A stretch of DNA of 64,000 bases from assembly GCA_026770705.1 (NCBI GenBank), contig JANJGN010000035.1:14198001-14262000 (forward strand). Reading direction: 5' to 3'. The notes under the pieces are model-generated. The model saw only the letters and a list, made by a program, of their open reading frames with translations, did no database searches and was not told where the DNA came from. Positions within the stretch are counted from its first letter, which is position 1, and each line of letters begins with the position of its first letter. Made by a program: the position numbers and the translations under genes. This DNA comes from Isurus oxyrinchus. Taxonomy: Eukaryota. Of this stretch, positions 1 through 64,000 are shown in pieces.

Positions 1-40
1 TCCAGGTATTTTTGTTTTTGCTTTCTGATGTAATAGTACC

Positions 41-500
41 TTTCTGTATTTCTGCCGCAGTCTCATTCAGTGCTAACTATAACCCCTATTTTTGTTTACA
101 TCCACATGCTCTGAAACTATGCTTCGGATGGTCCACGTCCAACTCCTTTCTGTAACTTTCAGAGCAGACCCTATATCTGCCCAACACATTTCATTGATTT
201 CCCTGCATGGAATCCTGGATCGCTATCCTCCTCCTTGTCACGGTCTAACAACTGACAGGTCTTTTGCATCTATTTATAGCTGGGACGAATGTTCTCTCAC
301 TTGACAAGCAGTGAATTCCATCTTTCCCAGTCTCACCATATGATCCTGCTGCTTTGGAGCGTGTGGTTGTGTTAAGTGTGCGCTATCAGCTCAAGTTGCT
401 TCTAGCTGTTTAAAACATTCAACTCTAGTCCACATTGCCCATTAGCGTCTGGAAATTACTATAGTCAGAAAACTTGTATATATTGCTCTCTCTTCGTCCA
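41..500 (+). pseudogene. LRR pseudo-exon remnant
   Basis: FLYFCRSLI, QTLYLPN, STLPISVWKLL*SENLYI; homologous to 40045-40490. Confidence 0.55.
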
Positions 501-928
501 ATGCACCCTCGACAAATGCCGCAACAAGCTGACACCTCATCACAGATCAGTGGGAGTTATATCAGGGCATATCACGTGAAGAATCAAACAGGAGAAGTAA
601 AAGGGATTCATGGTTTAGGAAATTTGACTTCATTATAAACACAATCAATCAAGTGAATTGGATATTTACACTTTTCGGTCCAGTTTATCTTTGTGAGAGC
701 CTCCAGCTCATTACAGGAGCGGAAATGAATAGACACCATGTGAGTATATCCTTATTTTAATGTGATGAATCAAAACCTTTGAGCTCCAGAAGTACTGTTT
801 TCATGATAAATTCTGTAATGCAGAGGAAACCACAATTTGATTTCTTGCACACAGGCCTGGTCAAAAAAGTATAGAGGGATCGGGGAAGTGATTCAAAGGC
901 TGATACCAGAAATTAATTCACTTTTCAG

Positions 929-1277
929 GCGTTTTTTCCAAAGTATACTAATGGCCGCATTTTGGCAAATTCTGTGAACACAAATAAAACTGTCTCACTA
1001 TTAAAACATTGCAACTCGAATTGACTGGAATTTCTATGGCTTTCGCTCCGTGCACCAAATGTATTTTCGGCCAAGAGTCCAATGGCTTTGTGTGAAATAT
1101 CATGGACAGATATCAATATTAATTGCTGCTTACTCTCCCAAGCTGTGGGCCTGTCTGCTGGCGAATTTTACCAGTGTCTTTGTTCTTGTGGTGGATGTGT
1201 ACCTGTGTCACTTCAAGCTCTGTATTTGGCCTGGGAAATACGCTTTCTCAGGCATTCAAAGTAATTTTGCCGTTTAG
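929..1277 (+). pseudogene. SRCR domain pseudo-exon
   Basis: CTTTTCAG acceptor and GTGAGT donor. Frame-shifted motifs FGKFC, FGQES, ISWTDININC, PKLWAC, AFKVI/FC fit the SRCR consensus (WGTVC..FGQGSGPIWLDDVNC..LW.C..DAGVIC). Confidence 0.7.
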
Positions 1278-2024
1278 GTGAGTACACAATAAAATCCTCA
1301 AATGCGGCTGACCTACGCGAATCAGCAAAGGCAGTTCCAGCACGTATTTGCTTTATTTTATATAGACTGAACGAGAATGGACAGTATGGAGGGTGCTTGC
1401 TCCCATGTTACTGTCCCAAACCAACCTCCGTCCACCTAATCACCTGAGCCTGGCGGTGGAAGAAAAAACAATTTGCCTGAGATGCTTAACCTGGTGAAGC
1501 ACCCTCTGCTGCTCCACAGAAATGTTAACAGCCAAAGCTCACAGCCAGACACAGAGAGAGATATAAGGTTTGGAAGACAAAAAGGTGGCAAAAGAAAAGG
1601 GCTGAGGAGCACGTTTGGCTATAAGGCTGCGGAGCAGGCTGGTGCAAATTGATATTTGGGCAGAGGTGTTTTCTTCCGTTTCAAATTCAGTAAAGGGTGA
1701 AATCAATCATGTTGGCCTAGAGACCGCAAGAATAGTCAAAAATGAGATACCAGGTACTGATGAGAGTTTTCCCGCCCAACTACATAATTGCCACGCAAAG
1801 GCACACAGAAACCAATTAGACATGCTAAGCACGCCATGCTTAAATAACTCCCAGCAAACACATCCCCAACAAGCCACGCTCCCGGAACATGTCAGAGCCA
1901 TTTACCAGTGACAATCTCTTATTTCTCGTTTTGGATTGACCCAATAGGTGGCAAATGCATTACCCTGATTCTGCCTGCTGTAATATTCACTATTTTCTAA
2001 ATATCTGTTTTATTCGCCGTTCAG

Positions 2025-2823
2025 ACTTCCGTTGTCTAATGGAAAACACCAGCCTAATCACTTGTAGGCATGATTAAATACGTTCTTCAGAATGCTCATA
2101 ACCAGCATCGTTGAACTGCCTGTTGGAGGCCAATTCATTCGTGTTTTTTTTCTTTACGTTGAGGCTATGTACATACGGATGATATAGGTGTGTTTATAAA
2201 TAGATCACAGTCAGCTGCCTGATGGTTAGAAAGCTAGCCTGATTTGCCACATGACATTTATTTATCGGCTCCCCTGACCACCCATTCTCAAATAGTGAGA
2301 CAATACGAGTAAATGACGCCCATATTATTAACTTTCCATGGAGGTCCATTAAATGGCGAATGGCGAAAACTGCCTTCCAATACAGTGATGCCCCAGATCA
2401 ATGCCCCTTTTTACCTGTTCACTTCCCCCATGTGTGACTATATTATCTGCCCAATAATATGGTATAATTTTCTTTGTGAATTGTGCTATTCCAGTTGGCA
2501 TGAGAAATCTCCGGACCAGAAGTCCTTTTCCTTATTTCCGATTGTCATTAACATGTAATTGCCCCGAGGTATCCTTATGGACTCCAATTTATCCTTTGGA
2601 ACCTAGTGCTTTTGGAGATATTCACATCAATGCCTGATTCGGTAATTGGGTGTAAGGCGCTGGGCAGAAATTCGAAGATTCAAGTCTATTAGTTTAGTGA
2701 TTAAACGGGACCTCTTAACATATAGTATTGAGCTGAATAGAAACACGGGACTTGAATCTATGCAGCACCTTTTCTGCCCATTAGGAAGCCCCTTACACGG
2801 AACGAAACTGTCTCCTGCTTATA
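2025..2823 (+). pseudogene. LRR pseudo-exons
   Basis: HNQ-IVELPVG (2097-2127), YLPNN, LEPSAFG (2596-2616), ELNRNTGLES. Confidence 0.65.
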
Positions 2824-2874
2824 GGTGTGTGATTATCACAAGCTGATATGTGATGTGTGTTGAGTAAGAGCTCG

Positions 2875-3582
2875 GAGGTTCAGCAGGATTTGGGTGTCCT
2901 TGTGCATGAATCACAAATGGTACAATAATTAATTAGGAAAGCTAATAGAATAAGATATTTTTTTAACAATTTTTTTATTACAAAAGTATGTTTCACATTT
3001 ACAGATCATGGGTGAGATCACAGCTGTAATACAGTGTACTGTTTTGGCCTCCTTATTTAAGTAAAGACATAAATACATAAGAGACATTTCAGAGAGGATT
3101 TGCTGGATTAATGCTAGGAGTGGATGCGTTATCTCATGTGAAAACGTTGGGCAGGTTAGACTTGTATCCGCTGGAATGCAGAAGCATAAGTAATAATCTG
3201 ATTGAAAGCTTGATGTTACTGAGGGGTCTTGACATCGTGGATGTGGTGAGGATGTTTCCTATTGTGGGATAATCTAGAACTAGATGGTCACTGTTTAAAA
3301 ATAAGTCATTGCTCATTTAAGACATTGATGGGAAGAAATATTCTGAGAGGTTGGTGTGTCTTTGGTATGCTCTTCCTCAAAATGCGGGTGAAAGCAGAGT
3401 CCTTGAATCTTGTAAAGGCAGAGCTGGATTGATCTTTTATTAAGGAAGGCCTAAATAGTTTCGGGGGTCGGTGGGAATTTGGGTTTGAGGTTACATTCAA
3501 GTCTGCCATGATCTTATTGATTATTGCAGCCGAATCCTGGGGCCAAGTCGCCGATTCCTATTTCTTTTCCAGGTGTTCCTAT
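2875..3582 (+). mobile_element. CR1-type LINE 3' fragment
   Basis: Degenerate RT C-terminal (DLGVLVH..RKAN..) followed by the typical CAGCCATGATCTTATTGA-like 3' UTR. Confidence 0.85.
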
Positions 3583-3699
3583 GGTCAGATCCATGAAAGC
3601 AAGAGTAAAGTGTTAACTTGGTGTGATAAAGTATATGGTAAAGTAATGTGTTAACTTTGTTAAAATGGTAAAGTGTTAATTTGCCCCTGTGACATAAAG

Positions 3700-4990
3700 C
3701 AGTGTGTGTCGACAGAGGATGAATGCTTTTCAGATATTAATGCATTCCCCAAGTATAAATTTTGGGTCAGTTGCTCTTTCCTAACTTCTTTAAATGAATG
3801 AGATTATGGTGTATGGAGCAACTTGATAAAATATGTAGCCAGTTCACAAATTGAAATTTGCTAGATATGGGCAACCGGGGTTGCTGACTCCAGATTGCAT
3901 AGACAGATAAGGAAATGGGGATAAGGAAGATGGAGGTGCCGGTACCCAACTTGGAAATTTGTTAGACATGGGCGACTGGCGTTGTTGACTTCAGATGGCA
4001 TAGACAGGGTTGAGAATTGGGTTGAAACGTGGTAGATGGACCTGAATGCTAGTAACTACAACGTTTAAAAAGGCGAATATGTCTGGGCAATGTACAATTA
4101 CCATTCTGAAAGGCGCAGGTGTGAAGAAAGGTCCTCCTGTCCATAAAGGCCAACCATATTTTTACTTTTAAGGCCCGCCCTTGTTCAAGGGGTTAAAGAG
4201 TCAAACTCATGTAGTCCACTCCTGGAAAAGACGGCAGATAGGCATTCCCTGAAGGACATTAGTGAACCGGATTGACCTTTAAGACAATCGGCAATGGATT
4301 CACCGTCATCAGCATCAGACTTCTAATTCCGATTTTTACTGAATTCAAATTTCACCATTTGCCGTGCAGAATCCATGTCCCCAGCACGTTACTCTGGGTC
4401 TCTGGAATACTCTTCTGTGGCAAAACCACGATGCACCATCTCTAAATGCAGTTACACAGTATGAAAACAGCTGAATGTGCTAGGACTTTATAAATAGCTA
4501 CCTGTGTATCAGCTGGAGCTTTTGTGGACAAATCTTCACATGATAATCTTGAAATACCTAATGGTATTAAAACCGGTATAGGGAAATTGTCCAGGCTTGT
4601 TGGTGGGCAATGGAACTCCGTTGTAAGGGGAGGCTATATTACAGCAAAGTCGCTTGCAACTGGTAGAAAAAAAATCATTTTGGAGTTGATTTATTAAAGC
4701 TTTCTAAGGTACTGGGAGGATTTGATGGAAGAGATAGAGAGCAGCAGCCCCCTCTAGTGACTAGGCAGATAGGTAAGAGGCATGGATTGAACATGTCTGG
4801 AGGTAGCTTGAGGGGAAATAAGCGTCATTTAGTTCAAACACGGCTTTCTGAATCTGGGACGTTGTAAATGGAAAAAAAGAGTCTGGAAATAGCTTACTGA
4901 AATAACTTTAAAAGGAAACTAGACAGTCTGTCGAGAATGAAAACTTGACAGATTAAAAGAGAAAAAAGGATGGGGAGGAGATGTGGTACA
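3700..4990 (+). mobile_element. Old CR1 fragment interrupted by a SINE
   Basis: W..RW.M motifs, then LYK..QLE...GDL..; split at ~4150-4445. Confidence 0.6.
4150..4445 (-). mobile_element. tRNA-head SINE (elasmobranch type)
   Basis: CCCTGAAGGACATTAGTGAACC and GAATTCAAATTTCACCAT body shared with other copies in the window. Confidence 0.8.
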
Positions 4991-5014
4991 CACAATCATC
5001 GTTTTGCTTCAAGA

Positions 5015-5251
5015 GTTCAGTACACAAGGAATAGGCGAATGTTCTGTCCATGTCAAAACCAGACCCGCATGGACAGCAGCAGGTAGAGGACATTTGAACA
5101 GTTTCTGAGCCAAGGCTATGCTTAATATAATTATATCACGGCACAAGCGTGTAATGAAAGATCTGGTAGTCAGTGTTATATATGGGGCTCTGGGGAACCG
5201 CATTTCAGCTTGAATGCCGGCTCCCATTAGCTCGTAAACCAGACCAGACAG
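5015..5251 (+). pseudogene. LRR pseudo-exon
   Basis: GNRISA-LNAGS..TR (5193 onward), followed by AG|GT. Confidence 0.55.
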
Positions 5252-5654
5252 GTGATATAATCGCTTACTTTTGAAATTCTCACATTGCTAATGTTTTTTT
5301 TAGTAAAATGACCACTCCGTTTATGTCAATGTCCGTATAAATAAAATAAACTTATTTATGAAATGCCACCTTCTGGACTCGTGATTTTGCAAAACTTTCA
5401 CTCGGTAAATGAGTTATGTTTATATTGTGACTCAGGGTGAGACGTTTGCCAACATCCTAGAGATACTCTCATGTTTCTGAGCATGGTGTTCCCCACTCTA
5501 GAATTGTTACATATATATATATGTATGTATATATTCCCATATATTGACATACATATCTTATCTAAACATTGTTTGAATTGACATGTTTTGGAAAATTCCA
5601 TTCATACTCTAAATATATCACTATCATTTGCATGAAATCCCGTGCGAGCTCCAC

Positions 5655-6380
5655 AGAAGTACAGAGGATCAAAGTTAACTTGGTGTCCATGCCCATAGAT
5701 CACTGAAGGCAGCAGCGCACCTGAATAAGGTGGTGAAGAACGCAGATGGGATACTTGCCTTTCTGGTCCACAGCATAGAATATAAGAGCAGGGACATTAT
5801 GCTGGACCTGAACAAACACTAGTTAAGCCCCATTTGGAGTGCTGTGTGCAGTTCTGGCAGCCACGCGAAAGGAATGATGTGATTGCACTGGAGAGGGTAC
5901 AGCCGACATTCACCTGGATGTTGCCTGCTCTGGAGCGTTTCAGCCACGAAGAGAGCTCGGATAGGTTTGTTTGTCTTCCTTAGTGCGGAGAAGACTGAGG
6001 CGGTTCTTAAAAGAGGTATACAAAATTATGAGGGGCATGGATAAGGTAGATAGGAAGAAAACATGCCCCATCAGCAGTGGTGTCAATAAAAAGGGGGCAT
6101 ACACTTAAGGTAAGGGTCAGGAGGTTTAGAGTAGATAAGAAGATGTATTTTGAAGCTTAAATTTGGGGGATATCGGAAACTCAATACTTGAGGGGGTGGT
6201 AGATGCAGGAACTCTCACAGCATGTAAGAAGTATTTAGATGAGCACTAGAAATGGGTTTGCACATGGGGCTACGAGCCTGGAGCTGAGGGAAGGGATTAG
6301 AATAGACATGTACTTGAAGGATGGCAAGGACATCATAGGCCGAAGGGCCAGGTTTTGTGCTTAACTCTATGACCCAATGA
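5655..6380 (+). mobile_element. CR1-type LINE 3' fragment
   Basis: LGVH..SLKAA..KVVK..GILAF..IEYKSRD..LECCVQFW; CTCTATGAC tail. Confidence 0.9.
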
Positions 6381-6429
6381 CAGTTTTTGTGAACCGTTTT
6401 GAGATCAATTCCTATTCCATACACAACTG

Positions 6430-6760
6430 CACAATGAGTCCGATCTTCAGGAAATCAGTTCTCAAACACCCATCCCCTAGGAACGGGCCTGTCACAATGT
6501 GATGCCGGCAGCACCCTCTAGTCCGCTCTTCATTAGCAGAGCAGGAGGTCCAGCGTGAGAAAATTGGCCGCTGTTGCAATCGAGTTCAGTTCATGGCTGT
6601 CTTTGCATTTATAGTGTCCAAGAACGCAAGTTGCTGACTGAAACTGAAGCAACGTAACCTACAGACTAAAGGGACTAAGTGGAACTCACCAACTAAACCT
6701 AAACGGATAAGAGGAAGCCATCATTCCCTTCATTACAGTGCTGGCTCTCTGAAATATATC
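6430..6760 (+). pseudogene. LRR remnant
   Basis: NRVQFMAVFAF, GLSGTHQLNLNG, SLKYIY. Confidence 0.5.
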
Positions 6761-7121
6761 TACAATTAATTCGTGTTCCCAATATATTTTCTCATGGACC
6801 CTCAAATAATTAATCAATGCTAATTTGAAGGTTAATATTGAAAGTTCTTCCACCAGCATTTCAAACCATTGAAAACTTTTTGCTCGTCTTCTGTTTGACT
6901 CTTCACCCAAGTGCAAATTATTCCCCTCGCCCCTTTCGTTCTCCCCTCCCCTAAGTTGCTATCTCTCTAATCAATGATATATTTACTAAAATATCATTCT
7001 GTGCTTCTTCATTTTATCCGATCTATCACTAACAAGCCTCTGATTCCATCCTCTTCCCAAAACCGTTCTTTAGAACCGCAGCCGCATATCTTCACCTCTC
7101 CTCGTTGTTACCCATCCCCTT

Positions 7122-9135
7122 GTGCACACTCATACACCCATCCGCTTTGAAGACATTCTCAAGTTCGAATTCCCACGTGTTGCATTTTTAAAACGAGGTT
7201 TGTTAGAAAACAACTTCAAAACTCTGGGCGAGTACACTTGGCAGAAACTGCTTCGGACCAACCACGCCCAGGATACACGCAAACAGGGGAAAGCCCGTGC
7301 TCAACACTCCCCCTCGCTGGTTCTCTGGCCTTTACCCGTCAGCCCACATTTCTCCATCAATACAACACAATGTCTATGTTTCAAACTACGCCCTTCCCTG
7401 TAAAGGATCTACAACATCGTGAGGCCTTGGGAGGCCATATGTTAATTAAGAACAAATTCCTATTGACCTCGATTTTACCTTCTATATTGACTGCATCTTC
7501 ATGGAATACAGCAGTTTGCCTTCCTTTCTCTTTCAGTGATTAAAACCACCATGTCCATCCACAAACACATGAAATCTTCGGATGTTTAAAAGCAAACCCG
7601 CACTGTGCCATTTCTCTCCTGACTTGTGTCCTTCCATCTGCTCCCTCAATGCGCCTCTCTGAACTACACTACTGGATGTGTATACAGTTTGAGTATTAAA
7701 AGCACCAGTCAATGTAATTGAGATCTCGCAAGCCAATGTCCCCTGAACTGTTATGCCCAAATCTCACCAAAGGATTCAGTGTGAACCAGAAAGGTTCAGA
7801 ATACCAGGCATTCTGGCACAGACTTTTCCATTTATAAATCAGTGAAACCGAATTACGGACAAATAGAAAAACAAAACATAGGAAGGTCTGAGTTACCTTT
7901 CAGCCCATGTGCCGAATTGCACTGTTGGGCTTAAACCTTTTCCTCACTTATAGACCCAAGGAACTACATTGGACTGCGTGAGCAAGCCCCCAGACCGAAG
8001 GAATGATCGATTTCTATTACTAAGCACGCTGCACAGGTAAGCCCGGGGAAGGGGACAATGCCTAGCATTTGATTGGACACGTTGTCCGATCCAATCGATT
8101 TATTACAAGGTTACAGTTGTCAGAATTTACAAAGTTTCTCGGAATTTGCTTTCACCCTTTCATGGAAACTGGAACACAGTTTCTCACAATCAACTAACAA
8201 CAAAAAAAATGACATAGTTTTCCGACTCACTAACCGTGATATCTTTCCATGATTCACATCACCTCCAACGTTCTAAAGATCCAAAGCAAGAAAGTGAGAG
8301 AGACAGTAGTTGTCACATCTCCTTTGAGAGAGCCACTCATTTGTTGGGTGAAAGCCCAGATAAAGGGAGGCAGTTGAGCTGTGCGGGAAGGGAATGATCT
8401 GTAGAGGGCCGATTGCAACTGGAGAATGTGAGGACAGGAGGTGTCTGTTATGAGGCCGCTGAGAGCGAAGGGGCGGTTGGACAGACTCTGAGGGACCTCA
8501 GATAACTTAGTCTTTACAATACCTGACATTGGAACTAAGAGTGCCCGGTTCGGTTGCTGCTTTTCCACTTCCCATGAGGCGAAGCGAAATATATCCTGCT
8601 GCCATCTTCTGCTGCTTGAACAATAGCTGAGATTGAGCCGACCCACAACGAAATAGTCCTCCCTTCAGAAGCCGTTGAAACACCAGCGGTACCTCGATCA
8701 GAACAGCATTCCTGCTGCTGCATTCAACAGAATGGGAGCCATAGTATTCACATTTTATCGTATTTAGAAGCAAGGAACCTCTATTCAATTACCTGTTCCT
8801 GCTGACTATCGAAGGCAAATATTATTCTAAAGGGCACACTGACTGCTATCGGTCAGAATACCAGGGGCAAATGCAGCAGCTGGTGGCCGTCTCGGCTTCT
8901 CCAATGTTATGTAACTCCACAGTTAATTTCCTACCTGACTCGCACCTTCCTTAGTTGCCCTACAATCCCCTGATTCTCACAGGATCCAGAGAAATTATCA
9001 GCTTCGATCCCGAATTATGATGATCCTGGACGCACATTCTCCTGTGTCAAGAATTTAAAAGCTTCACAGGCACATGTACGCTGGGACATCCGCCTTGAAT
9101 CAAATTTCTCATTCACATTGTCATTGAGCATACGT
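7122..9135 (+). pseudogene. Long LRR array remnant (at least two exons)
   Basis: LLENNFKTLG, STLP..WFSGL, NRITD..KT*EGLSYLS (7846-7902), donor GTAAGC at 8037, PAAIFCCLNN, THNEIVLPSEA (8641-8673), YLDQNSIPAAAFNRM (8690-8734), PGRTFSCVKNLK. Confidence 0.72.
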
Positions 9136-9500
9136 CCTCCCTTCTTCCCCCTCTCCACTCCGTTCCACCTCACCTCCTCCAAAATCCACTCCACCTCACC
9201 CCCAGTACCTTCAACAGCACCTTCCCCTCCCCTCCCCCTCGCCCTTCCACCTCACCATTCCAAGAATCCACTCTCCGCCTCCTCATACACTCCCCTCCTA
9301 AAACTCCCCACCTGTTCCCCGACCACCACTCCACCTCCATCTCCACCTCATCCCGTCCACCCATTCCTCTCAATCTCCACATTCCATGCACACCCTCTCC
9401 CCTTCCCCATATTTTCACGGTGTCCCCTACCATGGCCATACTAGCCCTCTTCCCATAGCCTCCACTCTGTACATGCCAGCTGCTCCACCTCTCCATCTCC
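9135..9500. repeat. C/T-rich low-complexity tract
   Basis: Runs of CCTC/CCAC, very few G. Confidence 0.85.
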
Positions 9501-9502
9501 AG

Positions 9503-9700
9503 CCCTCGATCAGTGCAGCGAAATTCATTGATAAAATGGATCAGTTGTTTAAAGAGCCTGTTCAATAGACAGGAGATGCCGAGAGAGTGCCTCTCAACTT
9601 ATCTCAGAATGATCGCTTTCAATATTCCCCCAAAGGGGAGAGCATCAGCAGTTGATGTGCAAAGTTTTAGTTGAGACAAAGCTTCGAGAGTGTGCCATCT
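9503..9700 (+). pseudogene. LRR pseudo-exon remnant
   Basis: KSLFN, LNLSQN; homologous to 50740-50970. Confidence 0.45.
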
Positions 9701-10035
9701 TTTGATTTTGTGAGATTTTGACTCTTTTGATGATCTGCTCCTATCACTGCTTGCTTTTCCCGACAGCAACAACCCCCCATACACTTCTCTCTCCCCACCC
9801 CACCCCCACACCCCGCACCGCCCCCCCCCCCCCCCCCCACCTTAAACCATCTTATATTTCACCCTTCTCCTTGTAAAGAAAAACCTGTTCTGTTGAAGGG
9901 TCATGAGGAGTCGTAACGTCAACTCTTTCCTTCTCCGCCAATTTTGCCAGACCTCCTGAGTTATTCCACGTAATTCAGTTTTTTTATTTTGGATTTCCAG
10001 CATCCGCAGTTTTTTGTTTTTATTTTTGTTTTTAT
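9700..10035 (+). mobile_element. Penelope-like element terminal repeat (copy A only)
   Basis: CTGTTGAAGGGTCATGAGGAGTCGTAACGTC..GCCAGACCTCCTGAG..TTTCCAGCATCCGCAG. Confidence 0.75.
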
Positions 10036-10499
10036 CTTCGAGATTGTGTGGTCAGTAGAGGGTAATAACTCAAACTGGTCCACGGTAATTATTTTCGCAC
10101 AATATAACTGGTGGGCTGCAGTGGTTCAAGAAGGCAGCTCAACACTAACCTTCTCAAGAGCGACTAGGATTGGACAATATCTGTTAGCTCAGCTAGCAAA
10201 GCTCACATCTCATAAATGAATGAAAAATACTTAATAGTATACCGGTTGTACAGATTTTAGAAGTTATATTTACCGACCAGTTAGTGACGGGAATTGAGAA
10301 AGAGCCACCCCCCACTCTATCCCCCACAAGGATGATCTGCATGATCATTATGAGTACATTCGACGTAAAAGCGACGGGATGGTGGTGAGGAGGAAGGATA
10401 ATATATGAGCGTATTGTAATTTTAAATCAGTTAACTGCCGAAGGACATGTCATTGCCACAATTTAAAGAGTGACACCCAAACTGCCTTTTTACTTTCAA

Positions 10500-10670
10500 G
10501 GTCGGTGACATCACACTTTCCCACCTCCAAGAACAAATTACATCTTTGTCTTCACCTGAAATCCACACCTCCTTCAGTTTCTAATTTCCTCATGTTATTT
10601 CTGATGATACATGTCACTCCTGATTTAACGTCAGCCTTCAAATCATGGAGGCTCCAACGCAAGACTTCTT
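10500..10670 (+). pseudogene. LRR pseudo-exon remnant
   Basis: SKNK/ITSLS, SAFKS; followed by a SINE in both copies. Confidence 0.45.
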
Positions 10671-10679
10671 ACTATGCAA

Positions 10680-10950
10680 CTAATCTAGCACACAGAACTA
10701 TTTTGTTTTTGGGATACCGTGCCAAATCCGACCACAGCAGATAGCTCAATTTGGAATTTAAAATCTAATGATGGCATTGAAACCAGTGCCACAAAAACCT
10801 ATCTGGTGCACTGGTGCCTTTTAGGCATGGAAATATGCTGTCCTCATCTCGCCTTGCCTACTTCTGCATCCAGGCCCACGATAGAATTTTGTTTGAAACT
10901 TAAACATGCCTCCTGAATAAGGTCAGGCTCTAAATGCTGACCTAGCCAAT
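10680..10950 (+). mobile_element. tRNA-head SINE
   Basis: AAAACCTATCTGGTGCACTGGTGCCTTTTAGG body; partner at 51590-51915. Confidence 0.7.
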
Positions 10951-11198
10951 GATACATAAGCTGTGAACAAATTCTAAAAACAGTTCTCACATCACATGCT
11001 ACCACTTTGACTATCGAATAATTGGTGCAGTGAGAAGTTTGATGAAGGACAAGCCAAAGAGAGGGAATGGGGATGCTGGTTTTGGAATGTTTTGTCAGCC
11101 GCGGATTTATTTGGAATGGAATGAGAAATAAAAGACCAGGTGTGTGCAATTCCTGTTGTGAGACATGCAAGAGCACGGTGCAGAAAAATGCACTCGAA

Positions 11199-11271
11199 GC
11201 CTGGATAACTCAGTTAGTAGAGCATCAGACTTTTAATCTGTTGGCCAAGTGTTCAGGTCCCTGTTCGGGTG
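11199..11271 (+). tRNA. TRK-TTT: tRNA-Lys(UUU), degenerate, probable pseudogene
   Basis: 73 nt with anticodon loop CTTTTAA; 11 differences from the canonical vertebrate tRNA-Lys3 (recalled), including G18A and A58G. Confidence 0.9.
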
Positions 11272-11389
11272 TTGCTGTTTATCTTGTGAGCCTCAAGTCT
11301 GTCTGAAAAAGCACAGAGGTGAAAGGAGGTCAGTTTGAATGTGACTGTACAGTGTGTGCTTTGCCAGAGGTCTGTTAAATCATTTTTCC

Positions 11390-11490
11390 CTCTTTTGAAG
11401 GGTCAGAGGGAATCGAAACATTAACTCTGTTTCTCTCTCCACAGTTAAATTCTAGACCTGCTGAGTTTTAGCAGCATTTTCTGTTTTTGT
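11390..11490 (+). mobile_element. Penelope terminal repeat remnant
   Basis: TGAAGGGTCAGAGGGAATCGAAACATTAACTCTGTTTCTCTCTCCACAG..GACCTGCTGAG. Confidence 0.75.
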
Positions 11491-11589
11491 TGTCTTTGAG
11501 TTGCATTGTTGCCTCATCAGCAGTGTAACTGTAAGTCAGATTAATTTGTGGACTTTCGTAGTTAGTACAGTAGTAATTTTGTGTTTTAA

Positions 11590-12975
11590 CATTTTCTTGC
11601 AGTAAATTGTCTTCAGTTTTAGTTTTATAGAAGAAAAGACTCTTGAAAATCAGTGGTCTTATTACCACTGACATGAAATCCTGCATCTTATAAATTTCAA
11701 TTATGCCTTGTCACAGTTGTTTCAAGTTTCACTCTGAGATTTGAATAACTCAGCATTTGTCTTCATCTGTGTCGTAATAACTGTCGAAATTTTAAGCCAC
11801 CCATGAAACGCTAAAAAGCAAATATTTCCATCCGAGTTTTCTTACTGACCCCAACTGATGCACATTTAGAGCCACATTTTTTAAACATTGTCTCAGTTTC
11901 AGCAGCTTCAATGGTTTGCTTTCTCTTTCAGAATGTCGTTAGGCGTTTTGCCCTGGCGCCATTTTTTTAGCTTTTGGAGTTGGCTTTGATTGGTCGAGTT
12001 ATGGTAACTCTTCAGGCTCGGGAAAAGGGAGTTTTCTCGATATGTAACCATGTTTTACACTAAAGGGAGAGGGATAGATCGAATAATCATTCGTCTGAGG
12101 CTAATAGGACGAAGCATTATGCAAATTGTGCTCCGAATAAACCCATTGAAAAGCGGAATGTTGCTGCTGAATCTGCAATTCTTGCACCCCAGGTTACGAC
12201 AATGCAGGTGGTGCTCTGAGGAATGTTTGAAAGAATATCAGAAACAGGGACAAGAGTAGCAACCCATTGACATTTATGACTGTTCCTGCTTTAAATATGT
12301 TCATGCCTTGTCTGGTATACACGTCACCCTCCTGAACTGTCCTCGTGTCCCTTTCTCCCTACAGGACACACCGAGATATTGAAAACTGCTTGAGTCAAAT
12401 GAGTGCTGTTCCACTGTGTGAAAAATGCAAAAGCTGCCGATTATAGGGCAATATTTCCAGGTCTCCTGTCAGAACAAAAGGGTATGAGGACCGTTCAGGA
12501 AGGTGACATTGAGATAGGTGATGAGCCATGACCATGTTGAATGTTGCAACAATCCTGAGTGTCAGCTGTTACTGCTCCTATTTGCGATGTTCTTACAGAA
12601 ACGGATCAGAGCGACAAGAAAGTTGCACTTACCTCGGAGTGGAAGGAGTGCACATTCCAATTTTTTAATGGGTTGATTGGGAAGACAATTTGCAAACTGC
12701 TGGTTCCGATTGCCAGAAATTAGTTCAAATGAAGAGCATACTAATGGAGATTTATTTGGTGTTAAAGTTGTGAAATCAGGAAAAGTTATACAGCCTGTCC
12801 TGTAGAACAGAAACGTCTAATACAATCAAAGGTCCAGTTAGGGAGCAGTGTTTGCAAAAGAACTCTAGTTGTAAATTTAAAAGAAATTGGCGGAAACACA
12901 TCACTCGCAATGGGGCACTTTGAGACGGATGGGAAATCCAACATCAGCTGTTTAAACTGGAGCCTTGAAAGCCAG
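11590..12975 (+). pseudogene. LRR remnants, interrupted by repeat fragments at ~12235-12620
   Basis: SFIEEKTLEN, LHLCRNN, QQLQWF, LGVLP, YGNS-LQAREKGVFS (12000-12039), LNLQFL, TYLGVEG, GNPTSAV*TGAL. Confidence 0.62.
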
Positions 12976-12984
12976 AGGGATTAC

Positions 12985-13057
12985 CAACCGAACAAGGATT
13001 CGAACCCTGGACATTCAGATTAAAAGAGTGATAATATACCGACTGGCCCAAAATAGT
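12985..13057 (-). pseudogene. TRK-TTT: tRNA-Lys(UUU) pseudogene, 5' end decayed
   Basis: CCGAACAAGGATTCGAACCCTGGACATTCAGATTAAAAGAGTGATAATATACCGACTG is the reverse complement of a tRNA-Lys3-like sequence. Confidence 0.85.
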
Positions 13058-13545
13058 CAAAACCTCCTCAAAAGAAAATACCTCCATTCCTGGCATCAAC
13101 CTTGTGAATGTTGCCTGGACGTTCTCCAATGCCAGAATATCTTTCTTGAGGTAAGGGGACCAAAACTGTCCATGGTGTTCCAGTTTTGGTCAAAATAGTG
13201 CCTTGTATACCATTAGCGAGACTTCCCTATATGTATATTACATTCTCTTTGAAATAAAGTTCAACATACCAACTGCCTTAGCTATCACCTGTTTGAATTT
13301 GTATGCCAACTTTTTGGCATTCATGCGCGAGGAACCCAAATCCCTCTGTGCTGCAGCTTTCTTCAGTCTTTCTCCACTAAAGTAATATTCAGCACCTCCA
13401 TTCCTCCTGCAAAATGCATCAACTTGCACTTTCGCACATTAATTTCCATCTGTCACGTTTTTGTCCACTCACTTGTCCGTGTATACACACCTGTAGAAGC
13501 TTGGTGTCATCCTCACAACTTGCCAATTCACCCATTTTTGTGCTG
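13057..13545 (-). mobile_element. CR1 LINE fragment
   Basis: ORF track: ENVQATFTRLMPGME, AQRDLG..KAVGMLNFI. Confidence 0.85.
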
Positions 13546-13549
13546 TATC

Positions 13550-14790
13550 ATACCTGCTGTTGGACTGAACCACAGCCTCACGGTGTTGCCTCATCTAGGC
13601 CCTGCGCTTTCACTGATGCACAGTTTCGTGTCCATGAATACCCCACGCAGGTGAGGCTCTGATTTTTCCCCCTGAAGAAATTTTTCCTGACACTTAACTT
13701 AAAACCCCAGAGGACACAGCCCAACTTCTTCAACGCAGGAAAGCCTGTGGACTTAGCGACCATTGTGGAGAACGGCATAGTGTTCTAGAAGGCGATTTGG
13801 GATAGAGAGAAGGCAGCGTTATTCATCAAGCCTTCGCTGCAAGGCGGAGATAGGATGCAGTTCAGAAATAGACATAGTGTTTGGCTGGTGGTCATGAGTA
13901 AATTCGGAGATTTACCACTGAAAAGATGCAGCAGCACAAACGTGTTTTAAAATTAACCTCAACAGCTCAGTCAGTCACCCAACTCTGCAACCAAATTTTG
14001 TGATCGGTTTGGAAAACTGGGAAAAAAAATCATCCAAAAACGAATATGAACCTGAAAGAACTGCTCGAAGAGTCACCCTTTCCCACTCCAGACATGAGGG
14101 TTGCTGGAATCCAGTATTCCCTCTAAAATCTGCAATTGCTGTCGCAAAATGCAGCATTTAATCCAAAGGAAATTCTATCCAGGTCCAGGAGTCTATATAT
14201 ATAGGGAAAATCGGGATTCAATCCCAGCAGACCTATGAGAATCTGACAAATCAAGACTCTCTTCCTGTTAACCTAGGGTCATCTCAAAGTTTCAGATCCC
14301 CTCCTTCGAAAGACAAGAAATCTCTGATGCTTTTTTTGGAAAGACAAGGTTCACTTCCTTTGGCTTTAGGATGAAGCCATAAGTTTAGCTTTACCTACAG
14401 AAGAAAGTCATATGGTCCCAAAGCATTAACTCTGTTTCTCTCTCGGCAGCTGCTGCCACACCTCCGTTTTTTTTCCAGAAATTCCTGTTTTTTTTTTAAT
14501 TTCAGATTGCTAGCATCTTCGTTCTTTTGCTTTTATATTGAAAAAAAAGGAATTCACTTCCTTTTGCCGTAAAAAGATATTTTCCAAGAAAACAGGATTT
14601 GAATTACCGTTCAATTTCCAGGAATCCCTCCCACCCCTGCCACCCCCACTCCACCCCCCACCGCCCACCCCCCCCCCCCCCCCCCCACGCCCTTGATAAG
14701 GAAAAGGCTGAAATTTTTAAAAAGTTTAGAACTTCATCTGCCCAACTCCACCAGCAGGAAGAGTTGGATTTTCCAGCGTGAAAAATGAAC
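13550..14790 (+). pseudogene. LRR remnants split by a Penelope repeat and a poly-C tract
   Basis: GLNHSLTVLP, TLQPNF..GLEN, NLKELL, QTYENLTN, ISRNP, QLHQQEELDF. Confidence 0.58.
14395..14540 (+). mobile_element. Penelope terminal repeat remnant (shared with 57775-57915)
   Basis: AGAAGAAAGTCATATGG..CATTAACTCTGTTTCTCTCTC..TTTCAGATTGCTAGCATC. Confidence 0.7.
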
Positions 14791-15420
14791 ATATAAACAT
14801 TGAACAGGAGTAGGCCATTATGAACCCCACGCCCCCAGCTCCCCTCCACACCCGCACACCGCCCCCCTCCCCCCCAACACACACACACCCACACAACCAC
14901 TCACCTCGCCACTCCCCCGACACTGAACACATGCCAGTGTTCAATAAGATCATGGCTGGCCTTGATACCAGCCTCAAATCTGCACTGTGGCCTGCCCGAT
15001 AATCTTTCACTGCTTTGCTTGCCCATGTTCTTATCACCCCTGCCTTTAAAACATTCAAACACTTTGCTCCCAACGCCAATTCAGGCAAAGAGTTCCAAAG
15101 TCTTATGCCCCTATGAGAAAAAAAAAATAATTTGCCTCATCTATGTTTTAAATGAGAGGCTACTTATTTTTAAACAGCGACCCCTAGTTCTAGATTCTCA
15201 CAGAAGAGGAAACACCATCTCCTCATCTACCCTGTCAGGAACCCTCAGGATGTTATAGGTTTCAATCGAGTCGTCTCTTAATCTTCTAAACTCCTGTCCA
15301 AACATTGCTCATTAGAAAACACGCCTATTCCACCTTTTAGTCTGATAAAACCTCACTGAACTACTGCCAACTCATTAACATCCTTCATTAAGTAAACTGA
15401 GCAATACTGTACACTGTACC
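14790..15420 (-). mobile_element. CR1 LINE 3' end
   Basis: GGAGTAGGCCATT..TTCAATAAGATCATGGCTG..CCCTAGTTCTAGATTCTC; partner at 58150-58660. Confidence 0.85.
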
Positions 15421-15899
15421 TTGGCCCTCCTCGCTATCAAATCGACTGTCCATCTTCCTCCTCCCCACAATACCTTCCAAAGAGGACAAGTGGGAGAGGG
15501 GAGCAGAATAGGTGAAAGATCAACCAGGGAGGTTGCCCCCTGCAACCGGTGTTAGAACGGGCAGATGAGGAGGGGCCTGACCCAATCCACCAACAAACTC
15601 TGCCTTCTCTACCACCATTAGCACCCTTGTCCCCTCGGCATCAGCCCGCGTCTTCTTTTACTCCACGCCCTCTCTGCGCTGTGGTAAGCCGCAGTCTGGG
15701 AGGCACTGGGCCGCAGTATGCTTCGGTAACACCCTCTCCTCCACGGAGAACCCAACTTGCCAACCACCATTCGACCAATGATTCAGAAGTACCCAGGCTG
15801 GCAATCACGGAGCCCCGCCCCTCGACAGGCCGCGCCCACCGACACGACCATTTCAGCACCTTCCGAAAAGAAAGTGTGGTGGGGGGGGGGGGGGGGGGG

Positions 15900-17190
15900 G
15901 CGGCGTTTGGAGTCTTGATGAACTGTGACTGAGTTGTTCGATAATTAGCAACTCAAAGCTTCTATTTGGCAGTCTATCTCAGCAAATTGTTATATCTTTA
16001 AAATTTTCATCGTACTATAGCAGATCGTCTTTTGCATTGCGTTTGCAATTTAAATATCAGCCCGTTAGGTTCCCCCACCTTAAAATGGCAACAAATAGAA
16101 CCGTCCATGACTGTGGACTCAACCATTTAAAGACATATGGTGTACATATCAAAGTGTTGCCCAATCTCTTCACACGCTCTTATCTACGATCTCCTGATAA
16201 GTTTTTAAACCGAGGTAATTTCACATTTAACTCGGATAATTTAAGATTCTCTAAATATGGATCTCTTAAATACCTTAGATGTACATTATAAATTGCAGAT
16301 CCTGTAACCCCCTTCTCAAATAAAGGAGGATTGCTTCAGAGTAGAACACGCCAGCGGGAGATGAATTGGAATGCTCCATCTGAAAAGTCAGTGACTAAAT
16401 TCGAACTTTGATCTCTTTAATTAAGATTTTCCACAGATTATTACATAATAAGAGCTTTAATCACGAACCTTGTTTAATTTATTAAAAATTAGGGAACATA
16501 TAGTTTAAGTGTAAAGCATTTTAATAATGATATGTATTTTCGCGACCCCCGTCCCCAGAGAGACGAGTTGAGATTGACTTGATTCCACTGACAAAGGGCT
16601 TTCAGATGAATGATATAGCACCACCCCAACCCCCACCACCTCCCCACCCTTCTGGCACACACACCCTGCATAAATTGATGCCAAGCATATTTACGAACTC
16701 AGCAACATGTGTGCTCTGAGTTCTTCTTGTCGTTTGGTTCCTTCATGTAGGCAATAATCACAATTTCAGGTTCGTAGCCTGAGGGCTCATCGACAGGAAG
16801 GAAAGTGGAATTAATTGATTCATGGAACATCTGCCATGAATGTTAGAGAAGCCTCCATGGGTCGAAGGGCGTTATCCCTGCTTCTATTGCTTCAGCTTCC
16901 GTTGCCATCAAAAGGTGGTGCATTGTTAATATCACTGAGATGCTAATCCAGAGATCCATTCTAAGGCTCTGAGGACATATTGGAATTTAATGGCGGGCAG
17001 TGGAATTTAACTTCACTTGCCTATGCTGCCTTGTGTAAAAGTATATGTTTGACTTGGTTCTGTTTGATATCACACCACGTAACAAAGCTAAAAATATTCA
17101 GATGTGCTTTCCAAAAGTATGCCTTCTTACAGTGAATGAAGACGGTCAATTCCAAATAAAAGCAGATGGTGATGAGGGTATGACAGGCAA
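15900..17190 (+). pseudogene. LRR remnants
   Basis: GVWSLDEL*LS (15902), LFGSLSQ, GLNHLK, IKVLPNLF, LNTLDVHY, WFLHVGNN..GL, LTWFCL. Confidence 0.62.
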
Positions 17191-17224
17191 GAGCGTATTT
17201 TGATGCCAATTTCCTTTAAAACCA

Positions 17225-18225
17225 CTCTAGGCCCTGCAACCCTCATTGTCTCTACAAAAACCTCCACTCCTATCACTCATACTGCGCTTGCACACTCATA
17301 TAGCCCCTACAATATACTGTAAGCAATCATAGGCCTTATACTTTTCAATGCCATGCAAACAAACGTTTCCTCACATTTTTCACAAATACTGTATGCCTTT
17401 CTCTCTCTGTTAGCTCCACCAGCCATATAAAATCTCACTATGTCTTTAACCCCTCTAGAAGTTGAAACCATCCCTACGGCTATACTATCGGTCAGCCCTT
17501 CCCTATATCTTGCAACATCTTCAGGCCCTAAAATGTGACCTATAACCATCTAGAAATTCCGAAGCTACAACCCTTCCAAACTCTATAACGTCCTTCAGAC
17601 AATAATACCCTCCCTATTTCTGTAACCTCCTCCAGCACCTTAAATCCTCCGTCACTGAAACATTCTCCAAAAGCTAGTGCGCTCCAAATGCCTGTATATT
17701 CTTCTAGCCCTACAACCCTCCCTGCCTCTGTAATCGCATCCAGCCCCTACAACTATCTCACTGTCAGAAAACATCAACTGCCACTTCAAGTCTCCATAAC
17801 TCGTTAACATCCACCATCAACCAACATCCTTACTATCACTGCAACCTCCTCCAGCCGCATAACCAATCATATCTCTATAAATCCCTACAGTCCGTACCAC
17901 CCTCCCTATCTACAATAGCTCCTCCAGCTCCTGTAAACCTTCCATCTCTGTAACATCTTCCAACTCCTGCAACCCACTATCTCTGTAACCTCCTCCAACC
18001 CCTACTCACTTAGGATGTCTGTAACGTCCTCCAGCCCCCCAGAACAGCCCTATCTCTGTAACTTCCTTCAGCCCCCACAATTATACTTATCTCTGTAACC
18101 CATTCAAACCCCCAACAGCCTCCCTACCTCCGTAACCACTTCTAAACCCCACAACTTTTCCGATTTCTGTAACCACCTCCAGCCCCGACAACCCTCCCTA
18201 CACCTTTAATCTACTTCAAATCCGT
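17225..18225. repeat. Degenerate 37-bp minisatellite (~27 units)
   Basis: Consensus CCCTCCCTATCTCTGTAACCTCCTCCAGCCCCTACAA; period 37 (18051/18088). Confidence 0.9.
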
Positions 18226-18484
18226 GATTCCTTTAAACTTTGCTAATGCTGACAGATTTCTATATGCAAATTGGCTGCAATGCTTTCTATAAAACAATAA
18301 TAAATATATTTTTAGGAAAGCCATTAATGATCGGTATTTTATTTTTGACGTGCTATATCTCGTGAAATATAAGTTTTCCTTAGTTAGCTATTCCACAATT
18401 AATCCATCGAGACATGCATTCTCACAAAATACAAAATTGCTGGAAGGAGATTTAAAAAAAAATATCCAGACTGGACCGTATTCA

Positions 18485-19415
18485 GTAGCAGTCAAGGCAC
18501 TGTGGTTTAGGGGTAATGTGGCTGGACTAATAATCCAGGGTACAGTGGTTTAGGGTTTATGTCCCTGGAGTAACAGTCCAGGATACAATAATATAGGGAT
18601 CATGTTACCGGACCAATTGCCCAGGGTACAGGAGTGTAGGTGTTATATTACTAAAGTAATAATCAATGATACAGGAATCTAGAGGCTATGTTAATGGACT
18701 AACAATCCAGTCTACAGTAGTGTAGGTGTTATGCCACTAGACTAATTATGCACATTGCAGACGTGGATGGCCTATGTTCCTTTGCTAATAACCCAGTGTG
18801 CAGTGGGGTAGGGATTAACATTATTAATATCATTATATTATTAATATGCAGAGTAGATATGCGAAAGGTATTGTTATTGCATGAATAATCCAGGGTACAG
18901 TTGGTTAGATCTTATATTAGTTGACTAATAATTCATGGAACATTTGTTTTGGAGTTATGTTATATGACTAATAATCAAGGATGCAGTAGTGCAGAAGTTA
19001 TGTTACTGGACTAAAAATCCAATGTGTTGGGGTTATTTCACTGGAATGATAATCCAGGGAAAAGTGTTTCAACAGTTATGTTACTGCAATAATAATACAG
19101 GGAAGAGTAGTATAGCGGTTTGGTTACTGAACTCATAATGCAGCACACAGCATGCCAATGGTTATGTTACTGGGCTAATAAAACAGGCTACAGTAGTTGA
19201 GGGATTATTTAATTGGACAAACAATTCAGGGTACATTGGTTTTGGGATCATTTTTACTGGACTAGTAATCCAGAGTACAGTAGTGTAGTAGTTATTGTGT
19301 AGGATTTATAATTGAGAGCAAAGTAATGTGAGCGTTATGTTAATGGCCTATCCTCTACTTTACAATAGTGCAGCGGTTGTGTTATTGGATTAACAATCCA
19401 GGGTGCAGCGGTGTA
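18485..19415. repeat. Degenerate 43-bp minisatellite from a SINE head (~21 units)
   Basis: Consensus CAGTGGTGTAGGGGTTATGTTACTGGACTAATAATCCAGGGTA; period 43 (18534/18577). Confidence 0.9.
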
Positions 19416-19419
19416 GATT

Positions 19420-19660
19420 TTTTTTTACATATTTGTGGGCTGTGGGCGTCGCTGGCTAGGTTACCATTTTTCCCATCACTAGTTGCCCTTGAGAAGGTAG
19501 TGGTGTGCTGCATTCTTGTTCTGCTGCAGTCACTGCAGTGTAGGTGCACCAACATTGATGTAAGGGATGGAGCTGCAGATTTGTGACCCAGCGCTAATGA
19601 AGCAGCAGCATGTATTTCCAAGTCAGGATGGTGAATGGCTAAGAGGGGATCGTCCATCAG
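19420..19660 (-). mobile_element. LINE 3' tail (family sharing its tail with the local SINE)
   Basis: TGTGGGCGTCGCTGGCTAGG..TAGTTGCCCTTGAGAAGG..TTTCCAAGTCAGGATGG. Confidence 0.75.
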
Positions 19661-20104
19661 ATGATGTTTCTAACAATCACTTACCATTAATGCTTTATCA
19701 GTAGTGGTCGAGGACGCTTCACTGTCTACTGAAATAAAGTAAACGATGCTGCATCAATGTTAAAATTATTAATTTATTCATGTTAAACACATATCAAGGC
19801 AATCGTGTTCTAAATGTTCACTATGTTCAACGCATAATGAATAATTGGTTGTTAAAAGAAACCAATTGGGTGTGTTCTTTCTGTTTGCCCAACAGAACAT
19901 AGGTTTCCATGCAAATAGATTCACGCTTTCATTTAAATTTCCAAAAAAATAAATAAATCACCGATTACATGCTTTAAACAGAAGTATTACTTTTGAGACT
20001 CTTCCCCTGCATTCCGTTTGCAACCAGCACTAGAATACAAATTGGCTCAAGCACAAGTTGCATTCTCAGTGCAGTAACGTCAACACGGAAAACTCTCTTC
20101 AACA

Positions 20105-20435
20105 TCCAAAGCTGGCCATTAACAAATCCAGGCAGTGGTCGATCTATGTTGTCGTCTGACCTAACAGCCTGCCCCTTTTCCGTGCTAATGCCCTAGGCCG
20201 GCTGTCCCTGAGAGCAAGCACGCAGTGCCTGCTGGTATTTTTGAGGCGTTTGAGGCTCATTGGGCACCGCCGGGACTCGGGTGTTTTTCTGACACTGTTA
20301 CTCACATTTTGCTTTAATGTTTGTTGTTTTCCTTTAAGTTTTTTGTTTGTTTTTGCAGTTTCCCTTTCGGGGCATGCCTTTTACTTTGTCTCTAACTTAT
20401 TAATTTAGCCGATTTCGTTGACTCAAAAGAGTTAC
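20105..20435 (+). mobile_element. L1/Tx1-type LINE ORF2 C-terminus and 3' UTR
   Basis: KLAINKSRQ..LPLFR..LSL..HAV..EAF..WAP; partner at 63485-63815. Confidence 0.7.
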
Positions 20436-20469
20436 ATGGAATAAAAAAGCCGTAAAGAATATGTTATTT

Positions 20470-21874
20470 CAGTCAATTTGTAGAAGAGAACATGAACGTG
20501 GCTGACAAAAGAGGCATGTCGAAGTTTTTCGCCTTGCAATCATCAGTCAGTTGGTAGTCTTGCAAAGTGACCTGATCTTTTAAATGTCTCTTTTCTTAGT
20601 CCAAGTTGTTGCTTACAATTTAGGGCGAAAATTTTGCTGAAGACTTTGGGCTGACCATATCCAAAAGTCAGAGATAATGCCTGAATATTCATGCAGATAA
20701 ACTTGTAACACTGTGGTGTGCTTTTAACTTTGAGCTCTACATTAAAGCGAATGGGATCAGAAAGGATATATTGCACATGCGGCAGGTCTGCACTGGAAGG
20801 GAATTTTTGGAATCCAGGAATGGACTTATAAAATCCATAGTAATCAGAATGCGCTGACGGCCAACATGACAATTGCCCATTGTCTCCGCCAAGCGACATT
20901 CCTCTTACATAACGGAATTGTGGACAACATATTTGCTACATGATTTGCACAATATGCAACCATTTTCTTCGAAATGGTTCATGGGGGGCGGGCTTCACTG
21001 GCTATGCAAGCGTTTGCCGTCTATCCCTAATTCTCGTTCTTCAAAGGGCAGTAAAGAGTCAAGCACATTGCTGTGGGTCTGGAGTCACATGTAGGCCATG
21101 CCAGGAAAGGACGGTAGATTTCCTGCCCGAAAGGACATGAGTGAATCAAATGGGTTTTTACGACAATGGACGATGGTTCATGGTCATCATTAGTCATTTT
21201 TATTTTCCAAACTTCCATGAATTCAAATTTCACCATCTGCCATGGAGGGATTCGAACCAGAGTCTGCACACCATTAGCCTGGGCCTCTGCAATAAAAGTC
21301 CAGTGTCAACAGCTCTATGTTACTACATCCCCCAACATGACGTGAGAAAACGTTTTCAAACAATGAATCGTTCCGGTTTTGAATGCACTGCCTGCAAGTG
21401 TGATGGAGGCAGGTAAAATTAAGGCATTCAAGAGGGCATTCAATGATTATTTGAAGGGAAACAATGAGCATGAGTTCCAGGGAAAAGGCAGGGCAACGGT
21501 ACTAAGTGATAATGCTCACTTCGAGATCGGGTAGCAAATGCAATAGTCCAAAAGGTATCGTTCTGTGCCACAAAAATTCTGACATATCATCAAAACATGC
21601 TAGCCTTTATAACACACCAACTGATCGTCTGCAACAGTAACCGTGGCAGGGAAATAAAGGCAAGTAAGCGATGGTTCAGCATTCGGGAACGTTTTGGGCT
21701 ACATTCACCCGTGTAGTGAGGCAGACTTCATCGTGCATCCCTGGGCCACCAGCATCTCAAAATGTGAGTCCAATCGCTTTAACCTCTCTGGAACTGTCTT
21801 TATCTTTTCAACCTATAGGTGAACCAACATTGGAAACACCTGAAATGAACACGGCACTAATACTGACATTTCCT
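20470..21874 (+). pseudogene. LRR remnants interrupted by SINE/LINE at ~20975-21580
   Basis: SFKCLFS*SKLLL, ITELWTTYLLHDLHNMQ (20909), QGNK..SDGSAFGN, ALTSLELSLSFQPI; GTGAGT donor at 21875. Confidence 0.6.
20975..21330 (-). mobile_element. tRNA-head SINE, near full length
   Basis: CACATTGCTGTGGGTCTGGAGTCACATGTAGGCC..GAATTCAAATTTCACCATCTGCCATGG..GATTCGAACC (B box). Confidence 0.85.
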
Positions 21875-21909
21875 GTGAGTTTGAAAATCGCGCAAAGTGT
21901 CACTACACG

Positions 21910-22750
21910 AGAGAGACATCAGAGGTGAATCTCGGCATGCGTGATGAAAGAGACAGAAACCAGATTTTCAGTCCCATCTTCCAGTTGAACACGAGGTGGC
22001 TGTGGTGGAGCAGAGACCATTACCCAACTGCGTGTGGAATGTGCCTTTGCAAAGAAGGTCTGGATATACTCTTTATCTCGGTGTGGGTCCCTGGGGTACA
22101 GCCCGTTGAGCACGGACTCCTGTGTGACAGAGCTGCTCGGGATGAATCTCGATGAAAAAAAAAATCACTGTATCTCTCTCCAAAAACATCAACAGCAGCT
22201 GGAGGATCTTCAACTCAGTGAAAGACACTCTTTGGTCTGCCCGAAACTTGATGTCATCCAGTGCAATGAGTTATCCCTGGCCGAATATTGTAGAGTGGCA
22301 TATTCCAAAGCACAGTACTACATGCTGGGGAATGCATGAAAGATTGGGGTAGCTGCCGCAAATGCGCAATGGGAGGGGGTGGGGGGGGGGTCACTCTATA
22401 TGAGCTTTCTGCCAGAGTGTAACAAGGGTTTTGGAATTGCTTAGACCCGGCAGGCTGAATGAAGAACATTGAAAGTATGCAGGAAATACTACAAGCATCA
22501 TAATTGTACTTAGGCACCTCAGAATGGAACATGATCCAGGTAGGCAACTTAAATTCTGTTTCACTGTCTGACTGTTATGACCTTTATCAACTGCAATAAT
22601 ATTCCTTGATTATATTGAAGCACCTCATGGTGCAATATGGTCTATGTGGAAAATTAGAATATGATTCAACTTTTTGTGATGGCTATTTGGAAATATTTTG
22701 GAATGTACTTTCAAGGTACTTTATCAGTAAAGCATGTTAATGCAAAAAAA
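21910..22750 (+). mobile_element. Tx1-type LINE 3' end (zinc knuckle, C-terminus, 3' UTR, A tail)
   Basis: RGGCGGAETI..VECAFAKKVW; WRIFNSVKDTLWSARNL. Confidence 0.8.
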
Positions 22751-22919
22751 AGTTAATGCCTTTTTTGACTGGTTGTCACGTGCTCTTGGTATTCCGTTCC
22801 ATTAAACAGAGGAGGTTACTCGATTGACCATCCCGAACAAGGCCAATTATACTCTCTCCATGTGCCCTTGTTTTGTTTATTAATTTATGGGATGTGGGCG
22901 ACCCTGGCTAGGCCAGCAC

Positions 22920-24120
22920 CCGGGGCTAACCAGGGTTCCATTCGATGGCCCTTTTTTTTCCATAATAGTTATTTTCGACTTTGTCCTGAGCACTAAGGGC
23001 CCGATTTTCTAACGCTTGAATGATATTTTGTAGTAAAATTGCCCGAAGGGAAAATCATATCACGTGGCTCAGGAGGTTGGAAGCCTGGGGAGAAAATCTT
23101 CAGGAAACACTTAACGCAGAAAAATAGGAAGACGTGCACTTTTACAAGAATAGGCAAAAATGAAACTTAAACTTAAAAACAAATAGGAACTCTGCAAGGG
23201 GTTGTACATGGGACTGAAAGGCATCGGGTCAAAAGTGCATACATCCTTGCAAATGACATCGCATGTTAGGAAAGCACTTTATACAAAACAACGTGTTGTG
23301 CTTCATCAATTGCCTATTGTACCAATGTGAGGTCGGTTCAAATGCACCAAGGTCAGTGCAACATCATGCACTGACACCTGAAGTTGTCAAGCAAACTAAT
23401 TGATCAATGTGCAACAGTGGTTTGAAAAATGCGTGTTGAAGCCACTTGTCACGCACCTGAATCTTAGTTTAAGAACAATTGATCGCTAATCTTTCGAAGC
23501 CACAGTCTTTGGATTCTTCACAACTGGAAGAAGAACGGCTGATTTCCAACAGTAACGAAGAGTAAGCATGTCAGGAATTCACCAAAGCCCCTTCGACAGC
23601 AACTTCCAAACCCACGATTACCACCATCTAGAAGGACCAGGGCAGCAGATAGATGGGAACACCACCAACTGGGAAGTGCCCTCCAAGACACTCACCATAC
23701 TGACTTGGGAATGTATCACCGTTCCTTCACTGTTCATGACTTAAAGTCACAGAACTGCCTCCCTAACAGCACTGTAGGTATACCTACATCACAAGGACTC
23801 CAGTGGCACAAGAAGGCAGCTCATCACCACCTTCTCAGGGGGCAATTAGGGATCGGCATTAAATGCTGCCCCAACCAGCGAAGACCACATGCGTTGAATG
23901 CATTAAAAGAAACAATTTGCTGAAGAGGAAGAGGTAAAGAAACTGCCTTGTGATGCGTACATTCTTTGTGAATGATTTCACTGACCTGACTTGGGATGCA
24001 CAATCTCTCAAGGCTGAAATGCTTGATTTGCTTCTTCAGGATAGGAAGATTAAACCAATTTAAATCAAGAAGTATAGCATGATTCACATTCAACTCTTTC
24101 TCGAATTCATCATTTTCAAA
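22920..24120 (+). pseudogene. LRR remnants split by a LINE tail at 23575-23915
   Basis: VKLPEG, LRRLEAWGEN, HLKLSS, VTHLNLS, HNLSRLKCL. Confidence 0.55.
23575..23915 (+). mobile_element. LINE 3' end
   Basis: CTTCCAAACCCACGA..AAGAAGGCAGCTCATCACCACCTTCTCAGGGGGCAATTAGGGAT. Confidence 0.8.
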
Positions 24121-24274
24121 TCAGTTATATAAAAAAAAAACAGTTTGATTCATTTGCATTGCCTCTCCTCAAACGTGGATCAAATATGGAACACATGTTA
24201 AATATGGATCTCTTTTCTGATGTGAACCGTGCATGCCCTTCCACGCAACTCATGGATTATATGACCTAAAACTA

Positions 24275-25335
24275 TATGGACATAAGATATAGGAACCGGA
24301 GCAGACCATTCCGCTCCTAAACTCTGCCTTGCCATTCAATAAGATCATGGCTGATCTTCCCCACTTTTCAGTTCCCGTTCCGTGTTAGCTCATCTTAGCC
24401 CTCAACTCCTGAAGTTTCAAAAACCTAACTACCTCCTCTTTAAATTCTTCCAGTGGTCTATTCTCCACAACTCTCGAATGCAGTTAATTCCAAACAATCC
24501 CTACCTACAGAGATAAGAAATTAATCTGCATCTCAGTTTTCAATGAGTGTTTCCTTACATTGTAGCTTTGTTCAATTGTTCAAAATTCCCCCACTAATGG
24601 CAACATCTTCTTAATATTTACTTGTCAAGGTCCCTAAGGATCAAACATTATGATAAGAAAAAATAAAAACAAAAAATCGCGGACGCTGGAAATCCAAAAC
24701 ATAAACAGAATTTCCTGGACACACTCAGCAGGTCTGGCATAATCAGCGGAGAAGAAAAGACTTGACGTTTCGAGACTTCATGACTCCTCAACATAACTGA
24801 GCCCCTAAGGATCATATACGTTTCAATAGGTTCAAACACCATTCTTCTAAACTCTAATGAATAAAGCTGTAATCTGTTTTTAGGCATTCTTGATATGGCA
24901 GCCCCTTCATTCCAGCAATCAGCCTAGTCAATCTCTTTTGAACTGCGCCCTATGACGGTTTACCCTTTCTTAAATATGGAGACCAACACTGTATGCATTA
25001 CTCCTGGCACGGCCTCAACAACGCCCAGTGAAATTGTAAGAAGACTTCACTGTTTTTAAACACCAACCCCCTAGCACTGTTTGCCTAAATTCCATTTGTT
25101 TTCTTAATTAGTCGCTGCACCTGTTAGCTAACTTTTTGTGTTTCATTCACAAGAACACCCAGATCCCTCTATGTTGCACTTTTTGCACTCTCTCTCTCTC
25201 TCTCCCTATTGAAATGATTGCCTGCCTTTCGTTGTTCTGACTAAAGTGCATGAGCTCACACTTTCCTAAATTAATCACAGTCTGTCAAGTCTTTGCCCGC
25301 TCAATCAAACTGTCTATACCCCCTGGCAGATTCGT
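24275..25335 (-). mobile_element. CR1 LINE 3' fragment with a nested Penelope repeat
   Basis: CATAAGATATAGGAACCGGAGCAGACCATT tail; LYSLEFRRM in ORF track. Confidence 0.85.
24655..24800 (-). mobile_element. Penelope terminal repeat flanked by a 12-bp direct repeat
   Basis: GCGGACGCTGGAAATCC..CTCAGCAGGTCTGGCA..GACGTTTCGAG; CCCTAAGGATCA at 24632 and 24803. Confidence 0.8.
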
Positions 25336-25647
25336 ATTGTCCCCATCACAACATGCCCTCCTACTTAATTACAGTTGTCTCAATAGGCGCAATTTTAACA
25401 ATCAGAATTCCGTTTCTCATTTTGATATTTGTCCATCAAGTTTGTATGAGCTTTAAAAACTATACGAAATCAGTATTTCCTTCGTTGTTAATTTTAACTC
25501 CTTTATAATCAACGGGTTCTCATTTAGACAGTTCAGAATCGTTTCAGATTGGACATTATAGGTTCGCAGAAGATTGTCTAATCCTTTAGTCATTTGACAG
25601 TAAAGAACTAGAGCATTGCTGGAAAAGGAGCACCATCAAAAACGTTA

Positions 25648-26320
25648 TTTTTTCGGCAATATAATCGTTTAAGCCATCTATACTCTTACTTATGTCTTCA
25701 TCATCCTCAAATATATCTCAACTCGCATTGTCAATTTAAATTTGCAGATGTTCGATGGCTATATTATTCCAAACGTTAACCACTTTCTTGACCAGTTTTG
25801 CCATTTTGAGCGTATTTTAGTCCATATTTTTTTCGAGGAGATTCACCCCATTGTGACCTCAATCTCCAATTTCTATCTGAAGCAGAGATTTGTAAGAATC
25901 AGTGCTAGAGCATGGGCCCATTAGCATTTCCTGCGGTTGGGTTTGTCCAAACAGAGTGAGTTACCGACAGTGTACTTCACACCAAGTCACAGTGAACATT
26001 TCATTTCAGGACATCTTTGGTGAAATTGGAGTGGGAGCAGCGAATTCTTGCAATTTTATCATCAACGCCTGTCATCTGTCCTCTGCATTGTCTGGTCAGC
26101 AAGGCAAATTATTTTCTTAACTTTAAAGTGCTTTCATCAACGTCTATTCATATACTTACGTCTCCAGGACCCGCCTCGAGATGTATTTGTAGCAGTTATA
26201 AATCTAGGCTAGATAAATAATCCAATCCATAAAGGTTATTGCGCTCTCTGAGATCTCCGAATTTTGAAAGCTTTCGGCTGAGGCAGAGAACACTCGATTC
26301 CTTGAACCATGACGATAACC
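25648..26320 (-). mobile_element. Rex1/Babar-like LINE endonuclease-linker fossil
   Basis: Single frame TDSYKSLLQIEIGD*GHNGVNLL..KVVNVWNNIAIEHLQI*IDNAS*DIFEDDEDISKSIDGLNDYI. Confidence 0.65.
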
Positions 26321-27029
26321 CTCAGCAACTCCGAATCTCATCAACTTAATTGCTCACTAAGCTCACGTTGGCAATTCCAATGGCTGGAGGTGATGTGCAC
26401 TGCCATCTCGTTTTCCCTCGCCATCTGACGCCTTCTCCCCCGCCCCCTACTTTCTTTCTCCACCTGAACCAAGGCCGCCAACATCCCAAAATTCGAGTTG
26501 CCCCTTGTCAATGAACATCGTCCCTTCCTGTCCGCTTGCCGTCTCCTACCCCATCGGCCTCCAGGACTCTTGGACGTTGAGGTCAGCTCCTCTCGCATGG
26601 TCAATTTGACGAGTTTCACTTGCATGGAGCAGGTTAGTGCAAGCCCAAGAAAGACATGGCATGTCTGACATGGAGCAAAGGGATGGTAGGGGATACATTT
26701 TCAATCACCCCCAGCCTCGGCAGACTCCCCATATCCCAGCCAGTTATTGTTTGCCACACTCCGGTTTTGTCCAGCCTTGGCAGTCACAGTTTAAACTGCC
26801 CTCGGCGGCAACGCTCACCGCTGCCCTGTTGGGTCATACCGCCACCCCACCATCAACATAGAACTTCAGAAACAGTCCCCAAACCACAACAAATAGGCAA
26901 AACGACGGGCAGCGCAAAAGCAGCATCGTCACAATCTCCATGTTCTGTACATTCATGTGCTATTGCAGCCAGATCCGCCTGTACTGCAGCATTCTGTAGC
27001 CTCTCTCTATGTAAAGAGGAAACTGCATG

Positions 27030-28520
27030 TTTTTCATACTTCAGCCAAAGTGGCCAAACTTTTGTTCCCTCACATTATTCTTCATCTGCCAAACTTCTGC
27101 CAAGTCGCTGAACCCATTTCTATCCCTTTGCAGGATATTTGTATCCTACGCAACTTTGTTTACTACCTATCCTCGTATAATCAGCATATGTAGCTAGATT
27201 AGAGCCGATCCCTTCATGCAAGTGATTAATGAAGATCTTGTATTGGTAAATATCAAATAGCGATCTTTGACTACTTTCCTTTTTGCAGCTTGTCACTCTG
27301 TACATGGCCCATTTATTCCGATTCTCTGTTTCCTTACAGTTAGTCTATCCTCTCTTCACGTTAGCACCGTGGGTTCTTATCTTCTGCTTTTCTTTTTATT
27401 TTGCAAATTACTGGATGTCGCTTTATCAGGTAAAACACTTCACCTGCGCATTCCTCTTTATCCAGTCACCATGATGCCTCATCAAAGGACTCTAATTAAC
27501 TACCCAAAGAGGATTTTCCCTTCACCTAGCTACGTTGATTCTGCCGGATTGTAATATGATTTTTGCCAAGTCCTGCAAGTACCACCTTGATAATGTTTCC
27601 CAGCATTTTCCCAGACATTTGACTAACTGCCATATATCTTCCGGTTTTTAGTCTCCTTTATTTTCAATAGTGACGTCATATTTCCGGCTTTCCAAATCCC
27701 TGGGATATTGGCAAATGTTAGGTGATTTTCGAAGATTGCAAACAATTTAACCAGTGTCCCAGCTGCCACTTCCTCAAAGACTCTAGAATACAGAATATAG
27801 AATGCATGGGATCTGTCAGCCTGAAGCACCATTCGTTTTCTAAGTACTATTTCCTCTAATTATAGTGACACATTTAAATGCCTCTTTCCCTCTTTCCCCC
27901 TGCTTCCCTCATGTTCTTGGTATTTTTTTAATGTCTTCCACAGTGAAGACAGAAACGAAATGCCGGCTCAAAGTATTTGCCATTTCTCCTTATGAACTCT
28001 ACAGTCTCTGTCACTCTCTGATGGACAAGCGCTCATCATCACTGCTCTTTTCGTTTTATATATACTTGCAGACGCTTTCACTGCCAGTTTAACATTAGCA
28101 TTTGTTGTTTTTTTTTTCCCCCTCAATTGATATTGTTGCCAAGCGCCCTGATGCATGCAAGACAAAGAGCTTCGACATGACTCATTTTTTGGCAATATTC
28201 ATGATTCATATTTCTCGCTGTTTTTTCTTCTCTCATAACCCAATTTCGGCCTGGTAATTAGCCTCCTTTGCACCTTTCTAAACCCTTTACAACCCTCTGG
28301 CCGACCACTAATTTTTGCATCATTTTACATTTATTTTGATTTCATTGAGATGCCATCCATAATATCCTGCCTTATCCGTCGATAGAACATCCCTCTCGTT
28401 GAGCTTTTCTTCCTCAGTAAAATATATTCTTGCTGAAAGTTGTGATATATCTCCTTTCACGGCGGCCATTGCTTCTCTGGTGTCTAAAACTTTAACTTTA
28501 GTCCTTTTAGCCAAATCTGT
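27030..28520 (-). mobile_element. CR1 LINE RT-region fragment
   Basis: Minus-strand FINHL..YADYT, WKAGNMTSLLK, YFASVFT-like motifs. Confidence 0.8.
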
Positions 28521-28703
28521 TTTCCTGAACTTGTAATTGCATCCACTTAAGTTTAAGGTACTAATTCCAGACACAACTTTCAAAAGCACAAACTGCTTTT
28601 CTGCTGGGAAACGGTGGAGTGCAACAGGGAATCTAGCCCTTCCCACACCAGAATTAAAACTTGTGAAAAAAACTGGTTCCGGGATGAGCGTTGTTCTCTG
28701 CAG

Positions 28704-29900
28704 AAATCAAGAGGTCAACTGATTCTCAACACCCCGATACGTAGAGCAGACTGCAGTTTTGGTGCTCATGTTTAGTTCATAATAGTGTTCCATGTTTTTT
28801 TTTTCCGGTGGAATAATGTTGAAAATGCACGTCTGCGTGTGTATCTTCCTAAACAATGTCTTTGACCGCAAGAAAGAGCCAATGTTCCTCAATTGCTTCC
28901 TGTTTTCACATTCAGTCCTGTACCTATGACGAGTTACTGGGGCCATCGCTGTTTAGATGATAATCGGCAATATGCACATGAGGCACCCACTTTTTCGAGA
29001 AAACTTAACCTGGGTTAGACCTGTGCATTGCAATACCTTCCGTACGTTGTCAATAGTAACCAAAACAAGAGTCAGTACTTTCAGAAAGCTGCACTTATTT
29101 CATTCCAGGGAGTGAATTTGAGATCACGTTATAAGGTAGTGAACATTAACGCCCTACACACCTGCACCCCACCCACCCCCACCCTCTCTCCCTTACAGCC
29201 ATGAAATTACTTGCGATTAATATCCAGATTGCAAAGTCCAAAGTCCGAAGGTAGCAGGCAGTTCAGGCTAATCCAAGAAAAACACAGCACTTTAGCAGAC
29301 CATTTAGCCTGTTGATCCTGTTCCCGTATTGATGTCACAGTTTGTTATGAGTTTAAAGCACAAAATGAACACGTCATTGCTGTATCAGTACTGGAGCACG
29401 GTTCATCTGAACAGGGTATTAATTACAAGTTATTCGACCAGTCGGGGGATGGATTGAGCATGTGATTAAAAATGGAGATGCCGATAAATCAGCTTCTGTT
29501 CCATATCATTATGGGCCCCGACACACAACCAGTTAAAATACAATATTCAAAGATTAGGCTGCCCCTTTTGCCTCCTCGGATCAGCTTGTGGAGATCAGGT
29601 TCAGAATCTGTTTACATAAAGTTCATATTCTTGGCAACAATTGGCCACGACGTTTGATGTCTGGTGAAGAACTCCCAAACATTTTACAAGATTCTGCAGG
29701 GATATAAATTACTAGATTAATAACCAGGTGCCTCCCATTCATAATCTCCAAGACGGAAATCCCCCTACACCAAGTTGGGGGGGGTCAATTTCTGTTTGTG
29801 AAAAGTTATGCAAATGAAAAGCCTTCTATGTGATTTGGGTACCGCAAGGCAAAAGACATCGACAAGCTGAATTCAGAAGCAAAATTTTTATCCACACAGA
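28704..29900 (+). pseudogene. LRR remnants
   Basis: NNVFD, IIGN, LDL, TFRKL, THNQLKY (29521), PFASSDQLVEIR, HILGNN, GNP. Confidence 0.55.
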
Positions 29901-29904
29901 TTGC

Positions 29905-31010
29905 CTGTAATGAGTTGCTTTATACCTTCTACCCTCCGGGAAAAATGGTGCCACATAAGCAGTCATCCAGCCCTTTGGCCCCTCTCCTGTGGCCGGAGTG
30001 GATTTGAGAATTTGACTCAGAGCCCCTACCATAAGCCACCTTTCTTTCCTTGCCCAATCGTTGACATCAACTATTCCATGGATTTGCTGGTCTTACCTTT
30101 CACCTTTCAGGTACTTGTTGGCGCCGAAGTATCACGATGTCCTTTTGAATGTCCCTCCTACAGATCTGTAATAAACTTTCTTACAAGTAGCTCACCACAG
30201 TCCACTCGGCCTGCTTCTGTTTTTTCGTATTTGAATTGGCCTTCCCCAAATTCCCGACCGTTATTTCATGTCCTTCTTTGGCCTTTTCCATAACTATTTT
30301 AAATCTTACAGAGTTATGGTCACTATCGCTGACATGCTTCCCCACTAATACTTCCACCTCTTTCCTGCCTTCATTCACAAGATTAGAGAGAGTACCACCC
30401 CTTCTTCCATAGGAATTTCTGCATGCTGGCTCAATAAACTCTCAAGCATGCACTCTAAGAATTCCACCCCCTATAAGCCCTTAACACCAAGGCTATCCCA
30501 GTTAAGATCGGGTAATTTCGAAGCAGTTACTATTATTATCAAGTTATTTTTAGACTTCTCTGAGAATTGCCTCCATATCTGCTCTCTTCTCCACTGACTG
30601 TTTTGCAGCCCTTAAGTACACTCCCAGCAAAATGATTGTCCCCTTTTTGTTTCTAGGTTCCACCCATATGTCTTATTTTGATGAACCATTTAAAATACAT
30701 TCCTTCCTTATAGTAGTTACTGACCTACACTTTTACTTCTCCAAAACGCCTCCCCCGTAACATCTTATGTTTCTATGTCCTGGAATATTGAGTTGACCGT
30801 CCTGCCCTTCCCTCAAACGTGTCTCTGTGATAGCAACAACATAATATTCCCACATGTTAAAATAGATGCAATTCTGCCTTGCATGATTCATTTGGATCTT
30901 AGCCGGTCTATATTTGCTCTGCCTTCCAGGCTATCTTAGATTCTCTTCCATTTTTGTATGTTCATCACACCCTACAGCAGCTCCCCTCTATACCCTATCG
31001 CGCTGCACTC
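29905..31010 (-). mobile_element. CR1 LINE endonuclease-to-RT fragment
   Basis: VGKHVSDSDHNSVRFKIVMEK; WMTAYVAPFF..GRR. Confidence 0.85.
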
Positions 31011-31249
31011 CTTATCACAAACAAACATGCTCGATTAACAAAATCAGGGACAAATTAGAAGGAAATTATTTGAAAGGAAAATTGCAAAACTGTAGATGAA
31101 CAAGTTAATCCCACAGTTCTGGGCTCAGACTGAGTCAGCGCAGTGGAATTTCCCACAGCCTCCCCCCACCCAACCTATGCCATGAATTCAGCAAAAATAT
31201 CAGTTCGCCCCCCCCAGCCTCCCAAACCCGCATCACAGGAGGATGACTG

Positions 31250-31590
31250 GTATTTCCAGTAGCTAATATTAGAGCGCAAATGTCTTGAGGAATGGAAGAG
31301 CAGGTCGGATGATGAAATTTCAATTCAAAGCCCAATGATGACTATGAAACCAGTGCCAATTAGCGTAACAAGCCCATCAGCTTCACTAATCCTCTTTAGG
31401 GAATGAACCTGTCGTTTTCACCTGGTCCATTCGACATGTGACCCGAGGCCGACAGCAACGTGGTAGACAATTAAGTGTGCATTGAACATGGGACAATTAG
31501 CTATGGGCAACGATTACTGGCCTGGCCAGCGGCAACCACACACCAATTGCGAATTTAAAAAAGAATATCGACGTTTTAAAAAAAAACATG
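31250..31590 (+). mobile_element. tRNA-head SINE
   Basis: CTTCACTAATCCTCTTTAGGGAA..ACAGCAACGTGGTAGAC..CTGGCCTGGCCAGCG. Confidence 0.7.
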
Positions 31591-31879
31591 AAAAGTTCAC
31601 CTCTTTTTCGAGGAGCACAATTTGCATCATTACGAAGATGGGATTCGGAAAATTTGTGAACTAACAGGACTTTAAAAAGTAACGTTCCAATGGTGTGGAA
31701 TCCGTCACAATTTTTAAACCTTGCTTAAAGTGATATTTATTGGGGTTTTTTTAATTATTTTTTTAACTTGCGCTTTTAATTGATGTTAATGATACAATAA
31801 TGAGGACAAGATGCAGTCACATGCAGAACAGGCAGCGCCGTTATTTAGACAATAGTGGGTCACACGCAAGCTGGTTTGT

Positions 31880-32190
31880 ATGAAAATAGCAAAATCCTAC
31901 GAAACATGGAAAACTGAAATGAAAGTACAAAATGCTGGAAGCAGTCAGCAAGTCTCACAACAGCACTTGAGACAGGAACAGAGTTAACATTTCGAGTACC
32001 TCGATAGCTCTGTATTTCTCTGCACTCATATTTATGAAACTGCACTCTCCAATTTTAATGCGGAGGTCAAATCTTTTCCTTGAAGTGAAAAAGAAAATGC
32101 TGATAAAACACAGCAGGTCTGGTAGCATGTGTGGACAGAGGAACAGAGTAAACTTTTCGAGGCCATGGGACTCGACCCTCGATGGTCTTT
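31880..32190 (-). mobile_element. Two adjacent Penelope terminal repeat remnants
   Basis: AAATGCTG..CAGCA..CAGAGTTAACATTTCGAG-like motif twice. Confidence 0.7.
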
Positions 32191-32659
32191 AACCTTTCAA
32201 GAAATTAACCCTGATCCCAAGATCATGAAGCTCATGACGTTAGATTCTGGCAGGAAGACTGATTATGATGATACCTTGAGTTCAGTCAATCGTTAGCTCT
32301 GAACTCCAAGCATATCTAATAACATTCGGACAGTTTGAGCTCACCTTCTAATGTAACCCCCATGAATTGCTTCTCCGGAAGAAGAGGTGGGGGGCAGTTG
32401 GTGGTGGGGCAAGTATCATTTCCCCACTCACATCACCTAACGCAGCCACCACAATATTTGTTTCAAATATCAATTGTTCTCCGCTGTGTTAAATTGACAG
32501 TTTAACTCCAGGGAGAATAGAGCGATTGCAATTACTGCTGGAGATCTGGTCACCCAACATAAACCTACATTTCAGCAGGTCAGTCTGTTGAACGAGGCGA
32601 CATATGTGGACAGGAAAGAGCAGGGTCATAGTCAGTCGCTTATTATCATTAACTGACAC

Positions 32660-33360
32660 TCCATCAACGCAAGCTCCAGTCCAACCAACAGCAGTCCCAC
32701 CCTACCGCAACACAACCCCTCATCCCTGCCCACAAAACACACCAAATACCCCACGCACCAATAATCTGCCCCCTCCTTCCAAAATCTCCAAACATCAATG
32801 TCACCACACTTCCCACCTCCTGCTCCCTACAACCCCCGCCCAACAAAAGCCACCCATCCACTCCCCACAACACCACCCCCCCACCAACCCCGCCCACCAA
32901 CAATACCCAATCCACAACAAACTCACTGCCTCCAAGCCATCAATAACGCCTGATCCATCTCAGTGTAACAGCCTCCTCCATAGCCCCCAAGCCCATCAAA
33001 CCCTCATGACACACCCAGCACCACACACTTCTCCATGCCCCACAAACCAGCAACAACCCCACAATCGACATTCGTCCCTCCATTCTACCCACGACACCCA
33101 AACAAAAGACTCATCCACTCCACAACATCGGTAACTCCATACCACCCCCCACCTACCAACACAACCCCAACCTCCCCAAGCCAATCCCATTCTGCCTGCC
33201 ACCATCAATACCACCTCACTCACCCAAAAAGCAAACCATCCTCCCTACCAAACCCAGCCAACTAGCATCCAATCATTCAGCATCCCCCAACACAATCCCC
33301 TCCTCCATGACACATCGGCCACCTCCTCCATGCAACCACACCTGACACCGCCCAGTATAC
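32660..33360. repeat. C/A-rich low-complexity tract
   Basis: CCCAC/CACCA runs, G-poor. Confidence 0.85.
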
Positions 33361-33364
33361 CCAA

Positions 33365-33500
33365 GAGAAAAGCAAAATAATGCGGATGCTGGAAACCTGA
33401 AACAAAATCAGAAATGCAGGAAGAACCCAGACAGTCTGGCAGCATCGGTGGAGAGAGGGACAAAATTGGCATTTCGAGTCCGTATCACTCTCCTGCGATG
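33365..33500 (-). mobile_element. Penelope terminal repeat remnant
   Basis: TGCGGATGCTGGAAACCTGAAAC..TCTGGCAGCATCGGTGGAGAG..TTTCGAGTCCG. Confidence 0.75.
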
Positions 33501-33814
33501 TTCTACTGTATACAGATAAAACATCTCTTTAATGCTGACTTATCCCCCATATGGAGGTGTTGCTCATTATCTTTTTTTGTTGAATTTCCACACTGAGACT
33601 CCAAGCTGTGTCTCAGTACCCACAACGCGGCTATAGACTGAATGCCACAATTTTTTTCAGATCCTGCTATCGTATCAAATGCACTATTGGATCATTGCAT
33701 TGCACTTCCCCCCCCCCCCCCCCACCCCCACCAATGGGAGTTCGGATAATGTTTCCAGCAACATCTGGGTAGCTCAGTGAAATGCTATATGAATTTGATC
33801 ATCTCCACCTGAGA

Positions 33815-34660
33815 GAAGCAGTTCATGTCCAAAGGCAGCAAGATCTGGACAATAACCAAGCTTGGGCTAAGAAGTGGAAAATAACATTCGCGCTACACAA
33901 CTGTCAGGTAATGACAATGTCCAACAAGAGAGAAACCAACCATCACCCCTAGACTTTCAACAGCATTACCATTAGTGAATTTTCAACTATCAACATCCTG
34001 GGGTGTACCATTAATCAAAAACTGAATTAGACGAGCCATATAGACACCCTGGCTACCGGAGCAGAGTCGAGGAACCCTGTGGCGAGTAGCTCACCTCCTG
34101 ATTCGCCAAAGACTGTCCACCATCTAGAAGGCACCAGTCAGGAGTTTGATGGAACAACCCCCCTTGCCTGGATGAGTGCAGCTCCCACAAAACACAAGAA
34201 GCTTTGCACAAAACAAGTAAAATCATCCCTCGTGATTGGCACCCCATACAAAAATATTTACACCCACCACCTCAGACGCACAGTAACACCAGTGTATAGC
34301 ATCCAGAAGAGGCACTTCAAGCATTCACCAAGGCTCCTAAGGCAGCATATTTCTAACCCACGAACACTACCATATTGATGGAAAATGCAGCAAATAGATG
34401 GGAACAACACCACCTGGAAATTACCTTCCAAGTCAACCACCACACTGACTTGGGAATATATCAAACGTTCCATCAATGTTGCTGGGACAAGATCCATGAA
34501 CTCCTTTACTCATATTAATTTTGGGGTACCTACACCACAAGGACTGCAGCGGTTCAAAAAGGCAGCTCAACTCAAGCTTCTCAAGGTGCAATTATGAGTG
34601 GGGAAAACATTTGGCACAGCCAGCGAAGTCCACATCCTGTGAATGAATTAAATAAAAAAA
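33815..34660 (+). mobile_element. LINE (CR1/L2 group) 3' ~850 bp
   Basis: QQDLDN.QAWA.KW..TF; tail GGACTGCAGCGGTTCAAAAAGGCAGCTCA..GAATGAATTAAATAAAA. Confidence 0.85.
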
Positions 34661-34679
34661 ATGAGTGTTAATTTTTCTA

Positions 34680-35896
34680 TCTCTGGTTGTTCGAAGATTG
34701 GTGGGTTAAACATCAGAAGTGAATGAATTGATACACATGTTTGACGCTGAGCTCTTCTTTTGTTACTTTGATGTTTGGAACTATTTGTAACATAATCTAT
34801 GTCTGTTCCCTGAAGAGAGGGAACACATCCAGTCTTAATTATTCAAGTACTGATTCATCAATTTGGGTATATCGCAATGTAAAATTATAACAATAATAGC
34901 TCTTCTAGGTGTTCAAGCTACATAATCCAAAATTTGCACAATGAAACAACACTATTTAATTCAACGTGCTGTGTCACAGCATCCATACAAAATGTAAAGT
35001 CTCAATTCGTTTTAATTTAAGGGGAGAGAATTTCATGAGTACCAGATGGAATTTAAAATTAAATAAAACACGAGACACGTTAAGTTTGCTGATAGGGCTT
35101 GAGATTGACGGACAAATGTCAAACAGACTGCAGAGGTCACAAAGGATATGAGATACGGATCGAATGGAGGGCATTTTTGGAAAAAAATAATCGTTCACGG
35201 AACGTGGGCTAGGTCAGCATATATTGCTCCTCCCTCATTGTCCTCATTCAAGGGGCATTTAAGAGTCAGCCATGTAGGCTAGAAGAGGTTAATTGATTGG
35301 TTCACTAACAGCTTCGTGGTCATCAGAACATTTGCAGCTCCTGGTTTTTTTTATTATGATTGGATTCGAATTCGAATTCCATGACTCGCTTCTCCGGGAT
35401 TTTAAACCATATCATCATGATATTTATCCTGATACTCCATTATTACAAATCAGGAACAATGACACTATGCTGCCAGTGCCTACCCTTCTTCTGCGTTAAG
35501 ACCACGATTGGAGAAGAACGTTTGTTTCAGTGACAGGAAAGCATTAAATTCTAATCTTCAATGAAAGTGATAAAAATCAGGACAAAAATAACATCATTGT
35601 AGATGTGTCGGTAACTCACTGAGTAGCTCACAAAACTGCAATCCTTAGCTATATTACCATGTAAACTTGTGCCTCGTTTACAACATAATGAAAGATTGGC
35701 ATGTTGACATCTGTGAAAGTGCCCTGTTATTCACTAAGGGGATGTGGCTTGTCTTCATGTGGGTGTTCGACACTGCACTGGTCACAGCAGGGGTGCATCA
35801 CCAGCTCCCATATTAGGTTACTATGCAGTCGAAGCGAAGGCCCAGTGAGACCCACACTGCCACACCCATTACCAACAAGAAGAGAAGCCAAGCCAG
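34680..35896 (+). pseudogene. Last LRRs, LRR C-terminal cap and Pro/Thr linker (SINE at ~35180-35480)
   Basis: DAELF, NLGISQ.KI, LTKLQSL (35627), ICES-P.YSLRG (35709-35742), RPTLPHPLPT. Confidence 0.55.
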
Positions 35897-36143
35897 GTGC
35901 TCAGTTGTAAATGGAAGATTCGGGTGCAAGTATGTTACAGACACGTGTCTTATTGCTTTATTCTTCCTCAGGTCACAATTTTAACAGGCAACTCCTTAGG
36001 CCAATGCATGTATCGTCTTATATTGACTTCCCCTCTCCATTCAAAGCTAAAACAAATGTTTAACTTTTACATCGGCGACAAACTGTCCGAAAACTAAATA
36101 TTCTCTTCACAGCCTGGCCTGTTTGTCTCCATTCTCTCACCAG

Positions 36144-36543
36144 CTCCTCAGACTGCGGGTGCCAGTACTTTTTGTTTTCTGCAGAAGATGTGTCCATGTC
36201 AAAATACCTCACTGGGGAATTAGGAATGCCTGAAGGAAAAAAGATGCACTAATAAGGACGCCTGTGATGGTGGTTAGGTATGGCAATCGAGATTTCATGT
36301 GCCCTTATGATACCGAAAAATAAAGACGCATTTATCAGCGTTTAAAAAGGTCCAAAACAATCAGCACAGAAAAACTTATTTTGGGCGGACGGATTCCATT
36401 TGAATCCCTCTTACCTGTATTCTGTATCGAGGCTGTATTGGGGGCAGACAACCTCGGCTTGGATTTTCTGTGGAACATATTTGAACAGAAAAGCCTTATT
36501 GGTGCACAGCAGATAATCAAACATTTAATATTTCTGTTTTTCC
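36144..36543 (+). pseudogene. SRCR pseudo-exon
   Basis: CTCTCACCAG acceptor; LRL-GASTFC..HWGI..NKDA..WLG-YG..TYFG..SI*..GCIG..PYWC..FC. Confidence 0.6.
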
Positions 36544-36744
36544 GTGTGTGCTGATCGTTTTACAACATGTCACCAGTTTATTCCGTTAAGGCGTGTTACA
36601 TCAGTTGCAAAAGGAAATCGGCTTGTTTTTCACACAATTATTGCAATAAATAAAGCAATGTGAGGGGAGCATTTATGAAATTAATAAAGGTAGGAAAGCC
36701 AATTGCAGTAAATTCTGTATATGCTCCATGAACTTGCCTCTTAG

Positions 36745-37345
36745 ATTACGTCCAGCAACTGGTTATTATAAATACAGTAAACAGAATGCAGATTAAGGAC
36801 ACTGTCATATACCAAATATATTCAAACAAAATTATACATGAAGATTCCATCAGTGCATTTATTTGTCTTTTTTTTATAATGGACAATGCAACGTCACATT
36901 GAATAACTATACCCCTTATAACTGTTTTATTATGATTACTATTACCATCATCATTATCAAACAAAGGAGGTAAATTCAACTGATTATTATAATTGCATTT
37001 AACAGGATACACAATTAGGGCATTATATAATTCTATATAATTTCCAACGAAATTAGGCGCCAAGGTTCCATGCATGCAATTATTTGTGTAATCTTCTAGA
37101 ATGGACGTCAAACTATATACCATACCATTTACGAATGTATTATTATGATTATTCTTGCCATCACCATTATTACGCACTGGATGAAACATCCGATGGACTA
37201 TTTAAACGGGCCTGCATTTGTAGAACAAATTGGACTGTCCTGGAAACTTTAGTTCTGTTGAAAACTGCGGCAAAAATATAATTGGATATAGCAGATTCCT
37301 CGAATTTCAGGACATATGTTGGACACATGAAGAAAAAATAGGTCA
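36745..37345 (+). pseudogene. SRCR pseudo-exon with a Tyr/His-rich duplicated insert
   Basis: LRPATG..YS-RMQI..AFIC..[insert]..NGPAFVEQ-LDCPGNFSSVENC..DICWTHEEKIG. Confidence 0.65.
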
Positions 37346-37716
37346 GAACTGAATGAATAAAGCAAATCTTTCGATTCACAAGAAGTCAATTCCTCCAGCT
37401 GTTAAAAAAAGTTCCCTTTGGAGGCGCAATGTCTTAGGTTATATTGAGCTGAGCTATCAACACATTCAACACTGTGGTTCATGAAAAAGTGATTGAAATT
37501 AGCACAAACTTTACCCAAGTTACATAAATGTCAGATTCACTACGTTCGAACTTGGTGAACTGGCAAAATTTATCATTATGCTTTCGGTGCCATATCGTTT
37601 ATAATGTCACAAAATTCCGTGAGCAACTTTTGATGTCAGAAGGAATATGATTCAGCCATTATTAAGCCAAATGCTCGCAAGTTAATCTCTGTCCAAATAT
37701 TCTTCTTTTCACTTAG

Positions 37717-38219
37717 GGTATATTGCTGTTCCATAAAATAAAACATGTCTGAATCACTGAACAAAGAAACCGGGCGCATCATTCACCATGACCACCCCCA
37801 ACCTGGTACCTCGGATGACCTGGTGAGTCACTGAAGCTCCCAGATTCATTCAATAACCGGAGAAGTACTCAGCCAAGAGATTACGCTGGAACATCCGAAA
37901 GCTCTGGGTATAGGATTAAATTATTTTTTAAATGCTAAAATTAGTCATATTCGCATGGGTTAAAATCTTAGCAGGTAATGTTACAGAGTCAATATACAAT
38001 GAGCAAAATGGTGCTCACAGTTATCTGTAAGAACAGCATGAAATAGATGTTAACATGGCCTCCCTTTCTTCACCACAGTTATATGGCGTTTATAATTTCA
38101 ATAGGAATACAAATCAACAAATGTGTCATTATATTTCGAACCTAGATTTCTATTTAATGTTCATTTAAAGTTCCCCCCTTGACAACACTGAGTTGGTCTT
38201 CCATGTCGATCCACCACAG
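37717..38219 (+). pseudogene. CUB domain pseudo-exons (probable intron 37975-38078)
   Basis: TEAPRFIQ*PEKYSAKRLRWNIR-GYRIKLFFK; GTAATG donor and CTTCACCACAG acceptor. Confidence 0.7.
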
Positions 38220-38559
38220 GTTCTGTGCCGAAGATGCTCCCAGAAATTTATTGTCAAGTAAATGCAGATTTCGAGCCAGCGAGGGTGAGGGAAAGATCAT
38301 TTATTTCCAAGTGAGAATGTTGTCTGATTTAGTATGTGTCTTGGAGATGCTAACACTCCCAAAGGCTTCTTGCCGCTATTAGTTGCAGGTTTCTTAGCTG
38401 CTGTCCGCAATACATCGATGGCTTCACAGATTTTATCCTGCAGACGGAGCACAATGCATTCGACATTCCACCATTGTTGGAGGAGTGATTGTTTGAACTT
38501 ATCACGACTCTATGTGTTAATGACTTAACACAGGGTCTTTTATAAGATTTGTTCACTGA

Positions 38560-39515
38560 TTGCCTCCTCTTCTTACTCCCCTAAAAATTCTTATTTCCTG
38601 CCCATCTCATCTCTTTCCCTCTCCACCACCCCCTCCTCTGCTCTCTACCCCTCTCTCTGTCACTCCCTTTCCCAACATATGTCCCCAACATCCTCTGTGC
38701 TTTCTCTCTCTATGTGCGTTAATGAGTTAGTTCATGATGTCTTATGCAAATTGTTCTCTAATCATTTTTTTTTACCTCATACACTTATTTTTATCTCCTT
38801 CCCCCTCTCATTCCATCTAACTCCTCTGTCTCTCCTCCTTCTCTCCAATTTCTGCTCCCACGTTCTCTCTTTCTCTATCGTTCACACCACCAACACAGCT
38901 CTCCCTTTCTCTTCTCCCTCGCCATATCTTTATCTCCCACCAACCACTACCTCCCGCGCTTTCTTTCTATTGCTCCCACACACCCTCTCTCCCTGTTGTC
39001 CCATCTCTCTCACTTCCACTCCATCCCTACCTCTCCCATCCACATATTCCTCAATATCTCTCTCTGCTCTCGCTCTCTTTCCATCTATTGGTCAAGGTGT
39101 ATCTCCCCCTCTTCCTCTCCATCTCTCGCTCACACTCACCACCATCTCCCGCTCTCCCTCTCTCCCTCTCTCCTCCCCACCAAAGTCCTCGCTGTCTTCC
39201 TCTCCCTGGATACATCTCTATCTCTCCAACTCACCGCCAAACCCCGCTCTCTCTCTCTCTCTCCACCCCACCGAGTGCCTTGCTGTCTCCCTCTCTGTCT
39301 CTCCCTCCAGCATTATCTCTCCCGCCCACAGCACCATCCGCTTTCTTTCTCTCTCTGCTACCCACCCTAAGCCCAGTATCTCATTCTCCCTCTCTTTCTC
39401 TCTATCTCTATCTCTCTTACGACTGCAATATCCCACTCTCTGTCTTTCTCTTGCTCTCTGTTTGTCTCTATCTTTCTGTCCGTCACCCTCACTCACTCTC
39501 ACTCTCACTCACAGT
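38560..39515. repeat. ~950-bp (CT)-rich polypyrimidine tract
   Basis: Degenerate (CT)n/(CCT)n. Confidence 0.9.
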
Positions 39516-39577
39516 AATGTTTTCTCTGATTTAATATGTTTTACTGTGTGAGCACTGTCGTATTTGAAATATATTAG

Positions 39578-40500
39578 GTCATTCAGATTGTCTTGGATGC
39601 GCTGTCTAATCTCTACCAGATTATTCTCGATTGGACAACACTAGCTCCGAGCTCACTGCCGTTATCAAGAATTTAAAGAACACACTGGTCGACTGGCATG
39701 TCAGTAAGTTTCAGGTCGAGGTGTGGAGCCATAATTCTGAGTTGGAATGGGAGGTTTCGAATTGAACATATTAGAATGTTGAATAGTGTTCGTGCTTTCA
39801 TGCACCACAGCACAACTGCTTGACTTTCAATGTCAGCCCGCCAGAAACTAACGCCAATCTTTCTTTAGCACTGCTCAGATTTTGTTAATCCTCGTAGCTA
39901 CTTTCAAACACATGTGAATTCCTAAACTCGGTCAACTTATTAGGATATTGGCGATCATCTTATTCCACAGACCAGAATGTGCCACGTCCCACAAAAGTGC
40001 CCTGAAATTAATTTGCAAACCGGTTCTTCAGATGTATTGCTACCTTTCTGTATTTTTGCCGCAATCTCCTTCAGTGTTAAATAGGAACATTAATTTATAT
40101 TGATCCTCAGGGTCTAAAATGTGCCACGTGCAAATCATTGCTTTCATTTGCAGAGAAATTTCTTTACCTCGCCAATACATTTCATTAATAACCTGACATC
40201 TATTCCTAAATCGCTCCTCTCCTCTCTGTCACGGGCTTGCAACTGGCTGGAAGATGTTGTGTTGCATCTTTTGAGATCTGGGATTAATGTCCCCTCACAT
40301 GACAAGCACTGAACTTCTTATGTCACTGTCTCACACAGATATTCATGCTGCTTCAGAACGTGTAGCTGGGTTATTTGTGCGATATAGGCTCACTTTGCTT
40401 CGTGGTGTTTGCAACTTTCATCTCTCGTCCACATTGTCCATTGCAGCCAAAGCATACTGTAGCTAGAGCACTTGTATATACGACTCCCTATTCCTACCTG
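39578..40500 (+). pseudogene. LRR pseudo-exons (39578-39703, 39811-39893, 39971 onward)
   Basis: DALSNL..KNLKN with GTAAGT donor; HNCLTF..PPETNANLS; KFLYLAN-NNLTSIPKSLLSSLS; L*LEHLYI. Confidence 0.68.
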
Positions 40501-40830
40501 TATCGCACGCTAAACGTCGGGCAAAGCCGTCTTCCAAAACGCAGATTAGTAGGAGACAACTCTAACCAAAGAACGTGAATGATCAAACAGAAGAAAATAA
40601 AAAGATTCATGGTTTAAGGCAGTTGTTATATTATAAACATGATCTAGCAAGTGAAATGGATATTTTCACTTTTTGTTTCAGTTTATGTTTTGTGCTTGCC
40701 TGTGGTACATTCTGGTAAAGATCCGGAATATACGCTTTGTGAGTGTATCAATATTGGAATCCGTTGAATCAATAATTTTGAATTCCAGCAAATTTGTTTT
40801 AATGCTTATTTCTGTAACTAGCCTGTTTAG

Positions 40831-41002
40831 CGCACATGCAACAAAGAAACATCATGCCAAATTGTACAGTCACGTGCTAGCTCAGATGATGGGGAAGAAC
40901 AGCTACGTGCCTCATAGTGTAAAAGAAACAATGCCGAACTGGCAAACCATATTACATTTCTCCAATTTCGTATCCCAAAAGGGACAGAGTCAAATTCAGA
41001 GA
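40831..41002 (+). pseudogene. Possible LDL-A plus SRCR N-terminus pseudo-exon (copy B only)
   Basis: TTTAG acceptor, GTGAGT donor; TCNKETSC..DG..C..E..PNW, then QFRIPKGTESNSE leading into the SRCR exon. Confidence 0.4.
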
Positions 41003-41126
41003 GTGAGTTCAAATGTAGATGGAACAAGTATTGGAATCGCTGCACATAGTTCTGGGCAGAAATGTGTACAGGCCTCAGGGAAACTTATCCCAAGGCTGAC
41101 TGGGGAATTATTTTTTTTCCATTCAG

Positions 41127-41481
41127 GATTTTTCCCCCCGTAGATAAAGGGACACGTTATGTGAAATGTCATGCAGACAAACAAAACTGTTATTGTTTTG
41201 AAAAAATAATTGCAATTCGTATTGATTGGAATTTTGATATCTTTGGGTGGGTGCGCCAAATGTATTTTCGGCAATGTGTCCAATGGCTGTGTGTGAAATC
41301 TCCTGGTGGACAGATCTTAAAATGAATTACTGCTATCTCTCAGAAGCTGTGGGCCAGTTTGTTTGTGAATTTGACCAGTGTCCTTGTGCTGCCAGTGGAT
41401 TTGTTCCTGTTGCACCTCGACGTCGGTATTTGGACGAAATTAGTTGCTTCCAGAAGCGTAGGAGGTAATTCTGCCCTATCT
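41127..41481 (+). pseudogene. SRCR pseudo-exon (paralog of 929-1277)
   Basis: TTCCATTCAG acceptor, GTGAGT donor; FG, WWTDLKMN, QKLWAS, EVI/FC. Confidence 0.65.
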
Positions 41482-42223
41482 GTGAGTACAGAGTAAAATC
41501 TTCACATATAGCCTAATTATGCGAATCGACAAAGGCAGCTCCAGCATGTTTTCGCTTTATTTTATATGGACCTATTGAGAATAGGCAGTACAGAAGGGAC
41601 TCGCTCATTGTTACTATCCCACATCAACCTCCTTTCACGGAATCACCTGAATCTAGCTATGGAGGATAAATAATTTGCGTTTGCCTGTCACACATAACCA
41701 CAGCTCCTTCACAGGAGTGTTACACGCCAATCTTCAGACCCAGAAACAAAGGGCGGCATAAGCTTAGCAAGCCAAAAATGTGGTAAAAGAGATGGGCTTG
41801 AGGAGCATCTTCGGGAGCATGGCTGCTGAGTAGACAGATGTAAATTGACAAATGGGTAGCTGTGCTTTGTTTGGCATCTAATTTAGGGAAGAGTGAAATC
41901 TAGCAGGTGGGCCATGAGAGAATTGGAATAGTCGAGCCGAAACACCAGGTACTGATAAGACCTTTCAGGACCACCTACCTATTTGCCACTCAAACGCACA
42001 CAGACACAAAATTGGACATGTTAAGCACTCCAAGTCTGAAGTATTACCGCCGCCAAAACATCTCCTCCCACCCTGCTCCACCCCAGACATTTCACACCTT
42101 TTACTCATGTCAACCTTATTTTCCCGTTTTGGATTAACCCAATAAGTGGAAATAAATTGCCCTGCACCTACCTGCTAAAATCTCTACTTATTTGGAAACA
42201 GCTCTCTCATATTCACTGCTCAG

Positions 42224-43060
42224 GTTTCTGTTTCCTACTGGAAAGACCCCAGCATACGCACCTGTATGCTTTGTCAAACACCTTCTGACTTCCCGAAACC
42301 ATCTTGTTTGAACTGCCTGTTGGAGGTCAATTCATTCGTGATTTCTATTTTTATGAAGTGGACATTTTATATGAATTATATCGGCATTGGTGTAAATAGA
42401 TCACAGTCAGCCACCTCATGGGTTTAATGTCCGTCTTATCTGCTGCTTGAATTTTTATTTACACGCACGCCTGTCCACTCATTGCCAATGCGACCCGTGA
42501 AGATCCGGTCATCTGAGAGTCTGAGAAAGTACGAGCAAAGCGACGCCCATATATTTAACTTTCCATGGATGACCATTCGATTGCAAATGGTGAGAACTGT
42601 TTCCAAATACAGTGGTGCTCAGAACAATACTACATCCAATCTGTTTACTTTCCCCAAATGTGACTAAATTCTCTGCCCAACACTTTATGTTAATTTTTCT
42701 ATGAATTGTGCAGACACAGTGGGCACGAGAACATTCGTGGACAGAGGCCCTACTGCTTGTTTTCGATTGCACTTAACATATACTTGCCATCGATGTACAG
42801 GAATTTCCTTTAGAACCACGAGTAATCCTTTGTATCCTAGTGCTGTTGGAGTTATCTATATTAATCGCTGTTTCCACTTTCGTGTGTGAGGCACTGTGCA
42901 GCAATTCGAAGAAACAAGTCAATAATATAAGAAATTACACGGGAACAGTTAATACTTAGTGTTTATCTCAAGAGAAACAAGCGACTGGAATGTACGCAGC
43001 ACCTTTTCTGACCATTAGAAAGCGACACACAATGATCGAAACAGTGTCCTTACAATAGGA
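42224..43060 (+). pseudogene. LRR pseudo-exons (paralog of 2025-2823)
   Basis: SRNH-LFELPVG, PNVTK, YLKRNKRLE..LF. Confidence 0.6.
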
Positions 43061-43109
43061 GTCTGATTATGAATAGCTGATTTTTGGTGTGTTTTGGTCA
43101 AGAGCTCTA

Positions 43110-43830
43110 AAATTAAGCGGGATCTGGGTGTCTAAGTGCATTAATCACAACAAGTGTCTCTTGTGCAGGTGAAGCAAATAATTAGGAAAGCTAATATAAT
43201 GTTATCATTTATTTTAAGGGCAATTGGATACAGAAGTAGGGATATTATGCTTCAGTTGTAAAGGGCACTGGTGAGACCACAACTGGAGTGTACAGAGCTA
43301 GTCCCCTTATTTAAGTAGGATTTAAAAGCATTAGTAACAATTCAGAGACCATTTGCAAGACTAATGCTAAGAATTGGCGGGTTTGCTTATGACAGAAGAC
43401 TGGACAGTTTAGGTTTGTATCCAATGGAATGAAGAAGAGAAAGAGATAACTTTTTTTAAACGTATATCAGTCTGAGTGGTTTTGATAGGGTGAAAGTGGA
43501 GAGGATGTTCCCTCTTGTGGGGAAACTAGAATTAGCGGTCACTGTTTAAAATTAAGGAGTCACCCATTTAATAAAAAGATGAATGGCATTATTTTCTCCC
43601 AGTGGGTGGAGAGCCTTTGGAACTCACTTCATCAAAAGCTAGTGGAAGCACGTTCTTTGAGGCAGAGGAAGAACTTTTCTTGCTTAATTGGGGATTGAAA
43701 GGGTATCGGGGGTCGGCGGGAATGTGGAGCTGAGGTTATATTCGGATCAGCCATGATCTTATTGAATGGTGCAGGAGGCTCTTGGGGCCGATTTGCCGAC
43801 TCCTGCTCCTTTCCCATATGTTCGTATAGT
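43110..43830 (+). mobile_element. CR1 3' fragment (paralog of 2875-3582)
   Basis: RDLGV..RKAN..ALVRPQLE; CAGCCATGATCTTATTGAATGG. Confidence 0.9.
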
Positions 43831-44244
43831 CAAATCCATGAAATCCAGGCTGAAGCGTTAACTTGCTATGGAATGGTCTTTGTGACATGAAGCTTTGGGT
43901 GGCGGCAGAGGATCAATGCTTTTCAGAAGCCACCGCGTTCTACAAGGGTCCTTCTTGGATCAATTACTCTTTCCTAACTTTGAAACGAACGAGTGCCTGG
44001 GCGAGGGAGCAACCATGCTAAAGGTCGCGGCCGATACACAATTTGGCAATTTGGTACATTTTGGTGACTGGGGTTGTAGACTCCAGATGGCATAGACAGA
44101 ACAGCGAAATTGGAAAAGGCGTTGTAGATGGACCTAAATCCTTTTAAGTATAACGTTTGAAAAGGCGAATACGGAAGGACAATGTACAATTACCATTCTG
44201 AAAAACGCAGGTGAGGAGAATGGTCTTCCTGTCCACACTGACGA

Positions 44245-44585
44245 ATCCGATTTTCATTTTAGTTCGTTCATGGGATGTGAGTTTCTCTGGCTCGGGGCCA
44301 GTATTTATAGTTAAGCTTTGTTCAACCAATATTGAGAGTCAACTGAAAGCCGGCCAGGCTAGGTAAGTGCGGCTGTTTTCCTTCCCGAAATGACATTTCT
44401 AAACCAGGTGGGGCTTTAGGACAATCGGCAATCGTTTCACTGTCATCATCATTAGACTTTTAATTCCTGAGTTTTATTGAATTCGAATTTCACCATCTGC
44501 CGTGGAAAATATGCGTCCCCAGAGCATTACCCTGGGTCTCTAGAATAAAATTAAGTGAGAATTCCACTATGCCACCGCCTCTAAA
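44245..44585 (-). mobile_element. tRNA-head SINE (paralog of 4150-4445)
   Basis: CCCCAGAGCATTACCCTGGGTCTC..CCACTATGCCACCGCCT head. Confidence 0.85.
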
Positions 44586-45904
44586 CTGAGTTATACAATG
44601 CAAAATCAGATGAACCTGCTGCAACTATAAAAATAGCTGGTTCTGTGTCAGCTGCAGAGTTTGAGGACAATTGCTCACACAATCCTCTTCAAATACCTAA
44701 TGGCATTAAAACCGGCGCAGGAGAATTTTCCTGGGTTGTTACATGGGCCATGGAACTCAGTTGTAAGGAGAGGGGAAATTTTAGCGAAACCGGTCAAAAT
44801 TGGCAGAAAAAGTATTTTGGAGGTGACTTATTGGAGCTTTTCAACGTGCTGGGAGGATTTGATCGAAGAGTTAGAGCACGGCAGTTCCCTCTACCGACTG
44901 CGTGGAAAACCAACCAAGGGGCATGGAATTAACATCAATGTAAGTACCTTGAGGGGAAATAAACCTCATTTGTTTCACACACTGTTGTCTGAATCTAGGA
45001 GGTTGTACGTGAAAAAAGATACGTTGGAAATTGCTCACAGAAATAATTTTAAACGGGTTAGGACAGGTCATTGAGAATTTAAGTTTGACAGGTGTACGTA
45101 GCAAAAGGATGGCGTGTTGGGGCGGGGCAAGTGGAGGAGCTGTGGGACACAGAATCACTGTGCTCTTTCAAGAAGTCAGCACACGGAGCAGAGACCAATT
45201 GGCGGTCGTAGTCGGAGGCTGGCCCTCACGGGTAGCAACAACTACAGGGCAGCAGTATACTTTCCGGGCGAAGGTCAGGCTGAATTTAATTCGATCACAG
45301 CACCAGGGGGTAATGAGCGATGTCCGAGCTAGAGTTATTTATGCGTTTGTCTGCGGCTACTCTGAACATGCAGATTTCCGCTTGAATCCCGGCTCCGATT
45401 TTCTCTTGGTCCCAGCTGGACAGGTTATATAATCGCTTCCTAATGAGATTCTCGCTCTGTTACTGTCGCTTCTAATAAAATTACCACTTAGTTAGCGTCA
45501 ATGTCAGTGTAAATAATTTAAAGTGTGTGTGGAATGGCGATTTCTGGAATCGAGAATTTGCACTTTCTTTGCTTGTTCTTGAGATACTTTTATATTCTGG
45601 ATCAGGGCAAAACTGTTACCAGCACCTCTGAGTTATTCTAATAATTAGGAAAATGCTGCTCACTTCACCAAAGGACTGTAACATATAGGTGCATATAGAT
45701 TGCATTTATACACACACACACACAAACACACACACTCTCACATATATAGATAGATATATGGATTCATATGTATTTTCATAGGCACAAATATATTTATATT
45801 ATATATATAATAATAATAATCGTTTAAATAATATTTTTACGAAGTTCCATTCACCTTACAAATACATCACTCCCATTTGAGTGATTTTTCTTGTTTTGCA
45901 CCTC

Positions 45905-46636
45905 GGAAGTAGAGGGAATCAGAGGGGCCTAGGTGTACATGTCCACAGGTAACTGAAGGCAGCAGCACAGGCAGATAAGATGGTTAAGAAAGCAAGTGGG
46001 ATACTTGCCGGCGTTAGCCGAGGAATGGGGTATGAGGGCAGGTGTGTTATGTTGAAGATGTATAAAATGCTAGTAAGGCCCATCTGGATACTGTGTGCAG
46101 TACTGGTAACCACACTGCAGGAAGGATGTGATTGCACTGCATAGGTTGCAGAGGAGATTCAATGGAATAATGTCTGATCTGGAGTGTTTCACCTCTGAAG
46201 AGGTGCTGGATAGGCTGAGGTTATCTACATTAGAACAGATAAGGCTGAGGAGGGGCCTGATAGATGCCTACAAAATTATAAGCTGCATAAATACTGTAAA
46301 TAGCAAGAAAAGATTCCCCTGAGCAGAGGTGTAAATAAACAGTGGACATAGATTTGAGATAAGGGTCAGTAGGCTTAGACGAGGTTTGAGGGCTTTTGTT
46401 TCAGCCAGAGTTCGGGTGCATATAGATCTCACTGTATGAGAGGGCGGTGGCGGTGCTGTTGAGCCAGGAAACATTACAACATCGAAGAAGTGTTCAGATG
46501 AGAATTTGAAATGCCTTTGCGCAGAGTGTTATGGGACAATTGCTGGGAAATAGAATTAGAATAATAAGTACTTGATGGCGGGCATGGAAACGATGGGTTG
46601 AAGGAACTGCGTCTATGCTATATGACTCCATGACTA
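45905..46636 (+). mobile_element. CR1 3' fragment (paralog of 5655-6380)
   Basis: IALHRLQRRF..LDRL.L..LEQ.RLR.GLI in ORF track. Confidence 0.9.
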
Positions 46637-46689
46637 TTTTTACGCACTGCTTTGGCAACAATTCTGTTTTCATTCACAGCCGCCAATGT

Positions 46690-49370
46690 GTCCACTCTTT
46701 ATGAAATCTGCTCTCAAACATCCATATTCCGCGGCCAAAATGTCGCAATGTGCCGCCTCCTTCAATGCTCTCTTCCGTTCTTCATTAGCACATCAGGAGG
46801 CTCAGCAGAAGCAAATCTGCTGCGGTCGTGAAGGAGTCCACTCCATGACTGAATTAGCCTTTAGTGTCCAAGAACACAGGTTTCTGACTGAAAATAAGAT
46901 GATAAACAGAATAAAGAGAGATTGAGAAACTGACCAACTGAATCTGAATGGACATGAGGAGGCTCTTCCTCCCTTTCGCTATTCTGCTGGCTCTTTGAAA
47001 GATCTCTATAATTAATCAGTGTTTCTAAGATATTTTCCCATAAACCCACAAATATTTCATCAATGCACATCTGAAGGCCACTATTGAACCTCGTTTCGGC
47101 AGTATTTCAAACGGTGTTTCAACGTTTGCCACTTTCCCTTTCACTCCTATCCCAAGTGCACATCCCTCCCTTCTCCCCTTTCATTCTCCCCTCCACAGCC
47201 TTGCCATCTCTCTAATTACTGACATATTACCAATAATGTAATTCTGTGCTTTTTTATATTCTCCAATCTATCACTAATATGCCTCTCCTCCCAAAAGCCC
47301 AGTGCCGGTGTGTAGCCCCGCACCCGCTTGTCGTCACCTCCCCAGATTGTTACGCACCCCCTTTATTAGTCTCCGAGGCCCATTGTCCCCTCGGACTTTC
47401 ATTGATTCTCGTGTTCGTATTACCACGTGTTGCAATTTTAAAATGAGGTTTGATCGAAAAATGCATCAAAACTCTGGGAACGGCCACTTGGCAGAAACTG
47501 CTTCGTACCAACCACGCCCAGGGTACATGGATTGAGGGGATACCGCTTGCTTATCTCGCCCCCTCCCAGTCGTTCTCCATTTAACCCGTCTGCCCTCGTT
47601 GCTCTATAAATTCCATGCTCTGCCACTGTTAAAAACTCCACTCATCACTGTAAATGTATCTCCAACGTCGTGAGGCCGTGGGGGGGCGACCTGATAATGT
47701 AGCGCATATTCCTACTGACCTCTCATTTCCCCTTTGAATTGATCGTGCCTCCCTGGCATCCACAGCTTGACGTCCTTTTTCTTTTGTCATGAAATTACTG
47801 TGTTCATCGACACATTCATCAATTCTATACATACTTAAAAATAAACCAGCAACTGTGCCATTTCTTCATGACGTGTTTCCTTCCATCTGCTCCTTCAGTG
47901 CTTCTGGCCCATCCTCAGCTTGGATGATATTTAGAGTTCATGGTTTGCAAGCGCCTTTCAATCAAATTCAGGCTCCAAAAGCCAACTGCCGCGGGACCAT
48001 TTTCTGCATATCATGCCTTTATTCTAAACCAGCAGTGATCTGAACACCAGGCAGTCTGCAGCAGTCTCTTCCATTCGCAATTCAGTGAAAACGAGGTACG
48101 CACAAACAATAAAATATCAAACCACCAGAATGTCTGACCTACCTTTCAGTCCTTGTGCCAGAAAGCTCCTGGTTTGTTTAATGTTGTCCCTAGCCAACAG
48201 GGTCAAGGAATCATACTGGGCTGCGAGAGGGAGTTCTCACGTGGAAGCATTCAATGATCAATATTGTTAAACACGCTGCTCAGGAAAGTGCAGGGAAGGT
48301 CGAGTCTATTATTAGACACATTGCTGTGTCCATTCTATTTATTATCAAAATGTTTACAGTTCTTGCAATTTAGAAATGTACTCGGAATTCCCTTTCATAA
48401 TTTCAGGGAGACGTGAACAAACTTTCTCACAACCAACTAACATCTCAACAATAGCATTGATTTCCCATGCACTAGCCTTAATGTCTTCGGTGATTCACAT
48501 AGTCTTCAATATTCTGGAGGCCCAAATTAGTAACGTGAGAGAAACAGTTTTTGTCCCATTTCACGTTGCTGTAACGGAACCAGTCATTGCTTGGGAGCAA
48601 GATGAGATAATGGGAGGCAGTCGGACTTTGTGTGTTGGCATTGATCTATTAAGGGAGAATTACGACTGGGGAAAATAAGGAGGCAGGGGATCTGTTCTGA
48701 GACGTTGCAGAGTGCAGAGTGAGGGAGAGAATCTCAGGATACACAGCTTTTATAGTTGGTACGGTACCAGTTATTCACTCTGAGAGTTCAGGGTTCGGGT
48801 GCTACGTTTTCCATTGCCATTGAAACGGCGAAAGGCAATTCCTGCTGCATTCTCCTTTCAACAATAATTGAGATGGAGACATGCCAGGCTGAAAGAGTCA
48901 GCCACTGACAAGCTGCTTAAACATCAGACATACCTCGATCAGAACACCAATCCTGCCTCCACACACAAAAGAATGGGAGGCACAGTTTTCACATGTTACA
49001 CTACTTGAACGCACAGGAGTGCGGAACCTCCCTAGTTGATCTGTTCCAGCTGACTCTCGGAGGGTCATATAATTCGGGACGTTGCCTGTTAGAATAACAG
49101 TGTCAGGAGAAGCAGTTGGTGACCGTCTTGGCAGCTCCAATGATCACTGCGCCCACAGTTCATTTCCTAACTGACTCACATTTTCCTGAATTGTCTTCAT
49201 ATACCTTGATTCTCACAGGACCCTATAAATGATCGCTCTCGATCTCAATTACAATGAACTGGCAGCTACCTTCCAGCTGTGTCAAGAAGTCAAAAGATTC
49301 ACAGGCATCTGCACACTCGGACAGCCTCCTTCAATCAATGTTCTCATTCACAATGTCACTGAGCAAACGT
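46690..49370 (+). pseudogene. LRR array remnants (paralog of 6430-9135)
   Basis: QLNLNG, WIEGIPL..FS-HLTRL, FNQIQ, ECLTYLSVL, EAFND, AIPAAF, IALDLNYNEL. Confidence 0.68.
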
Positions 49371-49439
49371 CCTCCCTTCTTCCCCATACCCTCCGCCAGC
49401 CTCCCACAACTCTCACCTTCCCACCTCACCCCGCTTGGT

Positions 49440-50640
49440 CCTCACAGAATCACAAATGCAGAAGAGGCCACTCAACCCATCGAGTCTGCACCGGCAAGTG
49501 AGAAAAACCTGACCAACGTTTCTAAAACAAATCACCAGCAAAAATCCGATAGCCTTGAATGTTATGAAAAGCCAAAAGCTCATTTAGGCACTTTTTAAAG
49601 AATGTTTCTCAATCCTCCTACACTACCCTCCCAAGCAATGCATTCCAGACCGTCACCACGCTCTGGGCAAAAAAGATTTTCCTCATATTCCCCCTAGAAC
49701 TTCTGCCGGTCACATTGAAATTGTTTCCACACGTGATTTGGCCATTCGAAGAATTGGAACATCTGCTCACTGTTCACGCTGTCCATACCCCTCATAATCT
49801 TCTTCACCATTGTCTGGTCCCTCCTCAGTCTTCGCTGCTCCAATGAAAGCAACCGAAGTCTCTAAAACCTCTCTTCATTACTTAAATATTTCACCCCTGG
49901 CAACCTCCTGGCGAATCGCCGCTGCACCCACTCCAGTGCAACCACATTTTCCTTTAATGTGGCGACTAGAACTGCGCACAGTACTCCAGCTGTGGCTCAC
50001 CAAGGTTCTATACAACTCCAACATGACCTCTCTAATTTTGTAATCTATGCCTCGATTGATAAAGGCAAATGTCAGATATACCTTTTTCAACACCCCACTG
50101 ACATGCTTATCCGCCTTCAGTGATCTATGGGGACACACCCCAACGTGCCATTAATCATCTGAACTTCATAACGTAATGCCATTCATTGAATTCTTCCTTT
50201 CCAAATAACTCCTTTCAAAGGGTATCACCTCACATCTTTGAGAATTAATTTCCATCTTCCACTTATCTGCCTATCTGATCATTCCGTCTATATTTTCCTC
50301 CAGCACAAGAGACTAAAAATCACTTTGAATAACTCTCGAATCTTTGTGCCATCTGCAAATCTACCTAAACCTACCCCTCACATAGTCATCTAAGTCGTTT
50401 ATATAAATGAAGAATAATATCGAACCCAGCGCTGATACCTGAGGTGTGTCACTGGAAACTGCCTGGCAGTCACTAAAGCATGATTATTTCATCACACTTT
50501 GTCTCCTAAAACTAAGCCAATGTTCAATCCACCTAATAAAATTGTCCAGTATCCCATGTGCAATTCCCTTCATTATAAGTCACCCATGCAGGACGTTTCA
50601 TAGGCATTGCTGAAATCCATATCAATTATATCTCTACACT
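49440..50640 (-). mobile_element. CR1 fragment, copy B only
   Basis: AFINRGIDYKIREVMLELYRTLV; MDFSNAY. Confidence 0.9.
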
Positions 50641-51589
50641 TCAGACACCACCAGTCCCTTCCCCCTCTACCTGTCTTCGCCTCCACGCCAACCATCCCAC
50701 CCTCCACCTCTCTTGCTGCCCCTCTATCCCTGCATCCCACGATCGGTGCTGTGGAATTCAAGGATACAACGCATGAAATTACTTTCAGATGCTTCAGCCC
50801 AACTTTAGCGACCGTGGATCAGTTGGTTAAAGAGAACTTTCTGTAGCCAGGAGGTGCCGAGAGCTGCCCCTCAACTTATCTTCAGTTGATCGCTTCCAAC
50901 ATCCCAGCAAGGGGGAATGTGTAAGCAGTAAAAGTGAAAATTTTCACCTGAAAGAAAGCTTCGAGAGAGTGTGTTAATTATAGAGGAAAAAGAAATCAAC
51001 TTGGTCCATTGTAAAACTGAGGACTAAATGTGTCTTTTGGAATACAGTAGTTCAAGAAAGCAGCTCATCACCAACGTCTCAAGGGCAACTAGTGTTGGGT
51101 AATAATTGCAGGCCCAGCCTGCGAAGCCAACACCCCGTAAATGAATAAAAAAAAAAGCTTATTTTCTTCCTCATTTTTAGGTGCAAGGTGTTATATTGAA
51201 TGAGCAGGTGTTGGCGGGAACTGTGGCCAAACCCCCGACAAGGAAGGACTGAATGATCAGTCTGAGTGCACACCCATCAGGAAAGATGTGGGAGGAGAGG
51301 TAATACATGACGGCTTTGTATTTCCAAATTAATTAACTGTCCATTAATTTGTCATTGCCATAACATATCGAGTGAAAGCCAATTAACCTTCTTGCTTTAA
51401 ATGTCCGTGACATCACACTGTCCTGGCAGAAAGAACAATTGGCTCGTTGTCTTCACCCGAATTGCAGCCCCCAAACACATGCGATTTGTAACTTTCTGCA
51501 GTAATTTCTGGAACTGAATGTCGCTCCTGAACGAACGTCAGCCTTCAAAACATTGAGGTCCCAGTGGAAAATTCCAGGGTTTCGCTGGT

Positions 51590-51915
51590 CTTGTGGCATT
51601 GCGAATGAAAACTAATAAAGTATCAACCCAGGGAACCGGTTTCAAATCCCCTATGGTAGACGCTGCTGTTTGAACTCAGTGAATGACAGGAATTAAAAAT
51701 CTAACAATGTCCATGGAACCTTTGTCACCATAACACACCTGGTGCTCTAATGGCCATTAAGGAAGAAATTCTGCTGTCTTCACCTCGTCTGGCCTGCGTG
51801 GAGGCCAGACCCACGATCGAAGTATGGTTGACTCGTGAAAATGGCGCCTGGACAAGAGTGCGCTATAAATGCTGGCCTAGACATTGACAGCCAATATGCC
51901 ACAAATAGATTTTAA
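51590..51915 (+). mobile_element. tRNA-head SINE
   Basis: GGTTTCAAATCCC..AAGGAAGAAATTCTGCTGTCTT..ATAAATGCTGGCCTAG. Confidence 0.75.
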
Positions 51916-52049
51916 AAACAGTTGCCACATAACACGCCACCACTGTGACATATCCAGCAGTTGGTGGCAGCGAGAATGTGGTTAAACGAGCAGACAAAGG
52001 GAGGGGGTGGGGCTGCGATTTGGTGGAAATATTCTATAAAGGGCGGATT

Positions 52050-52340
52050 TGTAAGGCAAGAAATGTAGACTACGACCAAGATTGGAAGCTTACAGTGATT
52101 AGTAAATGTATCACAATTGTATGAAGCAACTCAGATTACAACGTGATCTATGTCGATAACTTGAAAACTGTTGCACTGTCCGTAATGACCTTGTCAAAAT
52201 TGTTTTTTCGTTCATTGATTGTACTGAAGTTCCTCATGATCTATGTGGGAAACTGGGACATGATTGCACTTTTATAATGGTAACTTTGAAAGGTTTTTTA
52301 AAGTTCTTTCAGATATTTTATGTATAAAGTGTATTAATAA
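52050..52340 (+). mobile_element. Tx1-type 3' UTR insertion, copy B only
   Basis: Aligns by eye to 22490-22745, the UTR following the Tx1 ORF2 remnant; absent at the equivalent site in copy A. Confidence 0.65.
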
Positions 52341-52405
52341 TAACTTGAGTAACAAATATCTTTTGTGAGACATTGAAGGTCGCTGTGTGAAATCAGACTT
52401 TCGAA

Positions 52406-52478
52406 GCCTGGGCAGGTCAGTCAGTAGAGCATCAGATTTTTAATCTGAGGGTCTAGGGTTCAAGTCCCTATTATGGCA
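52406..52478 (+). tRNA. TRK-TTT: tRNA-Lys(UUU), degenerate, probable pseudogene
   Basis: GCCTGGGCAGGTCAGTCAGTAGAGCATCAGATTTTTAATCTGAGGGTCTAGGGTTCAAGTCCC..; B box intact, U8C, G18A and acceptor-stem mismatches. Confidence 0.9.
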
Positions 52479-52519
52479 TCCAATGTCGAAAGTTGACCAG
52501 TGATGAAGAAGATATTCGT

Positions 52520-55060
52520 AATCAGCATTATCACAGAGTTCACCTGGCCCTCACTTTCAGTTTCGAAATCATTGCAACTTGCCGCAATTTTCTTGCTTCA
52601 ATCATATTTTTTCAGAATACATTTCCAGATGGACTTTATGTTTTTTACTTGTAGAAATGCGTCCTGACTTGGCTCTTGATTCGCCGAGATATTTGCATTC
52701 TTTGGGCCGGAGGAAACAGTTTCTCTGCTGTGATGTTGGGTTTTATTTTATTTAACTGGTTTTTTTTTTTGGAAATATGGTGGTATTCTGTAAAGAAGGA
52801 CGTCTGTGTATGTGCGTGTGTTTGAGCCTGATTAATTAAACAGTGGGAGGTACATAGTTTTGAGTAGACTGTGAGCCAATTAGCAGGGGAGCACTACCCT
52901 CTGCCAATGTTCGCTCCACAACAGACATGAGACAACGAACTGCCAGTATCACTGAGGGATCTTGCTCTGTGCAAACTTGCTGCCTTGTTTACTACATTAC
53001 CACACAGTTTCCAAGCTTAACAAACATTCTATCGGCTGCTTCACATTCAGTGACATGCTTTGGATAAATTCCAATTTCTGCATTGGCTCTTGAACACATC
53101 AATCCTACTTCACAGTAGCGCCCAGGAGCATCAGCTCAAAACTCCACACCCTCCTCCACTTTCTGACTGACACATATACTCTGCCTCGCTCTCTGCTGGC
53201 GTTATGCTTGCTTTAAAGTGAGTTCCACCAAGGTTCTCTATAAGGATTTAAAATCTGCCACGCTTCACTTTAAAGTCTGTCGAATGACATATTTCATTTG
53301 ACTCAAATAAAATTGATGTGTACCCCATTCCAAAAATGTCCGCTTTTTGGACAGTGGATTTGACACACTGAACCTGTGCAACAAAGGCAAGAGATCCATG
53401 GATTTTTCATGGAATTGTAGGAGTTAAGGATAGGGCATTAATGTGGTGCTGAACTCAAGGGATCACCTTTGAACTCATTGAATCACAAAGCGAGTTTGAG
53501 GTTTAGAACAGCTTTGAATTGCACCTATTACTAATGATCTATTCAGTGGGCGCCACTGTACCGCCCAGTCAGTACGCTAGAAAAGTAGAATTGAGTAGAG
53601 CAGTCAAGTGAATAGTTGCAGTGGGGCAGGTTCAAGGGGCTGTATGGCCAATGTACTCTCCAAATGTATTCCTCACTGCGGCAATGACAAGTTGTCTGAT
53701 AAGGTTCTTGCCAACTGAGAACCAGCATTATTTAATCAGCAGCTACTCCCTTTCTCACACATTTGCTGTTCAATCTTTAACTCTTTCGCTTCTCAAGGAA
53801 ATGTTCCTTGCCTCAAAACTCTCTGTGTACTCATCAGAAACACCGACTAGGGAGATTCTATTGGGATCGGGAAAGAAGAGGAGGCAGAGTGAGGAGTCAC
53901 ACAGTACTTTGGCTTCTGTGTTCCCTCAGGACATTAGCTGCTGACAGTACTTCGGTGGGTATGGACTCTTACTCTCTGAATCAGAAGCTCGCGAATTGAA
54001 GGTCCATGCCACATCCATTTTGGTCCATTATTCAGTCAGATACTCCAACGCTAGCGCAGGGCGATGGGGGCACTGGCACAATCAGTACTGGGGAAGCAAA
54101 ACACGTTTGGAGGCTCAGTGTAGATGGGGGTGCAGCGCCGCACTGTCAAAAGGCGTCGGTACTTGTTGGGTCGGTGCAGGGGGAGCGGAGACCTGCTTGA
54201 TAGTCAGTGCAAGGGAGAGCGGCGCCCCATGTGAAGGTCTTTGTAGACGGAGGGCCGCTCTGTCAGAGCATCAGTGGAGGGGGCGTGCTGCACTACCTCA
54301 TGTGCTGCCTTCTGAATCAGTTTTTGAACGATGACCATGGTCTGTGCTCTCATGATTATGTGCTCGTTATCAGATTACTGTCTGTGGAAGTCTGCAGTGT
54401 GCAAATTGCCTGCCACATTCCCTACATTTCAAGTGCGACCACAGGGCGAAAGGACCTTACTCGCTCTGAAATCAAAAAAACAGAAAATGCTCAACAAACT
54501 CAGCAGTTCTTACAGAATTTACGGAGATATAAACAGACTCAACCTTTCGAATAGGTAAAACACTTCTTGTCTCTGAAATGCTTTCCCGATATCACAGAAG
54601 CAGCTATATAAATGCATTTTTTGTCTAATTGCAGCTCGACGTACGCATTGCCAAGTGACCCTGGAAATTAGAATCATCATCATGATATAAAAACCCAAAA
54701 CATTTACCCTGGTTTCAAGGGGCTTCATCCAAACCTGTCCAATTTGCCAATGTTGTGTTTACAACTATGTGGAGATTTTGAGAGATTTCTCCATCACAGC
54801 ATTCACTTGCATGTTCTGACCCTTTTGCAGACAGATATTTTGAAAGACAACCTCTGAACCTCGAACATTTCCAGAGCTATAGGGCCAAGCTGTGATGGAC
54901 ACCAAGCCCAATCCACCCACAGAAATAAAGGAGGAAGTACGAAGTTTCCAACAGAGCCTAGTGCTCAAGTTCACTGACCTAATGGGGGAGCAAGAAAACC
55001 CTGGCTTTACAAAGGGACCATTACAGGATGTATTTGATAAACCTTTTCTACACAACAGCA
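52520..55060 (+). pseudogene. LRR remnants interleaved with SINEs
   Basis: FPDGL..LTWL, ISFDSNKI, TVDLTH, PNVF..TENQ, EPRTFPEL..NPPTEIKEE. Confidence 0.5.
53945..54625 (+). mobile_element. Deu-domain SINE with internal repeats and a nested Penelope remnant (54465-54570, minus)
   Basis: GTGCTGCACT..GTGTGCAAATTGCCTGCC..CCTACATT..GCTATATAAATGCA. Confidence 0.7.
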
Positions 55061-55069
55061 ACCCCAGCC

Positions 55070-55610
55070 AGAGAATTGTGTCCAAATCCTGGACTCTGCA
55101 CTTCAGGGAGGATGTGCGGTCCTTGGAGAAGTTGGGGAAGAGTTTTCACCAGAATGGTATCAGAGCTCAGGGAATCTGGAGGGAAAGGAGTTGCTGGGAT
55201 TTTTCCCCCTTTGACCAGAGAATGCTCAGCGGAGATTTAATAGATGTGGTTAGAAACATGAAGTGGTTTATGGTTGAAGAAAGAGACAGAGAGAGAGAGA
55301 TTGTGTTTGCTGTTGCTGGAGGGTTGGGGAGCAAAGGACGCAGACTGAAGATAACTCGCAAGAGATGCAGAAGGGATTGTAGGAGATTTTTTTCTTTTAC
55401 ACAGCATAATATATAACGTGCTGGCTGAAAGGGCAGATTCTATTTTAACTTTCAATGCTTGTAAGATAAATATTTGAATGAGAAAATACTGACAGGGCTG
55501 AGGAGGGAAGGAGGTGTGCGAGGGTTGAAGAGTACATTCTAGTGGGGCTTCATGGGATAGATATTTCAAAGAACTGAGCCGATTGTCCCTTTCCTGAGCC
55601 CGATCATTCC
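55070..55610 (+). mobile_element. CR1 3' fragment
   Basis: HFREDVRSLEK..QRMLSGDLIDV. Confidence 0.8.
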
Positions 55611-55624
55611 ACGAGAATACGGGC

Positions 55625-56020
55625 TTTTATTTCTCCAATATCTCTCACAATCTCGGAACGTCCTGAGGCGCTTTACAGTCACTTTTGGTAATGTTATTAT
55701 CTTCGTATTGAAGGAAAATCAAAGGCCAAATTTTGCACAGCGAGCTCCAATAGACAGCCTTGACAAAACGGCCAGGTAATCTGTTTCAATGATGTTGATT
55801 GGGGAATAAATTTTGGCGCCAGGACGAAAGGGGCGATTTGGCTGGGCGAGGCGGGGAGCGGAAGGGATGCTGAGCATTATTCTTCATCAAAATAGCGCCC
55901 GCCGGTACTTTTTACATCCAAAAGTAACTTCAGGGCCTCGGTTTTATCTCATCTGAAAGACTGCACCATCCCAACAGGGAAGCACTCCATCGGCACTTGC
56001 ATTGGGTATTTAATTCTGGA
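55625..56020 (-). mobile_element. Deu-domain SINE
   Basis: GGCGCTTTACAG..TTTGCACAGCGAGCTCC..GGGCCTCGGTTTTATCTCATCTGAAAGACTGCACC. Confidence 0.8.
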
Positions 56021-57090
56021 CATAGCAATACATGAACTTGAGGCAGGAGGCGGCCACTCCGTCCCTTAATCTTACTTAACCTTTAAATATATACATGGCT
56101 TTTCTGAATGTTTCCTCAGCCTCACATTTCCTGCCGACCCCCGATAACCTTTCACCCCCATGTTGATCAAGAGTCTTTCTAGCTCGGTCTTAACAATATT
56201 CAAATACGCAGCTTCCACCGCCCTTTGAGGAAGGGTGTTCCGGAGACTCTTGATCCTCAGAGAGAAACAGATTTCTCTTAATTTTTGTCTTAAATGGACG
56301 ACCACCTATTTCTAAACAGTGAGAACAAGTTCTATCTCTCACACAAGAGGGAACATGATATCCACACTCTGTCAACGCCCTCTTATCTTCTAAACATCAG
56401 CTGATACATGCCTAACCTATAAAAACTTTCCTCATAGCACCAAGCCCCGCCCCCACACCACCCCACTTTCCTGGTATTAGCCTGATGTACCGTCTCTTCC
56501 AACGGCTTCTAAAACATTTATAACCTTCCTTACATATGAATACCAGTGTTGTACACAGAACTCCATGTGGTCTCACCAATGTCCTGAGTAACTGAAGCAT
56601 GCATTCCCTACTTTTGTATTCAAATCCCCTAGAAATAAATGATGGTATTCTATTAGCTTGCCATATTTCGTGATGTACCTGCATAATCACCTTTAGTGAT
56701 TCATGCCTTGACACCCATTTTGTTCTGCATATGAAAGCTCTGCAATCTCTTGCAATTCTGATAATAAGCTTCCTTTATCGTTCCTTCTGCCAAAAAAGAA
56801 CAATTTCACAATCACACTAATGGGAAATTCAGAGGGATTACGTTGTGGTTCAAAATCATACGACGTGGAAGCAGAAGTAGATCATTCAGCCCATCGAGTC
56901 TGCTCTGCCATTCATTGAGATCGTGGTTGACCTGATAATCCTCAACTCCACGTTCCTTCCTTGTCCCCATAACCCGTGATTCCTGTAGCTTTTAAAAATT
57001 GGCCTATCTCGATGCTGAATTACTTACAGACCCAAACTCTACAGCCCTCTGTGGTAAAGAATTCCACAGTTTGAGAACACTCAGAGATGA
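56020..57090 (-). mobile_element. Two CR1 3' fragments
   Basis: ANRIPSFISRGFEYKSRE; LPQRAVEA; second tail GCAGAAGTAGATCATTCAGCCCATCGAG at ~56870. Confidence 0.85.
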
Positions 57091-57259
57091 AAGTCTGCTG
57101 CGTGGGCGGGGGTATTAGTGGTGTAACGACGATTGAGGGAAGACACAGTGACCCAGAAGTGGATATGGGATACAGGGAAGACACCTTCAGTAGTCAAATA
57201 TTGGCAGTATGGAGGAGAAGGAATGAAGTTTAGAAATGGGTCCCAATCTCTGGCTGTTG

Positions 57260-60200
57260 TTCATGAATACGTTCAGAGATTTAATACCGAAGGGATTCAG
57301 CAACACAAACCAGTCTGTGGGCTTATAAATAAACCCCCGTAGCTTAGTCACTCATCCAACTCCTTCCCCACGCATTCTGATCAATTTGGAAGTGCGTACG
57401 TTTTATTTTGCCCAAAAATGAAAGTAAACCCGACAGATATGTCCGAAGAGTCACCATTTCGCCCTCTAAAAATCTAGAATCTCGTAATCAAGGATTCTGA
57501 CACAGATCTAGAATCGCTGTTGCAACATCCGGGATTACCTCTAAACGAGAGTCCTTCCAGATCCAGGAATCTATATATTAAAAAATAAAATCTGGATACA
57601 ATCCCTCCAGACCCAGGTCTGACAAATCAATTTTATCGTCCCATCAATCCAGGGGGCCCTCAAAGGTTCAGATCCCGTACTTGCAAACCGAGGTTAGTCT
57701 CCGGAAAAGTACATTTAAAAATTCAGGATTCACTGTCTTCGACCATGAGACGAAACCAAAAATGAAGATTCCCCTCCTGAACAACTGATACAGCGACTCA
57801 AAACATTAACTATGTTTCTCTCTCACACAGATGCTTCCAGACCTCTGCCACATTTCCACATTGCTCTGTTTTTATTTCAGAGTCCCAGGATTCGCTGTAT
57901 TTTGATTTTTTATTAGGCAAATCAAGATTCACGTCCTTTTGCTGCTCAGGATTATTTCCAAGAAAACAGGATTTGAATTGCCTTTCAAGTCCCAGGATTT
58001 TCTCCCTTCCCCTTTGAATGATAAAAAGATTGGGCATTTTTGAATGTTTTCCACTTCCGCAATTCCCCCCCCCCCCCCACTCCCTTACCCACACCCCCTC
58101 CTCCCCACCACCAACTCCAGCAGCAGGAAGTGCTGCAATTTCCACTATGACATGTGAACAATCAAAGAAGGTGAAGGAGTAGGTCTTTCTGCCCTTCGAG
58201 ACTGTTCCAGTATTCAATAACATCATGGCTTGCTTTATAGGAACCTCACGTCAGTTCTGTGGCAAATCCACCTCTGCCTTTAAAACATTCAGACTTTGCT
58301 GCCACCATTCATTCAAGATGAGTGATAGAAATACTCAGCACCATATGAGAAATAAAAAAAATTGCCTTACATCCATTTTAAATGAATGATCCCTTATTTT
58401 TAAACAGCGACCCCTATTTCTAGATTCTCACAGGAGAGGAAACATCCTGTATACACCCGCACGGTCAAGACACCTCAGGATCATAGCATTTTCAATCCAG
58501 GTGCTGACTACTCCTCTAAACTCCAGAGGCTGCAAGGATAAGGCTGCCCAATCTTTCCTCAATCGTCCATTCTATGTGTTACCCAGGAAAACCTTCACTA
58601 AACTGTTCCCAACATATTTACATCCTTCCTCAAATATGGTTGCCAATAATATACACTGAACTCTAGCCCTCTTTTCTTTCAGATCTACTATGCGTCTTCC
58701 CCCTCTCTCAAAAACCATCCGAAGATAACCAGTGGGGGAGGAGTGCAGGATTGGGTGAAATGTGAATGAGGTGCAAGTTCAACGAGGGAGGTTGCCCCCA
58801 GCAAATGTTGTGAGAATGCGGCAGGTGAGGGAGCGTATCTGACACCCTCCACCAACAACCTCATCCTCCTCTTCCATCACCACTACCCCTCTCCGCTCAC
58901 CGTCAGTTCACCTCTTATTTTACCCTCTCTATGCTGTGGAAAGCCACAGCCTGGAGGCACCATGTCACGGAACACTGCGTTATCATCATACCTTCCCTGG
59001 AGAACCCACCTCGGCCACCGTCAATGGCTCAAAGACTCAGTCAGTACCCAGTCTGTCAGTCACAAAGCTGCCCTCCCTGGCCATTCGGTCCCTGAGCAAG
59101 AAAACGCCCATTCTGGCAACACCATGAGGGAGATGTGGCGAGTTTATGGGCACGAACTCACCCGTTCAACAATTAGCAACACAGAGCCATTCATTTGGAC
59201 TTCTGTGCTCAAGCATTCTTAATTCTCCCGAATATTCATCGTGGTTCAGCATCTCGTCCTATGCATTACATTCACAATGTGAATATCATCAAATCAGAAA
59301 CCCCCAGTTCCCCCTGGCGGAAAATGGAATGGTCCACACAATAGGGGTGCAATTACCAAAGTGTTGTTGCAATTTGTTCACAAGCTTGGATCAATCATCT
59401 TCTTAGATCTTTCAAAACCAATTACAAGTTAAATTTAATTTGGCTAAAATGTAATTCTCTTAATCTGGATCACTTCAAAATCTCAGATGTGCTTTTTAAT
59501 TTAAAGACATAGTTACCCCCTAGTCAATTAAGTAAGGGCCAGTTCACAATGGAACTAGTCAGCGGAGATCAAATAGACTGATTCACCTGATAGGGGACCG
59601 AGTGACAGTCTATCACCTCTTCCATTCACAGAATATCAATTAGTAATCACTGTTATCATGAATTCTTAACGAATGTAATAGTATTGCTGAGAAAATTTAG
59701 TTTACAATGATAATTTTTTTTAGAATTCCACCCCCTCCCCTCCCCCCTGCTACAAAGTTTTGGGCATTAACCTGTTGCACTGAGGGAGAGATTTAAGGTA
59801 AAGTTAGTGTATTCCACATCTCCCATCCCCAACACTTCCTCACCCCCATCTTGCATTAATTGATAACAAGGATATTCAGAGGGCCAGCAAAGGTGTGCTC
59901 TGTGTTCTTGTTGTTGTTTTTTGATGCCTGATGTTGGTAATAATCACACTTTGAGCTTGGAAGAATGAGGGCTCTTCAGTTGGACGGAAAGTGTAGTTAA
60001 GAGCAAAATCAGACCAGCTATTAATGGCAGAGCCTTAGCCGGCTCCTATTGCTTAAGAGTTTGTTGCCATTGGACGGTTGTATAGTGTTAATGTCACTGA
60101 GCAAGGAATCCCATGACCTAGGCTAATGTTCTGGGAACATTGTGGAATTTAATGGCCGGCGGTGGAATATACATTCACTAGCCTATGCGAATTTGTGTAA

Positions 60201-60350
60201 AAGTGCAAGTTAAGAACTGGTTCTGCTAGGGATCGCACAACATCCCAAAATTACTAAAAATCAGATGGCATTATTCAAAAATAAATCCTTCTAATGTGAA
60301 TGCAAACAATCATTTTAAATTGAAAAAGATTTTGATGTGTGTATGAGAAA
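57260..60350 (+). pseudogene. LRR remnants (paralog of 13870-17190) with shared Penelope and CR1 insertions
   Basis: Colinear homology; DVGNN..GLFS, IKLPK-like, LDV motifs. Confidence 0.55.
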
Positions 60351-60384
60351 CAAGGGCCGAATTTGACGCCAATCTCTATTCAAA

Positions 60385-62545
60385 CACCTCCAGCACCTGC
60401 AAACCTCCCTGTCTCCATAGAATCCACCACTTTCTACCATCCACACTGGTCTGTAGCGTCATTCAAACCTACAACCTAGTGTAAACACTCCCAGGCCCCA
60501 CAATTATGTATTCTTCAAGCCCATACAAATATGACTTTCCTCAAACCTCTCCCAAATGTTGAAAATCTGCCAATCTCTGCAAACTCGCCCAGCTGCAAAA
60601 ACCCTCTATATGTCTTTAACATCCTCCAGCACCTACAACCCTCCCTGCAACTTAACATCCATCAGCCCCTTCCTACTTCCAGAAAACTCTTCAGGCCTAA
60701 TGTCAAGCTTCTAACCTTGGAGACATTGAGCCTCTACTATACTTCATACACTAGGACATACTCCAGCTACTAATACCCTCCCTATCCCTGTAACTTCCTC
60801 CAGCACACAAAATCCTCCATATCACTGAATCGATCTCCAATTGCTACAGCGCTCCCATTCCCTGTAACTTCTTCAAGCCCTACGAACCATGCTGTCTCTG
60901 TAACATCCTCCATTGCTGAAAATGCCCACTTATTTCCATAAATTCCTCCAGTCCCTTCAAACCTGCACTTCTCTGTAATTTCCTGCCGTCGTACAACTCT
61001 ATCTCACCATATCTATAAAGTTTCCTACCCATACAGACTCTTTATATTTGTAAACTTCGCCATCCCCTACAGCACATTCTACCTCTGTAACCTCCTCTGG
61101 TCCCATCAAACCTCCCCAGCTCAGTGAACTTCTACAGCCACTTCCAGCATCCCATCTCTGTTTAACATCTTTGAATTCCTAATAAACTCCTTACCTCTAT
61201 TACGCGCAAGGCCCTCCATAACACTTCCTCTCCGAAATTTCATCCAGACATGAAAGCTCTCCCTATGTCTCCACCTATCAGAAGCCCCTAATTCCCTCAG
61301 AAGTCGCTTCAAGCTAAAGAACTCACCACTCCGCCTATCTCTGTTACCTCCTTCAGCCTCTTAAACGCTCTATACCTCTCATCCAATCCCTTCTCGACTT
61401 TCGTTTTCCTTTAACAATCTCCTACCCTTCAACACTCGCTATCTCTGTAACCTCCTCCAGCCCTTCAAAACTTTTTAACTCCGGAATCTCCCCCAGCCTC
61501 ATAAGCCCTCCTTATCTCTGTAACCTCCGCCATCTGTAACAAACCTCTGGATATCTGTAACCTTCTGCAGCTCCTACAACCCTCCCCTATCTCATTAACC
61601 TACACCAGTCCATATAACTGTCCCACCGTCTGAAAAATTCTGCTGCCACTGCAACTCTCCGGAACTCGATAACATCCTCCACCAACTACCACTCTTCCCA
61701 TTTCTCGTAAATCCTCCAGCACCATAACAAATCCTAACTCTAAAAAACTCTCCAGTCCCTACAACCACCACCTGCTCCCCCCCCCCATCTAAGTCAACTG
61801 CTCCAGCCCCTGCAACCCGTCCTATCTCTGTCTGCTGCTCCAAATCCTACAGCCCTTCCTATCTCTGTAATCTCCTCCAGCTTGCACTGCAACCCCTCTA
61901 TCTCTGTAACATTGTCCAGCACCCACAGCTATCCCGATCACTGTTACCTCCATCGGCCTTGACAACCGTCCATAGCTATGTACATTGTATGTCCAAAAAC
62001 ACTTCCTATCCCTATTACCCTCTGCACCTCCTGCAACACACACTTTATCTGTAGCCTCCTCCAAACCCTGCAATTCTCTCTATTTCTCTAACCTACTCCA
62101 GCCCCTACAACCATGCTGATCTCTGTCCCATCCTCCAAATTCTACAACCCCCTAACTCCCATACATTCTCCAAACTCCACAGTTATCCTTATCTCTGTAA
62201 TCTCCTCCAGACCCTGCAACCTTCTCTATCTCTGTAACTCCTCCAGCCTCAGAAACGCTCTCTATCCGTGCAGTCTCCTCCAGTGCCTGCAACCCTCCCT
62301 ATGTCTGTAACCACCTCCAACTCCTACAACAATGTCTAAGTGTGTAACCTCCTCCAGAGTCTACAACATTTCTTTCGGTGTAGACATCTCTAGCACATGC
62401 ATCCGCCCCCATCTCCGTAGCCTCATCCAACCCCTACAACGCTATCTACATCTATAAACACATCTTCCTCCACAACTCTTCCTATCTCTGCATCTCCTCC
62501 AGCCCCGAGAACCTTCCCTTATCTCTGGAAACTACTTCAACCCTG
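60385..62545. repeat. 37-bp minisatellite, expanded copy (~58 units)
   Basis: TATCTCTGTAACCTCCTCCAGCCC units. Confidence 0.9.
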
Positions 62546-62794
62546 TCAATCGTTACAACTATGTTTTTACTGGCAGCTTTCTTAATTCAACTTGGCTGCA
62601 ACGTTCTCTATATTTCAACAATAACAACTGTATTGAAATTATCATTCAATATGTTATTTTGTTTTTGGTGTATTTTATTTCATGATGTTTTTCTTAACTA
62701 CCCATTGCACAAATGATCCCTCAAGGCATATATTTTCACAAAACACAAAATCACTGGAAGGAATATTGTTTTGCAATTATTTAGACTGCGCTAT

Positions 62795-63085
62795 GTACAG
62801 TGGTAAGCATCGAACAGAGGTATAGGGGTTATGTTTTTGGGCAAAAATTCCCAGGTAGGGGTTACTTTATTGGACTAACAATCCTAGGTACAGCTTTGTA
62901 GTGGTTAAATTACAGGACAAATAATCCAGAGTACAGGCGTGTAAATGTTATGTTAATGGGCTAATTATCCAAGGTAAAGTAGCGAATGGGTTATGTTTCT
63001 GGCTAACAATCCAGGTTGCAGTATTGTCAAATTATGTTACTGGACGAGTAATCCAGGGTAAAGCAGTGTAGGGTTATGTTACCGC
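62795..63085. repeat. 43-bp SINE-head minisatellite, short copy (~7 units)
   Basis: GGTTATGTTACTGG..AATCCAGGGTA units. Confidence 0.85.
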
Positions 63086-63484
63086 AATAATTGTGTTGAA
63101 TGCAGATTAAATAATCAGCTGTTAAAAGTAAATTGATGGGTTGTGCTCCATCTGCTTAAAGATTAGAACACAGATTTCCATGCAAATAGGTTCACCCTTT
63201 TATTTAAATTCGAAACGCAAACAAGCATCAAACATGCAGATTCAATTACACCTGATGCAGTAAACAAAAATAATCTACCAAACTAATTAGACATAAAAGT
63301 ATTTAATAGTTAGCTACAACCAAATGCTCAGTCGAAGCAAAAAAAAAGACATTTTGAACTGAAGTACAATATTTGAGATTCTGTCCCTGCATTCAGTATA
63401 TAGCCAGCACTGGACAACAAATTGCCTCCACAAAACTTAGCCTTTCAGTATAAGAACATCAACACGGAGAACCCTCATCAACAT

Positions 63485-63815
63485 CCCAATTTGACCATTA
63501 AAAGGTGCAGGCAACGATGGATCGAGGGTGTCGTATGACGCAAGAGACTGTGCATCTTCTGTGGCTCTGTTCATGCCCGGGCACCTCTGGAGAGGCAGCA
63601 AACGGAGTCTGCCAGCATTGTCAAGGCCTTCTGTCCTTGTTGGGCACCGTAAGGACTGGATTGTTTTATTGATTCTGTTATTCAGCTTTTGGTTTAATAT
63701 TTGTAACTTTCCTTTAAATTTTGCCATGAATTTGCAGTTTCCCTTTAAGAGGCTGCCCTTTACTTTGTCCCAGATTTTGGTAACTTAGTTAATTTGGTGC
63801 ACTCAACAGACTTAC
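63485..63815 (+). mobile_element. Tx1-type 3' fragment (paralog of 20105-20435)
   Basis: Homology including GGGCACCG and GCCCTTTACTTTGTC. Confidence 0.65.
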
Positions 63816-64000
63816 ATGGAACAAGAAACGTCGTAAAATCTTGTTATATCTCTCATTTTGTAGGAGAGAGCTTGCTTGCTGCTGAAAAAAGAGACTTGTC
63901 AAAGCTATTCATCTTGCGCTCATCAAGCTAGTTGGTTGTCTTGTGAAGTGAACTGAGGAGTGCAGGATGAAAAGCTTCAAGATGTCTCATTTTTCAGCAA

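What the first reader, a model, noticed from the sequence alone, without database searches (positions are those of the whole stretch)
26..64000. ~40-43 kb diverged tandem macro-repeat
Seen: 26-20600 recurs colinearly from ~40030 with the same exon remnants, TE insertions, tRNA and minisatellites, at roughly 65-75% identity. Inference: one step of an old, probably multi-unit array, too diverged to be an assembly or haplotype artefact.
Basis: seen in the sequence. Interest (0 to 1): 0.7.

Follow-up and report, generated by a model that had tools for sequence, protein, structure and literature searches.

The report
Fossil megabase array of 44-kb units
The window shows two of about 26 head-to-tail copies of a 44,000-letter block in a shark or ray genome; the block carries only old jumping-gene debris and broken lysine tRNA genes, and it was likely multiplied in two ancient rounds of unequal crossing-over and then left to decay.

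Summary
Observation confirmed. Window 23-20,575 recurs at 40,027-63,956 (offset 40.0-44.3 kb): 77% of the first 20.9 kb lies on the diagonal at 71% ungapped identity, against 3-4% coverage in flank controls. The window holds units 23 and 24 of a ~972-kb array on C35 (26 units, same strand, 20-52 kb). Units fall into families A, B, C, D (K2P 0.18-0.23 within, 0.32-0.36 between) in a recurring A-B-(D)-C order: a decayed higher-order repeat. No SRCR exon, protein gene, micro-exon, histone gene or LTR integrase was found, so the 'exon remnants' are not supported. The only gene-like cargo is up to three tRNA-Lys(UUU) copies per unit, all dead (50 sites, at least 10 of 73 letters changed). A 27th copy 2.6 Mb away keeps intact tRNA-Lys genes, has recently re-amplified them, and carries about half as many substitutions. 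Best reading: a fossil tRNA-cluster macro-array, amplified neutrally in two waves, very roughly 100-250 My old (borrowed clock). Known kind of structure, unusual in unit size, age and decay.

The parts
260..40300 (+). Array unit U23 (40.0 kb). 5' part groups with family A; the 3' end is closest to the 3' ends of B units U09/U17. The unit boundary is an arbitrary phase in a tandem array.
40300..64000 (+). First 23.7 kb of array unit U24 (44.2 kb in all; continues to C35:14,282,500). 5' part groups with family D (U10, U18).
1..260 (+). Tail of the preceding unit U22 (family C)
11199..11271 (+). Decayed tRNA-Lys(UUU): 11 of 73 letters differ from an intact copy, 17 of 21 cloverleaf pairs kept; Rfam 35.5 bits; not called by default ARAGORN
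12985..13057 (-). Second, inverted, more decayed tRNA-Lys(UUU) copy of U23 (21 of 73 differ)
52406..52478 (+). Decayed tRNA-Lys(UUU) of U24: 11 of 73 differ, 18 of 21 pairs kept; Rfam 42.1 bits
5656..6382 (+). CR1-type LINE 3' fragment inserted before amplification; present in most units and in dispersed copies genome-wide (family name from recalled motifs)
17565..18218 (.). Decayed 36/37-bp minisatellite; partner at about 61,334-62,543
18493..19428 (.). Decayed 43-bp minisatellite; partner at about 62,823-63,082
52336..58110 (.). Block absent from U23; its core is found in 5 of the 7 B-family units and in U26, and partly here in U24. Accounts for most of the offset shift from 41 to 43 kb.
300..2900 (+). 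Unit-specific sequence (no dispersed match) used as probe: 44 matches, all on C35, 41 in the array and 3 in the sister copy at 16.98 Mb; 32 of 32 candidates scored

Best explanation
This is a fossil tandem array of 26 copies of a ~44-kb block from a tRNA-Lys-rich region of a shark or ray chromosome, likely multiplied by unequal crossing-over in two waves and likely functionless since. SHOWN: copy number, order, families, divergence tiers, dead tRNAs, the live sister copy. INFERRED step 1: a ~44-kb block holding CR1/L2/Tx1/SINE debris, two minisatellites and up to three tRNA-Lys(UUU) genes was duplicated in quick succession into at least five or six lineages (A, B, C, D, U25 and the copy now at 16.97-17.10 Mb); the short internal branches suggest a burst. 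INFERRED step 2: a multi-unit block A-B-D-C then became the repeat unit and was amplified about seven times, with whole-monomer deletions giving ABC, BDC and BC variants. INFERRED step 3: exchange stopped as units diverged (youngest long duplicate about 91%), and all array tRNAs decayed at or above the flank rate, so tRNA dosage probably did not maintain the array. The sister copy kept and re-amplified only the tRNA sub-module.
For: 26 same-strand units over 972 kb. Two-tier distances: direct K2P 0.18-0.23 for 9 within-family pairs and 0.32-0.36 for 7 between-family pairs; 3 pairs of an edge unit (U23, U24) with its nearest family gave 0.29-0.32. Projected p-distances are bimodal over 325 pairs. 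Families have full bootstrap support. A Penelope insertion sits at the same site in 7 of 7 B units. Order U02-U22 is A B C (A/C) A B C B D C B C B C A B D C A B C. Conservation is flat; codon periodicity max 6.05 against about 7.0 expected by chance in 1,106 windows. No host Pfam domain in 84 window ORFs, in 118 ORFs of at least 150 aa from the fetched 1.2 Mb (only RT, GIY-YIG, and two 7tm_1 hits outside the array), or in 140 of 208 ORFs of the sister copy. The consensus tRNA differs from an intact copy at 1 of 73 letters, while all 50 array sites differ at 10 or more. The main + copy averages 16.6 of 73 changes in 16 copies without deletions (3 with deletions left out), against 17-18% in flanks. 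Sister copy: 7 of 35 tRNA homologues have 0-1 differences, in repeats up to 97% identical.
Against: The crossing-over mechanism is inferred from order and phylogeny, not shown. The consensus covers only 79% of the array, and minisatellite and low-complexity blocks were masked in the micro-exon test. Observed low-mismatch windows sit slightly below the shuffle null at every size tested, which I attribute to alignment and composition effects but did not prove. About 60% of the unit has no identified origin, so an unrecognisable older pseudogene cannot be excluded. Family-level tRNA consensuses are near-intact in A (3 changes) and C (2) but not B (11), so some early selection is possible (too few sites to test). 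One 100-N gap lies inside the array. Several units are chimeric, so family labels are approximate.
Confidence: 0.75

Rival explanations
1. A dosage-selected tRNA-Lys(UUU) gene array: selection for more tRNA-Lys drove at least the first wave, and the genes died only when smaller-unit arrays nearby took over.
For: tRNA-Lys is the only recognisable gene in the unit. The sister copy re-amplified exactly this sub-module with intact genes. Other tRNA-Lys arrays with intact copies lie at C35 14.74-14.78 and 16.91-16.96 Mb and C2 57.26 Mb. A and C family consensus tRNAs have only 3 and 2 changes.
Against: Per-copy tRNA divergence (about 23%) is not lower than flank divergence (17-18%). The B ancestor's + copy already had 11 changes. 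Copying 44 kb for at most three 73-bp genes is inefficient when 1-5 kb units exist.
Confidence: 0.3
2. A dead protein-coding gene cluster (SRCR/CD163-like, GPR139-like or other), or an intragenic micro-exon amplification like the coiled-coil genes reported elsewhere in this genome.
For: GPR139-like fragments flank the array on both sides. One weak SRCR tblastn hit to the consensus (E 0.003, 36 aa). Earlier scan notes describe 26-29 kb intragenic duplications in this genome (unchecked).
Against: No SRCR, GPCR or histone match inside the array. No host-like long ORF in the consensus. No conserved AG..GT element on +, and one 29-nt candidate on -. No codon periodicity.
Confidence: 0.1
3. A relic centromeric or heterochromatic domain whose higher-order structure arose by centromere-type repeat turnover.
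For: Monomer families in a repeating order with deeper-branching units at the edges recall alpha-satellite layers (recalled). The array carries 1.7-2.1 times more substitutions than the sister copy.
Against: No short satellite. Units are complex DNA and 100-fold larger than centromeric monomers. No homogenised core. No chromatin data.
Confidence: 0.06
4. Assembly or haplotype artefact, or a tandem of a large mobile or viral element.
For: One 100-N gap in the array.
Against: Units are 9-30% diverged with nested family structure. Run contigs match the window. ORFs from five integrase-bearing loci gave no tblastn hit in 1.26 Mb. No dispersed copies of unique probes.
Confidence: 0.02

Closest known systems
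Human large tandem arrays / megasatellites of interspersed TEs (Warburton et al. 2008, PMC2588610; passages read)
   Same: Locus-specific head-to-tail units over 2 kb made of repeating TE patterns, presumed to expand by unequal crossing-over; higher-order structure reported in some arrays.
   Different: The table rows I saw had units of 2.5-39 kb at >90-99% identity where given (I saw only part of the table). Here units are ~44 kb, about 70-82% identical, and no longer homogenised.
Tandem tRNA gene arrays: Arabidopsis 27 triplet units x 3 tRNA genes (PMC2886086; abstract and outline); human 1q23.3 7.4-kb unit, >99% (PMC2588610 table row)
   Same: Similar copy number (26-27 units), up to three tRNA genes per unit, unequal crossing-over, copy number probably drifting.
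   Different: Those are described as under concerted evolution or near-identical. Here the unit is far larger and every tRNA is dead.
Clustered tRNA loci in elasmobranch genomes (Squalomix preprint 10.1101/2025.06.08.657570; abstract and passages)
   Same: Sharks and rays have very many tRNA loci in chromosomal clusters; C35 13-17 Mb holds several tRNA-Lys arrays.
   Different: The passages seen describe counts and a histone-linked cluster, not decayed giant-unit arrays. None of the 134 top histone matches here is on C35 (150 of 2,496 candidates scored).
Alpha-satellite higher-order repeats (recalled)
   Same: Divergent monomer families repeated in a fixed order; older units at the edges.
   Different: Monomer 44 kb rather than 171 bp, higher-order copies about 80% identical rather than near-identical, and no evidence of centromere function.

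Membership tests
Macrosatellite / megasatellite | Head-to-tail units of several kb or more at one locus | tested here: met
   26 same-strand units, 20.4-51.7 kb, 972 kb; unique probes hit only C35
Macrosatellite / megasatellite | High unit-to-unit identity from ongoing homogenisation | tested here: not met
   K2P 0.18-0.36; best long pair 91%
Macrosatellite / megasatellite | Copy-number polymorphism between individuals | not testable with these tools
   Raw-read depth on unique bins was under about 2x
Tandem tRNA gene array | Repeat unit carries a tRNA gene | tested here: met
   50 tRNA-Lys(UUU) homologues, up to three per unit (four in U26); consensus 1 of 73 from an intact copy
Tandem tRNA gene array | tRNA genes intact and conserved above flanks | tested here: not met
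   All 50 differ at 10 or more of 73 letters (ungapped count); best keeps 19 of 21 pairs
Higher-order repeat (alpha-satellite type) | Monomer families more alike within than between, in a recurring order | tested here: met
   Families A-D, order A-B-(D)-C with skips; B-specific Penelope insertion in 7 of 7
Higher-order repeat (alpha-satellite type) | Near-identical higher-order copies; centromeric chromatin | tested here: not met
   Within-family K2P 0.18-0.23; chromatin not testable
SRCR (CD163/WC1/DMBT1-like) gene cluster | SRCR exons in the repeat unit | tested here: not met
   tblastn and HMM negative; none of the top 150 genome-wide SRCR matches is in the array
Intragenic micro-exon amplification (BG-like coiled coil) | Short conserved AG..GT exons in frame-preserving lengths | tested here: not met
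   0 candidates on +, one 29-nt candidate on -; no codon periodicity; masked blocks not tested
Endogenous retrovirus / LTR element tandem | Integrase, LTR-type pol | tested here: not met
   No tblastn hit with ORFs of five rve loci; RT hits are LINE/Penelope type. Limited probe set.

The most novel reading that the evidence does not exclude
A >100-My-old higher-order repeat with 44-kb monomers has survived intact in order, and its silenced copies have mutated about twice as fast as the one sister copy that kept working tRNA genes. That would be a natural experiment showing that functional or chromatin state, not chromosome position, sets a twofold germline rate difference in sharks; the sister lies nearer the contig end, where the published 'chromocline' predicts the faster rate.
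Probability: 0.3. Interest if true: 0.65.

Novelty: new variant of a known kind. Interest (0 to 1): 0.4.

Why it matters
Large tandem arrays are usually either homogenised or collapse. A 1-Mb, gene-free array frozen at 70-80% identity preserves the full order of its duplications, so it can test models of how monomeric arrays turn into higher-order repeats and when exchange shuts off. With the live sister copy it gives 26 same-age neutral replicates against one retained copy, a direct handle on local mutation-rate variation in a slow-clock vertebrate. It also shows one way shark genomes gain tRNA pseudogenes and size. It is not a new gene or mechanism.

Tried and rejected
Default ARAGORN found no tRNA in the window. 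Rfam at E <= 1 found only the two tRNAs and a sub-threshold mir-297 hit; on six sister-region loci only tRNAs passed threshold. SRCR, GPCR, histone and integrase probes were negative in the array; the one 'histone-locus' ORF that hit was a CR1 piece. A C2H2 motif scan gave 10 chance-like matches in 1.26 Mb. Low Ti/Tv (0.72-0.83) looked like a special mutational process but was rejected as array-specific: 8 control pairs elsewhere gave 0.80-1.6, six of them at or below 1.03. A segment near consensus 41,011-41,100 is well kept in the sister copy and three units but not across units. No RNA holder was listed by the run search (not evidence). A run from a second organism gave only one 231-bp unique piece and was uninformative. 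Read support for the U23/U24 junction was not obtained. Earlier-finding look-ups near this place and by words returned nothing. Five literature searches (listings only, open-access library) listed no paper whose title or abstract start describes such an array; no supplements were read.

Full report
Observation. A self-comparison of the window gives one plus-strand diagonal, 23-20,575 against 40,027-63,956, with the offset rising from 40.0 to 44.3 kb. It covers 76.9% of bases 1-20,900 at 71.4% ungapped identity, against 4.1% and 3.2% for two non-array flanks.

Setting. The window is G000:C35:14,198,001-14,262,000 in a 4.98-Gb genome. A GPCR fragment beside the array has 10 relatives; the 9 that carry names are all from sharks or rays, mostly 'GPR139-like', so the host is inferred to be an elasmobranch. 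I fetched C35 13.198-14.462 Mb and 16.90-17.15 Mb.

Extent. The unit repeats head-to-tail on one strand from about 13.382 to 14.354 Mb. I delimit 26 units including partial ones: 20.4-51.7 kb, median 38.6 kb, 972 kb in all, with one 100-N gap. The window holds U23 and the first half of U24. Three unit-specific probes found long matches only on C35 (22 array places, 40 of 526 candidates scored; 44 matches, 32 of 32 scored; 40 of 275 scored). Searches also revealed a 27th copy near 16.98 Mb. Contigs of run X1 match unique parts of the window with 0-8 differences per 0.9-1.7 kb piece at depth 19-28; this may be the assembly's own sample.

Structure. Distances are two-tiered. Direct alignments give K2P 0.18-0.23 for 9 within-family pairs and 0.32-0.36 for 7 between-family pairs, including 0.347 for the window pair; 3 pairs of an edge unit with its nearest family fall between, at 0.29-0.32. 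Consensus-projected p-distances for 325 pairs are bimodal, run about 1-2 points higher between families, and include intermediate values from chimeric units. A tree of the 5' core (22 units; 4 left out for low coverage) gives fully supported groups A, B (with U26 basal), C and D, plus U25 alone, joined by very short internal branches. A Penelope insertion at one site marks 7 of 7 B units. The order U02-U22 is A B C (A/C) A B C B D C B C B C A B D C A B C. This fits an A-B-D-C block amplified about seven times with monomer-sized deletions (inference). The youngest long duplicate is about 91% identical.

Content. An in-script consensus of 44.06 kb covers 79% of the array, and copies lie about 17% from it. 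Its readable ORFs are LINE, Penelope and SINE debris (family names from recalled motifs; RT and GIY-YIG confirmed by Pfam on real copies). About 40% matches dispersed repeats in a 571-kb background, and 60% is unexplained. No SRCR exon was found, nor GPCR, histone or integrase sequence inside the array. Because earlier scan notes describe micro-exon duplications in this genome, I tested for them. No window is strongly conserved, there is one 29-nt AG..GT candidate, and there is no codon periodicity; low-mismatch quantiles were slightly below the shuffle null, and masked low-complexity blocks were not tested.

tRNA cargo. The consensus holds a tRNA-Lys(UUU) one letter from an intact copy. The array has 50 homologous sites, usually up to three per unit (two +, one -). 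All differ at 10 or more of 73 letters, and the best keeps 19 of 21 pairs. The main copy averages 16.6 changes in 16 copies (3 with deletions left out), no better than flanks. The genes have therefore been dead for most of the array's history. Family consensuses show 3 (A), 11 (B) and 2 (C) changes against 6-8% in flanks, too few sites to show or exclude early selection.

Sister copy. At 16.97-17.10 Mb one pass of roughly half of the unit is followed by re-amplification of the tRNA sub-module, in repeats up to 97% identical; 7 of 35 tRNA homologues there have 0-1 differences. Its branch is short: 0.13 and 0.10 against 0.17-0.24 for array tips from the same node. With TE copies from other contigs as outgroups, array units have 1.7-2.1 times more lineage-specific changes, in 118 of 118 comparisons. 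These cover only three segments and related units, so they are not independent. The whale shark paper reports higher rates toward chromosome ends (PMC13100897, passages); the sister copy is nearer the contig end yet slower. The cause is unknown, and the contig end may not be a chromosome end.

Age (inference). Whale-zebra shark median dS of 0.061-0.111 over about 50 My gives 0.6-1.1e-9 per site per year. The first wave is then about 160-290 My old on array distances, or 90-210 My on the sister's branch; the second wave is about 0.6 of that. The low pedigree rate of 7e-10 per generation (PMC10587355, passages) points the same way. The clock is borrowed from another lineage.

Comparison and verdict. 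It works like a megasatellite or tandem tRNA array expanded by unequal crossing-over (PMC2588610 passages; PMC2886086 abstract). It fails their homogeneity and intact-gene features, so I do not file it as a member. tRNA clustering in elasmobranchs is known (10.1101/2025.06.08.657570, passages). Five searches listed no description of such a fossil array (listings only). It is real, old and unusually large-unit, but gene-free, and the mechanism is familiar: new variant of a known kind, interest 0.4.

Noticed in passing
G000 C35:13.20-13.375 Mb and 14.354-14.45 Mb (L101-L118, L010-L019): Further old tandem duplications with smaller units (about 65-84% identity) flank the array on both sides. They hold tRNA-Lys copies (some only 4-6 changes) and broken GPR139-like fragments.
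   Followed up: partly
G000 C35:16.908-16.962 Mb (L150-L156): Young 4.5-kb tandem array (up to 99% identity), each unit with one near-intact and one decayed tRNA-Lys(UUU).
   Followed up: partly
L141-L144 (C35:14.74-14.78 Mb) and L145 (C2:57.26 Mb): Other tRNA-Lys(UUU) arrays with ~4.2-kb and 1-2 kb spacing. The C2 copies share about 120 bp of 3' flank with the fossil unit, so the module family spans chromosomes.
   Followed up: partly
Unplaced contigs C51, C63, C70, C72, C93, C99, C110, C112, C123, C157, C176 and others: Near-identical SRCR exon pairs 1.4 kb apart recur every few hundred kb on many unplaced contigs, suggesting a very large young CD163-like gene amplification.
   Followed up: no
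G000 C48:3.8-4.8 Mb: Regular ~20-kb tandem array of histone H3-type genes next to an SRCR array at 3.0-3.5 Mb.
   Followed up: no
Array and control pairs on C70, C20/C27, C47, C40/C50: Transition/transversion ratio near or below 1 in most paralog pairs, low for a vertebrate by recalled expectation.
   Followed up: partly
L107:3541-6318 (-), L038, L013, L014: Young Penelope-type elements (RT + GIY-YIG, up to 96% identical, some as inverted pairs) inserted in and around the array.
   Followed up: partly
L127:8232-8766 (C35:18.0 Mb): A less decayed copy of the unit's 36/37-bp minisatellite (up to 90% to the array consensus) beside an SRCR exon; reads show the minisatellite is abundant genome-wide.
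   Followed up: no
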